Of a stretch of 64,000 bases of DNA, positions 1-64,000 are shown in pieces. The stretch lies in the IMG/VR virus record IMGVR_UViG_3300042473_000506; one strand, 5' to 3'. The translations under genes were made by a program, and so were the position numbers. The stretch is from a virus. Lineage: Duplodnaviria > Heunggongvirae > Uroviricota > Caudoviricetes. The notes under the pieces were generated by a model that was given only the letters and a program-made list of their open reading frames with translations, was not told where the DNA came from and ran no database searches. Positions within the stretch are counted from its first letter, which is position 1. Each line of letters opens with the position of its first letter.

Positions 1-124
1 CCTTCCATTAGTTTCTTAAGAAACCAACGTGCTAACACTCCCGGACGTTTAACTTTCTTTTGAACGTCCGGTCTAAAATCTGATTCTTCTGCGTATTTTT
101 CTGACGCTGTTACTGCATATCCAT

Positions 125-589
125 TCATTGCTTATTCCTTTCTGCTTCTGCTACACGTTTACGCAGGCTTGAACTACTAAAAGAATGATCTCGTCCGTTG
201 TACACAATTTCAATTCCGCGCTTCATACAAATTTCTTTACCTGTAAACTCTTTGTCTGCATACTCTACACCTAATATTCTAACATCTACTGGCAGAATAA
301 GCAATAGGTCTTCAAGGTCTTTTTCTGTTTGATAGACAACAACTTCATCCACATTGCGATTTGTACTGACCTGTATTTGTCGTTCTACAATAGTTTGTAT
401 AGGTGGATTCTTTGTGTCTGGTCGATCAATAGTTGGATCAGTTTGCAGTGCAGCAATTAGATAATCACAATGATTCTTTGCTTCTGCCAACATGGCAACA
501 TGCCCTGCATGGAATAGATCAAAACTGCTGAATACAATTCCTACCTTTAATCCATCTTCTTTTAGTTGTTTTATTTTATTGAATATCAT
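125..589 (-). CDS. cytidylyltransferase (glycerol-3-phosphate cytidylyltransferase / RfaE-domain-II-like nucleotidyltransferase)
   Basis: HxGH signature 'FDLFHAGH' near N-terminus and conserved 'VDEVVVY' block typical of the TagD/HldE cytidylyltransferase fold; paralogue of 12408..12890. Confidence 0.6.
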   Translation of the reverse strand: MIFNKIKQLKEDGLKVGIVFSSFDLFHAGHVAMLAEAKNHCDYLIAALQTDPTIDRPDTKNPPIQTIVERQIQVSTNRNVDEVVVYQTEKDLEDLLLILPVDVRILGVEYADKEFTGKEICMKRGIEIVYNGRDHSFSSSSLRKRVAEAERNKQ

Positions 590-875
590 CTTTAAGATAA
601 CTTATAATTTTTTTCTGTTCTTGTTCATTGAGCCACTCTGCTTCAGTGCTTCCAAAGTTGGGACACATTTTCATCATGTCGTCTAAGAACCATTTTAACT
701 GATATAGATCCTGTTTAACACCCCAAGCAATGAATCCGTCGTTGCGAGCGTTAGAGCATTCTGAAACTGCTGCTCTAACCTGTTGGAATGTTTCTATAAT
801 ATTGTATGAATGTTTGTGGCCCATATAGATAGTATAGAGGTAAAAAAAGGGCCCGTCAAGACCCTTATTCCCCAA
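576..875 (-). CDS. hypothetical protein (true start probably the internal Met at ~824, after the terminator hairpin)
   Basis: ORF only; N-terminal 17 codons overlap a hairpin+T-run terminator at 840..866. Confidence 0.3.
   Translation of the reverse strand: MGNKGLDGPFFYLYTIYMGHKHSYNIIETFQQVRAAVSECSNARNDGFIAWGVKQDLYQLKWFLDDMMKMCPNFGSTEAEWLNEQEQKKIISYLKDDIQ
840..866 (-). terminator. rho-independent terminator after the GroES-like gene
   Basis: Stem aaggg(c)/(g)accctt with 7-nt loop, followed on the minus strand by a T-run (plus-strand aaaaaaa at 842-848). Confidence 0.45.
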
Positions 876-882
876 TATCTTG

Positions 883-1263
883 TTAGATTCCCGGGATATT
901 AAAGTTTACATTCGAACCTGCTCCGATAGTTTTTCGAATATCTACATCGTCTGGTCTTTCTTCTGCACTCATCAAAATAGCAGTATTATCTACTCGGCGT
1001 AGCTCAATAATGTTTCCATCTTCTTGTTCTACTTCAAAAGTTCGCGTCCATCTACCATGTTCGACACATATCCAGTCCCCTACAGATACTTCGTTCTGCT
1101 CTGGACCAATGGCCCATACCCGGCCCCATCTCGGCTTAACGCCTCGAGACTTTCCATTGTCTGATTGAATTACAATACCCGATGCAGTTTTTTGTACACC
1201 GAAATCCATATCAGAAACAATTACGTGATCTCTGATTGGGCGAATTTTGCCTTTAGTTACCAT
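883..1263 (-). CDS. GroES-like co-chaperonin (Cpn10)
   Basis: N-terminal 'KIRPIRDHVIV...KTASGIVI' matches the GroES 'IRPLHDRVIV...SAGGIVL' mobile-loop region; size ~126 aa. Confidence 0.6.
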   Translation of the reverse strand: MVTKGKIRPIRDHVIVSDMDFGVQKTASGIVIQSDNGKSRGVKPRWGRVWAIGPEQNEVSVGDWICVEHGRWTRTFEVEQEDGNIIELRRVDNTAILMSAEERPDDVDIRKTIGAGSNVNFNIPGI

Positions 1264-1533
1264 TTATTCTCCAGTAGTTTTTGTTTTATTAGATGCAACA
1301 ATACCTGATTGTGCTTGTTTAACTTTAGAAGATTCTGGAATTGCTTTAGGGTTGTTTTCATAATACTCAGCAATAACTTCTTCGCGTTTGCGAACAATTT
1401 TTCCACCTGGGCCTAATTCGTCCCCTCTTGCATTTACTCTTGCGTTGCCGATAGCAGGCATAAGTTCATTTTGCGTCATGAGCTTATCCATGTCTACTTC
1501 TTTACCCTGCATTGTTTTATACACTCTTCCCAT
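1264..1533 (-). CDS. hypothetical protein
   Basis: ORF in an operon-like minus-strand run. Confidence 0.3.
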   Translation of the reverse strand: MGRVYKTMQGKEVDMDKLMTQNELMPAIGNARVNARGDELGPGGKIVRKREEVIAEYYENNPKAIPESSKVKQAQSGIVASNKTKTTGE

Positions 1534-1543
1534 ATCTATCTCC

Positions 1544-2098
1544 TTATTTTAGGAATTCTTTTATATCTAGATCGTATTTAATGCTATCAATTCGGTGAAC
1601 TCCGATAAGATATAACACATAGCTTGCTACACTACTTCCACGACCGACTCCCCACACGATTTTATTCTCTCGCATAGTGTCTACTAAGTATTTAAGGTAG
1701 AACAACAAATCAAACATGCCATGTTGGATAAAAAGTAGTAGTTCTTGATCTACTCTTGCACGTTGTTGTTCTGTAGTGCATCGATCATACAACCAATCGA
1801 CTATAGGAAACTCACTGCATTCTTTGGGCATAAACCAAGTGCATTGATTTGCTTCATCAAAAAATGCCACATCTTCTTGGGGTTGCTGCCACTCTTGTAG
1901 TGGAACAAGGTTGTCTTTGTTAGTGTCGACAGCAGTATTGAACTGAACTACTGTGTTGCTATCGAGGTAGACGTTTTGTAAACTTTTGAGTTTGCCCGAA
2001 TACAAGTGTTCAAATAGTTCACTAGGATCTAGAAAGACGGCACCGTATTCATTGGTATTCATATTAACATTATACGCACCTACTGCATACAATGTCAA
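1544..2098 (-). CDS. hypothetical protein whose C-terminus resembles the DnaE/PolC palm region (possible gene fragment)
   Basis: C-terminal 'ELLLFIQHGMFDLLFYLKYLVD...VWGVGRGSSVASYVLYLIGVHRIDSIKYDLDIKEFL' parallels the DnaE block 'GFPGYFLIV.DFI.W...VGPGRGSGAGSLVAYAL.ITDLDPL..DLLFERFLN'; only 184 aa. Confidence 0.4.
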   Translation of the reverse strand: MTLYAVGAYNVNMNTNEYGAVFLDPSELFEHLYSGKLKSLQNVYLDSNTVVQFNTAVDTNKDNLVPLQEWQQPQEDVAFFDEANQCTWFMPKECSEFPIVDWLYDRCTTEQQRARVDQELLLFIQHGMFDLLFYLKYLVDTMRENKIVWGVGRGSSVASYVLYLIGVHRIDSIKYDLDIKEFLK

Positions 2099-2376
2099 TT
2101 ATCTACGTTAATAAAATCGTCTAAATTCTTATTTTGATTTGCCAACTTTTGATTGGCTTTGATGTGACGGGTAGACTGCTCGGCTTTGTATGCTTCGAGT
2201 ATTACTGAAATTTGGTTGCATACTGCGCCCTGTCCGAATCTAGCAGCCAAGAAGTACTTTTTCATTAACTCGGTAATCTTATTGTCGATATCTTCGTTTT
2301 TCAACGTAGACAAATCTGGTAATAACGGATTAAACATTATGATAACGTAACTGAGGTACCAGTAAATGCATACCAT
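2095..2376 (-). CDS. hypothetical protein
   Basis: ORF, 4-nt overlap with downstream gene. Confidence 0.3.
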   Translation of the reverse strand: MVCIYWYLSYVIIMFNPLLPDLSTLKNEDIDNKITELMKKYFLAARFGQGAVCNQISVILEAYKAEQSTRHIKANQKLANQNKNLDDFINVDN

Positions 2377-2732
2377 GTGCCGCTATGATAATATGCAGGT
2401 CTATTGTATGCTGCGTCTGCAACAAATACCAATGTTCCGTTTTCTACATTTCCGGTATCAGTTAACGCAGATAGCTCGCTTAGACTATAATTTTTTAATA
2501 CAATTGAACAATCTACTAAGGTTGCTTTTTTAATTTCATTTCCACCAAAATTATTTGAGCTAGATAGACTTACTAAGTTTACCTGAAGGTTGGAAATTTC
2601 TTCTCCTGTTGTAGACAGTGCTGATTGAATATTAGAAAAGTTAGTTCTAAAACCCTGAGAATCGTTATCAGATCCAGGAACTGGATAGTTGATGTTTATT
2701 AAATTGCTATAATCTGTAATAGTACTTGCCAC
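2337..2732 (-). CDS. small tail-fibre-associated protein, paralogue A
   Basis: Shares N-terminal 'M.STIT.YSNLI.IN.PV.G.DND.Q.FR.NFSNI' with 2745..3002; sits directly upstream of the collagen-like fibre genes. Confidence 0.4.
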   Translation of the reverse strand: MASTITDYSNLININYPVPGSDNDSQGFRTNFSNIQSALSTTGEEISNLQVNLVSLSSSNNFGGNEIKKATLVDCSIVLKNYSLSELSALTDTGNVENGTLVFVADAAYNRPAYYHSGTWYAFTGTSVTLS

Positions 2733-2744
2733 AATTAACTCCTG

Positions 2745-3002
2745 TTAAGATGAAGTGTAACTTTTTAATACAATGCTACAATTCACAATAGTTGCATTAG
2801 TGACGGTGTTATCGTTAAAGTTATTATTATCAGTTAAGAACACTCCGTTTGTTTTTAATGCATTAATTTCTCTATTAGCAATTTCTATGGAAGTTTTGAT
2901 ATTAGAAAAATTATCACGGAATTTTTGAAGGTCGTTGTCTGCACCCTGTACAGGGAAATTAATGTCAATTAAATTACTATAATTTGTGATAGTGCTAGTC
3001 AA
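2745..3002 (-). CDS. small tail-fibre-associated protein, paralogue B
   Basis: Tandem paralogue of 2337..2732; TATAAATA (plus 3024-3031, reverse complement) ~20 nt upstream of its start. Confidence 0.4.
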   Translation of the reverse strand: MTSTITNYSNLIDINFPVQGADNDLQKFRDNFSNIKTSIEIANREINALKTNGVFLTDNNNFNDNTVTNATIVNCSIVLKSYTSS

Positions 3003-3023
3003 GATTCAACTCCAGTGATGCTA

Positions 3024-3031
3024 TATTTATA
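3024..3031 (-). promoter_or_regulatory. T4-type late promoter TATAAATA
   Basis: Exact TATAAATA on minus strand ~20 nt upstream of the start codon at 3002. Confidence 0.45.
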
Positions 3032-3039
3032 GACAAAAC

Positions 3040-6006
3040 TCACTTGAGTTTATTTTTAAGTTCTTTAACTTCTTTAGATAATTCTTTAACAGCTTCAATT
3101 AAAAGTGGCACTAGTTTTTCATACTTGACAGCTAGATATCCGTTGGTTCTTGTAGCAACAATTTCTGGTAAAATTGCTTCAATTTCTTGAGCAATAACAC
3201 CTATGTCGTGTTTTCTTACAAAGAAATCATCTTCTCCACCACGACTTTCAATATATGAATCTGTCCAGTCAAAGCGTACACCCCTAATTTGTTCAAGCAT
3301 TTCGAGAGGGTTGCTTAATGATTGTACATTTTCTTTTAGTCTAGCATCAGATGAGTAGTAAGCAGTGATTTCGTTTTCTGCCCTGATTTCACCAACTGCC
3401 CCGCTGTACCAACCACTTCCTACTGACAGTGTAGTAACAGTAATTGTACTTTGATATGCTGGTGCCGCCGCACCTCGACTTACTGCAATTTGACCTATAG
3501 AGCCCGGACCGTAGAAAGCAGTTGTATCAGGAGCTGATTGATAAGGAACTTGACCAGCAGTACCACCTGCTAAGTTTGTAGAATTACCTACAGTAACTGT
3601 GCTAGGTGCTTGCCATGTAGCAGTGCTCGAACCCGCAGTTAACACATATCCGTTAACACCTATTGGAATAAATGCTGTTCTTCCAGGACCGCTTTGGATA
3701 GGAATGCTGCCAGCGGTACCACCTGCTAGGTTAGTTGCAGTTGTAGAATTACCTACAGTAACTGTGCTAGGTGCTTGCCATGTAGCAGTCGTTGCTCCGG
3801 CTGTTAATACATGTCCAGCTGTTCCTAGAGTAATAAATGCAGTACGTCCCGGTGCGCTTTGAATAGGCATTGCACCTTGTGAACCACCTGCTAGATGAGT
3901 AGCAGTGGTTGCATTGCCCGCTGTTAAATCAGTTACCTGACTCCATTGTGGTGCTGTACCTCCTGAATTAACAGTTAGTATATAACCTGCAGAGCCGATG
4001 CCTAAGAAAGTTGTAGTACCTGCACCAGTTTGGTATACAATAGAACCTGCTAATCCACCACCAACATTGTCAGTGATTGCAGATCTTCCTACATATAAAG
4101 ATGAAGTTGATATAAAGGACGGACCTGTTGCACTAGCACCGTTGCTTACTAAAACTTGTCCTGCTATACCCGGGCCTACAAAACTAGTAACACCTGATGT
4201 AGTTTGGAATGGTAACTGTCCAGTAGTACCGTTTTTCAAGTTTGTAGCAGTAGTTGCTTCGCCCGCTGCAACTCCTGCTAGTGTTTCCCAGCGAGGACCA
4301 CTAGCACCAGCGACCAGTACATAACCTAATGCGCCCAGTGATAAAAATACTGTACTGTTGGCAGCATTTTGATAAGGAAGTGATCCAGCACTACCACCTA
4401 CTAGGTCGTCTGCTAAAGTTGATCGTCCAACATATATACTACTTGTGTTAGTAAACACCGGACCAGTTGATGTGGTTCCTGCACTCACTAGCAGTTGTCC
4501 TGCTGTTCCTGGGCCAAAGAAACTAGTCAATCCAGGGCTAGTTTGGAATGGAACTTGTCCTGTAGTACCGTTCTTCAAGTTAGTTGCAGTGGTTGCTTCA
4601 CCTGTAGCAATACCACTTAGTGATGCCCATTGAGGTGCAGTTGCACCTGCGGTTAACACATAACCGTTAGTGCCTAGAGGTAAAAATACTGTGCTGTTAG
4701 CACCATCTTGATAGACTAAACCACCTGCACCACCACCGACGATGTCATCTGCTAGTACCGCTCTACCTACGTAGATGTTTGATGTGGAAACAAATTTAGG
4801 ACCAGTTGCACTTGCACCGTCACTGGTTAATATTTCACCCGCTGTACCTGGACCAAAGAAACTAGTGTTATGAGGTGCTGTCTGGAATGGAACTTGTCCC
4901 GTAGTACCGTTCCTTAAATTAGTAGACGAATTAGCACTTGATATAGATCCAGAAACAGTTGCGTATAATGTTCCGCCTACATACAAATCTCCACCAATAC
5001 CTGCACCACCTCCGACAATCAATGCACCGGTATTAGTTGATGTTGCATTTGTAGCATTGTTAGTTTGTATAATATCATCTGTGACTATTAACGTTGTTGT
5101 AACAGTTGTTAATTGAATTGTTAATTTTTGAGCAACAATTTCACCACCAACATACAAATCGCCACCGATACCGACACCCCCTACAACTCTTAGAGCACCG
5201 GTTTGCGTAGAAGTTGCAATAGTTGTGTTGGTTATAGTTGACGCAGGTGTAGTTAGTATACCGTTGTTTGTATTAAACACGAGGTTACCACTTGCACCTA
5301 ATGTTGCATAAGCACTAGCACCGGCAACCATTGTCAAGTATCTTAACGGAGTTGCTTCGCTGGTGCCCAAGCTGGTAACGTATGTTTTTTCACTTTCAGC
5401 AGATTTACCTACAGATATTGTAGTTGTTGAAACAAAACTTGCAGTATTTGTCTGAGCTTGTAGTAAACTTCCTGCTGCACCGGCTGATATAAATGTAGTA
5501 ACACTGGTTGCAGATTGAATAGGGATCTCGCCTGCTGCACCGTTGTTTATGTTATTTGTGTCTGTAGGGCCAGATGGACCAGATGGACCAGATGGCCCAG
5601 TAACACCTTGCGGTCCTTGCGGACCGGGAGGTCCTGAAGGTCCTTGAACGCCTTGCGGTCCTTGTGGACCTGTAGCACCCCTAGGTCCTTGAACGCCTTG
5701 CGGTCCTTGTGGACCTTGCGGACCAGTAACGCCCTGTGGTCCTTGAACTCCTTGTGGTCCCTGCGGGCCTTGAACGCCTTGTGGTCCTTGGGGTCCCTGA
5801 ACTCCCTGTGGTCCTTGTGGACCTGTAACACCTTGTGGTCCCTGTGGACCAGTGGCACCTATTTGATTTCCTAACCAAGTTCTAACTCTTGCTGGTTCGA
5901 GTTGTTGCTCAACACCGTCGTGCGCTACAATGAATACCGTTTGGTAATCAGTAGGATTCGTTAAGTTAGTCGATAAGACTTCAGAAAGAGATGCTCTAAT
6001 AGACAT
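3040..6006 (-). CDS. long tail fibre: N-terminal collagen-like triple-helix region, repeated Ser/Thr/Gly-rich ~100-aa modules, C-terminal peptidase-S74 intramolecular chaperone domain
   Basis: ~35 G-P-Q/G-V-Q triplets (aa 50-150); three ~100-aa modules '[39 protein letters not shown]' plus three shorter ~55-aa modules; C-terminus 'SDARLKENV...[16 protein letters not shown]' matches the S74 autoproteolysis motif (Ser in S-D-x-R-L-K). Confidence 0.8.
3330..4920. repeat. divergent ~300-bp tandem modules (x3) plus shorter modules encoding repeated fibre domains
   Basis: Protein-level repeats '[12 protein letters not shown](V/L)PFQT..SF(F/V)GPG.AGQ.L.S.G...TGP.F..TS.(I/L)YVGR' recur three times. 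Confidence 0.6.
5545..5875. repeat. collagen-type 9-bp (Gly-X-Y) tandem repeats inside the 988-aa fibre gene
   Basis: Imperfect repeats of ggtcc(t/a)tg(t/a)gg(a/t)cc giving GPQGPQGVQ; responsible for the spurious antisense ORFs. Confidence 0.8.
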
Positions 6007-6089
6007 GTGTAGTATCAGTACCCGATTTAATATGTTATTTATTATCTTTCAATAACAATAACATTGCGGTTGTTTGCTATTAAATCCTC

Positions 6090-7637
6090 TTAAACCCAGG
6101 ATTGAATGTTGGAACCTGTAGTTCCTACTCTAATCCATGTATCAGTTGCTACACAAACGTAAAGAAAATTTGTGTCATAAGATACAAGCCCAGAAAAACC
6201 TGACGAGTTAGGAAGTTTTGATCCTGTTCCAACTGCTACAGTGCCTGGTGGTCCCGACGGACCTGATGCTCCAGTGGGTCCAGTAGCTCCACTAGGACCT
6301 TGTGGTCCTGTAGCGCCAGATGGTCCACTAGGTCCTGTAGCGCCTACTCCTGATGGTCCACTAGGACCTGATGGTCCTGTTGGTCCAGTTGGTCCAACAA
6401 AGCCAATTCCGTTGGCGCCCGATGGGCCTGACGGTCCTGTCGGTCCTGTACTACCTGCGGGACCCTGCGGTCCTGTGGCACCTGCGCCCGATGGCCCAGT
6501 CGGACCTGATGGTCCTGCAACAGCACTTGCTGGACCCGGAGGTCCCGACGGTCCTGTTGCACCTTCTGGTCCTGTTGGACCCGACGGTCCTTGTGGCCCT
6601 GTAGCACCTGCACCTGTGGGTCCTACGTCACCTGGAATTCCTTGAGCACCTGACGGTCCTTGTGGGCCTTGTGGTCCCGTAGTACCACCGCCGGTGCCGC
6701 CTGATATTGTAACCCATTCGGTGTCATACTCAGTGTTTGATGCTTTGGCTAGAACTTGTCCAGTAAATCCACCTACTGCTATGCCTGTGCCTGTGCTTCC
6801 AGGTGCGCCTGATGGTCCTGATGGTCCTGATGGGCCTGGCAAACCGGGGCTTCCCGGACTACCTGCAGGGCCTTGTGGTCCAGTAGGCCCTGCACCAGCA
6901 GTTGTACTAGTGTTGACCCATTTAGTACCGTCGTACTTTAAAAACTCTCCGCTAATAGGACTTGTTAGTGTTACATCAGTTAACGAGCTTAATGCAGTTA
7001 CTCCCGGTGTTGCAGAACCTAAATTTACAACTCCGAATGTACCATACATGTCACTACTGTTTTCTGCGGCATAATATAGTGTAGATGGAGCGCCTAACGG
7101 TACAGCAAATGTAATTGTTCCCGTGGCTGTGCCATTATTAGTTACACCACTATTATATGTATTTTCAGTTCCTGTAGTAGCCGCAGTTTTAATCCATAAC
7201 GGATACCCAGCAGCATTAACACTGAAGTTATATGTAAATCCTCTTACAAGGTTTAATGTAGGATCATTGAATCCTTCGATAATATAGTCTAAACTACCGT
7301 TGTTAGTAATAGTATATGTAATTCCAAACCCGCCACCTTCTGGTCCAGTTGGACCAGCGTCACCTTGCGGCCCTTGAGGACCAGAAGGCCCAGTTGGACC
7401 AGGTACTGTACTAGCATCGCCCTGCGGACCTTGTGGTCCTGTTGCACCTTCTGGTCCTTGTGGTCCAGCGCCACCAGCTACTCCGCCATAGGCAAGAGTA
7501 GCCCAGGTCGAAGTGCCGCTGCCTATTTTAAATTGCCCTGTATCTGTTTCTAGGGCCATTTCTCCTTCGGCCAGGACAGGGTTTGCAGAACTCCATTCTG
7601 CAGCGGTACCTCTTCTAAGTTGAATTTGAACAGCCAT
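6090..7637 (-). CDS. collagen-like tail fibre protein with conserved phage fibre N-terminal domain
   Basis: N-terminus '[40 protein letters not shown]' (common phage tail-fibre/Mtd-like N-domain) followed by several G-P-X-G-P-X blocks. Confidence 0.75.
6235..6680. repeat. collagen-type triplet repeats inside the 515-aa fibre gene (further blocks at ~6790-6900 and ~7330-7480)
   Basis: ggtcctg(a/t)(t/c)ggtcc-type repeats encoding [10 protein letters not shown]. Confidence 0.8.
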
Positions 7638-7668
7638 GTTTGTATTCTTTCCGTATTATCAATATTTA

Positions 7669-8091
7669 TTACACACCACCTGCATTGATGGGTGTGATTC
7701 CACCATATATAGATGACGGTGTACCACCATCTAAATTTAAAATTCCTTCGCCACTTGCACCACTAGGACCCGATACTCCACTGGGACCTGTAGGTCCAGG
7801 TACTCCTATTGGTCCTTGAGGACCCGTGGGACCTACAATACTATCGCCCTGTGGTCCTTGCGGACCTGTGGGACCAAAAACTCCCTGTGGTCCTTCTGGC
7901 CCTTGTGGTCCTTGCGGCCCTACAGGACCAGTAGGTCCTACAATCTGTATAGCAGCTTCGTTAACTAGAGTAATTAACTGCTCTAATTCCATTTTCCTGG
8001 TTCTAGCAGGCTCGTAAGAGACATCAACAACTGGAACAATAAGTTGATCTGTTAATGTGCTTAAAAATGGTAAATTGGTGATTCTTGCCAT
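7669..8091 (-). CDS. short collagen-like (G-X-Y) protein
   Basis: '[31 protein letters not shown]...' triple-helix repeats in a 140-aa ORF. Confidence 0.6.
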
Positions 8092-8094
8092 AAA

Positions 8095-9177
8095 TTATTC
8101 TCGTTGTAAAGGTTGGTTATTTTCATCATCAAGGCGTACCCAACCTTCTGGACCAAATAGGTAACCATCTATATCCATCAGATCCCCAACAGCATTTCTG
8201 TTGAATATTAGATATTTAGCTCCACTATTGTCTAAACTATTTTCCACAATTATTCGGTCAACTTCAAAATCAACAGTGTTAAACTTAAAATTATTAGATT
8301 TAATTCTATTTAGAATAATTCTGCTTTTATTAGGCAATGTGTAACATAAAGGAACAACCCTCATGTACGTCTTTGTTCTGTAATCATTCGACTGCTGAGT
8401 TAACATAAATCTAGGCTGTAGTTGTTCATCTACGCTGATAGTCGACCAGTCTTGTAGTGTAATAGATTGTAGCTGTTTACGCATATTATCTATACTTGCA
8501 GGGTAATATAATTCATCGTTGTGGTCAGTGTGTACTACAGAAGAGACGCTAATATCGGAATTATTAACTAATTCGTCAACTACTTCCACATATATTAAAT
8601 CGTATACGTGTGTTCCTGCAGAATTTTTAGCAATAGCGGATTTTACACCGCCTAATCTTATCTTCTTTTTATAAAAATTCTCTTGTAATGCATATTGATA
8701 TTCGTAGAGATTTAGTTGTTCTATACCAAAATCCAACGTTAGTTTAATACTTCTCTGGACTCCAAAGTTTGAATCGTAATATCTATACATTAATAGCGGG
8801 TCAAATATAGTAGAGTCGTTGATAAAATTGTTAAATTGATTACGTTTAGTAACACTCAAAAAAGGTCTAATATAGATATCGGTATACTTGATATTGTTGG
8901 GTTGCGTTACATTTAGAGTGAATGTCTGTGTTGATTCTTCGGTATTTGCAAGGTCAACAGCATTGATTATAAAAGTAAAGGTTCCCGAGGAATTATAATT
9001 TGCTCTACCAACTATGGTACCATCATGTTTTAAAGTTAGCCCGCTGGGAAGTTGCCCAGCTTTAAGCTCGTATTTTAACTCTGAACCTGACGATGTCTGT
9101 GTAGACTGCACAGAAATTTCACTAACATATCCAGTTTGAAGTGTACCTAGACTGCTAGTTGTCAACCATTTTAACAT
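8095..9177 (-). CDS. hypothetical virion/tail protein
   Basis: 360-aa ORF co-oriented with the fibre genes; TATAAAT-like late motif ~25 nt upstream (plus 9202-9209). Confidence 0.35.
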   Translation of the reverse strand: MLKWLTTSSLGTLQTGYVSEISVQSTQTSSGSELKYELKAGQLPSGLTLKHDGTIVGRANYNSSGTFTFIINAVDLANTEESTQTFTLNVTQPNNIKYTDIYIRPFLSVTKRNQFNNFINDSTIFDPLLMYRYYDSNFGVQRSIKLTLDFGIEQLNLYEYQYALQENFYKKKIRLGGVKSAIAKNSAGTHVYDLIYVEVVDELVNNSDISVSSVVHTDHNDELYYPASIDNMRKQLQSITLQDWSTISVDEQLQPRFMLTQQSNDYRTKTYMRVVPLCYTLPNKSRIILNRIKSNNFKFNTVDFEVDRIIVENSLDNSGAKYLIFNRNAVGDLMDIDGYLFGPEGWVRLDDENNQPLQRE

Positions 9178-9294
9178 TAAGAAATACCCCTACGGTGAGA
9201 TTTATAGAGGTATTTACCTAAAAATACTCAAATAACAATAGCCTTAATTTTTAGAAAGTTAAATATATTATACTTTAATTAAAGGAAAAGTACC

Positions 9295-9663
9295 ATGGAA
9301 ATTATTGTCGCAGTCGCAGTATTTGGCTTTGGATTATGGTGGGTCTTTTTAAGAACTCCTGCTGATACAAAACCATCTGCACCTTATAAAATTGAAACTC
9401 CACCTGCACCAGAACCTGCTCCGGTTGTGGTAGAAACTGCACCTGCAGTTGTTACTGATACAGTAGTGGTAGTAGAAAATGCAGTCGTACCAGAAGCTGT
9501 AGTAGCAGAAGCTCCTGCTAAGAAGCCACGTACACCACGTGCTCCTAAAGTAGAAGCTCCTGTAGCAAAACCAGCCGCAAAAAAAGCAGCCCCTGTTAAG
9601 AAGGCTGCTGCTATTAAAGCTGCTCCTAAGAAACCAGCAACTCCGAGATCAAAGAAGGCTTAA
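9295..9663 (+). CDS. membrane-anchored Pro/Ala/Lys-rich low-complexity protein
   Basis: N-terminal hydrophobic helix 'IIVAVAVFGFGLWWVFL' then 'PAPEPAPVVVETAPAVV...AKKAAPVKKAAAIKAAPKKPATPRSKKA'; AAAGGA RBS upstream; one of the few plus-strand genes in the first 39 kb. Confidence 0.5.
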   Translation: MEIIVAVAVFGFGLWWVFLRTPADTKPSAPYKIETPPAPEPAPVVVETAPAVVTDTVVVVENAVVPEAVVAEAPAKKPRTPRAPKVEAPVAKPAAKKAAPVKKAAAIKAAPKKPATPRSKKA

Positions 9664-10677
9664 TTTTTTAGCTCGGTCGGCAAGGGCAACGCTCGCAAGG
9701 TTTTTGCCCTTTGCTTCTACCATAATATCATGGGTATCGAGGAAACTTAATGCCCATTCATTTACTGCGGTGTTCCACATAAAATTACTGTGGGCTCGCA
9801 GTTTCTGCTTTTTGTGTCCGGCTTCTAATAGCTGTGCATAATCGGGCAGTGTTTTCTCACAATGTCCAGGTAGCCATTCTTCACGGCTAACAGAATAGTG
9901 CATAACGGGTCGAACACCCCGCCAGCTGTCAATCACACGTAGAACTCTATCGTCGGTGGGTTGAATGTAGTCTCCTGTACGGACCCAGTGATGGTGTACG
10001 TCAAGCACGAGGGCGCAATGTTTTTGCAGCTCAAGGCTGCTTTCGATTCCCCAGGCGTTCTCGTCGTTTTCAATTGTGATGCAGTTTCTTGCTTCGGGGG
10101 TAAGTCTTCCGAGTACATCCTTAATGCCTTGTGGACCTCTTCGACCCGAGATGTGGACGTTGATTTTAAAGTCTTGAAACGATTTACCATATCCCATCCA
10201 GCGGGCCATATCCACATGATATTCAAACTCCTCTATCGACCTATTTACAATATCATCCGACTCACTTGCCAAGACAGTAAACTGACCAGGATGAAAGCTG
10301 AGCCTAACGCCGCCCTTGCGAGCCAGATCTCCCACGGCTCGAAATGCTCTTTCGCAATAGGCTCTAACATCGGATAGCCTGTAAAAGAACTGCCAATCGC
10401 GCTGAGTATACACAGGTAGTATATCGCTGCCGAGTCGTACCATTCTAAGATTTTCATCAAGTGCTCCTACACGTTCTACCAGTTTGCGAACAGCTTCAAT
10501 GTTACCTTTAGTAAGGTCCCAAAGTTTTTCTTCTGCTACATTCTGGCTCTGTCTATTTAACCACGCAACGGTGGTAGAGCCAGTATTGTACTTTTTAGCA
10601 TCGTCATTGGGCTTGATGCCATTAACTTGTGCAGGAGTGTCGATCCATTTGCAGGCAAATCCAATTTGTTTTTTCAT
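9649..10677 (-). CDS. uvdE: UV-damage endonuclease (UvdE/UvsE family)
   Basis: Blocks 'VRLSFHPGQFTVLAS', 'ITIENDENAWG', 'VLDVHHHW', 'DIMVEAKGKNLA' match the UvsE blocks 'LRTSFHPNQFTLFTS', 'MTLENDDKTYT', 'VFDFHHF', 'DFMIEAKQKDKA'. Confidence 0.8.
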   Translation of the reverse strand: MKKQIGFACKWIDTPAQVNGIKPNDDAKKYNTGSTTVAWLNRQSQNVAEEKLWDLTKGNIEAVRKLVERVGALDENLRMVRLGSDILPVYTQRDWQFFYRLSDVRAYCERAFRAVGDLARKGGVRLSFHPGQFTVLASESDDIVNRSIEEFEYHVDMARWMGYGKSFQDFKINVHISGRRGPQGIKDVLGRLTPEARNCITIENDENAWGIESSLELQKHCALVLDVHHHWVRTGDYIQPTDDRVLRVIDSWRGVRPVMHYSVSREEWLPGHCEKTLPDYAQLLEAGHKKQKLRAHSNFMWNTAVNEWALSFLDTHDIMVEAKGKNLASVALADRAKKLSLL

Positions 10678-11324
10678 GATATCAATCTTAAATGAGAGGG
10701 CGTTGTTATCCCAATTTCTGGAAAAAAGTTTTTTGTGTAAATGTCAAATGCAATTCCAACCCTTAAATTTCCCTGATAGGGCAATGTTTCGTGTGGCATA
10801 ATGCAAGAAAAGAAATGTATGTCTCCTGTTTTATTTGGAATTTTTAAAATGTCTTTACCGTAATACACAGTATCACTAGGTGCATCACCTTGTAAGAATA
10901 AGTTTCCACAGATTGTTTTAAACACATTCTTTTTAAACATGTCATTCTCAATAATCGGAGATGCATGGTGCATGTGTTTTTCTATTCTTTCTCCTTTTCG
11001 GAAAATATTAGCCCACATTTTAACATAGAATTCCTCCCCACCAATGATCTGTTTTGCAGATTCTAAAATCTTTTTAAGCAACGGATTTATTTGATTAGGA
11101 AGAAAATCAATTAAATTGTAATATTCGTGTCTAGTGGTAATAGAATTAACGGGTGCTTCTTTGTAATGTGACGGACCTAATCCAATAATTTTACTTTCTA
11201 GTTTAACAATACTATCAGTAAGTGCATTACAATAAGTTTGATCTAGTACATTGACCCCGAGGATATTGTTTTTGAAATTCTCAATGCGGTCTTCGTAGAC
11301 TATTTGGGTTTGTGCAACGACCAT
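10674..11324 (-). CDS. hypothetical protein
   Basis: 216-aa ORF; no secure motif. Confidence 0.35.
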   Translation of the reverse strand: MVVAQTQIVYEDRIENFKNNILGVNVLDQTYCNALTDSIVKLESKIIGLGPSHYKEAPVNSITTRHEYYNLIDFLPNQINPLLKKILESAKQIIGGEEFYVKMWANIFRKGERIEKHMHHASPIIENDMFKKNVFKTICGNLFLQGDAPSDTVYYGKDILKIPNKTGDIHFFSCIMPHETLPYQGNLRVGIAFDIYTKNFFPEIGITTPSHLRLIS

Positions 11325-11466
11325 GAACCATCCTTGTTGTCAATCCATTCGAGGGTGTCGCCTTCTACCCAACCTTGCATATTGAGTAGTTCTTGAGGCA
11401 ACGGCAAAATAAGATCCTTAGTATCGGGATCTTCTTCAAGTATTACTGTCCAAGAATGTTTAGTCA
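11303..11466 (-). CDS. small AbrB/MazE-like (SpoVT-AbrB fold) protein; ORF below the 60-aa track threshold
   Basis: Hand translation 'MTKHSWTVILEEDPDTKDLILPLPQELLNMQGWVEGDTLEWIDNKDGSWSLHKPK' shows the x-I-x-L-P-x-x-L...GDxLxI swapped-hairpin pattern; its 3' end overlaps the start of 10674..11324 in another frame. Confidence 0.3.
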
Positions 11467-11472
11467 TAGTAT

Positions 11473-11501
11473 ATTTTACACGATTGTACGGAAATAGTCA
11501 A
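11473..11501 (-). promoter_or_regulatory. candidate sigma70-type promoter TTGACT-N17-TAAAAT inside the 3' end of the UXS gene
   Basis: Minus strand 'aTTGACTatttccgtacaatcgtgTAAAATatac'; would transcribe the AbrB-like small ORF and the 216-aa gene. Confidence 0.35.
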
Positions 11502-12411
11502 TGGTTCTAACAAGTCCTTGTTCCAAATTGATTTTAGGTTCCCAATCGAGCATAGACTTTGCTACTGAAATATCCGGACGACGTTGCTTTGGATCGTCTT
11601 GAGGCAAAGGCATTTGAAGGATTTGGCTCTTGCTTCCGGTAAGTTCAATAACTTTATGTGCTAATTCCCACATGGTAAACTCTCCTGGATTGCCAGTATT
11701 GACAGGCCCGATAAAATTATCGTCGGTGTGGTTCATCATTGCCTGCATAGCATCCAAAAGATCATCAACATAGCAGAAACTACGAGTTTGCATACCATCA
11801 CCGTAGATAGTAATGTCTTTGCCTTGTAGTGCTTGAACGATGAAATTACTAACTACTCTGCCATCATTTTGAGCCATTCTTGGGCCATAAGTGTTGAAAA
11901 TACGAACAATTTTGGCCTTAACATCGTGAGTACGGTAGTAGTCCATAAACAGTGTTTCTGCGGCACGTTTACCCTCATCGTAGCAACTACGGATACCAAT
12001 TGGATTTACATTGCCCCAATATGATTCCGGTTGTGGATGTACAGTTGGGTCACCGTAGCATTCACTGGTACTTGCCTGTAGAATCTTAGCACCAGTACGT
12101 TTGGCCAAACCTAGCATATTGTAGGCACCTAGCACACTGGTTTTCATTGTTTGGATAGGATCCCATTGATAATAATATGGACTTGCAGGGCAAGCCAAAT
12201 TATAAATCTCATCAACTTCTACATATAATGGAAAGCAAACATCTTGTCGGATGACTTCAAAATTCTTGTTATCTAATAAATGAGCAATATTGTTTTTGCT
12301 ACCTGTAAAATAATTGTCCACACAAAGAACATGGTGTCCTTCGTTGACAAGCCGATCACATAAATGTGAACCTAAAAATCCTGCGCCGCCTGTTACTAAT
12401 ACTTTTTTCAT
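11476..12411 (-). CDS. UDP-glucuronate decarboxylase (UDP-xylose synthase), SDR family
   Basis: '[18 protein letters not shown]', '[61 protein letters not shown]...YDEGKRAAE' is near-identical in pattern to UXS1. Confidence 0.8.
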
Positions 12412-12890
12412 TTGTTTCCTTTAATTAAATTAGGTGAGTACTGTGGCAATACATTACTAACTTCTGTTTCTTTTTTATTTTCTAGTTTAACGGTTCTATC
12501 TCTAAGTTCGCTAGAACTATAAACATGTTCTCTTTTATGATAGTGTAATTCTATACCGTTGTCAATACACCATTGCTTGCCTGTAAAATCTCTATTTAGA
12601 TATTCGTCACTGAGAAACCGAATATGAATAGTCTGTGTCTTAAGTAATTGTAACAGATCGAATTCGGTTTCGTATATTAAAATTTCATCCACATATTTGC
12701 AGGCCTGTAATTGCACATATCTTTCATAGGCACTTTGAACAGGTTTATTTTTAACTCCAGGTCTATCTATTGAAGGATCAATTTGAAGTGCAACAACAAG
12801 ATAATCGCATAACTGTTTCTCCATTTTAAGCATGGTTACATGACCTGCATGTAACAGATCAAAACTACTACAGTTAAATCCTATCTTCAT
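12408..12890 (-). CDS. cytidylyltransferase, second paralogue
   Basis: 'FDLLHAGH' HxGH motif, 'VDEILIY' block; 4-nt overlap with UXS start (operon). Confidence 0.6.
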
Positions 12891-13176
12891 TCTGCGTCCT
12901 TTGGCGCTACAATTCCATATTGTTCATACATCCATTTAATAAATCTTTCAATTTCTTTACTTGGGTATGGATACGCTTTGTATGCTATGGTTACTCTTTC
13001 TAACCAATCTTTATCTGTCATGTTAGTTCCAGTGCCTTAATACACCTGCTACTATAAAGCAGTTTGTTATTATGTATGATAGCACAATAAATGTGCGAAA
13101 GCAAGCAATTAGATCTGATTCCGAATCTGTATTGCCTGCTTTTTCTCCAAGGGCCTTAGCCCATAGTCTCCAAATG

Positions 13177-13683
13177 TTACGCAAATAGGTCTTCATTCCA
13201 TTCACGATGTCCTTCACGGAACGCCATATTGGCCTGTGTTTCGCGTACTTCCACACGATAGCACCAAAGTCTTGCCGCTTCGCCCGGTCCCCACATCTCT
13301 GGAATGTAAACGCCGTTGACATATTTGTAGAGCATGTCACTTAATGCTTCACAACCGAGTGCTGGTAGAATGACAATCTTAGCCATGTTCTTTTCTTGTA
13401 GCATTTTGAATACTTCCATTTGAGGATCGTCTTGTGCAACAATTAAAGTATGATCGAATTGATCCTCTAATGTTTTCTTTAGTTCTTTTAAACCACCATA
13501 GTCAGCCGCCCAATTGCGGACATCTAGGTCGTTGGTGCCAAAGTAGAATTTCATGCTAAATGAATAGCCGTGAATTAGATTACAATGACTATCACTGCGC
13601 CATTGGCGGTATGCACAGGGAAATGCATCGTGATATTCTTTTGTGCTTGTGTACTTGTATAGTACGGGTTGTAGATTTGCCAT
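13177..13683 (-). CDS. queD: 6-carboxytetrahydropterin synthase / PTPS family (QueD-like)
   Basis: 'SHCNLIHGYSF' corresponds to the QueD/PTPS Cys-x-x-x-His-Gly-His zinc/catalytic motif; ~170 aa. Confidence 0.65.
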   Translation of the reverse strand: MANLQPVLYKYTSTKEYHDAFPCAYRQWRSDSHCNLIHGYSFSMKFYFGTNDLDVRNWAADYGGLKELKKTLEDQFDHTLIVAQDDPQMEVFKMLQEKNMAKIVILPALGCEALSDMLYKYVNGVYIPEMWGPGEAARLWCYRVEVRETQANMAFREGHREWNEDLFA

Positions 13684-13783
13684 CTCTAGTCTCCTTTGTA
13701 AGGTAGCAAGTTTGACGACATGCAGAGTTTATAAAGCGGGATGAATGTGCGTGAAAGTCCGCTGCCTACTATTTATTATAGGC

Positions 13784-14368
13784 TTATCGACGTGAAACAA
13801 TTTTGTCGCAAAGACCATAAGCCAGTGCTTCATCTGCGCTCATAAATGTATCTCGATCCATATCACGCTCAAAATCGGCATAGCTTTTACCGGCGGTATT
13901 GTGTTCAACATACAATTTGGTTAACATGGTTTTCATTTGTGTGATTTCTTTGTATTGAATTTCAATATCACTCTGCATACCACGAGCACCACCACTAGGC
14001 TGATGAATCATGTGACGAGCATGTGGCAACATAAAACGTTTACCTGGATGTCCTGCCTGTGCTAGGAAACTACCCATTGAACAAGCCTGACCCATAACAT
14101 AGGTACACACATTTGGTTTGACAAACTGCATAACGTCATAGATAGCCATGCCACTTGTAATTACACCGCCTGGACTATTAATGTAAAAGTGAATATCCTT
14201 TTCGCTGTCTGAACTTTCCAAATGTAGGATCTGTGCTACAATTAGATTACTACTGTGATCATCGACTGGTCCATTCAAGAACACAATACGCTCATTAAGC
14301 AAGCGGCTAAAAATATCAAAGGCTCTTTCGCCTTGTCCGGTCTTCTCGACCACCATTGGTACTAACAT
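13784..14368 (-). CDS. clpP: ATP-dependent Clp protease proteolytic subunit ClpP
   Basis: '[17 protein letters not shown]', catalytic 'GQACSMGSF' (Ser), 'MIHQPSGG' (His) blocks. Confidence 0.9.
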
Positions 14369-14793
14369 TATTTGTATGCCTTATCAAGTGTTGTATTAGT
14401 CAGGCCAGCAATGACCTGGAAATTGTCCCACGCTTTTTTCACTGCGGGATTGCGATCTAGTTCTTCACTAGGTAAAACTGTTTCGAGCCATATTTCTGAT
14501 CGACGAGCAGGATGTCTGCCAAACTTGCGAGGTTGGTGCAGTTTTCCATCTTCCCACAACATGATGCTGACACTACGGAACTTGTCCTCGTCGTCTTTAT
14601 TGTTAAAGTCATAGTGACTCCACTCGGCATGGCTTGCACCTCCGAGGCAGTAGCCTTCCCAGATACCTGACCATTGTAGGTCATCTCGCGGGTCAAAATC
14701 TGTACGAGTAATTACTACCAGTACATCTTCTATGTCTACACGTTCTTCAACAATATCAAGAACGCAACGACTGTAACTTAGACCGACTTTCAT
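14368..14793 (-). CDS. hypothetical protein
   Basis: ORF with ATGA-type overlap to clpP. Confidence 0.4.
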
Positions 14794-14999
14794 TCTTTAA
14801 CTCCGAAATATTGTTTCATGTACCACCCTACAGATACACTAGGATCGTATTGCTCGTATCCCTGTTCTTTCAATTCACCAATCTGAGCACATTTGCAAAT
14901 AATCAATTCGGCAAACTTTTCGGCGTGTTCGATGCCCATCCATTTACCGCTCGTATCAGTTCCAGCCTGTTTCATAAGTGTTTCAATTTGTTCTCTCAT
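14790..14999 (-). CDS. hypothetical protein
   Basis: ORF in overlapping operon run. Confidence 0.3.
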   Translation of the reverse strand: MREQIETLMKQAGTDTSGKWMGIEHAEKFAELIICKCAQIGELKEQGYEQYDPSVSVGWYMKQYFGVKE

Positions 15000-15421
15000 T
15001 CTTTAAATCTTTCTGCATAACGGGCATCTGATTCTGCCCTGTGTGTAGGACACAATGTTTTAATCCAACCTTTACCACCTGCTGTGCCAGGAGCACCGCA
15101 AGTTTCACAACTCTTGTCAGCCCATGCTTCTGCCATACGTACCATACCACTAATTTGATCGTCGCCACCTTGATAGTAGAACCGCAATCCGCCAAACTTT
15201 TCTTTGATCTGTTCTACTACTACCTGTTCAATAACAGGGCGAGTTTCGCGGTTCTTATTCCACCAGTCAGTGTGGCTTTGGATATTGGCACATAGGCTTT
15301 CGATAATAGGCCACCATCCTTCACCTACAGCAAACCCACCGTAGGATTGTGAGAACATCTTTGGATACTTCTCTTCCATGCTTTTGGCAAATGCTTCGTA
15401 CTTGTCTATATCACGATTCAT
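14996..15421 (-). CDS. hypothetical Cys-containing protein
   Basis: ORF; 'CETCGAPG...C' cluster. Confidence 0.35.
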   Translation of the reverse strand: MNRDIDKYEAFAKSMEEKYPKMFSQSYGGFAVGEGWWPIIESLCANIQSHTDWWNKNRETRPVIEQVVVEQIKEKFGGLRFYYQGGDDQISGMVRMAEAWADKSCETCGAPGTAGGKGWIKTLCPTHRAESDARYAERFKE

Positions 15422-15656
15422 TTTCTTTATCCTGTTCGTAGGCTTTTACCATTCGATATAACGGTTCCATGCGTTCAGAAAATACATCGGGGCAATTTTC
15501 AGCAGCTCGTTTCATATCCCACGCACTGGGATAATGTCTAAGACAATACCTAGCATTATCCTTAATGGCTTTAGGAACTCGAGGAGTATTAAGAATTTCT
15601 ACTAAAAACTCTTGAGTCCTTACTACTGCTCGATATCTTTCATCAGGTAATGTCAC
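15411..15656 (-). CDS. hypothetical protein
   Basis: ORF. Confidence 0.3.
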   Translation of the reverse strand: MTLPDERYRAVVRTQEFLVEILNTPRVPKAIKDNARYCLRHYPSAWDMKRAAENCPDVFSERMEPLYRMVKAYEQDKENES

Positions 15657-16206
15657 GACTGGCCTTCCATTGATCGGCCTTGTCCTTCATACCTTCTGGG
15701 TCACGCTTGTAGTCTTCAAGCACTGCTCGAAGAGCTTCTTCTATGAACTGGTTAAATGTCATATCACGTTCGTGTGCTAGCTTCATATATTTTAACAGCT
15801 CTTCGTCTGTAAAGTCTACAGGAACACTAACACGAGTATCATAATCCTCGCCTGCGGCAATGGCCAGAGCCTTTTGCATAAAGTCGTCATCGGCCTCGAG
15901 ATCTACATAGTTGACATCTTCCCAGGCCTCATCCGGCACCCTGCGATTAGCAGTTTCTTTTGCATGAGCCGAGGCATAGTCGGAATTGATCATACGGTAG
16001 GCTCGACCGTTACGGAAGTCGTGTGCCTCTACTTGATAAACTTCTTGAGTCTTAGTATCAAAGGTGATAGTAAAACTATGACCCTCTTGGTCACCATTCC
16101 AACTGTCGAGTTGATACACGTCATCTCCAAAACACCTCCACCCATAGGTGCTACCTTCGGTAATACGGTAATCGACAAGTTCCATCCATTCTTTAACTGT
16201 TAGCAT
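15643..16206 (-). CDS. hypothetical protein
   Basis: ORF. Confidence 0.4.
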   Translation of the reverse strand: MLTVKEWMELVDYRITEGSTYGWRCFGDDVYQLDSWNGDQEGHSFTITFDTKTQEVYQVEAHDFRNGRAYRMINSDYASAHAKETANRRVPDEAWEDVNYVDLEADDDFMQKALAIAAGEDYDTRVSVPVDFTDEELLKYMKLAHERDMTFNQFIEEALRAVLEDYKRDPEGMKDKADQWKASRDIT

Positions 16207-16804
16207 TTTGCGGTTCCTTAGTTAGTTCGCACATTAAAATAAAATGTTCGTAGGCTTTACGAACTGCTTCATTAGAGTATAGCATCTTTGCTTCTTCTTG
16301 TAAAGCCTTTACACCAGCTTCGGCAATTTCTCTGGCACTGGGGATTTCCACATAGTAGCGGTCGTCACCGAATGCCTTGGCCATTGCTTCCCAAGCCTTC
16401 TTCTGCTTTTCAGTAATGGGCCTATTGTGTGGGCGCATCTCGCTAGCCTGCACCACTGCCTTACTAATAGCATCTTCAGCCACTCGGCTGGCCGCAATCA
16501 GCCCTGCATAATCCGGGTTGATATTAAAGCGGCGACTAGTGCCCCCAGGATAACACATAACCAAATGAGTACCCTTCGTATAACTATCCATAAAATCGCT
16601 GTCGTACTCGGCGACAGGAACATATCTGCGGCCCTTTTTCTCATAGTATATCTTCTTGGTCATTTTGTAATCCGTTGCTGTGTCGGTCTGTAGTTTTTTC
16701 AACATCTTGGAATAGACGTTTTTCTTGTGCTGTAAGACTGTCTTTGTGGATATGTCGAGGATTCCCGCACATAGCACAACCTGGTCTGCCACAATCCATT
16801 GCAT
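16193..16804 (-). CDS. hypothetical protein
   Basis: ORF. Confidence 0.4.
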   Translation of the reverse strand: MQWIVADQVVLCAGILDISTKTVLQHKKNVYSKMLKKLQTDTATDYKMTKKIYYEKKGRRYVPVAEYDSDFMDSYTKGTHLVMCYPGGTSRRFNINPDYAGLIAASRVAEDAISKAVVQASEMRPHNRPITEKQKKAWEAMAKAFGDDRYYVEIPSAREIAEAGVKALQEEAKMLYSNEAVRKAYEHFILMCELTKEPQNANS

Positions 16805-16955
16805 GATGCTTGGCCAAACGATGTGGCTCTTTTAGCACTTTGTTTTCATCAGCAAATGAATTGTGTTGTTTGGCAATTTTAAGTTGCTTCTTTACTGCTG
16901 TTTCATCTTTAAAACGTCTGCGGCTATTCAAATACTTTGCTTGTTCATTGGCCAT
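16641..16955 (-). CDS. hypothetical zinc-finger-like protein
   Basis: 'CGRPGCAMCGNPRH' Cys cluster; overlaps previous ORF in another frame so one of the two may be shorter. Confidence 0.3.
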   Translation of the reverse strand: MANEQAKYLNSRRRFKDETAVKKQLKIAKQHNSFADENKVLKEPHRLAKHHAMDCGRPGCAMCGNPRHIHKDSLTAQEKRLFQDVEKTTDRHSNGLQNDQEDIL

Positions 16956-17161
16956 TATAACCTCTTATGTTGTTATTTTAGAAGATTGACGTTTTCGGCA
17001 CTCCTCTCTAACCTTAGGAGGAATATCGGGATGCCATTCTGCCATTCCGCAGTCATATACTCGTTGCTGAGGTAAACTGTTTCCAAAAACTATAAGTCCA
17101 AACATTGCTAGAGATAACCCTACAACGATCATAGACAATCCGATCATTTGTAGAGTTTGCT

Positions 17162-18382
17162 TCATTTGTATACCTTTAGGATAACAGTATCTTCACTGAA
17201 CCGGCCGTTGAGTTGAGTCTCTGTAGTTTTAACACTCTTAGCAAACCAAGTCTCAAAACGCTTCTGTGTATTCTGCTCTTTGAACTCTTTGATCTGCTCT
17301 GGCGGCTTACGCAGGGTCTTCTGAACACTCTTGTCAGTAAAGCCAGTTAGTGTGGTGCCTTTTACACCAAGTCCAACACTGCTGGTAGCAATGTAGTAAC
17401 CGATCTTACGAGTCTTTACATTGAACACTGCTACACCACTTGCACCAATAATAGTAGCAGGCGGAGCACTGGTAATGCCAAGTTTAGTGTCGCTCAACAT
17501 GAACTTGAGTTTAGCAACAATCTGTTCTGCAGGCTTGACCTTGGCAGCACGAGGCTTCTTCATAACCTTCTGTTCAGCCGCAATCTGCTCACATGCAGCC
17601 ATAATGCTTTCGTAGAACTCGATCAGCTTCTTGACATTCTTACGTGGCAGGTGCTTGTAACCCTCACGAAGTTGCTCATCTGCGTTACCGCTAGCCAACT
17701 CCATCAGTTCATCGTGACCTCGCTGGAAGTAACCTTTGATGATACGACTGTGAGCTGCCTTGGCACCCTTGCCTTTGAGCAAGTTCACAACCTTAATGTC
17801 TTTAGGGTTAAACGCTTCTGGGTCTACGATAAAGCTGTCAATGGCTGCATCAATTTCCTCACTCATACCACCTGCGGCTTCACGCAGACGATCTTGAATA
17901 GTAGGAACATATACATCAGCAGTCTTTACACTTTTAACAGAGTCGTCGCTCTCAACTTCGTCATCCGCACCTTGCTCGATTACTTTGGAAATTTCTTTGC
18001 CCAACCAAGTTGCAGTGTCACGCCCATTGTTAAACCCTGAATGAGTTGATGGCATACCTCGGAGCAAGCAAGCGGCTACTGCACCCATAGTAGTACCACA
18101 GCGGCTGTCTTTAGTATCTTTAAATGCTTTAATAGTAGACTTGTCGTAGCCGTTAGCACCCATCCAGTTAATAACTGAGGGCTTCAATTCTTTAGCAGAC
18201 TTCTCCAAACGATACCAAGCCATTGCACCATGGAAGTGACGCATGAATTGATTGTCGCTCCACGATTCTGCACCATCCCACTTTGGGCTATAGTCGCGCT
18301 TGGCATTCTCACGGATGCTTACGCTAGTGATCTTTTCTTTTTTAACTTTGGGTTTAATCTTAATGCCTGCGACTGTAGCCAT
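17162..18382 (-). CDS. hypothetical protein (406 aa)
   Basis: ORF with AAGGAG RBS and a sigma70 consensus promoter at 18414..18442. Confidence 0.45.
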   Translation of the reverse strand: MATVAGIKIKPKVKKEKITSVSIRENAKRDYSPKWDGAESWSDNQFMRHFHGAMAWYRLEKSAKELKPSVINWMGANGYDKSTIKAFKDTKDSRCGTTMGAVAACLLRGMPSTHSGFNNGRDTATWLGKEISKVIEQGADDEVESDDSVKSVKTADVYVPTIQDRLREAAGGMSEEIDAAIDSFIVDPEAFNPKDIKVVNLLKGKGAKAAHSRIIKGYFQRGHDELMELASGNADEQLREGYKHLPRKNVKKLIEFYESIMAACEQIAAEQKVMKKPRAAKVKPAEQIVAKLKFMLSDTKLGITSAPPATIIGASGVAVFNVKTRKIGYYIATSSVGLGVKGTTLTGFTDKSVQKTLRKPPEQIKEFKEQNTQKRFETWFAKSVKTTETQLNGRFSEDTVILKVYK

Positions 18383-18413
18383 TTTGTGCTCCTTGCTGTT
18401 TCAGTATAGTTAT

Positions 18414-18442
18414 ATTATACAGCCAGAACGGCTGTAAGTCAA
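18414..18442 (-). promoter_or_regulatory. sigma70-type early promoter TTGACT-N17-TATAAT
   Basis: Minus strand 'cTTGACTtacagccgttctggctgTATAATataac'; spacer contains an inverted repeat cagcc/ggctg. Confidence 0.55.
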
Positions 18443-18717
18443 GAGTCGGTAATACCAGTTTTGTCCAAATATTCCGAGTATTTCAACAGGAACATAGTAC
18501 GCTTTGGCTCGTTGTAAAAGTCCAAATAGATTGACTCTTTTAGATACTTATGTCCAAAATCTGGATCCATCTTCCATACCCTGTGGGTTCTGCTAGTAAA
18601 ACCTAAAACCGATTTCATCTTATTTCGAATTAGTAATACACTAGGCGGGTAATCCTGAGCTATTTGATTATAGATTTTAAGCCATTGTGCCTCGGACAAC
18701 ACTATAGATCTGCTCAT
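18439..18717 (-). CDS. hypothetical protein
   Basis: ORF. Confidence 0.3.
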   Translation of the reverse strand: MSRSIVLSEAQWLKIYNQIAQDYPPSVLLIRNKMKSVLGFTSRTHRVWKMDPDFGHKYLKESIYLDFYNEPKRTMFLLKYSEYLDKTGITDS

Positions 18718-19256
18718 TAGAACTCATTATTTTGATCCACGACTATCCAACCAAGTCGTTTTAGGTCTTCTTGAATTTCGGCAGTGACAACACTTTCCGG
18801 AACATACCCGTTTGGGAAGGCTATGTTTATTTTTGGATCATAATTGTTGTCGTTTCGAATGCCACTACAATACCAATCGATGTAGTCTCCTTCTTGTAGC
18901 ATATCTGCCACAATTCCACCAGCACGTCTCCAAGAAGCGCCCCAAGTTTGATTCTTGAGAATGGGCATAACGTCTAACTTTTGGAAGTCATTGTTGCAGA
19001 TTGCGGCGTAGAGATTTTGAGCATATACATCACTTGTCCGTACCTTTTCCAAAATCCATTCAGTACTACGGAGATCGTACTCCATGTTATCCTTTTGCCA
19101 TTCTGGATCAACCATATTTTCTTCATCCTGTTGTCGTGCAGATTTGTAAAGATTAAGGTAATCTTCACTCGGCACTTTACCTTCTTCTTCACAGCGTTTT
19201 ATATACCCTTCGGCTTGAAAAGTATGTCGTTCAGGACTGCTTGAAACTTTAGTCAT
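18717..19256 (-). CDS. hypothetical protein
   Basis: ORF. Confidence 0.4.
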   Translation of the reverse strand: MTKVSSSPERHTFQAEGYIKRCEEEGKVPSEDYLNLYKSARQQDEENMVDPEWQKDNMEYDLRSTEWILEKVRTSDVYAQNLYAAICNNDFQKLDVMPILKNQTWGASWRRAGGIVADMLQEGDYIDWYCSGIRNDNNYDPKINIAFPNGYVPESVVTAEIQEDLKRLGWIVVDQNNEF

Positions 19257-19507
19257 TGCAGATTTCGTTTGTCAGCTTCACCGAAGTCCTCGGCAAACAT
19301 GCGGAGTTCTTCATCGCTAAGTTCATCAATAGGGACTGCTTTGTCGAACAATTCTCCACTTTGGATCAGTTGTCCAATTTCAGCCATCAACTCATCGAGC
19401 TCTTCCTGGGAACCTTCAAAGCTGTCGAAACAGCCAGGTGCAAATACAACTTTGAGCTCTTTGCGCTCTTCTGGAGTCATATCTTGAGGAGTTTTCTTTT
19501 CAGTCAT
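19253..19507 (-). CDS. small acidic hypothetical protein
   Basis: ORF, Glu/Asp-rich. Confidence 0.3.
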   Translation of the reverse strand: MTEKKTPQDMTPEERKELKVVFAPGCFDSFEGSQEELDELMAEIGQLIQSGELFDKAVPIDELSDEELRMFAEDFGEADKRNLQ

Positions 19508-19638
19508 TATTTTCTTTCGGAGTTAAGGGTCGATTGTTACAATAAAAACATTCACGGTCGTTACAAATATCTTCTAACCATTCATTGCAGGTTTCGCAAT
19601 AGTGAGCATCATACTCTTTCGAGTACGATTTTATGCAA

Positions 19639-20511
19639 TCAAGTCCACAGGCCATGACGCACCTTGATAAGACGGATCATCATTTCTTCATCTTCGGCTT
19701 CGTATGCCTGCTCAATTTCGTGAGTCTTCATAAGAGCAGCATCGCCTAAGGCACGAGTTTCTGGATTAGCACTTTCTTTCATAAAGCTAAGTCCAGTCTC
19801 GCCGTGTTCTTTGCGCTTGAGTTCACAGTACTCACTCCACCCGCCGGCATCGTGTGCGTCAGGACGGTTTGGATAAACATCTTTCCACCAACGATATAGG
19901 TCAAGAACTTCCTGTGCCTTAACAGCCTGCGGAGTTGGCTTACCAATATTTGGATCACCTTCGGCCCAGCCACTATCTGTATCGTGGCGGAGACTTCGTT
20001 GCCAATCCAGATTGTCGAGTCCAGCTTGTGGACAACGCCAGGTTCTCCAACGGAACCAACCAGTTGCCCAGAATGGGGGATTATACTTAACACTGTCTGC
20101 CTTATCTGCCCAAGCAATTTGCCACCAAGCTAATTCGACTTCAACAAAGTCGACCAGCTCATTAAAAAGACAAGGAAGGAAACGATTACCAACATCACAC
20201 CACTGACCGGGTTTAATGTCTTTAGGGTGTGCAGTGAGACTATGAGTACGAGTAACCCACCGGTTATTAACATAATACTTGATATCATAAATCTTCCTAA
20301 CGGGCCAAGTGACAAAGTCTTGGAGGTGGCCGAGTGCTTCTTCCGCTAGCCAGTAACGGAAATTGTGTTTCATTTGAGCCGCAGTTGTCCAGTCGTCCCA
20401 TTGTTCAGCTGTACCGGCACTAAGTTTCTTAGTACCACGAAGCCAATCTGCAAAAGGACTGCAACTCCAATATTTCGAGTGTTGTGCCATTTTAGTCTTT
20501 CTTTTCGCCAA
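19639..20511 (-). CDS. hypothetical Trp-rich protein
   Basis: 290-aa ORF. Confidence 0.4.
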   Translation of the reverse strand: MAKRKTKMAQHSKYWSCSPFADWLRGTKKLSAGTAEQWDDWTTAAQMKHNFRYWLAEEALGHLQDFVTWPVRKIYDIKYYVNNRWVTRTHSLTAHPKDIKPGQWCDVGNRFLPCLFNELVDFVEVELAWWQIAWADKADSVKYNPPFWATGWFRWRTWRCPQAGLDNLDWQRSLRHDTDSGWAEGDPNIGKPTPQAVKAQEVLDLYRWWKDVYPNRPDAHDAGGWSEYCELKRKEHGETGLSFMKESANPETRALGDAALMKTHEIEQAYEAEDEEMMIRLIKVRHGLWT

Positions 20512-21178
20512 ACAGTTGTAGTAGGCTTAGGAACAAGTTAATAAAATTCAAATACAAGCTCAGTGCTCCGCGAATTTCGGCAACACCATCATTTTCCATT
20601 GATACCTCTTCACGAATACGCTGTGTGTCGTAGGCAGTTAATCCAAGGAACACTAGAATAGCAATGGCCGAAATGACCATTTGAAATACTGTGCTACCAA
20701 CAAAAATATTGATAACGCTGGCAATAATAATGGCAATCAATCCAATTAACAATAGTGATCCAAATCCACTAAGATCCTTTTTAGTAAAGTACCCGTATCC
20801 ACTCATAACACCAAATAGGATCGCACCTCCCATAAAGGCCGATACAATACTGCCCATGTTGTACACCACAAAAATTGTAGCAAAACTAAGCCCCATGAGT
20901 GCTGAAAATATATACAAAAATATCTGTGAGCCCGTTTTACTAAACTTTTCACTGGCTACACTAAATGCCAAAATCAGTAAAAGAGGTGCAAAAATTACTA
21001 TCCATTTCATAATACCAGTGAAGAAAAAGGCCATCAATGCTGCATTAGCACTGACCTGATAGCTAGTAAACATTGAAATCAATACCGCAATTGCCATGTG
21101 CCCATAGACCCGACCCATTGCAGAATTGATCTGCTCTGCGTTTCTATAGACACTATTTTCATAAGTTGTCGAATACAT
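20492..21178 (-). CDS. Bax-inhibitor-1 / YccA (TMBIM) family membrane protein
   Basis: ~7 predicted TM helices, N-terminal 'NAEQINSAMGRVYGHMAIAVLIS' like the YccA/BI-1 start, size 228 aa. Confidence 0.5.
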   Translation of the reverse strand: MYSTTYENSVYRNAEQINSAMGRVYGHMAIAVLISMFTSYQVSANAALMAFFFTGIMKWIVIFAPLLLILAFSVASEKFSKTGSQIFLYIFSALMGLSFATIFVVYNMGSIVSAFMGGAILFGVMSGYGYFTKKDLSGFGSLLLIGLIAIIIASVINIFVGSTVFQMVISAIAILVFLGLTAYDTQRIREEVSMENDGVAEIRGALSLYLNFINLFLSLLQLFGEKKD

Positions 21179-21192
21179 ATATATAATCTCCT

Positions 21193-21432
21193 TTAACCTC
21201 TAATGGTTATTTGTGTTTTATTTACAACGGGACCGTCGCTAACGAAGTCTAATCCAGCCATCTTGCCTTCATAAACTTTACCGTTCCATCTCATTGGCAT
21301 CTTGATGCTTTTATTTAATACAACAGTTAGCCGATCTTTATCTTTAAATTCATAGACGGTAGCATCCACTAACTTACTAGTATTTGCCTGCCGCACTTTA
21401 CATGTTTCACTATGCCTAATTATATCTGCCAT
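21193..21432 (-). CDS. hypothetical protein
   Basis: ORF. Confidence 0.3.
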   Translation of the reverse strand: MADIIRHSETCKVRQANTSKLVDATVYEFKDKDRLTVVLNKSIKMPMRWNGKVYEGKMAGLDFVSDGPVVNKTQITIRG

Positions 21433-21463
21433 ACGACTATTATATAGTAGATTGTACCAAAAG

Positions 21464-21835
21464 TCAATTGGTTTTGGTAATAAACGGAGTTAATTCTGGA
21501 GGCGTCCAGCCCAAAGGTTTAAGCACTTTTCCATCCTCGCGCTTACGCACCTTGCCTGTTTCTTTGTCAATTTTGGCAAAATTAGTTCTCATGACTTCTT
21601 TCCATGCACCCTCTGCATCTGCGCCCATGCTGTGTAATGCTCCTATTGTAACAACTAAAATATCGACTAGTGCATCGACGGTTTCGACTTTATCGTGTTG
21701 GCCTACAGCTTCGCCTAATTCTCTACACTCTTCTTCTATTAGCGTCATGTAAAGGTTAAATTGATCTTCGTTAAAGTTATCAACGGTCTGGTCGCAGGCT
21801 CGCATAAACTTTTCCATATCTCTAAAAACATTCAT
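21464..21835 (-). CDS. MazG-like nucleoside triphosphate pyrophosphohydrolase
   Basis: 'LIEEECRELGEAV...ETVDALVDILVVTIGAL' all-alpha EExxE/D pattern of the MazG/HisE family. Confidence 0.55.
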   Translation of the reverse strand: MNVFRDMEKFMRACDQTVDNFNEDQFNLYMTLIEEECRELGEAVGQHDKVETVDALVDILVVTIGALHSMGADAEGAWKEVMRTNFAKIDKETGKVRKREDGKVLKPLGWTPPELTPFITKTN

Positions 21836-21892
21836 ATTTGGTCCTTTTGTTTTTTATTTTTTCTATTTTGAGCAGCTAGTCTCATTTTTTCT

Positions 21893-22726
21893 TTAGTTTC
21901 GTCGGAATGTGTTTGTCATATATTCCTTGTTGTAAATTAAATTTTTAATACTTTGAGATCTACTCTTAGAACTCTTTTCCCCTAACACTGCTACTGCAAA
22001 CATAGTATCATTGTGCTTGACCAACATTACTAAGCATCTACCTGCTTTGCTGGTAAAGCCAGTTTTACTAATCAACACATTATAGTTTGTAATATCAGGA
22101 TTAGTGTTTCTTACCTGTAATGTTACAGTCTTGTTCCTGTTATTGTCAAACTCTACTTTCTCATTTTCAGCCGATGAAATCTGTGTGATTAGCGTGTATC
22201 TACGCAACCACCATACAAAATTTACTAGATCATTAGCTGTACTAACATTTCCGGCGCCTATACCACTAGCATCTTCAATACGAGTATTTTTTAGACCGAT
22301 GTCGCTTATATGTTCATTGACATAGTTTATAAAGGCAGCGTAGCCACCAGGATGAGCATGTGCTAAACTGTCAGCGGCCCGATTATCGCTGGCGATCAGC
22401 ATGGCCTTGATAAGTTCTATTCGGAGAACCTTGGTCTTATTTGGAAATCGTCCTGTTGTAGATCCTTTGACAACGATTGATTCGTTGAGATCAACTCCAC
22501 TGTCAATTACTGCCATTGCTGTAAATAGTTTAGTAACACTGGCAATTGGTACTACTTGATCTTCTCTAACCGCAGCCTCCATTACTGCATCGGTAAAATT
22601 ATATAGTGCGGCAGTTGTGGCACCTGCGTTTAGAGAGCAGAACAGAAGAAGGATAGTTAGGATTTTCATACATTTATTTAACTTGTCCCCAACGAAGATA
22701 AAACTCGGATAACTTCTTTGCTTCAA
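21893..22726 (-). CDS. secreted D-alanyl-D-alanine carboxypeptidase (peptidase S11 / class-A PBP fold)
   Basis: Signal peptide 'MKILTILLLFCSLNAGA'; SxxK 'SVTK', 'SDN' and 'KTG' motifs in order. Confidence 0.7.
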   Translation of the reverse strand: MKQRSYPSFIFVGDKLNKCMKILTILLLFCSLNAGATTAALYNFTDAVMEAAVREDQVVPIASVTKLFTAMAVIDSGVDLNESIVVKGSTTGRFPNKTKVLRIELIKAMLIASDNRAADSLAHAHPGGYAAFINYVNEHISDIGLKNTRIEDASGIGAGNVSTANDLVNFVWWLRRYTLITQISSAENEKVEFDNNRNKTVTLQVRNTNPDITNYNVLISKTGFTSKAGRCLVMLVKHNDTMFAVAVLGEKSSKSRSQSIKNLIYNKEYMTNTFRRN

Positions 22727-22967
22727 GTTCCGCCATAATAATATACCTATATCCCATCCACATTGAATCCATATGTCTATGCCATTCTGGTTTATCTACA
22801 GCGTGTTTGAATACAAACTGCCCTGCTTCACTACGTTCCCAATCAAACATAGGCCCAGCAGCATATATGTCAGGATCGTCGACATCGGCAAGATTAAACT
22901 TATGCACAACAACCTTGTGAATCTTTTTCACAACATCGCCTTCTACAGTATATCTTACTGAGCCCAT
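22674..22967 (-). CDS. hypothetical protein
   Basis: ORF. Confidence 0.3.
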   Translation of the reverse strand: MGSVRYTVEGDVVKKIHKVVVHKFNLADVDDPDIYAAGPMFDWERSEAGQFVFKHAVDKPEWHRHMDSMWMGYRYIIMAELEAKKLSEFYLRWGQVK

Positions 22968-23284
22968 GATAGATGAAATACAGTTATAAATTTTTCAGCA
23001 TCACTGCGATTTTTAAAATCCCACATGTCCCAAGACATTCGCTTACAGTTGGGCCAATCTTTTAATTTTTCTTCTGTCCATCTAACACAGTTGTCTAGAT
23101 TTATTGAATGAAGATGGTCGTTTACAAATTCCTCTGCCTCGGACGAACCCCAGTCTTCTACAAGTTGTAGCCGCCACCATCTTACACCGGTACCTGTTCC
23201 ATCACAATTAAGTTTAGGTTTAATCACAGAAAGTTTTTTGCTCCACTGAAATATCACCGCCTGCAAATCATCAAGTGCGCTCAT
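22955..23284 (-). CDS. hypothetical protein
   Basis: ORF. Confidence 0.3.
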   Translation of the reverse strand: MSALDDLQAVIFQWSKKLSVIKPKLNCDGTGTGVRWWRLQLVEDWGSSEAEEFVNDHLHSINLDNCVRWTEEKLKDWPNCKRMSWDMWDFKNRSDAEKFITVFHLSWAQ

Positions 23285-23736
23285 GCCTTCTTCTTTTTAA
23301 AGTACCGACGCTTTGGTTTATTGTCTTTTAGATTTAAAGGAGCGTGTTCCATCTCCATTTGACTCTTCTGTAGAGCCGCATGTATTTCTTCCGTGCTAGG
23401 CCCTTCTTCTTCCTCAGATGAGTCAAGACTGGGATGATCATCAAATGCAAAACCAACAGTACTGGCAAATTTAATAGTAGATTCAAAATTACCAAGGTTT
23501 CTTAAAGACCCCACCGGACCTTTTTCGTCTTGACTAATGTTATGCCACGTTCGAATCTCAAGAATAGGTTCAATGTGTGAAGGTACTTCGATAATATAGT
23601 GATCACCGACAGAGTACCCTGCTTCACTTAGGTCAATTACTTTAATAACCTTGCCCTGAACAGGCTTGGTATTGCTTCGGTTAATGCCATATATCCATAC
23701 TGTATCACCTACTGCATATTGTTTTTTAACTGTCAT
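23281..23736 (-). CDS. hypothetical protein
   Basis: ORF. Confidence 0.3.
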   Translation of the reverse strand: MTVKKQYAVGDTVWIYGINRSNTKPVQGKVIKVIDLSEAGYSVGDHYIIEVPSHIEPILEIRTWHNISQDEKGPVGSLRNLGNFESTIKFASTVGFAFDDHPSLDSSEEEEGPSTEEIHAALQKSQMEMEHAPLNLKDNKPKRRYFKKKKA

Positions 23737-23911
23737 GTTTTTCCTTAACGCTTACGTTACCTTTAGACTCTAACATGTCCTTAATGAACTTGATAGCTTT
23801 TCTATCGGTATCGTAAACGTATTCTGCGTCCTCGTCATCGGTCCGCAAAGTTACTACAACACCGTTTTTTACCTTACGGATCTCGATTGACTCAAACATA
23901 AATTCACCTTT

Positions 23912-24643
23912 TTATTTAGGAACACTTAAATTGTAATTGAAGTGAAAGATTCCAATATGAGCTGTTTCACGACTCAACTCTTGATCACACCAGATCTCGT
24001 AACCTGCTTTTTGTGCCTGTTGACAGAAGAAGATATCTTCACCGATTTCCAAATTAAGTTCTGGAATAAACTCTTGCAAGTAATGAGGCTGTGGGATTTT
24101 TTCATATACTTCACGCTTGCAAAGTACTAGACCGTGTGGTAGAACATCGATCAGTTCCATTGCTGGACTATTATCTGTAGTTTGGAATTCACGGAAGTTT
24201 CCGCTAGATCCAACCATACCTGTGAAGTTTGCATTAGGGAAACGACGACGACGATAGTTAGCACCCACAATGTCTTTGTTCCGCTTGAGTAAACGAATAG
24301 GAGCATCGATTGGGAATTTCATGTCACTGTCAACCCACCAGATATAATCAAAGTCACTCTTTAAGAAGATGTCAACTAGGTTACGACGAGCAATAGTAAT
24401 AACACTACCGATATTAAATGCACAATTAATCTTAATACCGTGTGCTACTAGATTAGCAGCCGACATAGCAAGATGTTGTGCAAACTCTGCATTGACCATT
24501 TCCATTGCTGGAACAGCAATCATAATTGATGGCGGTTTACCTCCTGGCTGCGTTGGCATCGCAGTGGTAGTTGGTGCTGTCGGAGCTGCCGGGCGAGCCA
24601 AGTTAGTCGGGCGGCTTGGAATGTTTAATTTACCTTTTTTCAT
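23912..24643 (-). CDS. putative GT-A fold glycosyltransferase
   Basis: 'IMIAVP' Rossmann start and 'WWVDSDMKF' DxD-like motif. Confidence 0.4.
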   Translation of the reverse strand: MKKGKLNIPSRPTNLARPAAPTAPTTTAMPTQPGGKPPSIMIAVPAMEMVNAEFAQHLAMSAANLVAHGIKINCAFNIGSVITIARRNLVDIFLKSDFDYIWWVDSDMKFPIDAPIRLLKRNKDIVGANYRRRRFPNANFTGMVGSSGNFREFQTTDNSPAMELIDVLPHGLVLCKREVYEKIPQPHYLQEFIPELNLEIGEDIFFCQQAQKAGYEIWCDQELSRETAHIGIFHFNYNLSVPK

Positions 24644-24655
24644 TTTTATCCTTAA

Positions 24656-25354
24656 TTATCTAGGTGCGAACTCTTGTTGTAATTTGATGTTATCAAAAAA
24701 TTCTTTCTTTGTAGCTGGATCATCTCTAAATGATCCTTTGAGCACAGTTGTTTGAGTTAATGAACTATGCGCCATGATGCCACGATTCTCACAGCACCCG
24801 TGTACTGCTTGAATGTAGACTGCTACGTTTTCTGAGGCAGTAGCTTTACTAATTTCTCGGGCAATGTCGTTGCAAAGTTCCTCCTGGAGAGTCCCGCGAC
24901 GAGCACACCACTGAGCAATACGAGTGTACTTGCTAAGACCAATAAGTTTTTCTGCGGCGATGATGCCAATGTAAGCGACACCGCTAACGGGCTGATGATG
25001 ATGACTGCACATAGAGCGCAACTCACTACGTACCACCAGCATACCTTCGTATCGGTCTTCTGAATCGTTTGGAAATGCTGTTGCGTCTGGTGCTGCTTCA
25101 TATCTTCCTGCCATTATTTCATTGTAGTACATCTTGGCCAGTCTACGTGCTGTGCCTTTGCTGTTGGGGTCGGTTTCACGATCGATCAACAGTGAATCTA
25201 ACACTTTTTCAAAGGCCTCTGTTGCTTCGTCAATAAGTTCAGGCATAACATTGTTGTCGACATAGTCGCTGATGTTGTCGCCTGCCCAGAAGCGTTTGTT
25301 ATCTTGTTTCATTCGATCGCGGATAACTTGCGATAGATTTTTACTTGTATCCAT
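24656..25354 (-). CDS. folE: GTP cyclohydrolase I (FolE)
   Basis: 'TARRLAKMY', 'SMCSHHHQPVSGVAYIGI', 'LSKYTRIAQWCARR', 'QAVHGCCENRG' match FolE catalytic blocks. Confidence 0.85.
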   Translation of the reverse strand: MDTSKNLSQVIRDRMKQDNKRFWAGDNISDYVDNNVMPELIDEATEAFEKVLDSLLIDRETDPNSKGTARRLAKMYYNEIMAGRYEAAPDATAFPNDSEDRYEGMLVVRSELRSMCSHHHQPVSGVAYIGIIAAEKLIGLSKYTRIAQWCARRGTLQEELCNDIAREISKATASENVAVYIQAVHGCCENRGIMAHSSLTQTTVLKGSFRDDPATKKEFFDNIKLQQEFAPR

Positions 25355-25392
25355 TTATTCTCCGAGTTATTGTCGTGGATGACTTGTATATT

Positions 25393-25421
25393 ATAATACA
25401 TTATTATTTAGGTTCAGTCAA
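25393..25421 (-). promoter_or_regulatory. candidate sigma70-type promoter TTGACT-N17-TATTAT upstream of folE
   Basis: Minus strand 'cTTGACTgaacctaaataataatgTATTATaatatac'; overlaps the 3' end of the UGDH-like gene. Confidence 0.35.
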
Positions 25422-26237
25422 GCGTAGTATTAGATTTTTCTTAACTGCGGAGTCCAAAACATTCATTTGCACACCTTGTTGTTCTGCGTATTTTAATAGA
25501 GCAGAAGTATCTTTTGGAAAGCACATACCGCCAAATCCGAACTCGCCGTCGGGTCCTGGCACCTTCATATGACTATTGCCAATACGACTATCCATTGTAA
25601 TCATACTGGCAATCTTATTATAATCTTGCCCTGTTTTAGTAGCAAGGGCATATAACTCATTCATAAACGTAACCTTAGTCGATAGGAATGAATTGATAGC
25701 ATATTTGCTCAGTGCGGCTTCTTGGATAGTGCAATGCTGTACCTGTTCTAATGCAGTTTGCCCAAGCCGAATAATGCGTTCTGCATCACGCTGATATGCA
25801 CCTACGCTACCGCCGATAATGGCAAACTTGCCATTTATATAATCTCTCTCAGCATTGGCAGCAGTTAGAAACTCCGGAGCATGAACTAGATTAGGGTACT
25901 GATCATTTAGAGTTTGGTACACACTAGGTGGTGCAGTACACTTACTGATAATAACGCCTTTGTAATCTTTAAGTTTTTCTAAGACGTACTCTAATATACT
26001 GGCATCGCATTTGCCATCGTCTCCCATTGGAGTAGGTACGCAGACAAACACGCCTTCGCAGTCGGCGAGATCTTTAAATGTGTGTGAACCTTTTGTTGTA
26101 TCTTTATCAACTAGTATAAGGTCAGTTGAGATTTCCATTGATCTAGCAATGGCACTGCCCACAAATCCTAGGCCCACAATGCCTATTTTTGGGTTATTTG
26201 AAAAAGGGAAATTCATAATATATGTATTTAATGTCAT
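25404..26237 (-). CDS. UDP-glucose/GDP-mannose dehydrogenase family protein, short form (UGDH-like)
   Basis: 'KIGIVGLGFVGSAIA' NAD-binding loop and catalytic-Cys motif 'GFGGMCFPKD'; only ~43 aa follow the catalytic Cys. Confidence 0.7.
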   Translation of the reverse strand: MTLNTYIMNFPFSNNPKIGIVGLGFVGSAIARSMEISTDLILVDKDTTKGSHTFKDLADCEGVFVCVPTPMGDDGKCDASILEYVLEKLKDYKGVIISKCTAPPSVYQTLNDQYPNLVHAPEFLTAANAERDYINGKFAIIGGSVGAYQRDAERIIRLGQTALEQVQHCTIQEAALSKYAINSFLSTKVTFMNELYALATKTGQDYNKIASMITMDSRIGNSHMKVPGPDGEFGFGGMCFPKDTSALLKYAEQQGVQMNVLDSAVKKNLILRLTEPK

Positions 26238-26461
26238 TCACTGAGCCCCATAAAAATAAGTTCACGCTCTGTAACATTGGCAACAGGTTTGAGCCAACCG
26301 TGACGAATACATTCATTGATAATCATCTTGTATTCTTTTGGACAACTTTGATTGATCTCAAATCCTGCTCGAGGTGCCTGCATCAATCCGTCGTAGATTA
26401 CGAATTTAGGATCGCTCTGTTTGAGAGTGCGTATTTGACTTTTGTATAGAGTGTATGTCAT
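26234..26461 (-). CDS. hypothetical protein
   Basis: ORF; TTGACA-N18-TATACT-like element at 26468..26497. Confidence 0.3.
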   Translation of the reverse strand: MTYTLYKSQIRTLKQSDPKFVIYDGLMQAPRAGFEINQSCPKEYKMIINECIRHGWLKPVANVTERELIFMGLSE

Positions 26462-26492
26462 ACTGCTAGTATAGCAGTATTAACATTGCATG

Positions 26493-27227
26493 TCAACGGT
26501 CTATCCAGTCTTTATTACGGTAAGGTTTACCAATGGCTGCTTGCGGTAGATATCGAACTACTTTCTTTTTTAATCGTTGAATAATGGGATGGTTGTGATC
26601 GTGTTGGAATGCTCTTAAATACATTCTCCAACTGTTGTGACGTCGTCTGATGCCTTTTTGGTTTTCACTTAGGTAGTCGACGATTTGGTCCACATCACCT
26701 TTAAATTTGTCTATTAATTCACAAGCGATATTGAATCCGTATGCATCTATTTCATCGGAACAGCCCAAATAACTCTGCTCCATTTGCACTTCTGTTTTGT
26801 TTGCAGTGCTGGCATAATCTGGAATAATTTTAAATTTACGCCTACGATACTGCCTCATGTGTATCAATTCGTGTAGTAGGGTGTCTGCTACTGTATAACA
26901 CATTCCCTTGTAGCGTTTTTTAGTTATGCATATATGCTCGTCAAACAACGAATAAACAAATATTATCTCTACAGCCTTCTTTTTATCTTGGTCCCACTCA
27001 CTATAATATGTTCCGCCCACCCAAACTTGATTGGATTCTACTTTAAAATTAGTACTTCGTTTAAACCTAACTGGCGCTAATTTTTTTAAATGATTGGTAA
27101 TTTTGCTGTGGAATTTTTCTATAGTAAGCTGTTGCCCGACTAATTCCGGATAAAGAGAGTACAGGAAACTGGCGATAGTTTCTCGATCTAGCATAGACCA
27201 ATTGAATCGTACTCTTGGTGTAGTCAT
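26493..27227 (-). CDS. hypothetical HExxH metallopeptidase-like protein
   Basis: 'LLHELIHMRQY' zinc-binding-like motif. Confidence 0.35.
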   Translation of the reverse strand: MTTPRVRFNWSMLDRETIASFLYSLYPELVGQQLTIEKFHSKITNHLKKLAPVRFKRSTNFKVESNQVWVGGTYYSEWDQDKKKAVEIIFVYSLFDEHICITKKRYKGMCYTVADTLLHELIHMRQYRRRKFKIIPDYASTANKTEVQMEQSYLGCSDEIDAYGFNIACELIDKFKGDVDQIVDYLSENQKGIRRRHNSWRMYLRAFQHDHNHPIIQRLKKKVVRYLPQAAIGKPYRNKDWIDR

Positions 27228-27247
27228 GTTTCCACCTTGTAATATAT

Positions 27248-27781
27248 TTAGTTATCACTTACACTTTCATTATGTGCTACTTTAATGACGCTAAGACCAC
27301 TCTTCTCTAAAAATTCTACGCCCGCCATGTCCCTATAACTATTGCGATAGTATACGCTAGATATGCCGCTTTGGTATATAAGTTTGGCACAATCCAAACA
27401 AGGAGCGTGAGTAATAAAAATATCAGCATCACGGCCGCTTTGGCTCGACTTGGCCAGCTTCGCAATCGCATTGGATTCAGCATGTAATACCTCTGGTTTA
27501 GTTTTTAATCCGTAACGAACATTTCGTTGAGCACCTTCGTGCCATCCTTCGTGCGGGTACTTAGCATCGAACTCCTCTGGGTCAAGCCAACCACCTGCAC
27601 CCGAATCCCAAACTTTATCTTCACAGTCATTATCCCAGCCCGCAGGCATTCCGTTGTAGCCGTAGCTAATAACTGAACCATCTTTAACAATAACCGCACC
27701 TACCTGAAGTCTAATGGCGTGGCTAAGTTCAGCAGCTCTTAAAGCCCAATCCATATACATGTCTATGTATTTTTCTTTCAT
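27248..27781 (-). CDS. deoxycytidylate (dCMP) deaminase
   Basis: 'HAESNAIAK...' and 'THAPCLDCAKLIYQSGISSVYY' = H-A-E...P-C-x-x-C zinc deaminase signature. Confidence 0.75.
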   Translation of the reverse strand: MKEKYIDMYMDWALRAAELSHAIRLQVGAVIVKDGSVISYGYNGMPAGWDNDCEDKVWDSGAGGWLDPEEFDAKYPHEGWHEGAQRNVRYGLKTKPEVLHAESNAIAKLAKSSQSGRDADIFITHAPCLDCAKLIYQSGISSVYYRNSYRDMAGVEFLEKSGLSVIKVAHNESVSDN

Positions 27782-28533
27782 TGATAATCTCTGCCGTCTC
27801 TAGAGTGGTACTTTTTATCGGGATCATAGTGGGCAAATTGATCATAATTTGGTTCGTTTGGTAACACTCTTTTACCTACGAACCACTCGCCTATGTGATT
27901 AATTAGTTTTCTTCCATAATAATTTCTAATATTCGCAGACACCATGCCGTACTGTTCGTGTAGTACTTTACCTACAAGCCCTTCATTTAAATTAAAATCG
28001 TAGAATTTTCTATAGTCCACCTTAACCCTATCTAATGAATATAAACTTGCCATGGGACTAAAAATCAAGCTATTTTTTGTATAACGAAAATTCTTATAGA
28101 TATGATCTGATCTGTCAGCAATCGGATCCGTTTCGTGACCGTACCATGCTTGTCTTGCTAACTGAACCTGTCCCAATTCTTGATCTTTTTGCAATAGCTC
28201 TATAAGGTCGGTGACTAGTACAGGTTCTAGTATTTCTACGTCATCTTCTTGGTGCCATATGTAGTCATAATCTCTTTCTTTCATTAGGTCCCAGAATTGA
28301 CTCCATGTTACACTCAACCCTAGATTTTCTGGATGCAAAATAATTTCATTATAGCCGTACAACTTAACCAGCTCTGTGATCATCAAATCGTTTCGAGTTT
28401 TAGGATAATCATCGATGAAAATTTTATGTACTTCGCATCCGTAATAATTTATATTACGCTGTGCTCTTAGTGTACGAGTCAAGTACTCTAGTCTGTTAGT
28501 TGAAAATATTACCTGACAAATTTTATAGGTCAT
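27778..28533 (-). CDS. putative glycosyltransferase (GT-A-like)
   Basis: 'KIFIDDYP', 'HQEDDVE' DxD-like features. Confidence 0.4.
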   Translation of the reverse strand: MTYKICQVIFSTNRLEYLTRTLRAQRNINYYGCEVHKIFIDDYPKTRNDLMITELVKLYGYNEIILHPENLGLSVTWSQFWDLMKERDYDYIWHQEDDVEILEPVLVTDLIELLQKDQELGQVQLARQAWYGHETDPIADRSDHIYKNFRYTKNSLIFSPMASLYSLDRVKVDYRKFYDFNLNEGLVGKVLHEQYGMVSANIRNYYGRKLINHIGEWFVGKRVLPNEPNYDQFAHYDPDKKYHSRDGRDYQ

Positions 28534-29081
28534 TAGATTCTCTCAGTATTAAAGAAGAAAGTTTGGAAAAGTCTGCCAGTTTCGTTGCTGTTACCAAAAT
28601 AATCTAAACTTGCGTGATATAGATCACCTCGATAAATTATTAGCCTGTTGTATTTGTTTCCTACTCTATCAAATTGATCCCATTTAGTATAATCATAACC
28701 TTCGTGGTCTTTGTTAGATCTTCTAAATTCTCCAGTTTCTTTGTGACGATAAAATGCAGTTCCACCTGTATGTGGAGCATCTGGAGTTAGGTAACAAACA
28801 CCTGCCCACATATTATGATGGTCGGCATGTATCCATGTTCTGTCTTGAGCTGTGGCTAATTGAAAGGCTCCGGTGTAACCTTGATCTTCAAACCAGTGAG
28901 TAACCGGCCCTGCAAATGCCATCCAGTATTCGATACAGGATTTAACATCGTCCGGTAGATAAGGTTTAGTTCTTGATCCGGGATAATTTCCTTTTACCGA
29001 GAAGTCTTGAGACAATGCATAATTTCTAACAATGTCTGGGTTCTCATAAAAGTTATCGATAACTAATAATTCTAAATTCAT
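28533..29081 (-). CDS. 2OG-Fe(II) oxygenase (prolyl-hydroxylase-like)
   Basis: 'WIHADHH' (HxD) ... 'RLIIYRGDLYHAS' (distal His, Arg). Confidence 0.55.
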   Translation of the reverse strand: MNLELLVIDNFYENPDIVRNYALSQDFSVKGNYPGSRTKPYLPDDVKSCIEYWMAFAGPVTHWFEDQGYTGAFQLATAQDRTWIHADHHNMWAGVCYLTPDAPHTGGTAFYRHKETGEFRRSNKDHEGYDYTKWDQFDRVGNKYNRLIIYRGDLYHASLDYFGNSNETGRLFQTFFFNTERI

Positions 29082-29843
29082 TTAATACCTCATGTATGTT
29101 CCACTAACTCCTTCCCAGCCATATATTTTCCAGTCAGTTTCTACTATGTCTTTTTCGTAAGGTCTAGTAAAGAAATATAACAAGGTTTCAAGATCATATG
29201 CTATACCATTGGGGTTATTCGTAAATTCTGCAATCACTCTATAGATGTCTAGCATTTTTTCATGATACTCAGAAGTCCATCCATAAAGCACTGAGCAATA
29301 TTGTCTAAGCGTGTTATCTTGCTGGGTACTTCGTCTATCTACCATTTCATAGGGCCAAGTATCCTGCCACTCAAATTTTAACGGATGTTTAAAAAACAAT
29401 TTCCCTGTATTTTCATTTGTACAATGAGTTAGGTTAAACGACCGATCAAAGAAATATCTTCCACTTAATTTAAAAAAGAAGTCATATTCTTTGAGCAAAT
29501 CTTTATATCTATTAAAGAATGCAAGTTGTAATATTGTTTCACAGTGACTCTTGTGAGAGTGTGTTCTAATAATATCAAATAAGTCGGGAAATTCTTCTGC
29601 TACATTAATAAAAACAAGATTTGGTTGGTAGGCAAGTACTGCTTTGTAGTGTGCAGAATTTTTAGATGAGTCAACTAAAAATATAGTTGTTTCGTCGTCT
29701 ATTATTCTATCTAAAGATGATAGAGTAAAAATAGTTTGTCTTAATCGTTCTTCATTACTGAAGATAGATCTTACATTACTGTAGGTAAGTGGATAGGTAT
29801 TATCAACATCAATGACGCTAGTAACCAGTATTGCTTTCTTCAT
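29082..29843 (-). CDS. hypothetical protein (possible nucleotide-sugar transferase)
   Basis: ORF in the GT cluster. Confidence 0.3.
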   Translation of the reverse strand: MKKAILVTSVIDVDNTYPLTYSNVRSIFSNEERLRQTIFTLSSLDRIIDDETTIFLVDSSKNSAHYKAVLAYQPNLVFINVAEEFPDLFDIIRTHSHKSHCETILQLAFFNRYKDLLKEYDFFFKLSGRYFFDRSFNLTHCTNENTGKLFFKHPLKFEWQDTWPYEMVDRRSTQQDNTLRQYCSVLYGWTSEYHEKMLDIYRVIAEFTNNPNGIAYDLETLLYFFTRPYEKDIVETDWKIYGWEGVSGTYMRY

Positions 29844-30862
29844 GATCTATAAAAGTTGCCTGTTAATAATTTTTTAAAATATTCATCGAGTTGTTTATGT
29901 ACAACTTCTTCAGAGTAGTGTTTCATTGCCCAGTCTCGGCAAACTTTGGGGTCTATCTTGTCAATGTTATTCAATGCGTCGACAAATTCTTTAAACTCTC
30001 TACAACGGAATCCAGTTACACCTTGTACAACTGTTTCTGTAAAGCCCCCCCAGTCTGTGGTAATAGCTGGGGTGCCGGAGAAGTAGCCTTCAGCAACCAT
30101 ATTGCCAAAAGGTTCAACGTAGTAAGTCGGTCCTATGATCGCCTTTGCATCTCGCATTAATACTTTACGCTGTTCTGCATTTGCCACACCAAACACTTCT
30201 ACATGACTAGGAATTTCAGAATAACCCATGTCTGCTAGATCTCCGGGACCTGCTACAATCAATTTATGTCCTGTTTCTTTTGTAGCTTGTATAGCAATAT
30301 TAAGACCTTTGTTTTCAATAACTCTACCAAAGTAAAGAATATAATCTTTCTTTGCCTTAGAGAATTCAAACTCGTCTGGTGAAAATGCATTTGGTATAAC
30401 AGCGTCATACCAGCTAGGAGCCATTAACATCTTTCTCTCACCGTAGAACATGTGCATTTGGGCATAGCTGACAAATACTCTATAAGGTGCGAACACTGCC
30501 TTAGTGTCGTAGCCTATGCTAGGTTCGATGATAATAAGATCGTTATTGGCTTCGGCGGCAACTTGATTTTCCCAACCATGAAAGCAAACTATAATATCTC
30601 CGGGAGATTTTCGGGATTTAATTTCACCGGCTGCTCTTATATTGTATTTGTCTATACAAGAATTTCTGTGTGGGTATATCTCATCTAAACAAATTACAGT
30701 TTCACAATCTACTTTACAGCCCACTATACCGTAATGGATACAGTCCCATCCTAGAGGCATCATGTTGTTGATAAATTTTATTACCGCTATAGAAAAGGGA
30801 TCGGTCCTGTTATTAATATGAACAGGACCGGTTGGATTGCTTAATATATGAATTGTAGGCAT
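29840..30862 (-). CDS. GT-B glycosyltransferase family 1 (GT4-like)
   Basis: 'EPFGNMVAEGYFSGTPAITTDWGGFTETV' EX7E-type motif and 'GRVIENKGLNIAIQA' block. Confidence 0.75.
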   Translation of the reverse strand: MPTIHILSNPTGPVHINNRTDPFSIAVIKFINNMMPLGWDCIHYGIVGCKVDCETVICLDEIYPHRNSCIDKYNIRAAGEIKSRKSPGDIIVCFHGWENQVAAEANNDLIIIEPSIGYDTKAVFAPYRVFVSYAQMHMFYGERKMLMAPSWYDAVIPNAFSPDEFEFSKAKKDYILYFGRVIENKGLNIAIQATKETGHKLIVAGPGDLADMGYSEIPSHVEVFGVANAEQRKVLMRDAKAIIGPTYYVEPFGNMVAEGYFSGTPAITTDWGGFTETVVQGVTGFRCREFKEFVDALNNIDKIDPKVCRDWAMKHYSEEVVHKQLDEYFKKLLTGNFYRS

Positions 30863-31036
30863 AGAGTTAATTAGATGCTTTTGATTTTTGTAGCCGCAAT
30901 TTATTAAGTTGATCTTCTAACATTTTAATATAATGTACAGAAAATCTTCTTCTTAGTTCTACGGGAAAATCTTTTGATGCAAGTCTGTACTTTTGAATCT
31001 CTTCTTCTTTGAGAAAAATAAGTTTATCGATATCAT

Positions 31037-31219
31037 TCATTGTGTACTATTTAATCGATCAATCTCATCGGCTGCTTCTTCTAACAAATCTGCAATACGG
31101 TCTGGCGTGCCTTCCTGTACTGATTTACGGTCTTTGATCTGTCTGCGAATCTCTGCTCGCTTGCGTAGGCGGAATATAAGACTCTGTTCACTTACTGGTA
31201 AATGACTTTCGTCTTTCAT
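31037..31219 (-). CDS. hypothetical protein
   Basis: ORF. Confidence 0.3.
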   Translation of the reverse strand: MKDESHLPVSEQSLIFRLRKRAEIRRQIKDRKSVQEGTPDRIADLLEEAADEIDRLNSTQ

Positions 31220-31440
31220 TTTATATCAAGCCCCTGTGTTTCTGGACTATAGTCCAATGTGCCGCCGTCTTTGTCATTAGGGTAGAAGTAAGCATCCTCA
31301 TCTACTATTGTAACTTCTAAATCACCATGACGCAGGTCATAGTCCGTGAATCCACCTTTGTCGTGATATACACGGAATACATATCCGTTCAGTGTGTCCA
31401 GAATAAATCCTCGTGTGCCCACAGCGTTTTTGATTTTCAT
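31216..31440 (-). CDS. hypothetical protein
   Basis: ORF. Confidence 0.3.
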   Translation of the reverse strand: MKIKNAVGTRGFILDTLNGYVFRVYHDKGGFTDYDLRHGDLEVTIVDEDAYFYPNDKDGGTLDYSPETQGLDIK

Positions 31441-31563
31441 TTTTCTACCACCTTATATCCTGAGTAGGGATAGTGTTCTTGCAACCATTCCAACATGCCT
31501 GGTTCATTGGGCAGTCGGATTGAATCGTATTTGTTTGTGATATACATTATGCTTTCTCTGAAA

Positions 31564-31594
31564 AAGGGCCGTGACAGCCCTTGTTCTTCTTTTT
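31564..31594. terminator. bidirectional rho-independent terminator
   Basis: Hairpin aagggc-cgtgaca-gccctt flanked by A-run on one side and T-rich run on the other; immediately 3' of the SPFH gene. Confidence 0.5.
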
Positions 31595-31600
31595 GTCTAA

Positions 31601-32398
31601 TTACTTAGGCATCATCAATGCATTGAAGTTGCTTGGAACAACAATGGTCTGTACTTGTCCATTCTTGATACCTTCTGAGATATTCAACATGGCTTGTGCC
31701 TGCATGAATGCAATACTAGCACCTGAGTTATTTGCAAGTGCTGCCATACGACGGCTTTCAGCTTCGGCAGTCTTAACTTCAACTTCCTTCTGCTTGAGTT
31801 CGTTCTTACTACGAACCAATGCGTTAGCCGACTCAACAACAGTATCACTTGGCAGTACATTACGAATCATAACCTGACTGATCATAATGGAACCGTCCAA
31901 CTTTTCTTCAGAAAGGTTGCGAACAATTTCTTCCTTAATGTAGTTTTCCATGTCAGTGCGGTTGTCTGCCATATCCAATGCTTCGTACTTTCGTGCGGCT
32001 TTGTAGATAGCATTACGAGCATTCTGAACCACATAGTTGTACATCACATAAGTGTCACCTTTGAATTCAGCGTGGAACGATTTGTTCTTGGTTGAATAAA
32101 GTTCGGCAACATTCTGTGAATTGATGTTGTAAACAACTACAGCATCGAAGTCTTTCATGGTTGAGTTGTCCTTGGCCACCGGAGTCATATTCTCCAAGAC
32201 CACGTTAACATCCTTGACCGGGAATGTAAGCACATCACCGATGAATGTCTGATTGAACGAACCAGGCAACAACTCACCTGGTTGTACCTGTTTATCAAAA
32301 CCAACTCGCACACCGACCTCACCAGTCTCAATACGAGTACAAGCACTAGTTAGAGCAACTGCGGTCAAAACCAAACCAACTTTAATAAAACGCATCAT
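31601..32398 (-). CDS. SPFH/band-7 (prohibitin/HflC-like) lipoprotein
   Basis: Lipobox 'LTSAC' after a signal peptide; 'ETGEVGVRVGFDK' SPFH start; coiled-coil C-terminus. Confidence 0.55.
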   Translation of the reverse strand: MMRFIKVGLVLTAVALTSACTRIETGEVGVRVGFDKQVQPGELLPGSFNQTFIGDVLTFPVKDVNVVLENMTPVAKDNSTMKDFDAVVVYNINSQNVAELYSTKNKSFHAEFKGDTYVMYNYVVQNARNAIYKAARKYEALDMADNRTDMENYIKEEIVRNLSEEKLDGSIMISQVMIRNVLPSDTVVESANALVRSKNELKQKEVEVKTAEAESRRMAALANNSGASIAFMQAQAMLNISEGIKNGQVQTIVVPSNFNALMMPK

Positions 32399-32493
32399 TT
32401 AGATAACTCCAGTGGAAAAAAGATAAAAACAAACAACAAAACCCAAAGCAAAATACAAGGGCCTTAGCCAACGATCATTGATCATACAATACC

Positions 32494-32670
32494 TTAAAAA
32501 AGAATTACAAGCACTGTCATCAACATTACTGCTGCCAGTGATACAAGTATACTATAGCCTATGCTTTTTGTCAAGGCCAATTGTTCCTTGCCTTCCATAT
32601 TTCTCATAGCACGAATGCCAAAATGTATCAGAACAGCAAGGATAGCAAATGCAAACCAAAGTTTAATCAT
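32494..32670 (-). CDS. small two-TM membrane protein (58 aa; below ORF-track threshold)
   Basis: Hand translation 'MIKLWFAFAILAVLIHFGIRAMRNMEGKEQLALTKSIGYSILVSLAAVMLMTVLVILF'; AAAGGA ~7 nt upstream; lies between rIIB and the SPFH gene. Confidence 0.3.
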   Translation of the reverse strand: MIKLWFAFAILAVLIHFGIRAMRNMEGKEQLALTKSIGYSILVSLAAVMLMTVLVILF

Positions 32671-32675
32671 TTTGA

Positions 32676-33755
32676 TTATCCTTTAGTTGGGAAAGGCCAA
32701 TCACTGCCTTGTGCCCTAAACACAGTTCCAGGAGGTGGTGTCACCTTACCATCAGTATTGCGAGTCCAACCAGTTGGTTGCACATAACGATACCGTGCTG
32801 GATCACCGTTTTCGCGATCTTCCACACCGGCCTCGTATCCAACGTCATATGCATTGTGTTCTCTGGAACCATAGTTGTATGAATTGCTATAGTCTGCACC
32901 AGAGAAGCCGTCACTATAACCACGCTTATGGATACTTGAACCGACTCGGACTTCTGGCGCAGGCTTAGCCGCACGTACAGTTTCAGTACTGTTGGCATTG
33001 CTCTGTACAGGCTTGTCAAAAGCATCCCTTGCTTCACCGCCCATTTCACCAATAACTTCATATCGGCAAGCACGACCCTTGGCACCATTGTAGTCACTTG
33101 GGATTGAAACAACATCAGCTGGATCAATCTTAACAATTACCACACGGCTGTCATTACCACCAAAGTGGTCCAAGTAACTCAAACCGCAGAAGTGGAGACC
33201 AGTACTGCAAGTTTGATCCTTGTTGTCGTCAACAGCGTTGCGTTCCATTTCGACAACAGTACCCGGGCTATTGTCCATAGTACCACTGTGAATGTCTTTG
33301 AAGTCTCGGCGTACTTTCTTGTAGGCAAGGAAGTAACCATCGGGAGTGATGGGCAAACTGTTCTTTTCCAAGAAGCCATAGAGTTCATCTACTGAACGCT
33401 TTGAAGGGTTCTTCATCAAGTTGTGCATGAACAGAACCATTGGCTCAATAGTAAAGCCATCCTGCAACATGGTAATCATACGGCTTGCCAATACACCTGC
33501 AAAAGGTTGTCCTTTCCAGAACAGTTGTTCGCCTTTGACAGAGATGTTGCCAGCACCGTAGTTCAGCACAACCTTGACTGGGTCAATAATGTTTTTAACA
33601 GTGTCCCAGTCTTGTGCTTTAATAGCATCAACTACCTTTTGGTAAGTGACGTGGGTCTTAGAAATCGTATGTGGTTTGCCGTCAATAACGACAGTAACAT
33701 TCGAACCTTGAAGAATAAACGGATAACTCATTTTAAATACCTTTCTTTGCATCAA
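32676..33755 (-). CDS. rIIB: rIIB-like protein
   Basis: 'PITPDGYFLAYKKV...MDNSPGTVVEMERNAVDDNKDQTCSTGLHF...VVSIPSDYNGAKGRACRYEVI' matches remembered T4 rIIB blocks; adjacent to rIIA. Confidence 0.65.
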   Translation of the reverse strand: MMQRKVFKMSYPFILQGSNVTVVIDGKPHTISKTHVTYQKVVDAIKAQDWDTVKNIIDPVKVVLNYGAGNISVKGEQLFWKGQPFAGVLASRMITMLQDGFTIEPMVLFMHNLMKNPSKRSVDELYGFLEKNSLPITPDGYFLAYKKVRRDFKDIHSGTMDNSPGTVVEMERNAVDDNKDQTCSTGLHFCGLSYLDHFGGNDSRVVIVKIDPADVVSIPSDYNGAKGRACRYEVIGEMGGEARDAFDKPVQSNANSTETVRAAKPAPEVRVGSSIHKRGYSDGFSGADYSNSYNYGSREHNAYDVGYEAGVEDRENGDPARYRYVQPTGWTRNTDGKVTPPPGTVFRAQGSDWPFPTKG

Positions 33756-35910
33756 TTAAATTTACATACTCGGCAATATCGCTTGCCTCTACGCGGTAAG
33801 TACTCAAACTAGTCAACAACGGATAACGGCTGTTAACTGTGTTGAGTTCTGTTTGATACTTGGTCACAAGTGCTTCTGGGCTAAGGTTAGCTGTAGGAGC
33901 AAACTTGCGGAACAGTCTATCAATATTGTAGCGGTTTCCTGTGAACTTGTCAACCTTTACAAACACTGAAACCAGTTTAGCGTAAGGACTGTTGGCATCA
34001 ATTTCAGCCAAAATATCTTTATTGTGGATGCCGTTGATAACATCGGCCCCCTCTAATGCACTCTTAACCAAACTCATCAACAGTTTGGAATTGTCCTTAG
34101 CAGCCAACTGATCAACAATGTGTTCTTCAAAGTTCTTCCAGTTTGGCTTCTTCTTGATATCTTCAATGTCGCTCTTACGTACACCGTAGATCTCACCGTT
34201 GAACAAATTGTGCAAGCTCTTGACATCTTCATGCATGTCCTTACCGCTAGTATAGCCTTTGGCACTTAGCATTGTGAAGCCGCTCAATGGTACATAGTAG
34301 TAGGTTTCTGTAGTGACAAACTTGCTAGTATCGCCTGCGGCACGCCAGACCATATCTTGCTCATCACGACGATAGCCACCGCCACCACGACGTTCCAACT
34401 TGAGAATTGAAACGTTCTTACCCATGTTCTCACGTTCACGTTGCTTCAAGGTACTTGCGACAAAGCGACGAGCAAGCGGAGGTTCTTGGATAGCGGCAAA
34501 GAAAGACTTGGTATCCATGTCCTTAGTCTTGTCTGCCTTTTCCAAAATCCAGATAGCACGGCTGTAAACATCGCAACCAGTTTCACGATAGTGATAACGA
34601 GCACGTTCGCCGGCACCGGTCTTTAAATCATTGATGATGAAGTGACTGGCGTCATCAACCTGCACATGCCATTCTTGCCAAGTGATGTAATGTCCGGCAG
34701 CATTTTTTGCATGTCCGGGAGCGTACTCTGTAGTGCTCTTACCAGTGGTCACAGCCTTGTTATGACGAGTCTGATGCAACTGTCGAATCTGGATGTTATA
34801 GTTAGCAGCCAGGTCCTCTACTTTAAACTCAAACCGCTTCAAACGGTTGTACTGTTTGTCGTCATAAGTAGGCAAAGCAGTGTCTTGAGCATACTTGCTC
34901 ACAGCCGCGGTCCACAGTCGATGCTCTTTCTTCTTGAACAAGAACACAGCACGATCCCACAGGTTCTCAATAGCATCTGCTTCCTTGGCAATGACCACAG
35001 TCAACGCCGCATTGACTGCTTCCAATTTACGTTTGATAGCCGCAACAGTTGATGGGATGTAACTGAGGCCTTCGCGGCTGGCTTGGAAGTCCAGTTCGCC
35101 AATACCAAAGTGCATTTCCAAACCGCAGATCAACAACTGCTTCAACTCAGGCGGAATAGATCCGTCAGCGTTAGGCACCTCGATAGGATAAGCAATATTG
35201 CCCATAATGGCTGCACTGTTACTGCGATCCTTGAAACTATGCACACCGGGAACAATGTCGCGGCTTTCGTACTCAGCATCAACAAACTGGAAATCGGAAC
35301 TGCCAGAAACAACCGGACGGAGAGCAAAGTGTTTGTAGACAACTCGAGCTTCTTGTCGGAACTTGTCAAAGTCGTAACGATCGTTGACGGAAAACTTAAC
35401 TTCAACACCAGCAGGCTCGTCTGTAGCTTCCTGCATCATCAAGGCAATGCTGGGCACGCCTTCCCCGTTGATAAAAGCTGAGTAGATACCCTTAACGCCG
35501 TTTTGGATAGCAGTCACAGTGAAGTTGTCAGTGTAGCTGAACGGACTCTTTGAACCCAACCCCAGCGCACCAATAAACTCGTTGGAGTTTGTTTTAGTAC
35601 TTTCAAAGTAAGTGGTGTAGATTTGGGTAACTTGCTGATGACTCAAGCCAGTGCCGTAGTCACGGATGGCAAAGTGCGGCTCCAATGTGTTGGGCAAATG
35701 CACATCAAACGGAGTGTCTTTCTTACCTGCGGCTGCATGGCTGTCCACAGCATTGCAACTCAATTCGCGGATGATAGCACGGATCTTGTTAGCATACAAG
35801 CCCGAACTCAAAATGCTGAACGCTTTGGCAGAATTGCGAATACGGAACTCGCCAATTTCTGCTACGTTAGAAACAATAGCTTCGTTAACTGGAGCATTGT
35901 TGAGAATCAT
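33733..35910 (-). CDS. rIIA: rIIA-like protein with N-terminal GHKL ATPase fold
   Basis: 'SAKAFSILSSGLYANKIRAIIRELSCNAVDSH' (Bergerat N-box ExxxNAxD) and 'IRDYGTGL' (G1 box); 725 aa like T4 rIIA; overlaps rIIB start. Confidence 0.7.
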   Translation of the reverse strand: MILNNAPVNEAIVSNVAEIGEFRIRNSAKAFSILSSGLYANKIRAIIRELSCNAVDSHAAAGKKDTPFDVHLPNTLEPHFAIRDYGTGLSHQQVTQIYTTYFESTKTNSNEFIGALGLGSKSPFSYTDNFTVTAIQNGVKGIYSAFINGEGVPSIALMMQEATDEPAGVEVKFSVNDRYDFDKFRQEARVVYKHFALRPVVSGSSDFQFVDAEYESRDIVPGVHSFKDRSNSAAIMGNIAYPIEVPNADGSIPPELKQLLICGLEMHFGIGELDFQASREGLSYIPSTVAAIKRKLEAVNAALTVVIAKEADAIENLWDRAVFLFKKKEHRLWTAAVSKYAQDTALPTYDDKQYNRLKRFEFKVEDLAANYNIQIRQLHQTRHNKAVTTGKSTTEYAPGHAKNAAGHYITWQEWHVQVDDASHFIINDLKTGAGERARYHYRETGCDVYSRAIWILEKADKTKDMDTKSFFAAIQEPPLARRFVASTLKQRERENMGKNVSILKLERRGGGGYRRDEQDMVWRAAGDTSKFVTTETYYYVPLSGFTMLSAKGYTSGKDMHEDVKSLHNLFNGEIYGVRKSDIEDIKKKPNWKNFEEHIVDQLAAKDNSKLLMSLVKSALEGADVINGIHNKDILAEIDANSPYAKLVSVFVKVDKFTGNRYNIDRLFRKFAPTANLSPEALVTKYQTELNTVNSRYPLLTSLSTYRVEASDIAEYVNLIDAKKGI

Positions 35911-35948
35911 GTAAAACCTTTCAGTAGTGTGTTTGTCTGTATGTATAT

Positions 35949-35977
35949 ATTATACAAGAAAAAACCAACCCTGTCAA
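35949..35977 (-). promoter_or_regulatory. sigma70 consensus early promoter TTGACA-N17-TATAAT upstream of rIIA
   Basis: Minus strand 'cTTGACAgggttggttttttcttgTATAATatatac'; -35 lies in an inverted repeat ccaac/gttgg. Confidence 0.6.
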
Positions 35978-35994
35978 GAGTTGGTTTGTCCAAA

Positions 35995-36198
35995 TTATCT
36001 ACCCACTGCAATCAATCGAATTCGTAATGCGTTCAAACTTGACTGGATGGTCATAAGTTCTGCCAACGCCTTAGTGTAGTGACCGTTAGGATGTTTATCA
36101 TGTCCCAGTTTACGATCTACGCCTAGAGCCATTTTTACACTGGCAATGGCTGTGTCAACTGCTTCAATTCTTGCTTCGAGTTTTTCTAAATCTGTCAT
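35995..36198 (-). CDS. hypothetical protein
   Basis: ORF. Confidence 0.3.
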   Translation of the reverse strand: MTDLEKLEARIEAVDTAIASVKMALGVDRKLGHDKHPNGHYTKALAELMTIQSSLNALRIRLIAVGR

Positions 36199-36404
36199 TT
36201 TCTTTTTCCAATCTTGTCTACAACATCGGCCTTGCTCTGTAGCAGTTGGGCACGGAAGCGACGATAAACTCGCAGTGAAGCGACACTCATAGGATCTTCC
36301 TTGCCCTCCAACTCTGCTATCTTAGCATCCAGTTCGGCTTCGTGGGCACGATGACGTTCGACATCTGCCTTGAGCCCTTTCGCATCACCCCAGAAGAATT
36401 TCAT
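36195..36404 (-). CDS. hypothetical protein
   Basis: ORF. Confidence 0.3.
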   Translation of the reverse strand: MKFFWGDAKGLKADVERHRAHEAELDAKIAELEGKEDPMSVASLRVYRRFRAQLLQSKADVVDKIGKRK

Positions 36405-36405
36405 A

Positions 36406-36699
36406 TCATCCCCACTTTAAAATAAAGAACACAGCGTCCTTTTCGTTTTTAAATCTATACTCAAAGGGTCCAGTACTCCAGCGAGGATTATTATATCCTT
36501 CGTTTCTGTGTCCGAAATACTTTGAGCACCATGCCATCATCTCATCCTTTTCTTCCCACCAATCACCGCCTGAATAATACACAGTGTATTTCTGGGGAGC
36601 AAGTTCTTCTCGAACCCGCAGTTCTAAACTACGGGGCCGTTTAGTAAACCAGTTCATAGGAGTATGCGGATAAAAACTATTAACGTCTAAATCAATCAT
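36406..36699 (-). CDS. hypothetical protein
   Basis: ORF. Confidence 0.3.
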   Translation of the reverse strand: MIDLDVNSFYPHTPMNWFTKRPRSLELRVREELAPQKYTVYYSGGDWWEEKDEMMAWCSKYFGHRNEGYNNPRWSTGPFEYRFKNEKDAVFFILKWG

Positions 36700-37232
36700 A
36701 CACCTACGAACCGGCTGGCTTCGGCGTGCAACCCTGCGTCACCCTTGGTCATCACAGCCAACAACAATCTCTTTTCCTCCAAGTAGGTCTTGGCGAAAGC
36801 AGGATCGTGAGCCATGATGCTACGGCTGTTGCTGATCAAATCTGCCAACTTGATGGTCTGTGCTTCGGCGGGCGCTCTTGCAGTATGCTCACGGTCTATT
36901 GCCTTGCGGTGGGCACGATTGCCATCATGCGGTTGGCTAACATCAGTCAACCATCCAACCAAGGTAGCAACATCGATACCAAAGGCCATGTGGATGTCAG
37001 TGTATGTGCAACCAGTGTCTTCCACAACATCATGCAACCAAGCAGCCGCAACCATATCAGGAGTGCTACCCGGAACGCCTGCTACGATCTTGGCAACTTC
37101 AGCCGGGTGGACAATGTAGGGTTCGTTAGTGTACTTACGCCTCTGTCCAACTGCGGCGTGAGCAGCCATGGCATAGACTTGCGCCTTACGGACTACATCA
37201 AATCCGCTGAGATCCATTGTAAAATCTTCCAT
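36696..37232 (-). CDS. HD-domain (p)ppGpp hydrolase (SpoT/Mesh1-like)
   Basis: 'NEPYIVHPAEVAKIV...MVAAAWLHDVVEDT' parallels SpoT 'GEPYITHPVAVACIL...LMAALLHDVIEDT'. Confidence 0.7.
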   Translation of the reverse strand: MEDFTMDLSGFDVVRKAQVYAMAAHAAVGQRRKYTNEPYIVHPAEVAKIVAGVPGSTPDMVAAAWLHDVVEDTGCTYTDIHMAFGIDVATLVGWLTDVSQPHDGNRAHRKAIDREHTARAPAEAQTIKLADLISNSRSIMAHDPAFAKTYLEEKRLLLAVMTKGDAGLHAEASRFVGV

Positions 37233-37258
37233 GCTGCTCTCCTTGTTAATAAGTATAT

Positions 37259-37287
37259 ATTATAGCATGGATTTACCATGCTGTCAA
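37259..37287 (-). promoter_or_regulatory. sigma70 consensus early promoter TTGACA-N17-TATAAT upstream of the HD hydrolase gene
   Basis: Minus strand 'gTTGACAgcatggtaaatccatgcTATAATatatac'; spacer is a perfect hairpin gcatgg/ccatgc. Confidence 0.6.
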
Positions 37288-37514
37288 CCGGAAGTTTTAA
37301 CCACTTCCAGGATGGTAATTTCTACTACTAAATGCTTACGCAGTAGCATGAACTTTTTGAACTTGGCTTCTATGTCCGCCTGAATGTACTCGTCATGGTA
37401 AGGCATAGTAGCAACGTCCTCATAGGGTTCATCGTTTTCGTTTAACGCTATGAAACTGAGCTTCACTGTGCCCTGTTCGGGCTCTTTGAACATTTTAACA
37501 AATTTGTTGAACAT
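37284..37514 (-). CDS. hypothetical protein
   Basis: ORF. Confidence 0.3.
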   Translation of the reverse strand: MFNKFVKMFKEPEQGTVKLSFIALNENDEPYEDVATMPYHDEYIQADIEAKFKKFMLLRKHLVVEITILEVVKTSG

Positions 37515-37522
37515 GCAAATAT

Positions 37523-38068
37523 TTAGTGATGCCCTTTAATTTCGTTATCTTTAATCATACGAACTGCCCGATCCATGGAGATTACAATTTCCCCAGTTGA
37601 GTCCATACCCACATCCATGCAACGATATTTTTCCATGCCTGTAGTGCCACCGTGCAAGTGACCGTGAAAGTGCAGAGAACCACGATGCATCTGATCCCAT
37701 TCATAGATAGGATAGTGAAACATCACGCACTTGTGGCCATCATAGGTGATATCCAAATACTTATGTACTTCAACAAATGCATCGCGGAATGTTACATCCA
37801 TTAGGGTCTTGCGGTCATGGTTGCCTTCTACAAGGATCTTATCTCCGTTCAACCGATTCATCATTCGTCCAGCATCACTTCCTGACATAAACGCTACATC
37901 GCCTAAGATGTAGACTAAATCACCCGGCTCTACTTTGTCGTTCCATTCTTCCGCCATTGCGTTATTCATATAAGCAACATCGTCACGAAATCGTGCCCGT
38001 GTTTGCGGACAGAACTTCATAATGTTCTTGTGCCCGAAATGGAGATCCGAAGTAATCCAAGTTTTCAT
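37523..38068 (-). CDS. calcineurin-like metallophosphoesterase (Ser/Thr phosphatase-like)
   Basis: 'SDLHFGH', 'ILGDVAF', 'GNHD', 'HGH' metallophosphatase motifs in order. Confidence 0.7.
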   Translation of the reverse strand: MKTWITSDLHFGHKNIMKFCPQTRARFRDDVAYMNNAMAEEWNDKVEPGDLVYILGDVAFMSGSDAGRMMNRLNGDKILVEGNHDRKTLMDVTFRDAFVEVHKYLDITYDGHKCVMFHYPIYEWDQMHRGSLHFHGHLHGGTTGMEKYRCMDVGMDSTGEIVISMDRAVRMIKDNEIKGHH

Positions 38069-38103
38069 ATTATTTCCTATTATACAGCCAGTGACCTATA
38101 CCG

Positions 38104-38568
38104 TCAACTGGCATACCAAATTTCTTTAAACCCTTCTTCCTCAGTGGGCTCTTCCCAACTGGCAATCATGCTGGCAATAACATGATCCGGAATCTCTTTG
38201 CCAGGGCGGCTCATCAATCGGCGCATAAGTTCTTTGTGTTCAGGTGTCTTAAACACTATTGCAATATGCTCATAGTCAGGTAACATGTTAAACTTGCGAG
38301 TACGACTTGCAAGAGTAGTACTAGTTTGATCCCAGATAATATCTCGATTCATTTCACGAGCCGCAACAACTTCCTTGGCCATAAGGTCTACAGCAGTGGG
38401 CATAAAGTCTACAAACACTTCGCTGTAGGTGCGTCCTACTTCCTTTGCGTAGATTTCAACCCACTTGTCTGTGCTAATACAAGAGCAGGTCAACGCCCAG
38501 TCTTGTTCAGCCACCCAAGTACTTTTACCTGAACCAGGCACTCCAATCAATTGATAACATTTTGCCAT
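38104..38568 (-). CDS. P-loop NTPase / small nucleotide or polynucleotide kinase
   Basis: Walker A 'GVPGSGKST' at residues 9-17; 154 aa. Confidence 0.5.
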   Translation of the reverse strand: MAKCYQLIGVPGSGKSTWVAEQDWALTCSCISTDKWVEIYAKEVGRTYSEVFVDFMPTAVDLMAKEVVAAREMNRDIIWDQTSTTLASRTRKFNMLPDYEHIAIVFKTPEHKELMRRLMSRPGKEIPDHVIASMIASWEEPTEEEGFKEIWYAS

Positions 38569-39036
38569 TTAATCTACACTCCTAAAAGTTCGCCAATCGT
38601 CTATGTTTGGCTTTTCATCTTCATCATATGTCCAACCCAAAGCCTTCATCATGCGATGCTTGACCAATAGGTTGGGGCTACGGAATCTACCTGTGTCTTC
38701 AAAGCCCATCATAACACCAACTTCGCAAACTGCACCACTGCGGCAAATACCCGCATAGCAGTGAACAACTACATTCATACGGTTGTCCTTTGCGTGTTGC
38801 AACAGTCGAACAAGCTCGTTAGCCTGCTCTTGACTACATTTCATTGCTTCTTCCAACACTTCGTCCTTGGCCTCTACGTCCAAAAACTCAAAGTTGTGTT
38901 GCTCTTTAAACTTGTGAGCAGGCACAGGGCGCCAGCTGGCCGGATCAACAATGCTGATCAGCATACTGTTCTCACCTGCCTCATGATGAAACCTTGTGGG
39001 TATATCAGCGGCCGCTACGTTTTCAATCCATGGCAT
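38569..39036 (-). CDS. dual-specificity / tyrosine-phosphatase-like protein
   Basis: 'VVVHCYAGICRSGA' = HCx5R(S/T) phosphatase P-loop. Confidence 0.65.
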   Translation of the reverse strand: MPWIENVAAADIPTRFHHEAGENSMLISIVDPASWRPVPAHKFKEQHNFEFLDVEAKDEVLEEAMKCSQEQANELVRLLQHAKDNRMNVVVHCYAGICRSGAVCEVGVMMGFEDTGRFRSPNLLVKHRMMKALGWTYDEDEKPNIDDWRTFRSVD

Positions 39037-39059
39037 TTTATTCTCCTGCGCATTATATA

Positions 39060-39088
39060 ATTATAGCATCACTTTACCATTTTGTCAA
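39060..39088 (-). promoter_or_regulatory. sigma70 consensus early promoter TTGACA-N17-TATAAT upstream of the phosphatase gene
   Basis: Minus strand 'cTTGACAaaatggtaaagtgatgcTATAATtatataat'; aligns over ~38 bp with the 37259..37287 promoter; AGGAG RBS downstream. Confidence 0.6.
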
Positions 39089-39103
39089 GCCAGTAAATAA
39101 TGT

Positions 39104-39317
39104 TATGTCCACCCAAAAAACTCGCCTAGAAAAAAAAGCTGACGATATATTTGAGTTGCTGGATCATTATGTTTATCCCACAACGGGCGAAACACTGGCA
39201 GCTCAAAAGGGTTTGATGGTAGGCTGGTTAGCTAGACTGGCAACTACTGACTGGACAGTTGCAGAAGAATTAGAAAGACGATTACATCTTGCTCGGAAAC
39301 AAAAAGGTAAAATTTGA
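39104..39317 (+). CDS. possible small protein (70 aa; C-terminal part of ORF 38994..39317)
   Basis: Start at Met 'MSTQKTRLEKK...'; the upstream part of the listed ORF overlaps the minus-strand promoter. Confidence 0.25.
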
Positions 39318-39353
39318 ATTTTATACCCTCTAATTTTAGAAATAAATATAATT

Positions 39354-39905
39354 ATGAGATGTTTCTATAAATTAAAAATTAATAATCTAGAATCTATACA
39401 GGCACACGCATTATCTAAAATATCTGAAGAAGATCTTAATTTGATGCCAACTAGATTATTTTATCCAGAATATAATTTTTTAGATGATCAAGATCTCTTA
39501 TGTGCGTTAAATCAATACGGGTTGACAAATTATATACATAATGTTGCTCTTTTTGTTCTCAATTCAGGAGGCATAAGCCCTATTCATGTCGACGGGGATA
39601 ATGACTATAATTGGAGTTTAAATATACCTTTAAAAAATTGCAGATATACTCGAACTAATTTTTATCAATCTAATGAGGTTCCTGTTAAGAAAAAAAGTCC
39701 AAACAGTGATATAGAATACAGTATCTTTGATCCAAACTCTTGCACACTACTAGATTCTCTTCGATTATCTGATCCATTTTTAATGAATGTGTCAGTTCCT
39801 CACAGCATATCTAATCTTACTTTTACAACAAGAGTTTCTATATGTATAAGAATAAAATCTACATTTGACATAGAAGCCGCTCTGTCAGAATGGGATTTAA
39901 AATAA
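39354..39905 (+). CDS. small 2OG/Fe(II)-oxygenase-like (DSBH) protein, island paralogue 1
   Basis: 'SPIHVDGDNDYNWSLNIPLKNC' (HxD, NxPL) ... 'VSVPHSISN' ... 'RVSICIR' (distal His + Arg). Confidence 0.5.
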   Translation: MRCFYKLKINNLESIQAHALSKISEEDLNLMPTRLFYPEYNFLDDQDLLCALNQYGLTNYIHNVALFVLNSGGISPIHVDGDNDYNWSLNIPLKNCRYTRTNFYQSNEVPVKKKSPNSDIEYSIFDPNSCTLLDSLRLSDPFLMNVSVPHSISNLTFTTRVSICIRIKSTFDIEAALSEWDLK

Positions 39906-39912
39906 CGAATTT

Positions 39913-40452
39913 CTACATAATAAATTTTTCAAATCTACTTAATGCATCCTGCCATTTGAAATATTTCGAATTGTGTAATGATACTTTTATACTAACACAC
40001 CATCGAGGTGACGTTATATTTGATACGTTATGAGGAACACCGCTTTGAAATAAACACGCCCCTTGTAAGTTTACGGATTCGATTAACTGCATTTTATCAA
40101 TTTCGTAGTCTCTTTTCCAAGCTACACCATTGTGTTTCGGTAGTCCTGGATACTTATTAATTGATCTGTACCAGTTAACTAGACTATCATTTGCATTTAT
40201 ATAAAAATTTAAATTTGTTTGATCGTAAACGTTATAGTTGTCTATATGAATCGGGGAAGACGTGCTTTCCCCACTATAATAAATTATTAGGCCGTTTAGT
40301 CGAAAATCATCAATTTTCTTTAACAGTTCTAGCATATCTGGACTTAATATTTCTGTTATATGAGCAGTACCTAATTTCCATTGTTTTTCGCATACAAAAG
40401 ATTCGCTAAGAAACGGTACAGGAAATGACAGTTTTTTAAAATAATCGCTCAT
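39913..40452 (-). CDS. 2OG/Fe(II)-oxygenase-like protein, paralogue 2
   Basis: 'SPIHIDNYN...' ... 'SGVPHNVSN' ... 'RWCVSIK'. Confidence 0.5.
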   Translation of the reverse strand: MSDYFKKLSFPVPFLSESFVCEKQWKLGTAHITEILSPDMLELLKKIDDFRLNGLIIYYSGESTSSPIHIDNYNVYDQTNLNFYINANDSLVNWYRSINKYPGLPKHNGVAWKRDYEIDKMQLIESVNLQGACLFQSGVPHNVSNITSPRWCVSIKVSLHNSKYFKWQDALSRFEKFIM

Positions 40453-40515
40453 TCAAATATTTACCACCTAATTATTAATCGAGCTTTCTAGGAGTAATAA
40501 GAGCAGATAAATATT

Positions 40516-41082
40516 TTGATGAAATATTATAAAAAAATAGAAATTGAAAACTTAGAGGTAATACAGAAAAAAGTTTTACAATTTATTAAATTTAAACACC
40601 CCACTATATATTTTAGAAAAGTTGAGTCATCTTGGAACCATCTCGATGTTCCGAGTTTGTTGGCGGCATGCCCAGAACTTTCTGAGTCTTTCGGCAAATT
40701 GAATTTATCCTGCATTTTTGCGTCAATTCATATAATGTATGATAATACACATTCTGCTATACATACTGATATTACGCCCTGGAAAGCTAGAATTAACATT
40801 CCTATTTTAAATTGCAACGGAACATTTACTAAATTTTATACAGGTGAAAAGGTAGTAGAAGAAATTAGGACCATGGCAAATAATAAAACGTTTAAGGTAG
40901 ATGCAATTATAAATCCACTTGAATGTATTGAAGTAGACGCATACGAATTAACACAGCCGTTAATTCTTAAAACTTATATACCACATAGGGTTTTTATGAA
41001 TGAAACTTCGAGACCTAGAATAGCATTGTCAATTGGCTGCGATCCTGATCCATTCTATCAATATTTTTCGTCAGACGAATAA
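40516..41082 (+). CDS. 2OG/Fe(II)-oxygenase-like protein, paralogue 3
   Basis: 'SAIHTDITPWKARINIPILNC' ... 'TYIPHRVFMN' ... 'RIALSIG'. Confidence 0.5.
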   Translation: MMKYYKKIEIENLEVIQKKVLQFIKFKHPTIYFRKVESSWNHLDVPSLLAACPELSESFGKLNLSCIFASIHIMYDNTHSAIHTDITPWKARINIPILNCNGTFTKFYTGEKVVEEIRTMANNKTFKVDAIINPLECIEVDAYELTQPLILKTYIPHRVFMNETSRPRIALSIGCDPDPFYQYFSSDE

Positions 41083-41649
41083 ATCTGTAGTATCCACTAC
41101 ATCTTCAATATTTCTAAATTTAATAGGATGTAGTCCCCATCGCACGGTAAACATTATCCTTATATCATCATTAAAATTTTTAACACCATGCATGACATCA
41201 CCTTTAACAAAACAAGGCTTTGTTATCTCAAGGTCTTCGATAATTTCTAATTTAGAATTGTCTATAGGAGTTAGACCATGCAGGTAACTGCTTTGTACGG
41301 CACCCATGACTAGATTTTCTTTTGGACAATGATACCATAACATTTTTGTATTATGACAATTTAATACAGGAATATTTAATCCAAACGGTACTGTAATGAA
41401 TGAACTATCAACATGAGGAGCTAGCTCAGCATGCCCCGGTGTAAAATAAAACCTAAGTAATCGAATTTGACTTTTACTCCTCGACTTTAGCCACCTCATT
41501 AATTTTGGACAATGTTCAGTCATATGCTCTTCACTGAACGTACATGCATGTAGGCCTTTAGATGCATAATCATAATTAATAGATTTAATTAATTCGTGTT
41601 GAATCTCTTCAAAGTTGGGGATATGGATGTATCTATAAAGTTCTTGCAT
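41071..41649 (-). CDS. 2OG/Fe(II)-oxygenase-like protein, paralogue 4
   Basis: 'LAPHVDSSFITVPFGLNIPVLNC' ... 'GDVMHGVKN' ... 'RIMFTVR'; 3' ends of paralogues 3 and 4 overlap convergently by 12 nt. Confidence 0.5.
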   Translation of the reverse strand: MQELYRYIHIPNFEEIQHELIKSINYDYASKGLHACTFSEEHMTEHCPKLMRWLKSRSKSQIRLLRFYFTPGHAELAPHVDSSFITVPFGLNIPVLNCHNTKMLWYHCPKENLVMGAVQSSYLHGLTPIDNSKLEIIEDLEITKPCFVKGDVMHGVKNFNDDIRIMFTVRWGLHPIKFRNIEDVVDTTDLFV

Positions 41650-41694
41650 ACTTCCAAATATTTAGTAATAAATACTTTACAAACTTTAAAAATT

Positions 41695-42315
41695 ATGCTA
41701 CCTTCTATAACATTAAACCCTGATGATTATTATTATGCACTTAATCAGCCCTGTACAATCTTACCTCAACTATTAGAATATGTTCAAAGTGTAGAAGACT
41801 GGGAGGGATTAGATTGGCATACATTTTATTTAGATGTACCAAATAGGACTGCTTGTAATTTCGAATCAGATCCTGTAATTAAATTTTTTCTAGATCAGGG
41901 ATGGAGGTTAAACTTCACATGTATGCCCCCTAAGGGGCATTATCGATGGCATATCGATAATCAAGGAAATAGACAAACCGCAATAAATTTAGCACTAAAT
42001 GGTTTTGAAACAACTAAAGTTATGTGGCGACCAAATAGACCGTACGTGCGAAAAATGAATACAGAAATTATGGATATTCCCTACACACCTGGTACGTATT
42101 TTGTATTTAATACACAAGAGGAACATTGTGTAACTAATTTCAGTAATGAAAATAGATATCTATTAAGCATTACACCAGATAAAAGATTTGCTGTTCCTGA
42201 GTATTTTGACGGAATTTATAAAAATGTAAGTCCTAGTCGATACGCTGAAATTCTAAAAGGTTACAAGCTAGCATTTAAAGAGGTCGTTAGCGAAGTTAAA
42301 GCACAAGGTTGGTAG
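41695..42315 (+). CDS. 2OG/Fe(II)-oxygenase-like protein, paralogue 5 (start moved to internal Met)
   Basis: 'YRWHIDNQGNRQTAINLALNG' ... 'QEEHCVTN' ... 'RYLLSIT'; the listed ORF start (41596) overlaps paralogue 4 on the other strand. Confidence 0.45.
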   Translation: MLPSITLNPDDYYYALNQPCTILPQLLEYVQSVEDWEGLDWHTFYLDVPNRTACNFESDPVIKFFLDQGWRLNFTCMPPKGHYRWHIDNQGNRQTAINLALNGFETTKVMWRPNRPYVRKMNTEIMDIPYTPGTYFVFNTQEEHCVTNFSNENRYLLSITPDKRFAVPEYFDGIYKNVSPSRYAEILKGYKLAFKEVVSEVKAQGW

Positions 42316-42327
42316 TAGATTTTAAAT

Positions 42328-42936
42328 TCAGTCTTTCCATCTAATAGTATTCCAATCAAACATAAAATTTAAGTTAAGTTGTTCGTACGCTATCCATTGT
42401 TTAGTGTACTGAATATTAAGAGGAAAATCAATTACATTAAAATTATTATAAAATAGATGATGTAATTGTCTAGGTGATCGAGTTTCACCTAATCTTTTTC
42501 TTTTAAATGTTTCTATCAAATTTTTATTATAGTCATTAAATGTGATAGCAATAGCTTTACAATTATTGTCTATTGCCCATTGTTTGTGCATTGGTAAAAA
42601 AAGTTCTCTAGGTAATCCTAAATGTCGGTAATCTTTTGTAACCCATGTTCTACATCCGCCTATGGCAACTTCATTGGAGAATTCACTTCTATAAACTCCC
42701 GAACAGGCTACAATAGTTTCATTTTTTATCGCTAAGTGAAACGCTCCACTGGTTTCAAAATATCGATGCCTGTTGTATATTTGATGTATTAGTGTGTTAG
42801 ATTTAGTATGCCAATCTTCTACCCACATATTGCTGTGTGCTAGCTGAGTAATTTCTTCTGATGCCTCTTGACAAAATTTAAAAAATAAACTTTTATCCTC
42901 TAACTCGTCATACCGAATAAGTGTTAGATCAGACAT
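42328..42936 (-). CDS. hypothetical protein (possible acyltransferase fold)
   Basis: ORF between paralogues; no secure motif. Confidence 0.3.
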   Translation of the reverse strand: MSDLTLIRYDELEDKSLFFKFCQEASEEITQLAHSNMWVEDWHTKSNTLIHQIYNRHRYFETSGAFHLAIKNETIVACSGVYRSEFSNEVAIGGCRTWVTKDYRHLGLPRELFLPMHKQWAIDNNCKAIAITFNDYNKNLIETFKRKRLGETRSPRQLHHLFYNNFNVIDFPLNIQYTKQWIAYEQLNLNFMFDWNTIRWKD

Positions 42937-43477
42937 TGCTAACTAAATCTTCAAAATTTGGATTACCGTGAAATCTCATAGTAAATACCCACCGATCTTC
43001 GAGTTGATTTGATTGTGCTGAATGCGGACAATCTACTCTTAATAGATGAGGGCTGTCAATTTCTAATTTAAAATCTTCTGTATATGGTTCTTGCCACATA
43101 ATTTCATGATAAACGTTGTTGGATAACATTACAAGAGATGTGCTGTATTTTCCTTTATACCAAATTTGGTAACTGTTTTTACAACCTTTCAACGGAATGT
43201 TTATTGCAGATTTTATAATACCTTCTTCATTACCGTCTATATGAATACCTTGAAAACTATTCTTTGGTCTAATATAACTTAGACAATAGCGAACAGGAGG
43301 TATATTATACCTAGCTAGGTCTGCATCAATTATATGCTTTAATTGATTGTTGAGCTCGTGTCTTATTTGTATTTGTCTATCTACAGGAATTGAAGTATCT
43401 ATCTTTTTCTCTATATCTAAAATTGCAAATTCTTTTATAAGATGTTCGCATGTTAAATGAATTTTTTTACAGTACAC
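42929..43477 (-). CDS. 2OG/Fe(II)-oxygenase-like protein, paralogue 6
   Basis: 'QGIHIDGNEEGIIKSAINIPLKGC' ... 'VDCPHSAQSN' ... 'RWVFTMR'. Confidence 0.5.
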   Translation of the reverse strand: MYCKKIHLTCEHLIKEFAILDIEKKIDTSIPVDRQIQIRHELNNQLKHIIDADLARYNIPPVRYCLSYIRPKNSFQGIHIDGNEEGIIKSAINIPLKGCKNSYQIWYKGKYSTSLVMLSNNVYHEIMWQEPYTEDFKLEIDSPHLLRVDCPHSAQSNQLEDRWVFTMRFHGNPNFEDLVSNV

Positions 43478-43542
43478 GATGTTTATCGTAAAATTTTGGA
43501 ATATCTTTTATTTAACTCTCTGCAATTTTGTAATATAAATAT

Positions 43543-44169
43543 ATGAAACATATTATGATAGTAGCCACACCACTTAACCTTCCTACTGTAGTCCCTGACG
43601 ATTGGTCTGTATTTTGGAATATTTGGAACAATTATGGAAAACCTATAGTTAAAACGCAACAAAACCATAAGGGATCTTATTCAAAAATTGGAGATACAGA
43701 TGTCTGGAAAGGTTTAGATATCTATAAAAATAATTTATTTCGATCTGCATGGACTGCACCTTACTATGATATTCGAGAAGAACTTCCCTTAATGTATCAA
43801 ATGATTACAAAAATTCCTCTATTCTCTCTTGTCACTGGTGTTAGGGTTGTAGAAAGCCTAGGAAATATTCCGCCACACACTGATGATAATATAGATCGAT
43901 GGAACGTTAGAGCAATGTTGCATTATACTGATTCGAACCCTCAATGGTTTTTTACTAAACCGAATGATACAAAAACTGCTGTGTTGTTAACATTGCCAGA
44001 GTCCACTAATTGGTTTGCATATAACGATAAGTACACATGGCATGGGTCGAAGTATAACCCGGATCACCCTAAATTATTAATTCAAATGTTTGGAGTAGGA
44101 TTTAAGAACAGTCAGTTCCTACAAAAAAGTGCAGAAATGTACAAAGAATATACAATATCATATGACTAA
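43543..44169 (+). CDS. 2OG/Fe(II)-oxygenase-like protein, paralogue 7 (divergent)
   Basis: 'IPPHTDDNIDRWNVRAMLHY' ... 'KYTWHGSKYN'. Confidence 0.4.
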   Translation: MKHIMIVATPLNLPTVVPDDWSVFWNIWNNYGKPIVKTQQNHKGSYSKIGDTDVWKGLDIYKNNLFRSAWTAPYYDIREELPLMYQMITKIPLFSLVTGVRVVESLGNIPPHTDDNIDRWNVRAMLHYTDSNPQWFFTKPNDTKTAVLLTLPESTNWFAYNDKYTWHGSKYNPDHPKLLIQMFGVGFKNSQFLQKSAEMYKEYTISYD

Positions 44170-44950
44170 TTTATTTCAAGCTAGTTCAACTACTGTTAGG
44201 TATTCTCATATTGTAGCAAGGTTAGCAATTATTATAGGTGCATTCTTTGTAACATTTAATTTACCCTTATTACTTGTGTCTGCTATTGCATATCATGTTT
44301 TACTATCTATCGGTATAAGCATAATGATGCATAGATACTTCAGCCATAAAAGTTTTGAATTTAAAAATAATATTGTCAGAAAAGTTTTTATTATAATTTC
44401 ATTGCTTTCGTTGCGAGGAAGTCCAATAGCTTGGGCATACATCCATCGAGCACATCACGAACACGTAGATACCGAAGATGATCCGCATACTCCTGTTGGT
44501 AGAAAATTTAACTTTTTTGGATTACTTGACAACAAAAATAAAGCTGATGATATTCAGATATTTAAAATTAGATCTATGATGACCAAGGAGCACCTATTTA
44601 TTAATCAATACTATTGGTTGATCTTAGCATGTTTGTTAGTACCTTTTGCATTTATTAATTTTACATTATTTTATTATACATGGCTAGTTCCTGTAGTTCT
44701 TGTACAATTTTCTATTAATTTACAAAACTATTTAGGACATATGTCAGGTATAGGTGCGTATAGGACTTACACTAATCCATCTAGCGGCAATAGTCAAAAT
44801 AGTTTGTTATTGTGGCCTTTATATTTAGGTGAAGCGTGGCATAACAACCACCATGCACATGCTCGACATTATCACTACGGAACTGAAATAAGTGGAAAGT
44901 GGTGGGAGATCGATCCCGGTGCAATGCTCATTAAGTTACTGAAAAAATGA
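44162..44950 (+). CDS. integral-membrane di-iron fatty-acid desaturase / hydroxylase-like enzyme
   Basis: Three histidine boxes 'HRYFSH', 'HRAHHEH', 'WHNNHHAH' separated by hydrophobic spans. Confidence 0.6.
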   Translation: MTNLFQASSTTVRYSHIVARLAIIIGAFFVTFNLPLLLVSAIAYHVLLSIGISIMMHRYFSHKSFEFKNNIVRKVFIIISLLSLRGSPIAWAYIHRAHHEHVDTEDDPHTPVGRKFNFFGLLDNKNKADDIQIFKIRSMMTKEHLFINQYYWLILACLLVPFAFINFTLFYYTWLVPVVLVQFSINLQNYLGHMSGIGAYRTYTNPSSGNSQNSLLLWPLYLGEAWHNNHHAHARHYHYGTEISGKWWEIDPGAMLIKLLKK

Positions 44951-45507
44951 TACGATTTTTAACAATGGATGACTTGCCGGATTGCATGAAAATTGCACCA
45001 TTAAAAAATAGAACCGGTGGCACTGTTCCATTAACACTCGAAGGATTTTTAGGTGCCTTTGAAAAATATTTCCAGGATGATGAATTTTGCCGTGTGATTG
45101 GATACTTTGAAAATAATGAACTTGTTAGTTTTGTATGTATCAGAATGTTCGAAACTACGATGAGAGGAAAATTTTGGGTTATTTCGGGATTATATACTAA
45201 GAATTTTAAAAGTTATTTTAGCTTTAACCATTCAGGAATAGGCGAATTAATTAAATTTGCATTCGATTATGCTGAATCACGAGGTTGGTATGAATATTAT
45301 TATTGCACTGCCGAACGTGTAATAAATGTATATGAAAGACAATGGAAACGATCACACTCTCATAGATACGAACATATATTGTTAGACGTTGTTCCACCTA
45401 ATACAAAACCATTTTATGAATTGCACTGGAGACTAATGGGGCAAGAAGTTAAACCTGTCCCAATGATTGTTAAAAAGCGAGCGTTAAAACAAGAATTTAG
45501 AAAATAA
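44947..45507 (+). CDS. hypothetical protein (GNAT-like acyltransferase fold possible)
   Basis: 186-aa ORF; beta-alpha pattern only. Confidence 0.3.
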   Translation: MIRFLTMDDLPDCMKIAPLKNRTGGTVPLTLEGFLGAFEKYFQDDEFCRVIGYFENNELVSFVCIRMFETTMRGKFWVISGLYTKNFKSYFSFNHSGIGELIKFAFDYAESRGWYEYYYCTAERVINVYERQWKRSHSHRYEHILLDVVPPNTKPFYELHWRLMGQEVKPVPMIVKKRALKQEFRK

Positions 45508-45553
45508 AAATCAGTTATTTTATCCTATAAATATAATGCTCATAGGAAACTAA

Positions 45554-46330
45554 ATGAACACAGCATTTTTATCTAGCAGCACTAGGGGTGCTCAACTATT
45601 CTTGATATTAAATTTAATAGGTACTTTCGGTGCTGTCTGGTTGTACGGATTAAATTTTAATTCTTTTATGATGGTACTAGTGGGATACTTTTTATATGGT
45701 TGTTTAGGTATCGTCGTAACTTATCACAGAAATCTTTCTCACAATAGTTATAGAACACATCCGATCATTGTAAAGATATTTTCATTATTAGGATGCTTTG
45801 CAGGGACCGGCAGTCCACTTGCATGGGTGGCCATTCATATCAATCATCACTTAAAGAGTGACAAGCCTACTGATCCGCATAGTCCGTTATACAAAGGGGT
45901 AAAGATCTTTATGATGGATTATATAAATGAAGTTGATAAAGATACAAAATGGAGAATGAGGGCATTAGTCACTGACAGATTCCAGCAATTCCTACATAGA
46001 TATTATTTTGCAATCATTGCAACCTATAGCCTTGTACTATTTTTAATAGGAGGATTTTGGTTGATGGTATTTTTTCATTGGGCGCCTGCTGCAATGACCG
46101 CCCTTATGAGTAATGTTGTTAATTATGTGGGACACAAACCAAGTTGGTGGGGTGGATATAGAACACACAATCTAAATGATCAAAGTACAAATAATTGGCT
46201 ATGGGCTATTCCTAGTTGGGGGGAAGCGTGGCACAACAATCATCATAGATATCCTAGGAATTTTAGTTTTGGAAACAAGTGGTGGGAGATTGATATTTCG
46301 GCACTTGTAATTAGATTGATTAAAATTTAA
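45554..46330 (+). CDS. integral-membrane di-iron desaturase / hydroxylase-like enzyme, second paralogue
   Basis: Histidine boxes 'HRNLSH', 'HINHHLKSD', 'WHNNHHRYP'; same C-terminal 'KWWEID' as 44162..44950. Confidence 0.6.
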   Translation: MNTAFLSSSTRGAQLFLILNLIGTFGAVWLYGLNFNSFMMVLVGYFLYGCLGIVVTYHRNLSHNSYRTHPIIVKIFSLLGCFAGTGSPLAWVAIHINHHLKSDKPTDPHSPLYKGVKIFMMDYINEVDKDTKWRMRALVTDRFQQFLHRYYFAIIATYSLVLFLIGGFWLMVFFHWAPAAMTALMSNVVNYVGHKPSWWGGYRTHNLNDQSTNNWLWAIPSWGEAWHNNHHRYPRNFSFGNKWWEIDISALVIRLIKI

Positions 46331-47202
46331 TGAAATTTAATAGCAAACATCCAATTGTGGCTATGCCCATGAATGGAGTATCCAATGTTGACTTAGCTAT
46401 TGCTGTAACTCAAGCGGGTGCTGTACCTAGTTTGTCAATCTTTAATTATTATGAAGGTGGAAAAGTAAATCTAAAGCATGTAGATGCCAGTTTAAAAAGG
46501 TTTACAGATGCAACCAGTTCTACAGAAATAATTTTAAGTATGCACTGGGAACATTTTATATGGACTCCTGTTATAGATGTTCTATTAGAAAATAATATAA
46601 AATTAGTTGAACTTTTTATTAGACCATCAGATCATCATTTGTGGCCTGAATTATCTAAACAGATCGACAATATGAAGGTACACGGTATAGCTGTAATGTT
46701 TAAAACTTCTAATCGGCTACCTATGTCCTATTTTGATTCGATAGTATTGAAAGGTCCTCAGGCTGCTGGGAGATCATTCGGTAGTCTAGTATCATTAGAA
46801 GATCGATATGATGCTATGAAAGAACAAGTAGGATCAAGAATCATTCCAAGCGGTGGTATTGGCAGTCCTGAACAGGTAAAATATTTTATGGACAGAGAAG
46901 CATTAGCTGTGGGTATTGGCACACTACTTGCAGCATCTGAAGAAAGTTGTGTGTCAAGCGATACTAAACAAAAAATTATAGAGTCCACATCAAAAGATAT
47001 CAAATTAATAGGTCCGTTAAATTGCAGAGGGCTGTTATTTTCTAGACTAGAAAATGACGACGATAACAATTCCAAATCTCTATATGAGGGTATCAAGGGA
47101 ACTAATTCCGGATGCATCTATGTAGGCAACGGAATAGACTATATAAACAAAATAATGCCAGTAAAAGATATAATAGAGTGGTTAGTTAAAGATGTTAATT
47201 AA
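46330..47202 (+). CDS. FMN-dependent nitronate monooxygenase / FabK-like TIM-barrel oxidoreductase
   Basis: 'PIVAMPMNGVSNVDLAIAVTQAGAVPSLSIF' and 'IIPSGGIGSPEQVKYFMDREALAVGIGTLL' parallel the NMO/FabK FMN-binding blocks. Confidence 0.55.
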   Translation: MKFNSKHPIVAMPMNGVSNVDLAIAVTQAGAVPSLSIFNYYEGGKVNLKHVDASLKRFTDATSSTEIILSMHWEHFIWTPVIDVLLENNIKLVELFIRPSDHHLWPELSKQIDNMKVHGIAVMFKTSNRLPMSYFDSIVLKGPQAAGRSFGSLVSLEDRYDAMKEQVGSRIIPSGGIGSPEQVKYFMDREALAVGIGTLLAASEESCVSSDTKQKIIESTSKDIKLIGPLNCRGLLFSRLENDDDNNSKSLYEGIKGTNSGCIYVGNGIDYINKIMPVKDIIEWLVKDVN

Positions 47203-48358
47203 TAAGTTACTGGGCTATTATACATGTGACGGTTTAGAATTTGAATCAAAAATTCAAGCATGTTTTCATTCTCTTAAAGTCAACAAGCCAGTTGACTGGG
47301 TCTTTAATGATTTAGAATTTAGCATACACGACTGGACTAAAGAACCAGAAGAAACATTAGACCAATTATATGATAAACGAGTGAGAGATCTGCGAGCAAA
47401 ATACGATTATCTTATTTTAAGTTACAGCGGCGGCGCTGATAGCCATCAAATTTTAATGAGTTTTATTAGACAAGGTATACACTTAGATGAGCTGCTAATC
47501 AACACAATGGAAAAAGGTTGGAAACCTTATACTAGTTTAGATCCTAGAAATGTTTCTAGTTTGAATTCAGGGGCCGAGCATTACCTACAAACTATTCCAA
47601 GACTAAAAGAAGTAGAGCAGTTTATTCCAAAAACAAAGATTACAATCTGTGATCTAACTGATCAAGTTAACGATTCATTATTGTCAGTAGGTGATGCAAG
47701 CTGGGTATTGCAAAAAAGAGAAGCATTGAATCCTATAGGAATTACTCGATTTAACTATGTATACTTTGATGAAGTTCGTAGACTGTTTGATAAAGAGAAG
47801 AAGATAGGTATTATACTTGGAGTAGAAAAACCTAAAAGCATTATCCATGAAGGTCAATTTTGGATGAGATTCAATGATCGATCAGCTAACATGGTTACAA
47901 TTGTCGATCACATAAAAGATTACGACAACAGTGTTATTGAATATTTTTACTGGAGCCCTGAGTGTGTGCCATTATTAATCAAACAAGGACATGTGATAAA
48001 AAGATGGCTAGAATTAAATCCTAATTATCAGCAATACTGGAACACTAAAACTTCTAGTTATGCTTCTGTAAGATTTTGGCATGAGAGATTATTAAGAAAA
48101 GTTATGTATCCGACAACTTGGAATAATTCTTGGTTTCAAGTGCATAAAGCAACAAAAGATTGGTATAGCGAATTTGACAATTGGTTCATCGAAGGAAGCG
48201 TTAAAACAAAAGCCAATGTCATATGGCATGAGGGCATTGATTATGTTAGGAATTCTTTAACTCCATTTTTGAGATACGATTTAGAAACAAATCAACCAGA
48301 CGGATTACAATCCTTTGTTAAACAATATTTAATTGGTAGAGTTGAAACACGGTCTTAA
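47192..48358 (+). CDS. PP-loop ATP pyrophosphatase (adenine-nucleotide alpha-hydrolase superfamily)
   Basis: 'LILSYSGGADSHQILMSF' SGGxDS motif. Confidence 0.55.
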   Translation: MLINKLLGYYTCDGLEFESKIQACFHSLKVNKPVDWVFNDLEFSIHDWTKEPEETLDQLYDKRVRDLRAKYDYLILSYSGGADSHQILMSFIRQGIHLDELLINTMEKGWKPYTSLDPRNVSSLNSGAEHYLQTIPRLKEVEQFIPKTKITICDLTDQVNDSLLSVGDASWVLQKREALNPIGITRFNYVYFDEVRRLFDKEKKIGIILGVEKPKSIIHEGQFWMRFNDRSANMVTIVDHIKDYDNSVIEYFYWSPECVPLLIKQGHVIKRWLELNPNYQQYWNTKTSSYASVRFWHERLLRKVMYPTTWNNSWFQVHKATKDWYSEFDNWFIEGSVKTKANVIWHEGIDYVRNSLTPFLRYDLETNQPDGLQSFVKQYLIGRVETRS

Positions 48359-49263
48359 TCTTTTGTTTTGATCTTATTTTCTAAAATAAATTTTCTAATA
48401 TTGTCATTATAATTCAACGATTCTTTAATCTTAGATTTATCAGTATCTGATTTGAAAAATAATCCTATATCAGTAAGCCCTTGCTTATATTCTGCTGATT
48501 GAAATATTGTTTTTAGATCAGCTGTAATTTTACCTTTAGTATATTCATCCATAGTCTTAGGAACAATTACTGAAAGATAGCTTTGGAATGGGAACACTTC
48601 TTTATAAAAACTTTCCCATGTTGATGTTTTTAATCCAACAGCATGACTAGTTAATAATAATTTTAAATTTTCGTGATTGGTGTAGGCTTTAACTGTCGGG
48701 TAGTTGCCAAACATACAATCAACATGCCCGCCAACTAAATCTAATACAGACTTATTTCCCCCTTGAGCATAGGGAACGACGATATGATTGTTTTTAGTTT
48801 TTGATAGTAATACTTCAGTGGCGATATGTTCGGAAGACCCATAACCTCCAACAGCAAAGGACAATGATTTTTTAGTATTGATAAAGTCTTGATAGGATGT
48901 TATTCCTGTTTTAGCATTACAGAGTAATGCAGAGGGCATAATTCCTATAGTGGCCAGCACTTCTAAATCAATTTTGTGATCGTAATTTAAGTCGTTAAAA
49001 TTGATAGGGTTGGTAACAAAAACTTGAACTACAGTAGCCAGTAGCATAGTTTTTTCATTCATTAAATGACCCATAGCAATTTTGCCAGATGCTCCTGGCC
49101 GATTGACTACTACATATTTTTTATCTAAGTTTTTAGCGATATACCGTGTTGTGATATCGCTCACACCACCGGGAGCGTGCATAACTGTAAACTCTAATGA
49201 TTGAGCTACTGCAACTTTTGAAAAAAATAAAATTAATAAAAGAAAAAATTTGTTGATTAGCAT
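48355..49263 (-). CDS. secreted TctC/Bug-family-like solute-binding protein
   Basis: Signal peptide 'MLINKFFLLLILFFSKVAVAQS'; 'HAPGGVSDITTRYIA...VVNRPGASGKIAMGHL' resembles the TctC 'PAGGGTD...V.N.PGAGG' signature. Confidence 0.45.
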   Translation of the reverse strand: MLINKFFLLLILFFSKVAVAQSLEFTVMHAPGGVSDITTRYIAKNLDKKYVVVNRPGASGKIAMGHLMNEKTMLLATVVQVFVTNPINFNDLNYDHKIDLEVLATIGIMPSALLCNAKTGITSYQDFINTKKSLSFAVGGYGSSEHIATEVLLSKTKNNHIVVPYAQGGNKSVLDLVGGHVDCMFGNYPTVKAYTNHENLKLLLTSHAVGLKTSTWESFYKEVFPFQSYLSVIVPKTMDEYTKGKITADLKTIFQSAEYKQGLTDIGLFFKSDTDKSKIKESLNYNDNIRKFILENKIKTKD

Positions 49264-49281
49264 GATATATAAATATTCTTT

Positions 49282-49848
49282 ATGTACTTCTCATACTTAT
49301 CTCTTCCAAGATTACCTAAAGAATTTTTTGCTCAATGTTTGGAAAATGTAAAATACATTGGTGTAGATCCTAGACTAGAAAATGTTAATAGTTATCGAGG
49401 GCCAATGAATCGAGCTACGTATCTGCCCGAAGAATGTAATACATGGATTATTAGAAATATTGTATTTCCGTTATATGGAAGTATTCCTTCAACTCTAAAA
49501 TTAAATTTATTAAATGTAACTACATACCAAAAGTTAAAACCTCAAGAAGAGACATGGGGTACACACCCTAAACATATCGACAAAGGCAGAAACTGGGCAT
49601 TAAATTATTATTTTACCACTGGTGGAAGTAATACTACCGTTAGGTGGTACGAAGATAATGTTGTGGCAGCAGAAACACCACCTATAGAAATTAATAGATG
49701 GTGTTTATTAAAAGTTAATCAACTACACGATGTTAGAGGAATTGAAGAAGGTCAAATTCGATATTTTTTAACATTGAATATTTCTTCTGAAAATATAGAT
49801 AATTTTAAATCAGTAATTGATCAAAATACAGTGATTGAAAAAAAATGA
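49282..49848 (+). CDS. 2OG/Fe(II)-oxygenase-like protein, paralogue 8 (divergent)
   Basis: 'HPKHIDKGRNWALNYYF' ... 'NQLHDVRG' ... 'RYFLTLN'. Confidence 0.4.
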   Translation: MYFSYLSLPRLPKEFFAQCLENVKYIGVDPRLENVNSYRGPMNRATYLPEECNTWIIRNIVFPLYGSIPSTLKLNLLNVTTYQKLKPQEETWGTHPKHIDKGRNWALNYYFTTGGSNTTVRWYEDNVVAAETPPIEINRWCLLKVNQLHDVRGIEEGQIRYFLTLNISSENIDNFKSVIDQNTVIEKK

Positions 49849-51377
49849 CAGTAGATTGTTTGTTACTATATGGTAATCATTTATTACCTATGTCTAAATA
49901 TGCGGGAACATTTCGAATTGCTAGCGAGTTAAGAAATGCAGGCTATACTGTTCAGTGTATTGATATGACAGCGTATGAAGACAACCGTGAAGAACTCATC
50001 GATACAATAAAGATGTTTATAGGTAATAATACATTATGGGTGGGAATTAGTACAACCTTTTTGCGTCATGTATTTGGATATCCCTATTTTCGTACGATAG
50101 ATTCATTTAATGTAAAATCTACAACTATCCCAAATATTGATAAAGAAATTTTAAATTTTATTAAAACCGTTAAGGATATTAATCCAAACGTAAAATTTAT
50201 TGCCGGTGGCTCGAAAAGATTTATGATCGAGAAATACGGTTTTAAAGTTTTTACAAAAAATAATGATACTGAAATTATTGAGTTTACAGATTATTGTGCA
50301 AAAAAATCTAAAAAAATACCAGTAAGTTTTTTAGAATCACTGATTGAAGGTTCAGAATTTCAACAGTTTACAACAAGCCAAAATATCTTTACTAAGAACG
50401 ATATTGTCGAATCGTCAGATACCCTTCCTATTGAAGTTAGTAGAGGTTGTATTTTTAAATGTAAATTTTGTTCATTTCCACTTAATGGTAAAAAGAAAGG
50501 CGAATGGGTTAAACGTTCTAATGTATTGTATGAAGAGTTTATAAAGAATTATGAGTTGCATGGAGTAACAGAATACAGTTTTTCCGATGACACATACAAT
50601 GATAGTGAAGAAAAAGTTAAAAGATTGTATGACGAAGTGTATAGTAGGCTACCATTTAAATTAAACTTTACTACATATTTGAGACTTGATTTAATGATAA
50701 AATTTCCCGACACAGTGAAATACTTACAAGAGTCAGGTTTAAAATCAGCAGTCTTTGGTATAGAAACAATAAATCATAATTCAGGTAAGGCTATTGGCAA
50801 AGGTTTAAATCCCATTGAACAATTTCAGTTTATTGAAGAAATTAAAAAAAATGAATTTAAAGAGATACTAACTCGTTCTGGATTTATATTAGGGTTGCCA
50901 AAAGACAGACACGACGAGATTAATATCCTAGAAGAATTCTTATTTTCAGAAAAGAATAAATTAGATGACTTTAGTGTAGAACCTTTGATTATATTTCCTC
51001 CAAAATTTGATCAAACAAAATTTAAAGATTTTTCTGAATTTGATATAGAATATGAAAAATATGGATATAAGATTTATGAAAACATCGAAACATCTTCTAT
51101 TACTGAAATTAGATGGACCAACGATTATATCGGAATGACTTTTGATCAAGTAGCTAAAGCTGCAAAAAAAATAAATGTAAGAAAATATTTCGATGGTAGA
51201 TTCAAGTGCGGTGGATTTGGTTACAATTGGCATAGGTCTCTCGGAATTCCAGCAGATGATCTAGTGGCACTGAGTCGGAATGAAATATATACAAAGTATA
51301 ACGTCAAACAACTGCTAAAAACAAAAAAAGATAATTATCGATCATTAATACTTAATGTAATGAAAAATAATGAATAA
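49845..51377 (+). CDS. B12-binding-domain radical SAM enzyme (class-B rSAM-like)
   Basis: N-terminal Rossmann-like B12-binding region then 'SRGCIFKCKFCSF' CxxxCxxC cluster; 'TYLRLDL', 'ESGL..A.FGIE'; paralogue of 62063..63565. Confidence 0.65.
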   Translation: MTVDCLLLYGNHLLPMSKYAGTFRIASELRNAGYTVQCIDMTAYEDNREELIDTIKMFIGNNTLWVGISTTFLRHVFGYPYFRTIDSFNVKSTTIPNIDKEILNFIKTVKDINPNVKFIAGGSKRFMIEKYGFKVFTKNNDTEIIEFTDYCAKKSKKIPVSFLESLIEGSEFQQFTTSQNIFTKNDIVESSDTLPIEVSRGCIFKCKFCSFPLNGKKKGEWVKRSNVLYEEFIKNYELHGVTEYSFSDDTYNDSEEKVKRLYDEVYSRLPFKLNFTTYLRLDLMIKFPDTVKYLQESGLKSAVFGIETINHNSGKAIGKGLNPIEQFQFIEEIKKNEFKEILTRSGFILGLPKDRHDEINILEEFLFSEKNKLDDFSVEPLIIFPPKFDQTKFKDFSEFDIEYEKYGYKIYENIETSSITEIRWTNDYIGMTFDQVAKAAKKINVRKYFDGRFKCGGFGYNWHRSLGIPADDLVALSRNEIYTKYNVKQLLKTKKDNYRSLILNVMKNNE

Positions 51378-51426
51378 TTATCTAGGTAGAGTTAAATTAA
51401 CATTTTTACAAAATTAGAACTAACAA

Positions 51427-52347
51427 ATGGAAAGACATAATCAATGGATGAGCTACAGTTTTGATGCTATAGAATATGGCAAAAAAACTGATTCAAATTC
51501 TATTTTTAAAATTCATTTTAATAAAAAAATAGATAAAAATCTCCCTTCTTATAGAGATGCATTATTTAATAATGCCCGTATTATGCGAGACTCGTATAAT
51601 GAACCATTTGATGTAATGTTGTCAGGCGGAGTTGATAGCGAAATGGTTGTGCGAACATTTCATGCTGTGGGAATTAAACACAATACATTTATTTTTAGAT
51701 TAGAAAATGATTATAACATTCGAGATGTTAATTATGCCATAGCTGTTTGTAAAGAACTAAACATTAATTATAAAATAATAGATTTTAATTTACAAAAATT
51801 CTTCGAAAATGATGCACTTGATTTATTTCAAAAGACACTAATTCCAAGATCAGGAAGAATAGTGAGACTTGCGTGGTTTAACTATCTTGATAATATTCCA
51901 GTTTTTTGTGACGGTGAACCCTACTGGCGCAGGGATGCAAATAAAGATTTTAGTAAAAAATCTACGTGGAGATTAATTTTAAACGAAGACGGATACTCGT
52001 GTTCTACCTATGCTAAATCAATTGGTAGAGTAGCGATTGGGGATTGGTATGAATATACCCCCGAATTGTTATTGTCATACAACGAATTGCCGTTAGTTAA
52101 AAAATTACTCAACGACGAAATCTCAGGGAAGATTAGTTCCTGGAGTAGCAGGTCTGCTATTCACAGAGATATCTGGCCTACTGTACAGGATAAAATAAAA
52201 TTAGCAGGATACGAAGGTGCAGACGGCAATCCTGTATTGAGTCGTCCGGATTTTATGAATCACTTTCAGGTAACGTATATGAATCAAGTGTCCAATACTC
52301 ATTACGAATATACTGAAGAAGAACTAAGAAATTTAATCCTTAATTAG
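51427..52347 (+). CDS. asparagine-synthetase-like PP-loop amidotransferase domain protein
   Basis: 'FDVMLSGGVDSEMVVRTF' followed by 'FCDGEPYW' (compare AsnB 'SGEGSDEVFGGY'); paralogue of 55967..56896. Confidence 0.5.
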   Translation: MERHNQWMSYSFDAIEYGKKTDSNSIFKIHFNKKIDKNLPSYRDALFNNARIMRDSYNEPFDVMLSGGVDSEMVVRTFHAVGIKHNTFIFRLENDYNIRDVNYAIAVCKELNINYKIIDFNLQKFFENDALDLFQKTLIPRSGRIVRLAWFNYLDNIPVFCDGEPYWRRDANKDFSKKSTWRLILNEDGYSCSTYAKSIGRVAIGDWYEYTPELLLSYNELPLVKKLLNDEISGKISSWSSRSAIHRDIWPTVQDKIKLAGYEGADGNPVLSRPDFMNHFQVTYMNQVSNTHYEYTEEELRNLILN

Positions 52348-53172
52348 ATTTTCTCGGACCCAACGTCCCCAATGTATACAATGATACTCGTATTTTGATA
52401 GTGATTCGGTAACAGGAAAGAATTTTGTTTTTATCTTTTCGATCGCAGCAACATCTTCCCTAAACACAGTTTCTAATGTTTCAAATTCGATACGATCATT
52501 ATGTGGAACATCAGGGGCATAATAGAATTGTGTAATCCATTCGAATTTCCATTCTATATTTTTATCTGCAGGAACAATAGTGTTTACTGACAGGCATCCT
52601 TTCTTATGCTCGACAAAGGTGTAGGGGTATATATAGAGTGACCACCAACCTGGAGAATGTTCTTGGAATATCCATCCATCTCCTTGATCCATAACAACAT
52701 TATCTAAATCAATTTGTTCAGAGAGTCTCGGATGAATTCCATCCTTTTGTACATGTAAATAATCTGCTTCAGCATCCATGAGCCATAACCAGCTTCCCTC
52801 GCTTTTACCTTGAAGAGAATGACTATATTCTAGCGTTGTTTCTTTTTCCAGATCATCGACCCATTGATGGTCTGGTTCGATAAAATCTTTAAATACTAAC
52901 CCTGATCGACCAACAGTTGCAGTCCCACAATTTAATTTTTTAGAATTATTAATTGGTGTGCCATTTGCATCCCATTGAAATCCGTGGAACTTACATGTAA
53001 TGCTGTTGATATGTGTTCCTGGATCAGCTAGTGGATACATTCTGTGGGGACAAAATCTGTGAAATAAATTTACTATATTACCTTGTTTATTTAGAATATA
53101 TTCAGAAACTGCAAAGTTCTTGTCCTGCAATGCACTGAGATGAGCAAAAATTTTAGGAGATTTAATAAACAT
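52333..53172 (-). CDS. Rieske [2Fe-2S] non-heme-iron oxygenase
   Basis: 'CPHRMYPLADPGTHINSITCKFHGFQW' = CxH-x16-CxxH Rieske motif. Confidence 0.6.
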   Translation of the reverse strand: MFIKSPKIFAHLSALQDKNFAVSEYILNKQGNIVNLFHRFCPHRMYPLADPGTHINSITCKFHGFQWDANGTPINNSKKLNCGTATVGRSGLVFKDFIEPDHQWVDDLEKETTLEYSHSLQGKSEGSWLWLMDAEADYLHVQKDGIHPRLSEQIDLDNVVMDQGDGWIFQEHSPGWWSLYIYPYTFVEHKKGCLSVNTIVPADKNIEWKFEWITQFYYAPDVPHNDRIEFETLETVFREDVAAIEKIKTKFFPVTESLSKYEYHCIHWGRWVRENLIKD

Positions 53173-53204
53173 TGTAAGAGTAATGTGCGTATATAAATAG
53201 TTGT

Positions 53205-53792
53205 ATGTATGCTATTTACTTAAACGACATAGAAAGATTTATTGCGATTGAAAAAGATCTTTGGATTGCACATGCATCGGCAAAATTGCTATCTTCAAAA
53301 TTATCTATCTCTATATGTGATATCGGAAATGCATTGTCTGTAACTAACTATAACTGTTTTCAATGGACATTGTCAAGTGTAGACTTGCCCGCCTCTACAC
53401 AATATCCAAAATTAGTTGTACCAAAAGATTCTAAATTAGAATTTGTCGGTGATCCTATTAATACAGATATGGAAATGTTAAAATTGCATCAGCAATTTTG
53501 TTTGTTAGTATTAAAGGTTGTTTTTGCGGCAAAAATGACCGACATTGAATTAAATTCAGGAGATCGAAAATATTTTCAATCTTTACTTAAAAACGACACT
53601 TTACTATCTGCGTCGGACGAGTCCGGAATTCCTGGAGGGTTTTTACATACAATAGAAAGAATTCTTTATTTGAGTTCAAATGTAACGCACGTTATGTCTC
53701 ATATTGAATTAATGTTTAATAATTCAGAGAGTATATTTCCTAGAAATCTTGCACAATATAAATTACTATTTTACAAATACTTAAATGCATAA
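53205..53792 (+). CDS. hypothetical protein
   Basis: ORF. Confidence 0.3.
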   Translation: MYAIYLNDIERFIAIEKDLWIAHASAKLLSSKLSISICDIGNALSVTNYNCFQWTLSSVDLPASTQYPKLVVPKDSKLEFVGDPINTDMEMLKLHQQFCLLVLKVVFAAKMTDIELNSGDRKYFQSLLKNDTLLSASDESGIPGGFLHTIERILYLSSNVTHVMSHIELMFNNSESIFPRNLAQYKLLFYKYLNA

Positions 53793-55077
53793 ATTTTATT
53801 ACAAAACCTTTGATCCAAACCTTAGAAGTTTTTCTAAATTGCTCAGTAACAATGTAACTGATTTACCACCAGGCGGCAGATTCTATTTTAATCTTGCAAG
53901 ATCAATGCGTATGAGCGGTGAGAATTACCTATTTAGAGATGGGGAGTGGAGTGATCCTTTTAAAACTGTGGTCCACCCTACCTTTGCTATGCCATCATAT
54001 ACGTCAAATTTTAATTTAAATTTTTCAGAAGTATCGGACTTAAGGTCTCTCGATATTAAAAAAATCATCAACGATACTGATCGGTCGATAGTAATTCAAT
54101 GGTCTGGAGGAATTGACAGTACTGTAGCACTTGTATCTTTATTAAAAAATCTGTCACATTCTGAATTGTCAAATGTAATTATTGCAATGAGTAGCGACAG
54201 CCTTTTAGAAAATCCTAATTTTTATAATAAGTTTATTAAAGATAAATTCAAAATTATTGATTCTGAAAATATGTTGTTTAACGATTATAAAGAAAAATAC
54301 AATGCATATTGCATCATGGGAGACACAGGCGATTGTCTATTTGGTTCAGAATTAGGAAATAAATTATACCCTAAGATGAAATTTATACAAGATAACACTG
54401 GTCATCTTTATAACAAAATTAGTTCACCTGATGTACATTATTCAATCTATAGGGATATCATTGTACAGTATTTTAATGATAATCTTCAAACTTCAATACT
54501 TTCTTTAAAACAACAAGGTGTAGTTAACAGTAGTATTAGCGAATTTATTTCAGGGGACGAAACGTTTGGAGAACTATTCTACGAAAAAATTGTTAAGAAT
54601 ATAGAAACATGCAGTGTTCCTATATACAGTCTACATGACTTTTTCTGGTGGACAATCTTTAGTGGAAGATATATATTCTGTGCCCTAAGAGGACCTAGTG
54701 TGTTTAGCATCGGCGCCAATAAAGAGGCATTAATTAATGATTGTCTTATTCAATGGTTTAATACCGACGAATATCAACTATGGTCTATGAATAATAATAA
54801 CAATGGGGAAAAGTTATCTGGGCCTATACAAGGCCTTGGAAAAACTGCTGCAAAAAAATACATTTACGATTTTGATAAAAACGAATGGTATTTTACGCAT
54901 AAGATGAAAGTCGTGTCGTCACCAAATATTCTTAGAAGAAACTGGCGTAAACATTTTGCAGATTTTGATCCTATGCTAGGTGTTGATACAAATTACAATT
55001 TGATTAAAATAGGACCAGCGACAGTTAACAATTATGTCATTAATAGACTAATGAACTACAAAATAGATTGGTGTTAA
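53785..55077 (+). CDS. PP-loop ATP pyrophosphatase
   Basis: 'VIQWSGGIDSTVALVSLL' SGGxDS motif. Confidence 0.5.
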   Translation: MHKFYYKTFDPNLRSFSKLLSNNVTDLPPGGRFYFNLARSMRMSGENYLFRDGEWSDPFKTVVHPTFAMPSYTSNFNLNFSEVSDLRSLDIKKIINDTDRSIVIQWSGGIDSTVALVSLLKNLSHSELSNVIIAMSSDSLLENPNFYNKFIKDKFKIIDSENMLFNDYKEKYNAYCIMGDTGDCLFGSELGNKLYPKMKFIQDNTGHLYNKISSPDVHYSIYRDIIVQYFNDNLQTSILSLKQQGVVNSSISEFISGDETFGELFYEKIVKNIETCSVPIYSLHDFFWWTIFSGRYIFCALRGPSVFSIGANKEALINDCLIQWFNTDEYQLWSMNNNNNGEKLSGPIQGLGKTAAKKYIYDFDKNEWYFTHKMKVVSSPNILRRNWRKHFADFDPMLGVDTNYNLIKIGPATVNNYVINRLMNYKIDWC

Positions 55078-55970
55078 TTTTGAGTTATTTCTTTCTTATA
55101 TCGTTCTCTGAAAGACTTTAATAAAGAAATACTTGAATGGTAATGCAATTTTGAATCTTGATTATAAAAGACAGGACTTATAAAGTCTCCTAATCCAAAC
55201 AACTTATTCTTGCCTAAATTCATTGTAGCTTGATGAAATATAGCGGATATATTTTCTTTAGTTTCTTTGGGCATTTCTTTTGATGCCATAGTGAAATGAA
55301 AGATATATGGAGCTGTAATTTTTTGCTCAGTTAACGTTTTAATATTTGGGAGATCTGGGTGTCGTTCTGTGCAACTCATTCCGATTATTTGTAAGTTAGG
55401 ATTCTTTGCCTTGTACTGATTAAATGCAGATACACGCTCAACAATAAAGTTAATACTATTATTGTCAGAAGCCATGTGGAGCAGTGCATCTGCATTGCTT
55501 CGATACACAATATAGCGAACAGGTATATTATATTTTTTTCCTAGTTCTAGACCTAGTAGATGAGTAGCACCACCTATAGCAGGGCCGCCTATGGTAAGTT
55601 CTTTAGGAAGCTCATTTTCTTTAAAGTTAGTAATAATTGCCCAGCAGGCACTTCCGTGACTAAACACTGGTTCTAATTTATTTAGGTCAATTAGTCCTCT
55701 ACTTTCAGCTTCGACTACACTATTGGTAATAGTCACAACACGATTTTTTGGTTGTTCTAATGCCTCTCGAACACCTATACTTTCAAAGCCACCAGCTTTA
55801 AATTCTGTAACAAATTTATATTTGTTTTGTATTTTATTTGCTTCATCTAACACAGCGAATATTTGAGGAGTCATACTTTGCGTAGGTCCTTGAGCATTTA
55901 TTACTACAATAGTTTCTTGTGCCTGTGCTAGATTTAAAAATAACAATAAACTTACAATTATAAACTTCAT
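55074..55970 (-). CDS. secreted periplasmic-binding-like protein
   Basis: Signal peptide 'MKFIIVSLLLFLNLAQAQE'; size and layout like 48355..49263. Confidence 0.4.
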   Translation of the reverse strand: MKFIIVSLLLFLNLAQAQETIVVINAQGPTQSMTPQIFAVLDEANKIQNKYKFVTEFKAGGFESIGVREALEQPKNRVVTITNSVVEAESRGLIDLNKLEPVFSHGSACWAIITNFKENELPKELTIGGPAIGGATHLLGLELGKKYNIPVRYIVYRSNADALLHMASDNNSINFIVERVSAFNQYKAKNPNLQIIGMSCTERHPDLPNIKTLTEQKITAPYIFHFTMASKEMPKETKENISAIFHQATMNLGKNKLFGLGDFISPVFYNQDSKLHYHSSISLLKSFRERYKKEITQN

Positions 55971-56896
55971 GGGATTCCTTTAAATTTTTTGTTTACTTCT
56001 TCAAGTGAATACGTAAAACTAAGATTGGTTAAGTCTGACATTTGATTTTCCATATAAAAATCTTTAAAAAATTTAGGAAGACTTTCTAAAGGTGTTCCAG
56101 TCGGACCTTCGTAACCAATTAATTTTGATTTATTTTTTATGTCTGGCCATATCTGTTGATGTAAAGATATTCTACTAGAGAGGGTGCTTTTTTTGCCTAC
56201 ATTTTTATCATCTAGCAAATCTTTTATAAGATCATTTTGATGGTAACTCATTGTAATGTAGGGAGTGTATAGGTACCATTCTCCTATAATCTCTCTATTA
56301 TGATGGTGTGATGTTAACGACATAAAAAGCTGGCGCTCAGTAAGATACAGAGACCAATTAGATTTTTTTGTATAATCACTGAGCAAGTCTCGTTTCCAAT
56401 AAGGAGATCCTTCACCAAAAACAGGTATGTTATCTAAATAATCTAACCATTTAATTTTTGATAAGGACGGACTATGCGGCACTAACGTTTTTTCAAATAT
56501 GTCTTTAGCATCGTGTTCATAAAATTTAGATAAGTTAAAATCAATAATTTTATAAGGTATATTTAATGTTTCACATATCTGTATTGAAGAATTAATATCT
56601 CGAATATTTAAATTATCTTCGTACCTAAAAATAAATGTATTATGTGTTATACCTAAATCTTTAAAAGTGCGAACTATCACTTCGCTATCTATGCCACCGG
56701 ATAATAAAACATCAAACGGCTCTGAAAAAGAATCTCGCATAATACTTGCATTTTGTATCAATGCATCATGATACGACATTGGCATAATGTCGTTAGAGAT
56801 ATTAAAATGAATGTCCAGGAAAGATCTTCTAGAAGATTTAGGAGAATTTAAAATTCCGTCAAAAGAATACGTCATCCAATCTCTAAATCTTCTCAT
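55967..56896 (-). CDS. asparagine-synthetase-like PP-loop amidotransferase domain protein (paralogue)
   Basis: 'FDVLLSGGIDSEVIVRTF', 'FGEGSPYW'; ~50% identical over long stretches to 51427..52347. Confidence 0.5.
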   Translation of the reverse strand: MRRFRDWMTYSFDGILNSPKSSRRSFLDIHFNISNDIMPMSYHDALIQNASIMRDSFSEPFDVLLSGGIDSEVIVRTFKDLGITHNTFIFRYEDNLNIRDINSSIQICETLNIPYKIIDFNLSKFYEHDAKDIFEKTLVPHSPSLSKIKWLDYLDNIPVFGEGSPYWKRDLLSDYTKKSNWSLYLTERQLFMSLTSHHHNREIIGEWYLYTPYITMSYHQNDLIKDLLDDKNVGKKSTLSSRISLHQQIWPDIKNKSKLIGYEGPTGTPLESLPKFFKDFYMENQMSDLTNLSFTYSLEEVNKKFKGIP

Positions 56897-56902
56897 AGAA
56901 AA

Positions 56903-57235
56903 TTAAAGTTCTTCTTTTTCTACCGGGTCAGAATAAATGCCTACAGAAGTGTTATATGCATCGAGAGCGGCAGTTCTTTCAATCGTTACACTACGACTTG
57001 CATAGTCCTCGTAGAGTTCTTTACTTTCCCATATGAATTCTACTTCTAATGTCAGCTCGTCCGGTTCGGATAACGTTCTGATTTTTCTCCCATGAAACTC
57101 TCCGAACATCATTTCTAACATTCGGGTATTTAAATCTTCATCTAAGTTTAGATTAAAATACCATTCTATCGTTTCATTCGGTCTATGAAATCTGCTTAAA
57201 ACTCTATATGCCATGCTAATTCTCCAGTGATACAA
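56903..57235 (-). CDS. hypothetical protein
   Basis: ORF. Confidence 0.3.
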   Translation of the reverse strand: MYHWRISMAYRVLSRFHRPNETIEWYFNLNLDEDLNTRMLEMMFGEFHGRKIRTLSEPDELTLEVEFIWESKELYEDYASRSVTIERTAALDAYNTSVGIYSDPVEKEEL

Positions 57236-57297
57236 TTATTTATTGTTTTAGATAAGAGATCTTATATTTTGATGTGCTAGCAATATACTTTTAGAAT

Positions 57298-58080
57298 TTA
57301 CCATATTATAGCATAGTCTTTAAATTTGGTAGCCGACATAACTATCATATCTCTAGTTCTCTGTCGAACTATAGTTTGATAATTTTTTTTAACTGTTATA
57401 AATGCTGCAATTCTAATACCTGAAACATTTATTGATGGTGCATGTACTGCTCTAAAATTGTTTAGATAATATGCCATGTGCGGATCGGTCATCTTACAAT
57501 TAAAAATTTCTTCTTGCAATCTTCTATCCCCGCCGGTTAACGGTACAGTAATACCTTCCTGTCTGTAGTAGGGCAGTTTTGTTTTTCGTAATAATAATGG
57601 ATTATCATTGTAGTGTTCACACTCGAGGTAGAATCTAAAACCGGTTGGATCAACATCATTGTGCCAAAATGAAACACCTTTGACGGATTTTCTTACTGGC
57701 AAGAATATTGCACCACTAAGTTCATGTCGGCGTATTTTAAAAGCTTCATAGCAATATACTGCTAGTTCGGGAAATTCTTTATCAAAATTATTTTGCCAGA
57801 CGCCGTCCCAAGCACCCCAAACTAAATCCCAAGGGTATTCTTCTCCAATAATATCTTCAGCATTATCTGATTTAGACTTACAGGATTGCGGGTAGGCACT
57901 TTGCGCCCAAGATAAAAATTTTGTAATGTCTACATCCGGTCTCTTTGGGATGTCTAAGGGAGTATAACAAATATCAATAGGTTCCATACTTATTTTTTTT
58001 AATCTTGTTTGCTTATAACGGATATGCACAATATTTAAAAGAGCATTCATTGCTAAGTTATTTATTTTTAAAAATAACAA
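57298..58080 (-). CDS. hypothetical protein (possible further HxD...H oxygenase; real start may be Met at 57987)
   Basis: 'FWHNDVD' ... 'RAVHAPS' pattern. Confidence 0.3.
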   Translation of the reverse strand: MLFLKINNLAMNALLNIVHIRYKQTRLKKISMEPIDICYTPLDIPKRPDVDITKFLSWAQSAYPQSCKSKSDNAEDIIGEEYPWDLVWGAWDGVWQNNFDKEFPELAVYCYEAFKIRRHELSGAIFLPVRKSVKGVSFWHNDVDPTGFRFYLECEHYNDNPLLLRKTKLPYYRQEGITVPLTGGDRRLQEEIFNCKMTDPHMAYYLNNFRAVHAPSINVSGIRIAAFITVKKNYQTIVRQRTRDMIVMSATKFKDYAIIW

Positions 58081-58116
58081 TATGTCCGCATTGAATGGCT
58101 ATACAATTAGATTGCC

Positions 58117-58374
58117 CTAAGCAGAGGAGCTCATCCTCAAAAGATACATCGTAACTTCGGCACCCTCAACTTTAACTAGATCGCTAGGATATTTGTTAGA
58201 ACCAGTATACCATCTACTGGCACTCCTTCCTGCTTCCATAACTTTAACCATCTTGGGATTTAGTTTTTTAACAGTTCCTAGATCTAGGCTGTTTTGGCAA
58301 GGGTAGCAAACAGCATCACCTACTGCTAGCACTCGTCCTAGTTTATCTCTATGTTCAGGAATTGCTTTTGCCAT
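58117..58374 (-). CDS. hypothetical protein
   Basis: ORF. Confidence 0.35.
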   Translation of the reverse strand: MAKAIPEHRDKLGRVLAVGDAVCYPCQNSLDLGTVKKLNPKMVKVMEAGRSASRWYTGSNKYPSDLVKVEGAEVTMYLLRMSSSA

Positions 58375-58375
58375 G

Positions 58376-58630
58376 TTAGACTCTTTCTCTTTTCATACCG
58401 CCAATTCGACTGGCCTTGTTCCAGTCATAGGCAACACCATCCGGACACATTCCGTCCTTGATGCTATCCACTCCGAAGATACCTACAATTTCAAAATCTG
58501 GTCCTGTGATAGTTACAAACTCATTCATTGACTTGGCAACGTTCATAGCCTCAGCTAGTGTAAGCACCTTGAATATTTCTTCTTTACCTTTTACTTTAAA
58601 CATACATCTATTGTACTTTCTTTTCGACAT
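58376..58630 (-). CDS. hypothetical protein
   Basis: ORF. Confidence 0.35.
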   Translation of the reverse strand: MSKRKYNRCMFKVKGKEEIFKVLTLAEAMNVAKSMNEFVTITGPDFEIVGIFGVDSIKDGMCPDGVAYDWNKASRIGGMKRERV

Positions 58631-58674
58631 TTAGTCAAGAGAACGCCCCACACAAAGTGTGAGGCGTTTATTAT

Positions 58675-58749
<75 letters not shown>

Positions 58750-58890
58750 TTATCTTGTGAATTTTCTTACTAGTTTTAGCCAGTAGTATTTAACTCCGCG
58801 GAATGATGGAGGCCAATCCATTCCGAAACTAGGAGTTATTTCTTTTGGGACATTACCGTATGCTTTGTCAAGCGTTTCTTTTACTTTCAT
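58750..58890 (-). CDS. small ORF (46 aa) with strong RBS; not in ORF track
   Basis: Hand translation 'MKVKETLDKAYGNVPKEITPSFGMDWPPSFRGVKYYWLKLVRKFTR'; AAGGAG 5 nt upstream of ATG. Confidence 0.3.
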   Translation of the reverse strand: MKVKETLDKAYGNVPKEITPSFGMDWPPSFRGVKYYWLKLVRKFTR

Positions 58891-58954
58891 GTCTACTCCT
58901 TTAGTTAACAGGTTCTCATTTTATGTGCTACCACTACACCAACACCGCTGACCA

Positions 58955-59115
58955 AGCAGTGCCCAGGATTCGAACCTGGCCCGTCTTTTTTACAGAAAGT
59001 TTAATAAGATTGCTGAAAAGAACCTAAATGGTCAAACCATTTGTTATATTGTAGATTTTATCAGTTTATTGTTCTACAACCTCACGACGCCATGGCAGCT
59101 ATACTGCCGCACTGC
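58955..59115 (-). tRNA. long (~160 nt) tRNA-like element: canonical acceptor/T-arm with an insert; possible Tyr(GTA)-type anticodon hairpin
   Basis: T-arm CCAGG-TTCGAAT-CCTGG and perfectly paired 7-bp acceptor GCAGTGC/GCACTGC lie 150 nt apart; 'ACTTT-CTGTAAA-AAAGA' hairpin precedes the T-arm. Confidence 0.25.
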
Positions 59116-59282
59116 TCGATACCACCTCCCCTTTCAGGGCGTCCGGAATAACAAAATAAAACAGGATACCTTTTTCGATGGCTTGGAAGCCATTGCTCTA
59201 CCATTGAGCGATCTACGCAAAAGCGTGGAGTTGGAATCGAACCAACATGTCATTTAAGACGTTGCTGCATGTATCCTAAAAT

Positions 59283-59356
59283 TGGATGCGGGCCCAGGAT
59301 TTGAACCTGGGATGCTCCGAGCTTATGAGACTGGAGTGGTGGCCGCCCTGCCCGCT
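59283..59356 (-). tRNA. aberrant tRNA-like gene with CAT anticodon loop (CTCATAA)
   Basis: Good T-arm (CCAGG-TTCAAAT-CCTGG), 6/7 acceptor with unpaired 1-72, CAT in a loop closed by a mismatched stem, degenerate D-arm. Confidence 0.3.
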
Positions 59357-59423
59357 ATATTCTTTGCCACACTACTTATCCTATTATACACCGTGTGCCA
59401 TGGTGAATTCTTTCTTGTATTTA

Positions 59424-59501
59424 TGGTCGGAATAGTAGGATTCGAACCTACGACCCTCGCGTCCCAAACGCGATGCGCTAACCAGACTGCGCTACATTCC
59501 G
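59424..59501 (-). tRNA. tRNA-Pro (anticodon TGG)
   Basis: Clean cloverleaf: acceptor CGGAATG/TATTCCG, D GCGC/GCGC, anticodon TCGCG-TTTGGGA-CGCGA, T GTAGG-TTCGAAT-CCTAC, CCA encoded. Confidence 0.7.
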
Positions 59502-59508
59502 ATTTAAA

Positions 59509-59584
59509 TGGTACCTGGTGTCAGACTCGAACTGACATCGTTCTCCGTGTAAAGGAGATGCATAACCTCTCTGCGCAACCAGGC
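59509..59584 (-). tRNA. tRNA-Val (anticodon TAC)
   Basis: Acceptor GCCTGGT/ACCAGGT, anticodon TCTCC-TTTACAC-GGAGA, T GTCAG-TTCGAGT-CTGAC, CCA encoded. Confidence 0.65.
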
Positions 59585-59591
59585 AAAAATA

Positions 59592-59665
59592 TGGAGCGGG
59601 GTAAGAGAATCGAACTCTCAGCATGAGCTTGGAAGGCTCAGGTATTACCACTATACGAACCCCGC
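59592..59665 (-). tRNA. tRNA-Gly (anticodon TCC)
   Basis: Acceptor GCGGGGT/ACCCCGC, D GTAT/ATAC, anticodon TGAGC-CTTCCAA-GCTCA, T GAGAG-TTCGATT-CTCTT, CCA encoded. Confidence 0.7.
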
Positions 59666-59669
59666 ATAC

Positions 59670-60177
59670 TTTATTAAAACATACTCCCAACAAGTGTCTT
59701 ATGCTTGTTGTACCGTGTGCTAGGCACATTTCCTTTGCAAGGCTCCCCCGGGTTTGGGCTACGTAGACAAAGAATATATTTTAATAAAGTTACCTTATTG
59801 AAACACACTGTTGCGGCCGCAGGATACCGAGTGATGTAGTGAGTCGGAATCAAACCTTCCCAATCTACACAGTGCTCTCCACAATGCGTTTCAATAAAGT
59901 GTCTAGCTACTCACACCACATGAGCCCTAAACTGGTCTGTTGCTACGTCCATAACATTTTCTTCTTCTGGAAAGGCTGTTAATCCTCACCCTAGGCAGTT
60001 TCCAGTATCCCTTAAATAGGGACTGTGAGGTCAGGTCCTAGTGTACCCTCTGGTCTATCGTTACAGAGACGCTATTTCGTTACGTAGAAATAGTAAGACG
60101 GGTTTTCAACAGGTTAATACTAGTTTAATGACCTAGCAGTCGCCATATTTTTGATAGCTGTAATTAACCTAAAAACT
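59670..60177. ncRNA. ORF-free ~500-nt spacer in the tRNA array with multiple local stems; candidate small stable RNA(s)
   Basis: No ORF >=60 aa on either strand; hairpins such as cctcac...gtgagg and tccc-ttaaata-ggga, recurring TACGTAG palindromes. Confidence 0.25.
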
Positions 60178-60252
60178 TGGTGCCCCGTGTCTGAATCGAA
60201 CAGACGATCTCCGCTTTACAAGAGCGGCGCATTGCCACTGTGCTAACAGGGC
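60178..60252 (-). tRNA. tRNA-Thr (anticodon TGT)
   Basis: Acceptor GCCCTGT/ACGGGGC (one G.T), anticodon CCGCT-CTTGTAA-AGCGG, T GTCTG-TTCGATT-CAGAC, CCA encoded. Confidence 0.65.
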
Positions 60253-60261
60253 GCAATATAT

Positions 60262-60528
60262 TTAACCGCCCTGAGTGGAATCACTTACATTCTTTGACTG
60301 TTCATCTGCTAGATATGATGCTAGCTTTGATTGAAAGTCAGCTTCTGTTAGACCATGCCAACCGACACACTTACCAGTCGGACTACGACCACAACCGCAT
60401 TTTCCAATCTCATCTGCATTTTCTTGTACTCTTACTTGCATATCTTTCTTTCCAAAAATAGCGTCATAGTTGTTAGCAAATGTATTCTGGCTAACGCTAA
60501 ACGGACGAGCTCTTGAACCTTTTGACAT
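60262..60528 (-). CDS. small Cys-rich (probable zinc-binding) protein
   Basis: 'GKCGCGRSPTGKCVGWHG' cluster; 1-nt junction with the rpoZ-like gene. Confidence 0.4.
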   Translation of the reverse strand: MSKGSRARPFSVSQNTFANNYDAIFGKKDMQVRVQENADEIGKCGCGRSPTGKCVGWHGLTEADFQSKLASYLADEQSKNVSDSTQGG

Positions 60529-60758
60529 TACCGAACCTTTTTAAGATACTCTCTACCAATTTTACCTGCTTCAATTTCTTGCAAGGCAGTAATAGTGGCA
60601 CTGTTGGTTCCGCTAACTTGTTTAGCATGTCCACGTCGCAGTTCGCGAACTCGAGCACTGGCAATCAGAACTAGATCAAATCTATTGCCCACGGCTTCGA
60701 CACATTTGTCTGTGTCGATGTTCTGTGGAGAAAAGGGAACTTTAATAACTTTAATCAT
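60528..60758 (-). CDS. rpoZ: RNA polymerase omega subunit (RpoZ) homologue
   Basis: '[24 protein letters not shown]' and '[14 protein letters not shown]' parallel E. coli RpoZ '[24 protein letters not shown]' and 'TTVIALREIEEGLI'. Confidence 0.7.
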   Translation of the reverse strand: [76 protein letters not shown]

Positions 60759-60785
60759 CTATTACTTTCGTTGGTTTAAAAAATT

Positions 60786-60861
60786 TGGCTCCCCGGGCAA
60801 GGATCGAACTTGCGACCAACAGATTAACAGTCTGCTGCTACTACCGCTGAGCTACCAGGGA
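60786..60861 (-). tRNA. tRNA-Asn (anticodon GTT)
   Basis: Acceptor TCCCTGG/CCGGGGA, anticodon GCAGA-CTGTTAA-TCTGT, T GCAAG-TTCGATC-CTTGC, CCA encoded. Confidence 0.6.
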
Positions 60862-60868
60862 ATATACT

Positions 60869-61042
60869 TTACTTTGCGTCTCGCTCTTTAGAGGATCGCG
60901 GAACAATGTTCGCAGCCACTTGAGCATCTATCATTGCATTTTTGAATCCATGACGGTCTTGATCGTTCTTAAAACTCATCAATGCTATCATAGTCTTTGC
61001 TCTTTTACTCAACCTAAAAGTTGAACCTGTTCTTGCTCTCAT
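60869..61042 (-). CDS. possible small basic ORF (57 aa) between tRNAs; not in ORF track
   Basis: Hand translation 'MRARTGSTFRLSKRAKTMIALMSFKNDQDRHGFKNAMIDAQVAANIVPRSSKERDAK'; weak AAGGA upstream. Confidence 0.2.
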   Translation of the reverse strand: MRARTGSTFRLSKRAKTMIALMSFKNDQDRHGFKNAMIDAQVAANIVPRSSKERDAK

Positions 61043-61063
61043 TTTATTCCTTAAAAAATTTTA

Positions 61064-61138
61064 TGGTGGACCGAGGGAGGATCGAACTCCCACCCGAGGC
61101 TTGCAAAGCCACTGTGCTCCCATTATCACTATCAGCCC
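61064..61138 (-). tRNA. tRNA-Ala (anticodon TGC), one mismatch in anticodon stem
   Basis: Acceptor GGGCTGA/TCGGTCC (two G.T), anticodon GTGGC-TTTGCAA-GCCTC (T.T), T GGGAG-TTCGATC-CTCCC, CCA encoded. Confidence 0.5.
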
Positions 61139-61222
61139 ATATTAAAACACATTTAAACAGTCCTTCAACGCTAGTCGCTATCTCCCCTACTAGAGGGCGG
61201 ATCTGTATGTGTTTTAATATGG
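61137..61222. repeat. perfect 16-bp inverted repeat forming a long hairpin that fills the spacer between two tRNA genes
   Basis: 'ccatattaaaacacat' (61137-61152) and 'atgtgttttaatatgg' (61207-61222) are exact reverse complements, 54-nt loop; arms overlap the ends of both flanking tRNAs. Confidence 0.6.
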
Positions 61223-61303
61223 TGCCCCAGGTCGGACTCGAACCGACACGCCTCTCGGCACTGGCTTCTAAGACCAGCGTGGCTACCATTACACCACCGG
61301 GGC
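61220..61303 (-). tRNA. tRNA-Leu (anticodon TAG), type II
   Basis: Acceptor GCCCCGG/CTGGGGC, anticodon CTGGT-CTTAGAA-GCCAG, 13-nt variable arm TGCCGAGAGGCGT, T GTCGG-TTCGAGT-CCGAC, CCA encoded. Confidence 0.6.
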
Positions 61304-61357
61304 AAATTTTTATTATACAGGATATTTATAATCCTGTCAACCTCTATTTTAATAACT

Positions 61358-61434
61358 TGGTGCGCCCACTAGGACTTGAACCTAGGACCAAAGGATTATG
61401 AGTCCTCTGCTCTGACCAACTGAGCTATAGGCGC
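61358..61434 (-). tRNA. tRNA-Met or tRNA-Ile2 (anticodon CAT)
   Basis: Acceptor GCGCCTA/TGGGCGC, D GCTC-AGTTGGTCA-GAGC, anticodon GAGGA-CTCATAA-TCCTT, T CTAGG-TTCAAGT-CCTAG, CCA encoded. Confidence 0.65.
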
Positions 61435-61443
61435 ATCAATCAT

Positions 61444-61535
61444 TGGTACCAGCGGAGGGGATCGAACCCTCTCAAGAACGCTAATCTGGCGCTAAAAGGT
61501 CTATAAGGCCTCTCTGACTACCAAGTCTCGCTGGC
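61444..61535 (-). tRNA. type-II (long) tRNA-like gene, isotype unresolved
   Basis: Acceptor GCCAGCG/CGCTGGT and T-arm GAGGG-TTCGATC-CCCTC are clean; 92 nt; no regular anticodon arm found by hand (candidate loops CTTATAG or CAGATTA). Confidence 0.35.
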
Positions 61536-61544
61536 ATGTATGTT

Positions 61545-61634
61545 TGGCGGTGCGACTGAGACTCGAACTCAGAACCCGGATTACGCCGAGCGACGGATTA
61601 GCAATCCGCTCTAATACCATTATAGGACCGCACC
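61545..61634 (-). tRNA. tRNA-Ser (anticodon GCT), type II
   Basis: Acceptor GGTGCGG/TCGCACC, anticodon GCGGA-TTGCTAA-TCCGT, long variable arm, T CTGAG-TTCGAGT-CTCAG, CCA encoded. Confidence 0.6.
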
Positions 61635-61762
61635 AAATTTCCATTAGTTGAATCCTCTACACTATATGCCTATCCTCAACACGCTTTACTCGAGTTGACG
61701 GTTTATTGAATAGGTTACATAACGTATGATCAAACCTCTGTGCTTGCAAAGGATTCAATTAA

Positions 61763-61846
61763 TGGTGCGAGAGACGGGACTCGAACCCGTATGCCTTTCG
61801 GCGGCAGATTTTAAGTCTGCTGAGTATACCATTTCTCCACTCTCGC
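61763..61846 (-). tRNA. tRNA-Leu (anticodon TAA), type II
   Basis: Acceptor GCGAGAG/CTCTCGC, D GAG-AAATGGTATA-CTC, anticodon GCAGA-CTTAAAA-TCTGC, variable CGCCGAAAGGCAT, T ACGGG-TTCGAGT-CCCGT, CCA encoded. Confidence 0.7.
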
Positions 61847-61952
61847 AAAATACTAACTTTACATTTTTAAAGAACAGTGCTGTTATTAGCAGCGTATGTA
61901 TAAATTATACTGTCTTTCTCAGTGTGTGTCAACAGGTATTTAAAAATATTTT

Positions 61953-62026
61953 TGGTGCTCAAGCAAAGAATCGAACTTTGATTGCTGTCGTACCAAGACA
62001 GTGTACTACCATTGTACTACAAGAGC
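61953..62026 (-). tRNA. tRNA-Thr-like (anticodon GGT) with two T.T mismatches in the acceptor stem (possible pseudogene)
   Basis: D GTAC/GTAC, anticodon CTGTC-TTGGTAC-GACAG, T CAAAG-TTCGATT-CTTTG are perfect, but acceptor GCTCTTG vs CTTGAGC has two T.T. Confidence 0.4.
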
Positions 62027-62062
62027 ATTTTTGTGTTATCACTAGGAATCAAATCTAAATGT

Positions 62063-63565
62063 TTATTTTAGAGACATGAGATCATTATAATACGTTTGTA
62101 CAAACAAGTGAACTCTATTTTGCCATTCATTGTCTAAGTTGTATTCGCCCCATCGCAGTCTATCTATTTCTTCAACAGTGTATCCAAATTGTAGGACTTC
62201 AACTGCGTTCCAGCCGCCTCTTTTAACATGCGGGGCCGCGCTTTCAGTTAGCAAATTTGTCCATTTTACTACATCTAAAAATGTAAGACCTGATGAATGC
62301 TTCCACCAAGTTTGTCTCCAGAGACGCTTACCAATAGCGTAAGACTCGGGCAATACCTGTATTATTTCAAATCCATATTTTTCTGCATTACGTTCAAACT
62401 CACTAGTGAATACCGAAGTATCAGGTTTATTAAGTAATAAGGGAATTATTTTCCAGGATGTTATTTTATTATCGACACACCAGTTATGAGTTTCTTTTAA
62501 ATCATCTAATGTTTCTGGAGGAATGCCTGCGATAAAACTAAGATGTTCTTTTACTTTTCCCTGCCATCTGTCCTGTAACAAATGAGGCAAATAGTCTTTG
62601 GCTTTTTTTCCGCTAAATGCCTTTCCTACCAAAGCAGATGCATCTTTATTAAAACTTTCTATTCCAAAAAAAGCTCCATAAAGACCGCTTTCCAATAACA
62701 TATCTTCAGTATGACGATGAGCCTCAATTAAATCTAATCTTAAATAAGTTGCATATTTAATTTTAAAAGGTAAGGATGATACCATTTTGGCAAATTCTTC
62801 CAATCTTTCGGTGTCTGCATTAAATGTATCGTCTAAAATATAATAATTCGTTGTTCCAAATCTTTCGTAATTGTCAAGTAACTCATCTCTTATATTTTCC
62901 ATCGGTTTAAGGAAATCTTTTTTATTTTTTCCAATTAACGGATATTGACAGAATTTACACTTAAAAATGCATCCCCTGGTTGTTTCTAACGGCAATGCTT
63001 CATTTGGCTGTATAGCATCACTGTCATGCCACCTAAAATTACACTGCTCAATTGAAAATCCTTCATTACTTTGATACGAAGATTCTTTTACAATTTTGTA
63101 ACCGTCTGCACCTATTTCGACAAATGGCTGTGGACCTTTTTTAAAAATCCAATTGCAAAATTGTAACATTGTATTTTCAGCATGACCTGTAAAATAATAA
63201 TCAAGTGTTTTTTTTAATTTTCCTTTAATTATACCAACAGATGGGCCACCGGCTATTATTTTTAAATTTGGATGTTTTGTTTTAAGTTGTTTAATTGCTG
63301 AACTGAATATAGAAAAGAATACATCGTTAGCTTCTAATAAAATTCCTCCAAGGCCTATAACTTTGGTTTCATCTGTTACAAATTTTTCAAACAGTGCATT
63401 TACTTTATCCAATGTAAAAATTGGTTCAGAATAATTTATAACCTGTACTGTATAACCAAAGAGTCTTAAATACCAAGCTAATTGGTGACCCCCAATTGAT
63501 CTAGGAGCGGCGCCCCGATAATCGCTAATTGTTTGTATAATAATAACATTCATAATAGTAAACAA
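62063..63565 (-). CDS. B12-binding-domain radical SAM enzyme, second paralogue, embedded in the tRNA array
   Basis: 'TRGCIFKCKFCQYPL', 'DDTFN', 'TYLRLDL', 'ESGLYGAFFGIE' co-linear with 49845..51377; AT-rich like the island. Confidence 0.65.
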   Translation of the reverse strand: MFTIMNVIIIQTISDYRGAAPRSIGGHQLAWYLRLFGYTVQVINYSEPIFTLDKVNALFEKFVTDETKVIGLGGILLEANDVFFSIFSSAIKQLKTKHPNLKIIAGGPSVGIIKGKLKKTLDYYFTGHAENTMLQFCNWIFKKGPQPFVEIGADGYKIVKESSYQSNEGFSIEQCNFRWHDSDAIQPNEALPLETTRGCIFKCKFCQYPLIGKNKKDFLKPMENIRDELLDNYERFGTTNYYILDDTFNADTERLEEFAKMVSSLPFKIKYATYLRLDLIEAHRHTEDMLLESGLYGAFFGIESFNKDASALVGKAFSGKKAKDYLPHLLQDRWQGKVKEHLSFIAGIPPETLDDLKETHNWCVDNKITSWKIIPLLLNKPDTSVFTSEFERNAEKYGFEIIQVLPESYAIGKRLWRQTWWKHSSGLTFLDVVKWTNLLTESAAPHVKRGGWNAVEVLQFGYTVEEIDRLRWGEYNLDNEWQNRVHLFVQTYYNDLMSLK

Positions 63566-63593
63566 ATATTTATCATTAACTGTATATAAAACT

Positions 63594-63670
63594 TGGTCCC
63601 GCCAGTAGGAATCGAACCTACATTTAAGTCTTAGGAGGACCCCGTACTATCCATTGTACTATAGCGAGAT
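63594..63670 (-). tRNA. tRNA-Arg-like (anticodon CCT) with non-complementary acceptor stem (probable pseudogene or recombined gene)
   Basis: D GTAC/GTAC, anticodon GGGTC-CTCCTAA-GACTT, T GTAGG-TTCGATT-CCTAC are good; 5' end ATCTCGC cannot pair with 3' TGGCGGG. Confidence 0.3.
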
Positions 63671-63671
63671 A

Positions 63672-63746
63672 TGGCCGGTCTTGAGAGGATCGAACTCCCA
63701 CCCTCGGTTTCGAAGACCGAGATGATATCCATTTCACCAAAGACCG
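63672..63746 (-). tRNA. tRNA-Arg (anticodon TCG)
   Basis: Acceptor CGGTCTT/AAGACCG perfect, D GTGA/TCAT, anticodon TCGGT-CTTCGAA-ACCGA, T GGGAG-TTCGATC-CTCTC (one mismatch). Confidence 0.6.
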
Positions 63747-63751
63747 ATATG

Positions 63752-63826
63752 TGGTACCGCCTACAGGAATCGAACCCATATTCGCAGGGTAGAAGCCTGC
63801 CGTATTATCCATTATACGAAAGCGGT
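63752..63826 (-). tRNA. tRNA-Arg (anticodon TCT)
   Basis: Acceptor ACCGCTT/AGGCGGT, D GTAT/ATAC, anticodon GCAGG-CTTCTAC-CCTGC, T ATGGG-TTCGATT-CCTGT (two G.T). Confidence 0.55.
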
Positions 63827-63827
63827 G

Positions 63828-63917
63828 TGGCAGTGAGTGAGAGATTCGAACTCTCGTGCCCCTTACGGAACCATCACCTTTCCAAGATGCGCCAATAGGC
63901 CTCTCTGGCAACTCACT
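63828..63917 (-). tRNA. tRNA-Ser (anticodon GGA), type II
   Basis: Acceptor AGTGAGT/ACTCACT perfect, T GAGAG-TTCGAAT-CTCTC perfect, loop TTGGAAA on a 4-bp stem, long variable arm. Confidence 0.5.
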
Positions 63918-63923
63918 ATTGTT

Positions 63924-64000
63924 TGGTACCCCTGACCGGATTCGAACCGGTACTTGACAATGTTTAAGACTGTTGCCTGCTACCAATTGGGCTACAGGGG
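63924..64000 (-). tRNA. tRNA gene truncated by the window edge (anticodon-loop candidate CTTAAAC)
   Basis: CCA, acceptor CAGGGGT, T ACCGG-TTCGAAT-CCGGT present; the 5' acceptor strand runs off the end of the window. Confidence 0.35.

Follow-up and report, generated by a model that had tools for sequence, protein, structure and literature searches.

The presence of genes for a UDP-xylose synthase (UXS) and a short UDP-glucose-dehydrogenase-like enzyme (sUGDH) in one phage raises the question of whether the phage makes UDP-xylose from UDP-glucose and, if so, to what the sugar is attached. The window (the whole 64,000-nt stretch of DNA that was analysed) is one arm of the genome of an uncultured T4-superfamily jumbo phage from freshwater. 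From the sequence data we give a probability of roughly three in four that the route UDP-Glc to UDP-GlcA to UDP-Xyl is encoded by the phage. The fuller reading, in which this pathway supplies glycosyl donors and virion proteins are the leading but unproven acceptor, is given slightly less than even odds.

Organization of the sugar genes

The open reading frames named in an earlier, sequence-only reading were all found where it had placed them, on the minus strand (Table 1), and their family matches lie well above chance level. The region 11476-30862, given there for a nucleotide-sugar toolkit, proved not to be one contiguous sugar cluster and consists of two conserved core loci and a variable glycosyltransferase (GT) cassette. 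The two loci are separated by genes for ClpP, a QueD-like protein, Bax1-I, a DD-carboxypeptidase and a MazG-like protein, together with many ORFs without assigned function. The cassette (27778-30862, minus strand) comprises GT4, o253, DUF6445 and GT2-like genes, and comparison of related loci showed that its make-up varies among close relatives. CT2 and the UXS start overlap by 4 nt, and the successive gaps from GT4 to the dCMP deaminase are −4, 0, −1 and −4 nt. Two conserved neighbours in the array, the HExxH protein and the dCMP deaminase, form a block that is kept in L003, L014, L158 and L159. The dCMP deaminase and FolE calls were both borne out by Pfam (PF00383 and PF01227, respectively). 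Throughout the clade FolE lies between sUGDH and GTA243, and the sUGDH-FolE pairing survives when the other neighbours change (L007-L015). No transmembrane segment was found in any toolkit protein. The window contains neither GalU nor a second SDR that might serve as a UDP-xylose 4-epimerase; without GalU, either the host or a CT must supply the UDP-Glc.

Table 1. Features of the sugar loci and their neighbours
Feature	Position	Strand	Description	Basis
CT1	125..589	-	CT2 paralogue, 154 aa, beyond the fibre genes	PF01467, 38.5 bits (cut-off 21); FHAGH
2OG-Fe(II) oxygenase	10674..11324	-	PF13759-like	PF13759, 26.4 bits (cut-off 27, just missed); PHROG 81, E 6e-9
UXS	11476..12411	-	UDP-glucuronate decarboxylase (UDP-xylose synthase), 311 aa	phmmer vs PDB; Pfam
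CT2	12408..12890	-	Cytidylyltransferase-like, 160 aa	PF01467 (CTP_transf_like), 47.7 bits (cut-off 21); LHAGH
GTA243	23912..24643	-	GT-A-like glycosyltransferase, core gene	Fold only; invariant D105-S-D107
FolE	24656..25354	-	GTP cyclohydrolase I; not a sugar gene	PF01227, E 6e-40
sUGDH	25404..26237	-	Two-domain UDP-glucose-dehydrogenase-like enzyme	Pfam N and central domains only
s75	26234..26461	-	Small conserved ORF, 75 aa	4-nt overlap with sUGDH start
Promoter	26468..26496	-	Putative, sigma-70-like, before s75-sUGDH	TTGACA-17-TATACT, upstream TG
HExxH protein	26493-27227	-	Conserved array neighbour; not a sugar gene	H119-E120-x-x-H123 invariant
dCMP deaminase	27248-27781	-	Conserved array neighbour; not a sugar gene	PF00383, E 7.8e-21
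GT2-like	27778..28533	-	GT-A glycosyltransferase, 251 aa, cassette	PF00535 (Glycos_transf_2), 27.4 bits (cut-off 23.3)
DUF6445	28533..29081	-	Putative 2OG-Fe(II)-oxygenase type, 182 aa, cassette	PF20043, E 1.9e-17
o253	29082..29843	-	Clade-restricted, inside the GT cassette	104 homologues
GT4	29840..30862	-	GT4-family (GT-B) glycosyltransferase, 340 aa, first gene of array	PF00534 (Glycos_transf_1), 55.2 bits; PF13692, 51 bits

Identification of UXS

The UXS product is an extended SDR (GDP_Man_Dehyd, E 3e-52; Epimerase, E 1.7e-48). In a phmmer search of the PDB, human UXS1 (4gll, 2b69) matched residues 2-309 with 402 bits (E 1.7e-119), whereas the next SDR type reached only 136 bits, and a 13-residue motif and the YDEGK motif both align with the human enzyme. 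The original assignment as UXS thus passed profile and PDB searches decisively. Within the clade UXS belongs to the core genes and is present in 80 IMG/VR loci at 74-100% identity and in fixed synteny; UvdE, He_PIG and fibre genes are always one to three genes away, and a QueD-like gene lies within the same distance in most of these loci. The oxygenase slot beside UXS is variable, with 11 relatives carrying a DUF6445 paralogue there instead, and it is uncertain whether the oxygenase of the window belongs to the sugar toolkit.

A two-domain UDP-glucose-dehydrogenase-like enzyme

The NAD domain, the dimerisation/catalytic domain and all catalytic residues are retained in sUGDH (Pfam UDPG_MGDP_dh central domain, E 1.1e-23; N domain, E 1.2e-12), and of the 413 positions of the TIGR03026 profile its match spans 67-293. 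The motif GFGGMCFPKD (residues 234-243) falls on the catalytic Cys loop when aligned with UGDHs of solved structure, and an AF2 model (pLDDT 86.7) retrieved UGDHs with Foldseek (TMq 0.81, TMt 0.54). Relatives of the protein begin at Met8. The UDP-binding C-terminal domain was absent from sUGDH (by Pfam) and from all 72 viral loci examined (35-100% identity), and no separate ORF for it was found in the window. When compared with canonical enzymes, shortness was a property of the family: the length is 243-289 aa in all 72 loci, and among the best 150 representatives at 50% identity, 135 do not exceed 310 aa. K99, T101, E122, K178, N182, R218, C239, K242 and D243 are invariant in 72/72. The short UGDH-like enzyme proposed from the sequence alone is a conserved protein with its catalytic residues intact, its family membership being supported by Pfam, the fold and the 72 loci. 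That sUGDH is a pseudogene was ruled out by its natural fusions and by its placement beside UDP-sugar SDRs in unrelated phages.

In canonical UGDH, as judged from the S. pyogenes and human structures, binding of the UDP-sugar is due in large part to the C-terminal domain. Since this domain is missing, activity of sUGDH on UDP-Glc is not guaranteed, and we know of no biochemical work on a two-domain UGDH. It is this two-domain enzyme that is new here, sugar toolkits themselves having already been described in pelagimyophages and cyanomyophages.

Deduction of the probable pathway

The assignment of substrates was deduced from natural fusions and gene neighbourhoods. In P0390, sUGDH is fused to a GalU-type enzyme (the GalU half scored 188 bits with 3juj vs 68 bits with RmlA). 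In P0474, confirmed on a single contig (L160, 7.2 kb), the partner is a UXS 54% identical to that of the window. Fusion P0472 joins sUGDH to an SDR, and P0368, found on 13 contigs, joins it to a CT that is 45% identical to CT2 and 47% identical to CT1. In pelagimyophage-like loci, sUGDH adjoins an SDR, a GT8, a CAP59-type GT, DegT and a CT-cupin fusion; in SAR86 genomes a CT-like gene adjoins it. The neighbour in Kyanoviridae phage C48C1 is an SDR whose PDB matches include B. cereus 6zl6 and MoeE5, both of which we take to be UDP-GlcA 4-epimerases. Family and fold assignments, catalytic-residue conservation and the genomic and fusion linkage are direct in silico observations; the fusions show a functional link and prove neither consecutive steps nor substrate identity.

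Because the fusions and the neighbourhoods in unrelated phages tie sUGDH to UDP-Glc/UDP-GlcA metabolism, conversion of UDP-Glc to UDP-Xyl is the best reading. This conversion by UGDH plus UXS had been suggested before, and the UXS match, the GalU, UXS and SDR fusions and the gene neighbourhoods together support it well in silico. We infer the substrates and the role of the CTs as follows. UDP-glucose would be oxidised to UDP-glucuronate by sUGDH in an NAD+-dependent reaction with Cys-thiohemiacetal/thioester chemistry, and UXS would decarboxylate the product to UDP-xylose. CT1 and CT2 (RfaE-II/TagD-like) would act in the same pathway, most likely in sugar 1-phosphate activation as stand-ins for GalU-type enzymes. 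The donors would be used by GTA243 and by the swappable cassette of GT4, o253, DUF6445 and GT2-like proteins.

CT1 and CT2 are 48.6% identical. CT2 scored 61.9 bits with RfaE domain II and 42.7 bits with TagD, each under the cut-off, and its PDB matches are Pcyt2 and TagD; CT1 scored 71.3 bits with RfaE domain II (cut-off 181.5) and matched PHROG 7878 (E 5e-29). Neither protein reached a TagD or RfaE equivalog threshold in NCBIfam. CT2 adjoins UXS in 22 of the 80 related loci, and CT1 orthologues (74-90% identity) keep the same relative position. The sequence-only reading of both as HxGH cytidylyltransferases held at the level of the family (PF01467, FHAGH/LHAGH), but an independent CDP-glycerol or CDP-ribitol donor did not, since fusion and neighbourhood tie both to the sUGDH pathway.

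It is improbable, in our estimate, that sUGDH oxidises a different primary alcohol, such as that of an ADP- or CDP-linked sugar from the CTs or of an acceptor-bound sugar, with UXS acting on host UDP-glucuronate. The absence of the C-terminal domain from every family member examined and from other ORFs of the window would fit such a role. An invariant, family-specific insert (H223, V226-P-G, D230-G) just ahead of the Cys loop likewise indicates that the substrate site was remodelled, and the sUGDH-CT fusion and the SAR86 adjacency connect the enzyme to a family of nucleotidyltransferases in which the sugar-activating member produces ADP-heptose. The NCBIfam scores of sUGDH are also all under the equivalog cut-offs; among these nucleotide-sugar dehydrogenase models, however, those for UGDH score highest (TuaD 110 and AglM 102 vs 30 bits for UDP-ManNAc dehydrogenase). 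The fusions to a GalU-type enzyme and to a UXS orthologue indicate UDP-Glc/UDP-GlcA specifically, and the resemblance of the C48C1 neighbour to UDP-GlcA 4-epimerases also argues for UDP-Glc as the substrate.

Glycosyltransferases and cassette proteins

At least three glycosyltransferases of the GT-A and GT-B types had been expected, and three are supported: GT4, a marginal GT2 and the GT-A-like GTA243. The last is the most conserved toolkit protein, the best 120 of its 365 homologues being 78-93% identical and all 120 lacking a Pfam domain. It matched PHROG 1574 (E 1e-25) and PHROG 12406, "glycosyltransferase" (E 7.6e-7), and tblastn led to GT-annotated genes in cyanomyophages and mycobacteriophages. 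A profile search of the PDB gave STIV A197 (E 0.07), and Foldseek with an AF2 model of moderate confidence only (pLDDT 67.8) gave A197 (E 1.7e-6) and viral GT-A proteins (E 1e-9, TM about 0.5).

GT4, with an invariant E250-x7-E258, is the most widely kept cassette gene (L001, L002, L006, L158 and L159). The GT2-like gene is present in L001, L002, L006 and L158 and missing from L003 and L014; D41-D42 and E96-D97-D98 are invariant in its product (4 homologues), for which no PDB match was obtained by sequence. For o253, searches of Pfam, NCBIfam and PHROGs and a profile search of the PDB were empty, and 0/104 homologues carry a Pfam domain. In the DUF6445 protein H85, D87, H156 and R170 are invariant, also in the 34-37% identical paralogues beside UXS in 11 relatives. 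Its earlier description as prolyl-hydroxylase-like was unsupported, because the HxD...H...R triad is generic and the collagen-like repeats of the window have Pro at X, lack Lys and carry Gln, Thr or Ser at Y, which leaves few canonical sites for a P4H or LH.

Candidate acceptors

The acceptor is likewise inferred, and virion proteins are favoured over host envelope glycans, with DNA as a long shot. We tentatively propose proteins of the phage's own virion, such as the collagen-like fibres at 3040-8091, which are rich in Gly, Pro and Thr/Ser and in which Y is Thr or Ser in 53 of 125 G-X-Y triplets. They are preferred because the enzymes are all soluble, GTA243 is over-conserved for a variable host glycan, and UXS and the CTs adjoin the fibre module. 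Counting against them, the neighbours of sUGDH belong to nucleotide metabolism (dCMP deaminase, FolE, MazG-like) and are not structural genes. Somewhat unlikely, in our view, is transfer by the same pathway to the host envelope (LPS O-chain, capsule or EPS intermediates), which would block superinfection or the adsorption of progeny to lysed or infected cells. Soluble GTs are able to act on undecaprenyl-linked intermediates and are compatible with this acceptor; the variation of the GT cassette among close relatives would be expected if it tracked variable host glycans, and a possible early promoter precedes sUGDH. Envelope remodelling is also how "LPS genes" of cyanomyophages and pelagimyophages are usually interpreted. 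In pelagimyophages, rfaE-like genes, UDP-glucose 6-dehydrogenase and GTs occur in and near host-recognition clusters, and O-chain modification was favoured (Zaragoza-Solas et al. 2020, PMC7029224), while the 13 GTs, TagD, UGDH and epimerases of S-SCSM2R were interpreted in terms of cell-wall modification (PMC12801897). Against the envelope, no flippase, polymerase, ligase, polyprenyl-phosphate GT or Gtr-type membrane protein was found in the scanned parts of the window, and the identity among the best GTA243 homologues fits a constant acceptor better.

Such constancy would equally suit DNA, which we regard as a distinctly unlikely target, modified with a pentose or uronic acid in the manner of glucosyl-hmC (T4) or arabinosyl-hmC (RB69). 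T-even DNA glucosyltransferases are GT-B enzymes unrelated to GTA243, and we know of no xylosylated DNA. Neither the window nor the 20-kb loci of relatives yielded a hydroxymethylase, DpdA or any other enzyme of base modification, and the lack of a second SDR also counts against this target. Consistent with DNA, sUGDH and GTA243 are set among dCMP deaminase, FolE and a MazG-like pyrophosphatase, and in other T4-like phages an SDR-sUGDH pair or cluster adjoins DNA polymerase, primase, UvsX or gp32. This is the same plastic slot by the replication genes that holds beta-gt in T4 and a putative UDP-arabinose module in RB69 (PMC6024577); the same paper expressly considers that a pentose donor might arise through Uxs/Uxe. 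Least probable of all, and very much so, is a glycosylated small molecule such as a pterin glycoside. The fixed position of FolE beside sUGDH and GTA243, retained in part when other neighbours differ, and that of the PTPS/QueD-like gene beside UXS would agree with it, and pterin glycosides exist in cyanobacteria, one of them with glucuronate. Adjacency of auxiliary metabolic genes in phages is, however, weak evidence; in phages, FolE and QueD more often serve 7-deazaguanine or folate metabolism, and the sUGDH of distant clades has no FolE neighbour.

The small ORF and promoter upstream of sUGDH

Directly upstream of sUGDH, s75 is found in the clade and also at the more distant loci L044, L050 and L051, and in L115 it directly follows UXS. 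It had no match in Pfam or PHROG and is possibly an accessory of the sugar pathway. The promoter-like sequence before s75-sUGDH matches at 11/12 positions and is the top site in 22.5-31.7 kb, where the total of 34 such sites is not above chance (29.1 ± 5.4 in shuffles). It is taken as a lead only; if real, this near-consensus sigma-70 promoter suggests early rather than late expression.

Short UGDH

The protein claimed in the sequence-only reading to be UGDH-like is a two-domain protein. Pfam matches were confined to the NAD-binding domain PF03721 (E 1.2e-12) and the central domain PF00984 (E 1.1e-23), and only positions 67-293 of 413 in the NCBIfam nucleotide-sugar dehydrogenase model were covered. 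The assignment holds for these domains and for the catalytic Cys loop, but not for PF03720, the UDP-binding domain of about 110-130 aa that canonical enzymes carry at the C terminus; it was wholly absent from this short UGDH (sUGDH) and from all 72 viral loci. The suspected shortness was borne out: the short form measures 243-304 aa, whereas canonical homologues have 432-483 aa. The ORF ends about 30 residues past the Cys loop, and FolE begins 49 nt downstream. The AF2 model (pLDDT 86.7) was matched by Foldseek to the NAD and central dimerisation folds of canonical UGDH (P. gingivalis 3GG2, S. pyogenes HasB 1DLI and the human enzyme) with an E value of 6e-18 and a TM score of 0.81 by query but about 0.5 by target, the asymmetry predicted by the loss of one domain.

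The catalytic residues are nevertheless all kept. The sUGDH ORF was 243-289 aa in all 72 viral loci (35-100% identity), where G22, G24, G27 and D46 of the NAD site were conserved to at least 96% and K99, T101, E122, K178, N182, R218, C239, K242 and D243 were invariant; K178, N182, C239, K242 and D243 were present in 100% of 51 nonredundant sequences. In common with canonical UGDH, sUGDH conserves the Lys, Asn, Asp, Thr and Glu positions as well as the GGxCFPKD Cys loop. Unlike the canonical enzyme, sUGDH has an N domain trimmed between beta2 and beta3 and, immediately before the Cys loop, a family-specific invariant insert of 4-7 residues (VPGxDG; H223, V226-P-G, D230-G). In canonical UGDH structures, the C-terminal domain provides major contacts to the UDP moiety. 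Whatever the acceptor, sUGDH would be a minimal nucleotide-sugar dehydrogenase whose substrate is bound without the canonical UDP-binding domain.

Two other explanations of the shortness were rejected. A split enzyme with a separately encoded C-terminal domain was sought by tblastn of the window with full-length UGDH, which returned one chance-level hit (2355-2525, E 0.13) in an ORF without a Pfam family. A pseudogene or assembly artefact does not agree with 72 loci that are all short, with invariant catalytic residues and with FolE following directly.

When 1.84 billion representatives were searched with a profile, 1457 clusters were obtained at E ≤1e-30, and 135 of the best 150 were no longer than 310 aa. 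Among 185,579 species genomes, hits of at least 35% identity were all 251-304 aa, except for one 489-aa ORF (L175), while most hits of 34% identity or less were canonical (at least 432 aa). Short UGDH occurred in SAR86, including a complete chromosome, in Woesebacteria and in other Patescibacteria, and is thus not virus-specific. The subfamily, which is abundant in phages, has lost the UDP-binding domain and kept every catalytic residue, and activity on UDP-glucose would redefine the minimal architecture of a well-studied enzyme class. Nothing relevant was found in the literature on truncated UGDH. In one representative (P0477), a putative intein splicing domain, PF14890, lies directly after the catalytic-loop region, as a weak match of 21 bits against a cut-off of 35.8; inteins usually occupy conserved active sites of important genes.

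The likely reaction was judged from fusions and gene neighbourhoods. The Pfam scan covered 10 of the 11 long proteins among the best 150 sUGDH representatives. Two of them (P0390 and P0434) join an N-terminal NTP_transferase domain to sUGDH; in P0390 this domain is of the GalU type, with 188 bits to 3juj versus 68 to RmlA. In P0474, which translates intact on contig L160, sUGDH is fused to a UXS domain 54% identical to the window UXS over 307 residues, and in P0472 it is fused to an SDR. P0368, found on 13 contigs, fuses sUGDH to a domain 45-47% identical to the two cytidylyltransferase-like paralogues of the window, CT1 and CT2. In pelagimyophage-like loci, an sUGDH of 43-46% identity adjoins genes for an extended SDR, GT8, methyltransferases, a DegT aminotransferase, a CAP59-type GT and a CT-cupin fusion. 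In the Kyanoviridae phage C48C1, sUGDH follows an SDR whose best PDB matches are 5u4q, deposited as a dTDP-glucose 4,6-dehydratase, and 6zl6 and MoeE5, both of which are UDP-glucuronate 4-epimerases. As with canonical UGDH, the upstream link is to GalU and the downstream link to UXS or a 4-epimerase. Since the fusions and the independent neighbourhoods agree, conversion of UDP-Glc to UDP-GlcA is the most likely sUGDH reaction, with a probability of roughly 0.75.

UXS and nucleotidyltransferases

The 311-aa UXS matched human UXS1 at full length (402 bits, E 1.7e-119, residues 2-309), whereas the next SDR subfamily, represented by the UDP-hexose 4-epimerase 4zrm, reached 136 bits, so that the earlier assignment passed the profile and PDB check. 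The alignment was collinear over 308 residues with one 3-residue gap, and the GxxGxxG NAD+ motif, the STSE motif and the catalytic YxxxK (YDEGK) agreed column for column. The family assignment is as secure as sequence analysis permits, and the predicted reaction is UDP-GlcA to UDP-Xyl. Together with the sUGDH fusions and neighbourhoods, this supports the proposed route from UDP-Glc to UDP-Xyl as far as computation allows. Unlike the human and S. meliloti enzymes, which it otherwise resembles, this UXS is phage-encoded, has no N-terminal membrane anchor and is flanked by a QueD-like gene and UvdE instead of belonging to a polysaccharide locus.

UXS is a core gene of the clade. In the best 80 of 158 IMG/VR loci it was found at 74-100% identity and in a fixed order: ClpP, QueD-like, (small ORF), (CT2), UXS, (variable 2OG/DUF6445), UvdE, He_PIG and fibres, with CT2 next to UXS in 22 of the 80. 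Among the tblastn matches listed, no INPHARED isolate had a UXS more than 52% identical, and the closer matches were unannotated metagenome-derived records. Literature searches on phage UXS or virion xylose gave nothing relevant except that the RB69 paper discusses a possible Uxs/Uxe route (PMC6024577).

CT1 and CT2 matched PF01467 (38.5 and 47.7 bits; cut-off 21) and carry the HxGH motif as FHAGH and LHAGH, respectively. Their nearest match is RfaE domain II, followed by TagD and Pcyt2, yet they fall far below the NCBIfam equivalog cut-offs for RfaE domain II (71.3 and 61.9 bits versus 181.5) and TagD (46.8 and 42.7 bits versus 165.4). HldE domain II is a heptose-1-P adenylyltransferase and TagD a glycerol-3-P cytidylyltransferase; with both, the CTs share membership of PF01467, the HxGH motif and SSSxLR at the C terminus. 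Unlike these enzymes, members of the CT family occur joined to sUGDH or to a cupin of the PMI type, in slots held by GalU/ManC-type NTP_transferase domains in analogous proteins. The cupin fusion occurs in distant phages, with the CT domain placed where type II PMI/GMP enzymes have NTP_transferase. From this fusion, the P0368 fusion, the translational coupling of CT2 to UXS in the window and the adjacency of CT-like genes to sUGDH in SAR86, we think that the CTs would activate a sugar 1-phosphate for the sUGDH pathway, the weakest of the inferred steps. The CDP-glycerol or CDP-ribitol donor suggested earlier is not supported by the low equivalog scores and by fusions that tie the CTs to sUGDH. 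The fusions also suggest that RfaE-II/TagD-like proteins of aquatic phages, routinely annotated "rfaE" or "TagD," may be sugar-1-phosphate nucleotidyltransferases.

Gene arrangement

Every gene in the first 39 kb of the window is on the minus strand. The sugar-related genes, previously taken as a single cluster, are split into three pieces, A, B and C, and the interval between A and B holds unrelated QueD-like, ClpP, Bax1-I, S11 DD-carboxypeptidase and MazG-like genes and many unknowns. Successive gaps in piece B from GT4 to GTA243, a GT-A-like protein, are -4, 0, -1, -4, 20, 31, -4, 49 and 12 nt.

Positions of the sugar-related and other genes in the window
Feature	Coordinates	Strand	Remark
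CT2	12408-12890	minus	piece A; overlaps UXS by 4 nt
UXS	11476-12411	minus	piece A
2OG-oxygenase-like gene	10674-11324	minus	piece A, past UXS; then UvdE, He_PIG protein, fibre genes
Collagen-repeat fibre genes (n = 3)	3040-8091	minus	end of piece A order; 3040-6006, 6090-7637 and 7669-8091
GT4	29840-30862	minus	piece B, first gene of array
o253	29082-29843	minus	piece B, after GT4
DUF6445 protein	28533-29081	minus	piece B, after o253
GT2-like	27778-28533	minus	piece B, after DUF6445
dCMP deaminase	27248-27781	minus	piece B, after GT2-like
HExxH protein	26493-27227	minus	piece B, after dCMP deaminase
s75 (75-aa ORF)	26234-26461	minus	piece B, after HExxH protein
sUGDH	25404-26237	minus	piece B, after s75
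FolE	24656-25354	minus	piece B, after sUGDH
GTA243	23912-24643	minus	piece B, last gene of packed array
CT1	125-589	minus	piece C, past fibre genes; paralogue of CT2 (48.6% identical)
Cpn10 (GroES-like)	883-1263	minus	
DNA pol III alpha NTPase-domain protein	1544-2098	minus	fragment-sized
ClpP	13784-14368	minus	
Bax1-inhibitor/YccA-like membrane protein	20492-21178	minus	
S11 DD-carboxypeptidase	21893-22726	minus	
SPFH/band-7 protein	31601-32398	minus	
rIIA	33733-35910	minus	closest to Pseudomonas jumbo phage PA5oct group, only 28-30%

The positions of sUGDH, UXS, GTA243, FolE, the HExxH protein and the dCMP deaminase are kept across the clade, and among the best 120 homologue clusters identity was 78-93% for GTA243 and 64-96% for sUGDH. 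The GT cassette varies between relatives: it reads GT4-o253-DUF6445-GT2 in L001, L002 and L006, GT4-DUF6445-260 aa in L158, and GT4-245 aa with extra GT17 genes upstream in L159, and it is absent from L003. These locus scans rely on exact peptide patterns and are not exhaustive. Promoter and terminator scans gave no excess over shuffles; the T4 late-promoter motif TATAAATA was not enriched, and none lay upstream of the sugar genes.

Several smaller features were recorded in these regions. FolE always lies between sUGDH and GTA243 in relatives. The 244-aa HExxH protein, without family assignment and with H119-E120-x-x-H123 invariant, is kept between the dCMP deaminase and s75-sUGDH throughout the clade. 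The PTPS/QueD-like gene (13177-13683) is 1-3 genes from UXS in most relatives and reads CNLIHGY at the CxxxHGH position of QueD; the window showed neither QueE nor DpdA. Between sUGDH and FolE, the opposite strand carries an inserted gene for a SegE-like GIY-YIG homing endonuclease (L003 10800-11423, L004 6568-7191; 393-kb relative), and a second homing endonuclease lies upstream of the L158 cassette. In L159 (NCBI GCA_013558375.1, a 226-kb contig), the GT17-family genes upstream of the cassette are two (1-3929), one fused to a methyltransferase, and P-II and ammonium transporter genes lie downstream of the conserved block (18620-20804). The 738 bp between the GT4 start and the SPFH gene (30863-31600) hold no minus-strand ORF of at least 80 aa and no Rfam match.

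Glycosyltransferases and oxygenase-like proteins

At least three glycosyltransferases had been proposed, and three were retained. The GT4 assignment is solid (PF00534 at 55.2 bits versus a cut-off of 26.4; E250 and E258 of E-x7-E invariant in five homologues). That of the 251-aa GT2-like protein is marginal (PF00535 at 27.4 bits versus 23.3; D41-D42 and E96-D97-D98 invariant), and a sequence search of the PDB gave no match. GTA243 has no Pfam family and was assigned by motif and fold: D105-S-D107 is invariant, a PHROG GT match was obtained, and the top Foldseek hits were all GT-A (A197 at E 1.7e-6, viral GT-A proteins at E 1e-9), from a model with a pLDDT of only 67.8 and with TM scores of 0.4-0.55. 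Its remote homologues in cyanomyophages and mycobacteriophages are annotated as GTs. The o253 protein was not counted as a GT, having no family match in any search; neither Pfam, NCBIfam, PHROGs and the PDB (by sequence and profile) nor 104 homologues provided an annotation.

The "prolyl-hydroxylase-like" oxygenase of the earlier reading was not upheld, as only DUF6445 was matched in Pfam. Its H85, D87, H156 and R170 are invariant at the motif level, including in paralogues 34-37% identical, and this HxD...H...R set is consistent with a putative 2OG-Fe(II) oxygenase. Comparison by hhalign with the 2OG-FeII_Oxy_5 protein of the window, from alignments that were too shallow, revealed no relation. 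Of the 125 G-X-Y triplets in the fibres, 82 have Pro at X; position Y has Gln, Thr or Ser, and Pro in only 9. Fibre modification by prolyl-4-hydroxylase or by Mimivirus-type lysine hydroxylation is disfavored by this composition. GPQ, GPT, GPS and GVQ make up nearly all of the repeats, and Lys is entirely absent. One fibre protein has an Mtd_N domain and another a Peptidase_S74 intramolecular chaperone, and the collagen-repeat proteins are therefore tail-fibre-like.

Proposed route and sugar acceptor

In the proposed route, UDP-Glc, from the host or made by CT, would be oxidized by sUGDH to UDP-GlcA and converted by UXS to UDP-Xyl; GTA243 would add the first sugar, a conserved one, for elaboration by the variable cassette. 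UDP-xylose is uncommon in bacteria; in this abundant clade of freshwater jumbo phages, it appears to belong to the core metabolites. Xylose is thus a concrete chemical marker for virions, host envelopes or DNA, and could answer an old question, namely what aquatic myophages modify with their "LPS genes."

Virion proteins are tentatively ranked first as the acceptor. Virus-encoded soluble GTs decorate the viruses' own structural proteins, the giant viruses Chlorovirus and Mimivirus also use nucleotide-sugar enzymes, and glycosylation of the mycobacteriophage capsid and tail tube was reportedly described by Freeman in 2023. No membrane segment was found in any toolkit protein, and no Wzx, Wzy or Gtr-type genes were seen in the window parts scanned. 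GTA243 has weak homology to GT-annotated mycobacteriophage genes, and in structural comparison its model could be aligned to the Che8 GT and to the GT portion of the Megavirus collagen-modifying enzyme. The fold matches are of the generic GT-A kind (TM 0.4-0.55). Unlike those of Mimivirus, the collagen-like repeats lack the Lys required for hydroxylysine glycosylation. Host envelope intermediates, the published reading of similar genes (PMC7029224, PMC12801897), are a somewhat less likely acceptor and rank second.

Transfer by GTA243 of a pentose or uronic acid from the phage's own UDP-GlcA or UDP-Xyl to a modified base of phage DNA was considered improbable. It would explain the presence of sUGDH and GTA243 amid dCMP deaminase, FolE and a MazG-like gene, but neither a hydroxymethylase nor a GT-B DNA glycosyltransferase was found here. 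It would also explain why related cyano- and pelagimyophages carry their sUGDH module in the plastic DNA pol-UvsX slot that also holds the arabinosyl-hmC module of RB69, and it gains a little from this position as the T-even DNA-glycosylation genes occupy that slot (PMC6024577). The RB69 module is likewise a sugar-nucleotide module of the T4 superfamily with a nucleotidyltransferase-like component; unlike there, the sugar would be xylose or glucuronate instead of arabinose. A small molecule such as a pterin, ranked fourth, is more improbable still. The weight left beyond these four acceptors falls on the question of the sUGDH substrate itself.

Phage sugar toolkits are already known, and this one is the sort of auxiliary gene set to be expected. 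It resembles the "LPS/cell-wall" sets of the aquatic T4 superfamily (P-SSM2, S-SCSM2R and the PMPs of Zaragoza-Solas 2020), which comprise rfaE/TagD-like NTases, UGDH, SDRs and GTs and, as here, lie in or near the tail-fibre host-recognition region (PMC7029224, PMC12801897). Homologues of GTA243 are also present in cyano- and pelagimyophage-type phages. Unlike those phages, the present virus belongs to a separate jumbo lineage with contigs of up to 393 kb and PA5oct as the closest isolate (about 28-30% identity), and a true UXS is a core gene. What is new here is a UGDH of minimal domain content and the network of fusions that links it to GalU, UXS and CT.

Virus and other genes of the window

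The window is 100% identical to the IMG/VR contig UViG_3300042898_004337 (69.6 kb). For the 11-31 kb region, megablast against INPHARED gave no isolate match; a conserved 406-aa protein, like rIIA, has its nearest match in the PA5oct group at merely 28-30%. Near relatives were found on metagenome contigs of 200-393 kb, among them a complete one of 367 kb (JGI 3300071516, Ga0620986_00370) and the one of 393 kb (ERZ25038477 NODE_85), and the clade is read as abundant, uncultured freshwater jumbo phages of the T4 superfamily.

The window also holds a set of cell-physiology genes unusual for a phage (Cpn10, pol III alpha fragment, ClpP, Bax1-inhibitor-like, DD-carboxypeptidase and SPFH). From 40000 to 58000, genes on both strands form a low-GC island (29-35% versus 38-50% elsewhere) that encodes two fatty-acid desaturases, an NMO-like oxidoreductase, a 510-aa radical-SAM protein, two QueC-like PP-loop ATPases, two TctC/Bug-type solute receptors, a Rieske protein, a GNAT and a 2OG oxygenase. 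The island may be a lipid- or metabolite-modifying module, and its TctC genes may point to a betaproteobacterial host. On the minus strand at 58676-64000 lie 18 tRNA genes (Gly x2, Met x2, Pro, Val, Thr x2, Asn, Ala, Leu x3, Ser x2 and Arg x3), an array interrupted by an ORF for a 500-aa radical-SAM/B12-binding protein (62063-63565).

Follow-up and report, generated by a model that had tools for sequence, protein, structure and literature searches.

Predicted near-consensus promoter cassettes, some with terminator-like hairpins, in an uncultured jumbo phage

General features of the locus

The window analyzed here is a 64,000-nucleotide stretch of viral DNA (IMGVR_UViG_3300042473_000506) from an uncultured jumbo phage with contigs of up to 375 kb, and 64 kb of the approximately 375-kb genome was covered. 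The genome is A/T rich (GC content of about 40%), the phage carries rIIA and rIIB, and its nearest cultured relatives are the PA5oct-like jumbo phages (Arenbergviridae), with amino acid identities of 28 to 30%. The window was compared with 46 related loci or contigs. Promoter-like sites and associated hairpins in the window are given below; all transcript starts and ends in this study, and the timing of expression, are predicted.

39060..39088, minus strand, promoter P1: perfect hexamers, 17-nt spacer, TGn before the -10, degenerate GGTAAA element in the spacer, predicted start at about 39053; upstream of a phosphatase-like gene (38569..39036)
38079..38107, minus strand, promoter P2: TTGACG, one mismatch; gene 38104..38568 uses the -35 TGA as its stop, and the ATG of gene 37523..38068 sits 10 nt past the -10
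38082..38116, minus strand, interrupted hairpin at P2: -14.7 kcal/mol, z -2.90; the P2 -35 lies in the 5' arm and pairs with the spacer
37259..37287, minus strand, promoter P3: perfect hexamers, TGn; gene 37284..37514 uses the -35 TGA as its stop; upstream of an HD phosphohydrolase gene (36696..37232), with a 26-nt interval containing AAGGAG
37264..37282, minus strand, P3 spacer hairpin: AGCATGG-TAAAT-CCATGCT, -10.3 kcal/mol, z -3.25
35949..35977, minus strand, promoter P4: perfect hexamers, then ATATACATA; upstream of rIIA (33733..35910) via a C/A-rich leader ending in GAAAGG
35962..35987, minus strand, intrinsic-terminator-like hairpin over P4: 11-pair stem, -14.8 kcal/mol, z -3.94
831..866, minus strand, second composite element: -10 TATACT at 831..836, ATG at 824, 6 nt past the -10
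61312..61340, minus strand, perfect promoter in the tRNA cluster: predicted start about 2 nt before tRNA-Leu (61220..61303); spacer hairpin at 61317..61337 (ACAGGAT/ATCCTGT, z -2.76)
61904..61932, minus strand, perfect promoter between two tRNA genes, no hairpin
18414..18442, minus strand, promoter with TTGACT, predicted to drive a 406-aa gene (17162..18382); gene 18439..18717 uses the -35 TGA as its stop
21439..21467, minus strand, promoter with TTGACT: the upstream gene uses the -35 TGA as its stop; ATG at 21432, 6 nt past the -10; gene 21193..21432 predicted leaderless
26468..26496, minus strand, promoter with TATACT: gene 26493..27227 uses the -35 TGA as its stop; ATG at 26461, 6 nt past the -10; ORF 26234..26461 predicted leaderless
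2069..2098, minus strand, promoter with perfect hexamers and an 18-nt spacer: the upstream gene uses the -35 TGA as its stop; ATG at 2062, 6 nt past the -10
58610..58638, minus strand, promoter with TTGACT/TACAAT, two mismatches: ATG at 58603, 6 nt past the -10
33925..33953, minus strand, uncertain promoter with one mismatch: within the rIIA 3' end and 172 nt ahead of rIIB
11473..11501, minus strand, weaker site with two mismatches, at the 3' end of a sugar-epimerase gene, whose stop TAA falls in the -10; ATG at 11467, 5 nt past the -10
25393..25421, minus strand, weaker site with two mismatches, upstream of gene 24656..25354

Genes fronted by these cassettes include rIIA, a phosphatase, an HD hydrolase, a phosphoesterase, and tRNAs, which are typical early functions. 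The window sites are codirectional with genes and tRNAs in nearly all cases, and they lie 5 to 57 nt upstream of ORF starts or adjoin tRNAs.

Promoter motif and its conservation

The three sites originally predicted to match TTGACA-N17-TATAAT perfectly (35949..35977, 37259..37287, and 39060..39088) are all perfect, on the minus strand, and a motif scan of the window bore out the recurrence of the motif, with five perfect sites against 0.04 ± 0.20 in shuffled sequences and none of 100 shuffles reaching five. Sites with at most one mismatch numbered 13, compared with 1.09 ± 1.03 in the shuffles, and all 13 were on the minus strand. Two of the perfect sites, 61312..61340 and 61904..61932, both within the tRNA cluster, had been overlooked previously, as had the perfect hexamers with an 18-nt spacer at 2069..2098. 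Across the window and the 46 related loci, 226 sites were on the gene strand and 6 on the opposite strand.

The A/T-rich genome and a looser scan, in which 12 kb yielded 41 sites where 31 would be expected, would be in keeping with chance or compositional matches rather than promoters. That explanation is effectively refuted by the excess of perfect sites, by their positions between genes or tRNAs, by the confinement of the sites to the gene strand, and by their retention amid diverging flanks in relatives with protein identities down to 51%; the looser scan indicates that weak matches are uninformative. Individual one-mismatch sites within coding sequence (33925, 32546, and 12537) may be chance matches, as may the site at 46975, which is located in an island and runs against the gene direction. 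The site at 33925 is kept in relatives, though within coding sequence.

An extended consensus was taken from 105 promoter clusters, de-duplicated to lessen the kinship among sites of related contigs, which are not independent and remain partly related after this step. TG occurs near the -10 as TGn in 31 clusters and as nTG in 36, A is found at -6 in 67, and a pyrimidine precedes the predicted start (position -1) in 77, with A at +1 in 71 and T at +2 in 61. Downstream, TACATA is 20-fold enriched. Only a weak signal was seen further upstream, with A at -65, -54, and -43/-42 and peaks of TTGG[AT] at -51/-50 and -62 to -60. The ATATAC said to follow two of the -10 hexamers is present at 35949 and 37259, and the 39060 site has TATATA instead. 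The similarity claimed between the 37259 and 39060 sites over about 38 bp extends over about 31 bp ungapped (25 of 31 identical), and the longer alignment needs a 1-nt gap. At the sequence level, the original reading of these sites as promoters is well supported, since strand bias, gene and tRNA context, conservation in the 46 related contigs, and the extended consensus agree.

The consensus had also been taken to point to an E. coli-like host, which is not valid as a specific inference. The same consensus has been reported for the Pseudomonas phage PA5oct (PMC7318152), and near-consensus forms for T4-type phages of Vibrio and Yersinia (PMC4122927); the consensus implies no more than a standard housekeeping sigma factor in the host RNA polymerase. 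Recognition of the motif by a sigma factor or polymerase of the phage itself, instead of by the host housekeeping holoenzyme, is highly improbable. Jumbo phages frequently have their own transcription machinery, and the window holds 64 of about 375 kb, but the motif has the exact sigma-70-family consensus, optimal spacing, the TG extension, and the discriminator features; PA5oct, which uses TTGAC/TATAATA, depends on the host polymerase (PMC7318152), and no polymerase or sigma gene was seen within the 64-kb window.

Hairpins within the promoters

The region from -47 to -7 folds better than expected from its composition, with an MFE of -7.60 against -4.01 ± 0.23 under column permutation. The excess holds in the de-duplicated set (-6.30 against -3.76 ± 0.26, z -9.6), in the expanded set (z -8.0), and in the window alone (-7.86 against -3.75 ± 0.65, 0 of 2,000). 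Hairpins of -7 kcal/mol or lower are present at 7 of 13 window sites but at only 26 of the 105 clusters overall (about 25%). P1 showed no significant hairpin on folding (z -0.41), and neither did the weaker sites at 25393 and 11473 (-1.7 and -1.9 kcal/mol). Sense strands form more stable folds than antisense strands (Wilcoxon P = 3e-5), and among hairpin clusters the sense strand is better in 20 and the antisense strand in 6 (P = 4e-4).

The inverted repeat noted across the -35 at 35949 (ccaac/gttgg) was confirmed as part of an 11-pair stem that is followed by TTTTTTCTTG. The loop of this hairpin (35962..35987) is the TGAC of the -35, TTTTTTCTTG is the promoter spacer, and the element begins 7 nt past the stop codon of gene 35995..36198. 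The second composite element has a comparable hairpin at 847..866, AAGGGTCT-TGAC-GGGCCCTT, with its -35 TTGACG in the loop and a T-rich tail, TTTTTAC. Four strong terminator-like hairpins were found on the gene strand, and these two are the only ones directly after a stop codon with a TGAC loop. Both have a G/C-containing stem, a short loop, a U-tract, and a post-stop position, as in intrinsic terminators. In the -35-bracketing stem, pairing is retained in 87.6% of cells, and both sides vary at 8 of the 11 pairs. Compensatory cells number 25, compared with 10 ± 2.1 for shuffled data (0 of 500).

The spacer hairpins form another class. The one predicted at 37259 is present, with a stem of 7 bp (AGCATGG/CCATGCT) rather than 6, and includes GGTAAATCC, a variant of the spacer element GGTAAAACC. 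The spacer inverted repeat at 18414 was confirmed as a 7-bp hairpin at 18418..18436 (z -4.06). The suggestion of co-opted terminators is supported at 35949, and at 831..866 as well, by the stem, U-tract, compensatory substitutions, and post-stop position. The spacer hairpins at 37259, 18414, and 61312 have A/U-rich tails instead of a U-tract and are better regarded as possible attenuators or 3'-end hairpins.

The other original suggestion, that the inverted repeats are operators, at which a dimeric phage or host DNA-binding protein would repress through palindromes in or across the promoters, is quite improbable. The repeats do overlap the -35 or fill the spacer, which are common places for repressor binding, and GGTAAAACC is kept as a sequence in a fixed register at nine distinct promoters. 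However, it is the sole exception to the finding that no DNA sequence recurs at the promoters as operators would; the stems vary between sites (GCATGG, CAGCC, ACAGGAT, CCAAC, and AGGG), double substitutions preserve pairing, and G·U accounts for 36 of the 292 stem pairs, a pairing that would count as a mismatch in palindromic DNA. Together with the sense-strand bias, the compensatory changes and G·U pairs point to a role at the RNA level. In addition, the -35-bracketing class has T-rich tails typical of terminators, at the orthologous promoter of the 406-aa gene most relatives have another spacer that lacks the window's hairpin, and no repressor-like gene was found among about 50 window proteins scanned against Pfam or PHROGs.

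It is also somewhat unlikely that the spacer hairpins at 37259, 18414, and 61312 are functionless features of real promoters, either by-products of the ACA...TGT symmetry between the -35 end and the TG-extended -10 or relics of copied cassettes. Several observations fit this reading. The hairpins have no U-tract, P1 has an unpaired, degenerate version of the P3 spacer, and the cassettes have clearly been copied and recombined. Of the 34 related loci recovered, nearly all keep the promoter of the 406-aa gene, but in most of them the spacer is a different one and the hairpin of the window is absent, so the hairpin at 18414 may be dispensable. Against it, column permutation retains the ACA/TGT composition and yields far weaker folds (z -8 to -10), an orthologous stem is kept by compensatory changes in the relatives L011 (ACACAGG/CCTGTGT), L013 (ACACAGA/TCTGTGT), and L009 (ACAGGAC/GTTCTGT), and a sense-strand bias is unexpected for relics.

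Stop codon overlap, predicted leaderless starts, and breakpoints

In about 20% of the promoters, the TGA of the -35 doubles as the stop codon of the upstream gene. About 23% (24 of 105 clusters) have an ATG 5 to 7 nt past the -10, which places the predicted start on the AUG, and most sites have a Shine-Dalgarno-type layout with the ATG 17 to 57 nt past the -10. For ORF 26234..26461, the N terminus from the Met at 26461 is common to five orthologues. No leaderless phage transcript was found by dRNA-seq of phiKZ (PMC8244752). The 9-mer GGTAAAACC occupies a fixed register in the spacer of nine distinct promoters at several nonorthologous positions and defines a subfamily.

Homology breaks between relatives often fall at the promoter core. 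A 1.5-kb indel between L002 and L004 has the -10 plus ATATACATA repeated at its borders, the right edge of a 2.2-kb indel between L002 and L013 is the first T of TATAAT, and a 797-bp indel between the window and L012 ends 4 to 6 nt upstream of the P3 -35 and brings its own cassette. In total, three breakpoints are at a -10 and one is just upstream of a -35. Three other indels are not bounded by cassettes, including a 630-bp three-gene insertion (36195..36205) and an 18.8-kb island.

These features could be read as self-contained mobile expression modules peculiar to this jumbo phage lineage, in which the nearly promoter-restricted GGTAAAACC would be the site of a phage factor, such as a regulator switching the subset or an integron-like recombinase moving the cassettes. 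We consider this unlikely. If it were true, the minimal intergenic gap of 31 nt would be pure promoter, with the -35 giving the stop and the transcript beginning on the AUG.

Proposed explanation

The sites are probably early-gene promoter cassettes of a lytic jumbo phage, part of them with terminator or attenuator hairpins, that are prone to recombination. Each cassette would contain a near-consensus promoter, consisting of TTGACA, a 17-bp spacer that is A/T rich at -22 to -17, TG by the -10, and TATAAT, followed by a discriminator rich in A/T and by a start region with a pyrimidine at -1 and A at +1. We infer that host RNA polymerase with its housekeeping (sigma-70-type) sigma would read this promoter, which would fire strongly upon DNA entry and require no phage factors. 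About a quarter of the cassettes would encode a sense-strand RNA hairpin, transcribed by polymerase coming from the upstream gene. In the -35-bracketing class (35962..35987 and 847..866), the hairpin would be a canonical intrinsic terminator with a TGAC loop, and since its U-tract is shared with the spacer and its loop with the -35, about 45 bp would end one transcription unit and start the next. The spacer class (37259, 18414, and 61312), which has no U-tract, probably attenuates read-through or protects 3' ends. The repeated cassette sequence may provide homology for recombination, by which genes would be gained, lost, or swapped at the promoter core.

Comparison with known systems

The cassettes match the promoter-early stem-loop (PeSL) kind already described in the T4-type phages RB49/phi1, T4/PST, and KVP40/nt-1 (Arbiol et al. 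2010, PMC2839356; Comeau et al. 2014, PMC4122927). PeSLs have been shown to have both promoter and terminator activity, and their stem-loops occupy five positions, among them the space between the hexamers and an overlap with the -35 (PMC2839356, PMC4122927). In both systems, near-perfect TTGACA-N17-TATAAT promoters recur many times between small early genes, a stem-loop is found between the hexamers, over the -35, or nearby, and indels or gene replacements between close relatives break inside the cassette. The stem-loop is interpreted in both as a terminator or attenuator of upstream transcription, here as predicted from sequence, and the nt-1 stem type A3-4G3-loop-C3T3-4 resembles AAGGGTCT/GGGCCCTT. 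The phage studied here is not T4-type, its nearest cultured relatives being PA5oct-like, a difference in taxonomic range and not in mechanism. Activity and mini-circles are known for PeSLs, whereas the present cassettes are known as sequences, with a hairpin in only about a quarter of the promoter clusters. The predicted leaderless starts (about 23% of cassettes with the ATG 5 to 7 nt past the -10 and no Shine-Dalgarno leader), the -35 TGA stops (about 20%), and the GGTAAAACC 9-mer subfamily go beyond the published PeSL description (PMC2839356, PMC4122927).

The cassettes also resemble the early promoters that the host sigma-70 holoenzyme reads in T4, T5, and PA5oct in their strong consensus-like hexamers, 17-bp spacing, A/T-rich surroundings, and early genes, including rIIA. 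T4 itself has TTTACW instead of TTGACA (PMC4122927), and in PA5oct, TTGAC and TATAATA are reported around start sites located by RNA-seq (PMC7318152). The 42-kb rIIA region of PA5oct contains no perfect consensus site and no comparable hairpins.

The hairpins at 35962..35987 and 847..866 resemble intrinsic terminators in their 8- to 11-pair stem, 4-nt loop, T-rich tail, post-stop position, and stem covariation, but their loop is the -35 core and their U-tract is the promoter spacer, which would make the element bifunctional. The predicted leaderless starts have a counterpart in the lambda cI mRNA from PRM, which starts at the A of its AUG and has no Shine-Dalgarno sequence. The lambda case concerns a single regulatory gene, whereas in this lytic phage roughly one in four consensus promoters is predicted to have such a start.

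Genomic context and related loci

Between 1 and ~39 kb and between ~56 kb and 64 kb, nearly all genes of the window are on the minus strand. The gene content includes the following pair, as well as genes for collagen-repeat tail fibers, a ClpP-like prohead protease, sugar-nucleotide genes, and 7-deazaguanine-pathway genes.

33733..35910, rIIA
32676..33755, rIIB

At least 18 tRNA genes are located on the minus strand within 58676..64000, with consensus promoters interspersed among them and a radical-SAM gene (62063..63565) sitting within the array. An Rfam scan of the window returned tRNAs only. Megablast of 5 kb of the window against 50,697 phage records gave zero matches; there is no close cultured relative. 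The best protein matches were to PA5oct-like jumbo Pseudomonas phages (28-30% identity), and the same proteins were found on metagenomic contigs of up to 374,908 bp. The source of the window is an uncultured jumbo phage and is not T4-type. Two IMG/VR scans yielded 47 related loci (designated L001 and so on; protein identity, 51-100%), which were compared with the window.

Consensus promoters of the window and its relatives

Three sites had been described as matching both sigma70 hexamers perfectly, and all of them do, on the minus strand. Three further sites with perfect hexamers had been overlooked.

39060..39088, minus strand, perfect TTGACA-N17-TATAAT (P1)
37259..37287, minus strand, perfect TTGACA-N17-TATAAT (P3)
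35949..35977, minus strand, perfect TTGACA-N17-TATAAT (P4, the rIIA promoter)
61312..61340, minus strand, perfect promoter in the tRNA cluster
61904..61932, minus strand, perfect promoter in the tRNA cluster
2069..2098, perfect hexamers with N18 spacing

The five perfect N17 sites compare with 0.04 ± 0.20 in dinucleotide-preserving shuffles, and the 13 sites with at most one mismatch, 13/13 of which are on the minus strand, compare with 1.09 ± 1.03 expected. ATATAC directly follows the -10 element at 35949 and 37259, as described originally. By reading of the sequences, the 37259 and 39060 sites share 25 of 31 ungapped identities, and their reported similarity over about 38 bp holds only with a one-base gap. 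The promoter at 61312..61340 has its predicted start ~2 nt ahead of the mature 5' end of tRNA-Leu.

When up to one mismatch is allowed, the window and related loci contain 226 copies of the motif on the gene strand and 6 on the opposite strand, giving 105 clusters after de-duplication. The family consensus extends beyond the hexamers, with not-T at -36, an A/T-rich stretch at -22..-17 in which C is nearly absent at -20 and -19, and a TG ahead of the -10 element at -15/-14 in 31 clusters and at -14/-13 in 36 (n = 105). A is present at -6 in 67/105 clusters and at +1 in 71/105, a pyrimidine at -1 in 77/105, and T at +2 in 61/105, and the motifs TACATA, ACACAC, and GAAAGG are enriched 14- to 20-fold downstream. 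ATATAC thus covers the discriminator and the predicted start, and a C/A-rich leader comes after it.

Sequences ahead of the promoters show a weak preference for A with a phasing of about 11 bp (weak enrichment at -65, -54, and -43), and TTGG[AT] is overrepresented at -51/-50 (16 sites) and -62..-60 (11 sites), a spacing of about one helical turn. Together these may represent an UP-element-like feature. One example of the upstream motif is TTGGACAAA (35985..35993); it was rejected as a DnaA-box-like or MotA-box-like site because it matches poorly and lacks a -10 element at the required distance. A small conserved gene (39108..39317, plus strand) is oriented oppositely, its start lying ~20 nt from the -35 hexamer of P1. 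This region may contain back-to-back promoters, and the plus-strand match there is weak (9/12).

Promoter hairpins and a predicted terminator fused to the rIIA promoter

Positions -47..-7 were folded as RNA and compared with a column-permutation null, which keeps the composition at each position, including the built-in ACA...TGT symmetry. The promoters folded more stably than this null in every set.

Mean MFE of promoter regions compared with the permutation null (kcal/mol)
94 distinct sites: -7.60; null, -4.01 ± 0.23
57 de-duplicated clusters: -6.30; null, -3.76 ± 0.26; z = -9.6
13 window sites: -7.86; null, -3.75 ± 0.65; 0/2000
105 clusters, expanded set: -5.12; null, -3.55 ± 0.20; z = -8.0

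In total, 26/105 clusters fold at -7 kcal/mol or better, 12 of them having the loop on the -35 hexamer and 14 having it in the spacer. Folding is more stable for the sense than for the antisense strand (Wilcoxon p = 3e-5), sense folding better in 20 of the hairpin clusters and antisense in 6, and G·U pairs make up 36/292 of the stem pairs. This bias and the G·U pairs favor RNA-level folding of the transcribed sense strand over DNA palindromes.

At the rIIA promoter, 11 pairs make up the stem at 35962..35987, with the TGAC of TTGACA as its loop; the loop is closed by pairing of the -35 hexamer's first T with its last A. The stem starts 7 nt past the stop codon of the gene at 35995..36198 and is directly followed on its 3' side by TTTTTTCTTG, which is the promoter spacer of P4. 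The element at 831..866 is a second one built in this way. The 11 family elements of this design align without gaps, with 87.6% of cells paired; both sides change in 8/11 stem pairs, and 25 compensatory cells were counted versus 10 ± 2.1 in shuffles (0/500 reach this value). Shifting the partner columns as a control reduces every covariation measure. For instance, the rIIA promoter stem is CCAGT/ACTGG in L002 versus CCAAC/GTTGG in the window.

The inverted repeats had been interpreted as operator sites or co-opted terminators. An operator role is unlikely in view of the sense-strand bias, the G·U pairs, the stem covariation, and the terminator features at 35949. The terminator idea is supported for 35949 by its stem, its tail, its position after a stop codon, and the covariation; the spacer-only hairpins have no U-tract. 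The ~45 bp at 35949 would terminate one transcription unit and initiate the next.

Hairpin spacers are present at 37259 (7 bp, -10.3 kcal/mol, z = -3.25) and at 18414 (7 bp, z = -4.06), and the structure at 39060 is not significant (z = -0.41). The hairpins of 37259, 18414, and 61312 are confined to the spacer and are followed by an A/U-rich tail. By reading of the spacers, the stem is kept by compensatory change in some orthologous sets (ACACAGG/CCTGTGT in L011, ACACAGA/TCTGTGT in L013, and ACAGGAC/GTTCTGT in L009). The promoter of a 406-aa gene is conserved in nearly all of 34 related loci, most of which have a different spacer without the window's hairpin, and in L080 it carries a terminator-like stem spanning the -35 hexamer instead. 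We read the spacer hairpins as putative attenuators or 3'-end hairpins of variable importance; it is unlikely that they have no function of their own.

Predicted leaderless starts, stop codons within the -35 hexamer, and a shared spacer element

In 24/105 clusters, an ORF of 40 or more codons begins with an ATG located 5-7 nt past the -10 element (exactly 6 nt in 18/24), and only one case was found at 8-16 nt. Orthologues share their N-termini from this Met, and several of these N-termini are lipoprotein signal peptides; the start codon is thereby set at the ATG near the -10 element. These mRNAs are predicted to be leaderless, with the transcript starting on the AUG.

Window, minus strand, predicted leaderless ATGs: 26461, 21432, 2062, 824, 58603, and 11467
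Relatives, predicted leaderless ATGs: L005 7508, L008 6865, L072 7143, and L099 15676, among others

The longest-ORF starts at 875, 2098, and 58630 are probably wrong and should be moved to 824, 2062, and 58603, respectively, and the ORF at 26234..26461 (start, 26461) had been overlooked. The consensus corrects these starts, an ATG 5-7 nt past the -10 element being the better start codon at 26461, 824, 2062, and 58603. A study of phiKZ found zero leaderless transcripts (PMC8244752). Of the new points, the predicted leaderless genes lend themselves best to testing and, if confirmed, would inform on translation in the host.

In 21/105 clusters, the upstream ORF ends on the TGA within TTGACA, with six cases in the window.

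Window, minus strand, TGA of the -35 hexamer as upstream stop codon: 38104..38106, 37284..37286, 26493..26495, 21464..21466, 18439..18441, and 2095..2097

When such a stop codon is combined with a leaderless start, the 31-nt intergenic gap consists of the promoter alone.

The 9-mer GGTAAAACC has 18 distinct gene-strand copies in 895 kb, and 16/18 are in consensus promoters. Nine of these 16 are at -25..-17 in several unrelated promoters, where the flanks vary and the 9-mer is kept. Copies in a second register (-49..-41) all occupy one orthologous position and also code for the G-K-T at the C terminus of the protein upstream, so they were not counted as independent evidence.

37268..37276, GGTAAATCC, a variant of GGTAAAACC
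39069..39077, degenerate copy of GGTAAAACC
Relatives, GGTAAAACC: L004 3571, L005 9948, L007 7979, L009 9316/9948, L010 5683/7341, and L013 9497/9950

Probable modular exchange of cassettes and genes

Upstream of rIIA, relatives differ by whole units of cassette plus gene. Relative to L002, L004 has a 1.5-kb insertion flanked by a repeat of the -10 element plus ATATACATA; the right edge of a 2.2-kb insertion in L013 is the first T of TATAAT; and homology between L009 and L002 restarts ~6 nt ahead of the -10 element. For the rIIA promoter itself, some relatives have the terminator type and others the GGTAAAACC-spacer type. In L012, which is ~90-98% identical to the window, a 797-bp insertion ends 4-6 nt upstream of the -35 hexamer of P3 and carries its own cassette, nearly identical to P3 from the -10 element to the ATG and with an unrelated spacer. 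The neighboring L012 cassettes at 7306..7334 and 7985..8013 have the same -35 hexamer and nearly identical -10-to-ATG sequences (TATAATATAYACTTATTARCAAGGAGAGYAGCATGGAAG), but their spacers are unrelated. It seems that spacers are swapped as modules in their own right.

A rule that every indel is cassette bounded was rejected, since a three-gene insertion at 36195..36205 and an 18.8-kb island are not. The island (39275..58116) has a GC content of ~32% versus ~42% and mixed gene direction, and the 90-98% identical strain represented by L012 and L001 lacks it. Among its products are two fatty-acid-desaturase-like proteins, a nitronate-monooxygenase-like protein, a radical-SAM enzyme, and a QueC-like protein, a set suggestive of a small biosynthetic cluster. 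The radical-SAM protein has bacterial homologues at ≤27% identity in scattered phyla. No consensus promoter in the gene direction was found in the island.

Comparison with known systems

The jumbo phage PA5oct is reported to use TTGAC/TATAATA with the host polymerase (PMC7318152). Unlike the window, its rIIA region (42 kb scanned) lacks both perfect consensus sites and comparable hairpins, and PA5oct was therefore ruled out as a transcript-mapped proxy. The strong promoters had been taken to point to an E. coli-like host, which is too specific, as the same or a near-consensus motif serves phages of Pseudomonas, Vibrio, and Yersinia. Consensus promoters argue only against hosts with a main sigma factor that recognizes another motif. 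For these metagenomic genomes, the consensus offers a simple rule for locating early transcription units, and the elements would serve as compact parts of ~45 bp that combine terminator and promoter.

Promoter-early stem-loop (PeSL) cassettes of T4-type phages contain strong sigma-70-like promoters, with near-perfect TTGACA-N17-TATAAT in RB49 and phi1, and a stem-loop that is positioned between the hexamers, overlapping the -35 or -10 hexamer, upstream, or downstream; they have promoter and terminator activity in reporter assays, and recombination between cassettes yields indels (PMC2839356, PMC4122927). The window cassettes match that description in a different phage lineage; the cassette type is already known from T4-type phages, and the lineage is what is new. 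The presence of PeSL-type cassettes in a distant, uncultured jumbo-phage lineage fits the idea of their being a general solution and lends it support, for two problems, the insulation of many small early genes from one another and the swapping of those genes between genomes.

Follow-up and report, generated by a model that had tools for sequence, protein, structure and literature searches.

A candidate RNA/tRNA end-healing and alarmone-hydrolase counter-defence cluster in an uncultured jumbo phage

The genes lying on the minus strand between positions 36696 and 39088 of the window (the whole 64-kb stretch of DNA analysed, from an uncultured jumbo phage) encode a cysteine phosphatase (DSP), a P-loop kinase (KIN), a metallophosphoesterase (MPE), the product of a 76-aa ORF (p76) and a SpoT-like HD protein. 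They are best read as an early-expressed cluster, accessory to the phage, that would combine RNA/tRNA end-healing with alarmone-hydrolase counter-defence, a reading to which we assign a probability of about 0.6. What the sequences themselves show is the enzyme families, their intact catalytic motifs, the promoters, the purifying selection acting on all cluster genes (dN/dS 0.04-0.17 versus relatives, with dS near saturation) and a conserved but shuffled clustering with an Rnl1-type RNA ligase. The kind of system is already known, and it is the combination of parts that is new. From the first promoter to the 3' boundary, the features are:

39060..39088, minus strand: promoter P_DSP, exact TTGACA-17 nt-TATAAT with TG extension, driving DSP and KIN
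38569..39036, minus strand: DSP, stand-alone protein of 155 aa with HCYAGICRS, i.e. HCX5R(S), DSP/PTP fold
38104..38568, minus strand: KIN, 154 aa, P-loop GVPGSGKST, Pnk/Pnkp kinase-domain type
38079..38107, minus strand: promoter P_MPE, TTGACG-17 nt-TATAAT, upstream of MPE
37523..38068, minus strand: MPE, 181 aa, DxH / GD / GNHD / GHxH motifs, aq_1665-like family
37284..37514, minus strand: p76, conserved 76-aa ORF between MPE and HD
37259..37287, minus strand: promoter P_HD, exact TTGACA-17 nt-TATAAT with TG extension
36696..37232, minus strand: HD, 178 aa, HD-ED motif LHDVVEDT, RelA/SpoT hydrolase domain only
36406-36699, minus strand: p97, small conserved ORF of the HD transcription unit, downstream of HD
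36195-36404, minus strand: p69, as p97
35995-36198, minus strand: p67, as p97
35962-35987, minus strand: terminator-like hairpin, overlapping the next feature
35949-35977, minus strand: fourth promoter, upstream of rIIA

The first-pass annotation had recognized the sigma70 consensus promoters P_DSP and P_HD, and both proved to be exact; its four domain assignments (HD hydrolase, metallophosphoesterase, P-loop kinase and HCx5R phosphatase) were likewise borne out by motifs and family matches. It had described four consecutive minus-strand genes, of which the strand holds but the contiguity does not, since p76 lies between MPE and HD; neither this ORF nor P_MPE had been reported. Given P_MPE, the rIIA promoter and the position of p76, the region is made of three short transcription units and is not a single operon. 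The start codon of KIN immediately follows the stop codon of DSP, while the -35 hexamers of P_MPE and P_HD contain the TGA stop codons of KIN and p76, respectively. The spacer of P_HD is palindromic (GCATGG-TAAAT-CCATGC), and this promoter is kept among relatives in the form TTGACAGCATGGTAAA(A/T)CCATGCTATAAT; the P_MPE sequence is also present in relatives. The strict promoter pattern was found nine times in the 64-kb window, always on the minus strand (0.34 expected), and related loci totalling 1.79 Mb contain it 468 times on the strand of the genes and not once on the opposite one; in related phages, a strict-consensus promoter precedes DSP in 32 of 142 cases. Transcription of the cluster is probably the work of the host's sigma70 RNA polymerase, which would use the three consensus promoters; judging only from the type of promoter, expression would be early. 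As for the small ORFs, p76 (dN/dS 0.07) gave no family match in Pfam, PHROG and TIGRFAM-type profile searches, and in some relatives it travels with MPE and HD; p97, p69 and p67 showed dN/dS values of 0.08-0.15.

A key piece of information came from the characterization of KIN, which is predicted from its sequence to be a member of the polynucleotide 5'-kinase family and not a signalling kinase. The protein matched Pfam AAA_33 (E 2.5e-17), phrog_505 polynucleotide kinase (6.7e-9) and, through positions 13-153, the TIGR04075 profile of bacterial Pnkp (E 1.6e-5, 23 bits, to be set against a cut-off of 750 that applies to the three-domain protein). Pnkp1 (PDB 4xrp, E 0.008) and tRNA-Sec kinase were also among its best curated matches, its resemblance to T4 Pnk was confined to the P-loop, and no similarity to protein kinases was found. 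Across nine phage homologues, residues G9, P11, G14, K15, S32, D34, T82, R89, R117 and R121 are invariant, so that the P-loop, the catalytic Asp34 and the lid arginines of a kinase active site are all in place. In phages outside the lineage (34-39% identity), an RNA ligase gene lies directly upstream of the KIN homologue in Caulobacter Cr30, Synechococcus BUCT-ZZ01, Rhizobium RHph_I1_18 and Ruegeria RpAliso; in RHph_I1_18 the neighbours of this pair include genes for a CCA-adding enzyme and a Thg1-like protein; and in XacN1 the homologue sits within a kinase-Hen1-Pnkp-ligase operon. The association of KIN with RNA-repair genes is therefore found in five unrelated phages and in the sister phages, but not in the window, which is ligase-less. 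In Campylobacter phage CP21, the KIN homologue is fused to an HD domain.

Two further proteins of the cluster are phosphatases by fold. MPE belongs to the calcineurin-like binuclear metallophosphoesterase superfamily, with the motifs DxH, GD, GNH(D/E), H and GHxH and the corresponding fold (AF2 model pLDDT 91.8); its metal-binding motif residues are invariant, and it matched phrog_547 (2e-51) and PDB 1xm7 (E 5e-9). The binuclear metallophosphoesterases of CthPnkp and lambda phosphatase are established 2',3'-cyclic phosphodiesterases (PMC2190708), and MPE may well be an enzyme healing 2',3'-cyclic-phosphate or 3'-phosphate ends; no specific tie, in structure or in sequence, to the Pnkp-type 2',3'-phosphatase domain of the CthPnkp/lambda phosphatase clade was found. 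Relatives of MPE lie near KIN in phiN3 and BUCT-ZZ01 and, in the T5-like Vibrio phage VPG01, about 0.8 kb downstream of an annotated RNA ligase. DSP, in turn, is a member of the dual-specificity/PTP-fold cysteine phosphatase superfamily, with the HCX5R(S/T) P-loop and the PTP fold (AF2 model pLDDT 84). It matched Pfam DSPc with an E of 9e-8 and 32.4 bits, below the 33.5 cut-off, as well as Tc-R-P (7e-6) and PTP-SAK (2.4e-4), and among the representatives of its family a DSPc match at E<=0.01 was obtained for 69 of 70 and a PTP-SAK match for 29 of 70. Residues D53, C93, G96, R99, S100 and N122 are invariant in the family, and the dN/dS of DSP is 0.036. Its closest structural relationship is not to BVP or PIR1, as would be expected of a member of the RNA 5'-phosphatase subfamily (baculovirus BVP, PIR1/DUSP11). 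At or below 60% identity to the DSP of the window, family members are often found on their own, which counts against the end-healing reading.

The HD protein can be classified, from its family matches, as a predicted RelA/SpoT-type small alarmone hydrolase (SAH) resembling PaSpo of Salmonella phage SSU5. It consists of a single RSH hydrolase domain with no synthetase domain, matching HD_4 (E 1.7e-15, 57.5 bits, cut-off 27.2), TIGR00691 spoT_relA over positions 2-123 only (E 1.6e-20) and the hydrolase domains of Mesh1 and Rel in the PDB (E 1e-11 to 6e-14), with whose catalytic residues its own align. Identity to PaSpo is 47.6% over residues 28-168 (tblastn, E 5e-29) or 45% by MAFFT. Residues H42, H67, D68, E71, D72, K128, L129, D131 and N135 are invariant in comparison with PaSpo and other phage SAHs, and the Mn-binding residues, the Glu-Asp catalytic dyad and the KLAD..N motif are all intact. 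Considering this assignment, hydrolysis of ppGpp by HD is plausible. PaSpo was shown to neutralise all toxSAS toxins tested (CapRel, PhRel, PhRel2, FaRel and FaRel2) and to remove the pyrophosphate that FaRel2 installs at the 3' end of tRNA (PMC7229694, PMC11245113).

The link between these genes and RNA sealing came from a comparison with about 160 related environmental phage loci. The same genes remained clustered throughout at least 25 gene orders, and each of the 80 IMG/VR loci anchored on Rnl1 had this T4 Rnl1-type RNA ligase (PF09511 RNA_lig_T4_1, E 6e-12) embedded in the cluster. The ligase has MPE within 6 kb in 78 of these loci, DSP in 67, KIN in 53 and HD in 33, and immediately upstream of it (at most 60 nt away) lies MPE in 20, KIN in 14 and HD in 12. 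Rnl1 often abuts or overlaps one of these three genes, start to stop; in relatives it also begins at the stop codon of p67 or p69. It has a strict promoter of its own in a single case out of 91. Most of this evidence derives from one broad phage lineage, and shared ancestry therefore contributes to the clustering. The window itself contains a ligase-less version of the cluster: tblastn with the Rnl1-type queries from Cr30, BUCT-ZZ01 and L062 found no RNA ligase in its 64 kb, and a Pfam scan of called genes and larger ORFs, covering the window and 10 kb beyond its low-coordinate end (the genome is of ~375 kb), found no ligase family. The complete set of kinase, phosphoesterase and ligase is present in the sister phages and not in the window.

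All these observations could be integrated in a model in which RNA is the substrate, labour is divided among the three phosphohydrolases, and the outcome serves counter-defence. Briefly, KIN would phosphorylate 5'-OH RNA ends; MPE, possibly with DSP, would take off 2',3'-cyclic, 3' or 2' phosphates; and HD, acting like PaSpo, would remove 3'-pyrophosphate groups, its candidate substrates being CCA ends of tRNA that toxSAS/CapRel-type toxins have modified, or free (pp)pApp and (p)ppGpp. In many sister phages, the Rnl1-type ligase, co-transcribed with the cluster, would then seal the healed ends. Since in the window the rIIA promoter directly follows p67 and no ligase is present, sealing would here depend on a host enzyme or on a ligase gene located elsewhere; it may also be that healing is enough by itself, for instance when the damage concerns 3' ends. 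A more specific version of this model, considered less likely than not, is that the cluster is a modular first-aid kit for tRNA against several types of defence-inflicted damage, in which the physiological substrate of HD would be the tRNA 3'-CCA pyrophosphate left by CapRel/FaRel2-type toxSAS, the split Pnk kinase and the aq_1665-type MPE would heal anticodon-nuclease cuts, DSP would represent a new, phage-specific family of stand-alone RNA-end (2'/3'- or 5'-) phosphatases partnering the kinase, and the ligase-less version would work with a host ligase or CCA-adding enzyme.

The first-pass annotation had instead proposed a host-takeover module aimed at the stringent response and phospho-signalling. 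On that view, HD would lower host (p)ppGpp and so block the stringent response, and early in infection the phospho-signalling of the host, through proteins or small molecules, would be rewired by the kinase together with the two phosphatases. The RSH-type hydrolase domain of HD is bona fide, with its Mn-binding and catalytic residues intact, DSP does have the HCX5R fold of protein phosphatases, and the genes carry consensus sigma70 promoters; yet we consider this explanation decidedly unlikely, because KIN falls in a Pnk/AAA_33 family linked to RNA ligases and shows no protein-kinase similarity, because sister phages embed an RNA ligase in the same cluster and co-transcribe it, and because the tested homologue of HD, PaSpo, is known for neutralising toxSAS toxins. 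The same annotation had contemplated, as a fallback, a nucleotide or DNA-end processing set made of a kinase and a phosphatase. End processing came close to the mark, but RNA is the most likely substrate. A set healing 3'-phosphate/5'-OH nicks in DNA, or dephosphorylating nucleotides, perhaps to assist the phage's genes for DNA modification and replication, is suggested by the weak match of MPE to PdeM, a ligase-associated DNA-damage-response phosphoesterase (E 0.0014), and by the abundance in the window of genes for nucleotides and for the modification of DNA (dCMP deaminase, PTPS, GTP cyclohydrolase I, UvdE). T4 Pnkp, moreover, acts on DNA ends too. Nevertheless, the ligase that accompanies these genes acts, by its family (PF09511), on RNA and is not a DNA ligase, and the partners of KIN elsewhere (Rnl1, Hen1, Pnkp-ligase, CCA-adding enzyme, Thg1) are all RNA enzymes, which makes this reading very improbable.

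A further explanation would be that these genes are not functionally coupled, and that independent accessory "morons", each with its own target, have piled up in a hyperplastic region upstream of rIIA, where PeSL-like promoter/terminator cassettes promote insertion and shuffling. In its favour, every unit is served by a promoter of its own and the border carries a composite hairpin/promoter, gene order is shuffled, identity among relatives forms a mosaic (51-100% for KIN, 35-96% for MPE), and it is here that the assemblies of related phages are broken. In more distant phages, neither SAH nor DSP is linked to genes of RNA repair, and PeSL-mediated shuffling has been documented in T4-like phages (PMC4122927). 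Against this, the same five families stay together through the at least 25 orders, Rnl1 is coupled start to stop with MPE, KIN or HD alternately and almost never has its own promoter, the adjacency of KIN and ligase recurs in five unrelated phages, and kinase, phosphoesterase and ligase are the canonical RNA-repair set. The absence of any functional coupling is thus unlikely, and the RNA end-healing reading is retained.

One of the closest known systems is the tRNA-repair pathway of T4 Pnkp with Rnl1, directed against the PrrC anticodon nuclease: KIN shares its P-loop 5'-kinase with a Pnk-type active site, the sister phages share the PF09511 ligase, and both are phage-encoded sets beside tRNA genes (at least 18 of them in the same 64-kb window) following a heal-then-seal logic. 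In contrast, KIN stands by itself as a protein of 154 aa and lacks the fused HAD (DxDxT) phosphatase, whose role would here fall to MPE and/or the Cys-phosphatase, and the window itself is ligase-less. The bacterial Pnkp/Hen1 and Pnkp1-Rnl-Hen1 systems (Clostridium thermocellum, Capnocytophaga) present the same chemistry of kinase, binuclear metallophosphoesterase and ligase, the best curated and PDB matches of KIN are Pnkp and Pnkp1 kinase domains, and the XacN1 homologue belongs to an operon of this kind; here, however, the genes are separate, each able to have its own promoter, and there is no Hen1 methyltransferase. PaSpo, also phage-encoded, is a single-domain RSH hydrolase like HD, 45-48% identical and with its catalytic residues kept, but in SSU5 and other phages the SAH lies among unrelated genes (no RNA-repair genes were found beside it in the unrelated phages SSU5, D6, DLP_6, RHph_X66, pVa-21 and Psa21, a point against the end-healing reading), while here it is part of a set of RNA-repair genes, with whose members it is start/stop-coupled in sister phages.

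In jumbo phages, according to passages of Iyer et al. 2021 (PMC7824862), RNA ligases occur with polynucleotide kinases and phosphoesterases, "calcineurin-like and HD-like" in a few cases, along with HD alarmone phosphodiesterases and abundant tRNA genes, and the RNA-repair sets and HD alarmone phosphodiesterases are already described there as counter-defence. Those passages do not contain the combination seen here, in which Pnk and Rnl1 cluster with a stand-alone DSP-type Cys-phosphatase, an MPE of the aq_1665 type and a PaSpo SAH, nor the cassette-like shuffling, and the term "DSP" is absent from the article.

Lastly, the 3' boundary of the cluster is the composite hairpin/promoter at 35949..35987, which resembles a PeSL, the composite promoter/stem-loop element conceived for T4-like phages (PMC4122927). 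With the PeSL cassettes of those phages (PMC4122927, PMC2839356) the cluster shares consensus early-type promoters and a stem-loop at cassette borders, as well as small accessory genes that, between close relatives, differ by indels and by a shuffled order. Unlike them, it showed a single clear hairpin-plus-promoter composite (35987-35949), and the phage does not belong to the known T4-like viruses. The hairpin of this composite (35987-35962) has a dG of -14.8 kcal/mol and a z of -3.1.

The cluster on the minus strand of the window (39088-35949) is organized in three short transcription units. The first-pass annotation had recognized four genes and two promoters in this region, and ORF and promoter mapping proved its coordinates, motifs and both promoters to be correct; however, a 76-residue ORF and the promoter of the metallophosphoesterase gene had been overlooked. 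The features are the following:

39088-39060, minus strand: promoter of unit 1 (TTGACA-17-TATAAT), followed by DSP and KIN
38569-39036, minus strand: DSP, cysteine phosphatase, 155 aa
38104-38568, minus strand: KIN, P-loop kinase, 154 aa
38107-38079, minus strand: promoter of unit 2 (TTGACG-17-TATAAT), followed by MPE and p76
37523-38068, minus strand: MPE, metallophosphoesterase, 181 aa
37284-37514, minus strand: p76, ORF of 76 aa
37287-37259, minus strand: promoter of unit 3 (TTGACA-17-TATAAT, palindromic spacer), followed by HD, p97, p69 and p67
36696-37232, minus strand: HD, alarmone hydrolase, 178 aa
down to 35995, minus strand: p97, p69 and p67, three small ORFs 3' of HD
35987-35962: boundary hairpin (dG -14.8 kcal/mol, z -3.1), overlapping the rIIA consensus promoter at 35977-35949

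Gene ends and promoters are very compactly packed: the DSP stop codon directly abuts the KIN start codon, and the TGA stops of KIN (38104-38107) and p76 (37284-37287) lie inside the -35 hexamers (TTGAC) of the MPE and HD promoters, respectively. At the boundary (35949-35987), the rIIA promoter has its -35 hexamer in the loop of the hairpin and its spacer in the hairpin's T-run, giving a composite terminator/promoter that resembles the PeSL elements of T4-like phages (PMC4122927). Beyond it lie rIIA, rIIB and a Band_7 gene. Nine copies of the strict pattern TTGACN-N16-18-TATAAT are present in the window, every one on the minus strand, versus 0.34 expected; across 1.79 Mb of related phage loci the gene strand has 468 and the opposite strand none. 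The cluster promoters are thus more than chance matches and, judging from their sequence, would be early promoters used by the host RNA polymerase. Palindromes occupy three of the 17-nt spacers (GCATGG..CCATGC at 37259-37287, CAGCC..GGCTG at 18414-18442 and CAGGAT..ATCCTG at 61312-61340); that of the HD promoter is kept in relatives, and they could be operator sites or recombination motifs. All eight cluster ORFs are under purifying selection, with dN/dS values of 0.04-0.17 at a dS near saturation.

KIN is an AAA_33 P-loop kinase with invariant P-loop, Asp34 and lid arginines. The curated entries that it matches best are a phrog polynucleotide kinase family, the bacterial Pnkp kinase domain, Pnkp1 and tRNA-Sec kinase. 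Its homologs discussed here share 34-39% identity with it. In four phages they directly follow an RNA ligase: Caulobacter phage Cr30, Synechococcus phage BUCT-ZZ01, Rhizobium phage RHph_I1_18, where a CCA-adding enzyme and a Thg1-like gene adjoin the pair, and Ruegeria phage RpAliso, which has a separate HAD_PNKP phosphatase nearby. In the Xanthomonas jumbo phage XacN1 the genes after the KIN homolog encode Hen1 (Hen1_N, E 5e-59) and a Pnkp ligase domain (PF16542, E 1e-30), making up a split Pnkp/Hen1 operon, and in Campylobacter phage CP21 the homolog is fused to an HD domain. These independent phage lineages support, at the level of sequence and gene context, the kinase assignment.

Related phages were compared at 80 IMG/VR loci in which DSP, at 90-96% identity, served as the anchor. 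There DSP, KIN, MPE and HD stay neighbors in several orders, with a mosaic identity to the window proteins (KIN 51-100%, MPE 35-96%, HD 71-98%), and 16 of these loci contain an additional 298-aa gene encoding a T4 Rnl1-family RNA ligase (PF09511, E 6e-12, above threshold); in locus L062 an Rnl1 gene spans 3908-4804. A scan anchored on this ligase yielded 202 relatives, and in all 80 loci kept the ligase was inside the same cluster, with MPE (78 loci), DSP (67), KIN (53) and HD (33) within 6 kb; these are minimum counts, since many of the loci are truncated. In 20 loci the gene directly 5' of the ligase (at most 60 nt away, stop and start often overlapping) is MPE; KIN takes this position in 14 and HD in 12. 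A strict promoter of its own precedes the ligase in only 1 of 91 cases in related loci, versus 32 of 142 for DSP, 23 of 58 for HD and 14 of 137 for MPE, indicating that the ligase is read from the promoters of its neighbors. At least 25 gene orders were counted. Most of the linkage evidence stems from one broad lineage, and the counts ignore phylogeny.

The window itself yielded no RNA ligase, either by tblastn with the ligases of Cr30, BUCT-ZZ01 and the related locus L062 or by Pfam scans of called genes and larger ORFs, a search covering about 74 kb around the cluster out of a genome of about 375 kb; the rIIA composite promoter directly follows p67, with no ligase there. A small ORF at 31052-31219 (minus strand) is homologous to p72, which in sister phages follows Rnl1 and often precedes KIN; in the window it stands apart, 3' of the Band_7 gene. 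In other samples, near-identical phages are represented by long contigs that start exactly at KIN (L003) or inside MPE (L004), corresponding to about 37900-38568 in the window, so the assemblies break at this hypervariable cluster. Other cargo inserted in the cluster of sister phages (L073:12418-13284, L022:6416-7753, L062:6256-6849) comprises an N6/N4 DNA methyltransferase, a radical-SAM/SPASM enzyme and a histidine-phosphatase-family protein.

The metallophosphoesterase MPE is binuclear and of the aq_1665 type, homologs of which are present in 1405 phage records; a literature search on aq_1665 gave nothing functional. In the T5-like Vibrio phage VPG01 a member of the family lies about 0.8 kb 3' of a gene annotated as an RNA ligase. 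In phage phiN3 one adjoins KIN, an HD_4 protein and a Band_7 gene also being nearby, and in BUCT-ZZ01, which also harbors the sole DSP homolog among cultured phages, one is about 1 kb from the kinase-ligase pair. DSP is a small cysteine phosphatase with an intact HCX5R(S) loop and Asp53 as candidate acid; its link to PTP-SAK is that of the Pfam description. The family, 491 representatives at 50% clustering, consists almost entirely of stand-alone proteins of 130-160 aa, and the 50%-clustered protein search gave no informative domain fusions. A first protein-database search returned close relatives only (at least 79% identity) and was uninformative for remote homology; structurally, DSP has distant relatives in further jumbo phages. 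IMG/VR scans with the DSP relatives P0216 and P0189 recovered no loci, whereas an alignment-based scan did: at 60-85% identity DSP is usually still beside MPE and/or KIN, while below about 60% it is often alone. DSP is also the most conserved protein of the set.

The fourth protein, HD, is a single-domain RelA/SpoT hydrolase (HD_4, 1.7e-15; TIGR00691, 1.6e-20; matching Mesh1 and Rel hydrolase domains in the PDB), and it shares 45-48% identity, including all metal-binding and catalytic residues, with PaSpo, the small alarmone hydrolase (SAH) of Salmonella phage SSU5. PaSpo neutralizes the toxSAS toxins CapRel, PhRel, PhRel2, FaRel and FaRel2 (PMC7229694), strips tRNA of the 3' modification that FaRel2 introduces (PMC11245113) and is used to detoxify CapRel-SJ46 (PMC9712102). 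Six unrelated phages were examined and none of their SAH genes had RNA-repair neighbors, so the linkage between both functions is lineage-specific. The top-ranked matches of a literature search included no paper that treats an alarmone hydrolase along with an RNA ligase or polynucleotide kinase.

RNA that metal-independent ribonucleases have cut is canonically healed and sealed by a 5'-kinase, one or more phosphoesterases and an Rnl1 ligase, a chemistry used by T4 Pnkp/Rnl1 against the PrrC anticodon nuclease and by bacterial Pnkp/Hen1. Binuclear metallophosphoesterases, in turn, are established 2',3'-cyclic phosphodiesterase-monoesterases in the RNA heal-and-seal setting (PMC2190708). On this basis, the cluster is read as an RNA/tRNA end-repair module, which would be formed by KIN, the phosphoesterase(s) and, where present, Rnl1, and to which HD, as a PaSpo-type hydrolase, would add the removal of 3'-pyrophosphate from tRNA or alarmones. 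The weakest element of this proposal is that DSP, being tightly coupled to the kinase gene and the most conserved of the set, may act as a second end-phosphatase. In the ligase-less window, the ligase might be encoded elsewhere in the genome, a host enzyme might seal the ends, or healing alone might be useful.

The takeover of the stringent response or of phospho-signaling, which the first-pass annotation proposed, fits HD alone, and neither the kinase family to which KIN belongs nor the embedded RNA ligase. Its alternative, the processing of DNA ends or of the nucleotide pool, is disfavored because every associated partner is an RNA enzyme. There is real support for the notion that unrelated accessory genes were gathered in a hyperplastic region: the units have separate promoters, the region has been shuffled, a PeSL-like hairpin/promoter marks its border (PMC4122927), and in other phages neither SAH nor distant DSP genes are linked to RNA repair. 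Against it, the set persists through many rearrangements, the ligase is start/stop-coupled alternately to three cluster genes, and the kinase-ligase adjacency arises independently elsewhere. As for a phage-borne defense system, PADLOC models matched no cluster protein or ligase, and this idea was dropped.

Computational work has already assigned ligase/kinase/phosphoesterase RNA-repair sets, HD alarmone phosphodiesterases and large tRNA complements to jumbo-phage counter-defense (PMC7824862), and phage SAHs are known experimentally (PMC11245113, PMC7229694); an RNA end-repair module would therefore be an extension and not a new principle. The apparent novelty lies in how the parts are combined: a split Pnk and an aq_1665-type MPE occur together with a PaSpo SAH and a phosphatase of the stand-alone DSP type, and Rnl1 may or may not be present. 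The shuffling of this set like a cassette, in an uncultured lineage of great abundance, and the tRNA-centered role implied for the SAH also appear new. If true, one co-regulated, shuffling gene set carried by this jumbo-phage lineage would join two counter-defense activities so far studied separately, namely RNA end-healing/ligation against anticodon nucleases and hydrolysis of alarmones or tRNA pyrophosphate against toxSAS/CapRel. It would also provide candidate functions for two uncharacterized families, the aq_1665-type metallophosphoesterases and the stand-alone Cys-phosphatases, and the variants with and without ligase would constitute a natural experiment on what end-healing alone contributes.

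A megablast search of 50,697 phage records gave no DNA nearly identical to the region. Exact copies of the HD protein are encoded on many metagenomic contigs of 0.2-0.4 Mb (for instance, a JGI contig of 374,908 bp), and DSP relatives number 585 in IMG/VR and exceed 3000 in the protein collection. Together with the window gene content, which includes at least 18 tRNA genes, rIIA/rIIB, 7-deazaguanine-type genes, glycosyltransferases and a clamp-loader region, this places the window in an abundant, uncultured jumbo phage. The tRNA genes lie at 58676-64000, all on the minus strand, with consensus promoters among them at 61312-61340 and 61904-61932. A QueD-like PTPS (13177-13683), GTP cyclohydrolase I (24656-25354), dCMP deaminase (27248-27781), the UvdE endonuclease (9649-10677) and several glycosyltransferases suggest 7-deazaguanine-type and/or sugar modification of the DNA. 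The Band_7 (stomatin/prohibitin) gene, at 31601-32398, is a few kb from the cluster and also occurs near KIN/MPE homologs in the unrelated phiN3 and BUCT-ZZ01 (46% identity to the latter copy). Finally, a stretch at 39300-57000 with a GC content of 0.29-0.35, versus about 0.40-0.46 elsewhere, and genes on both strands looks like an acquired biosynthetic or auxiliary-metabolism island; it contains several paralogous ORFs of weak mutual similarity, each about 180 aa long (39354-39905, 39913-40452, 40516-41082), along with two fatty-acid desaturases, an NMO-type oxidoreductase, two QueC-like HUP ATPases, two TctC-like binding proteins and one B12/radical-SAM enzyme; another, similar enzyme lies outside the island at 62063-63565.
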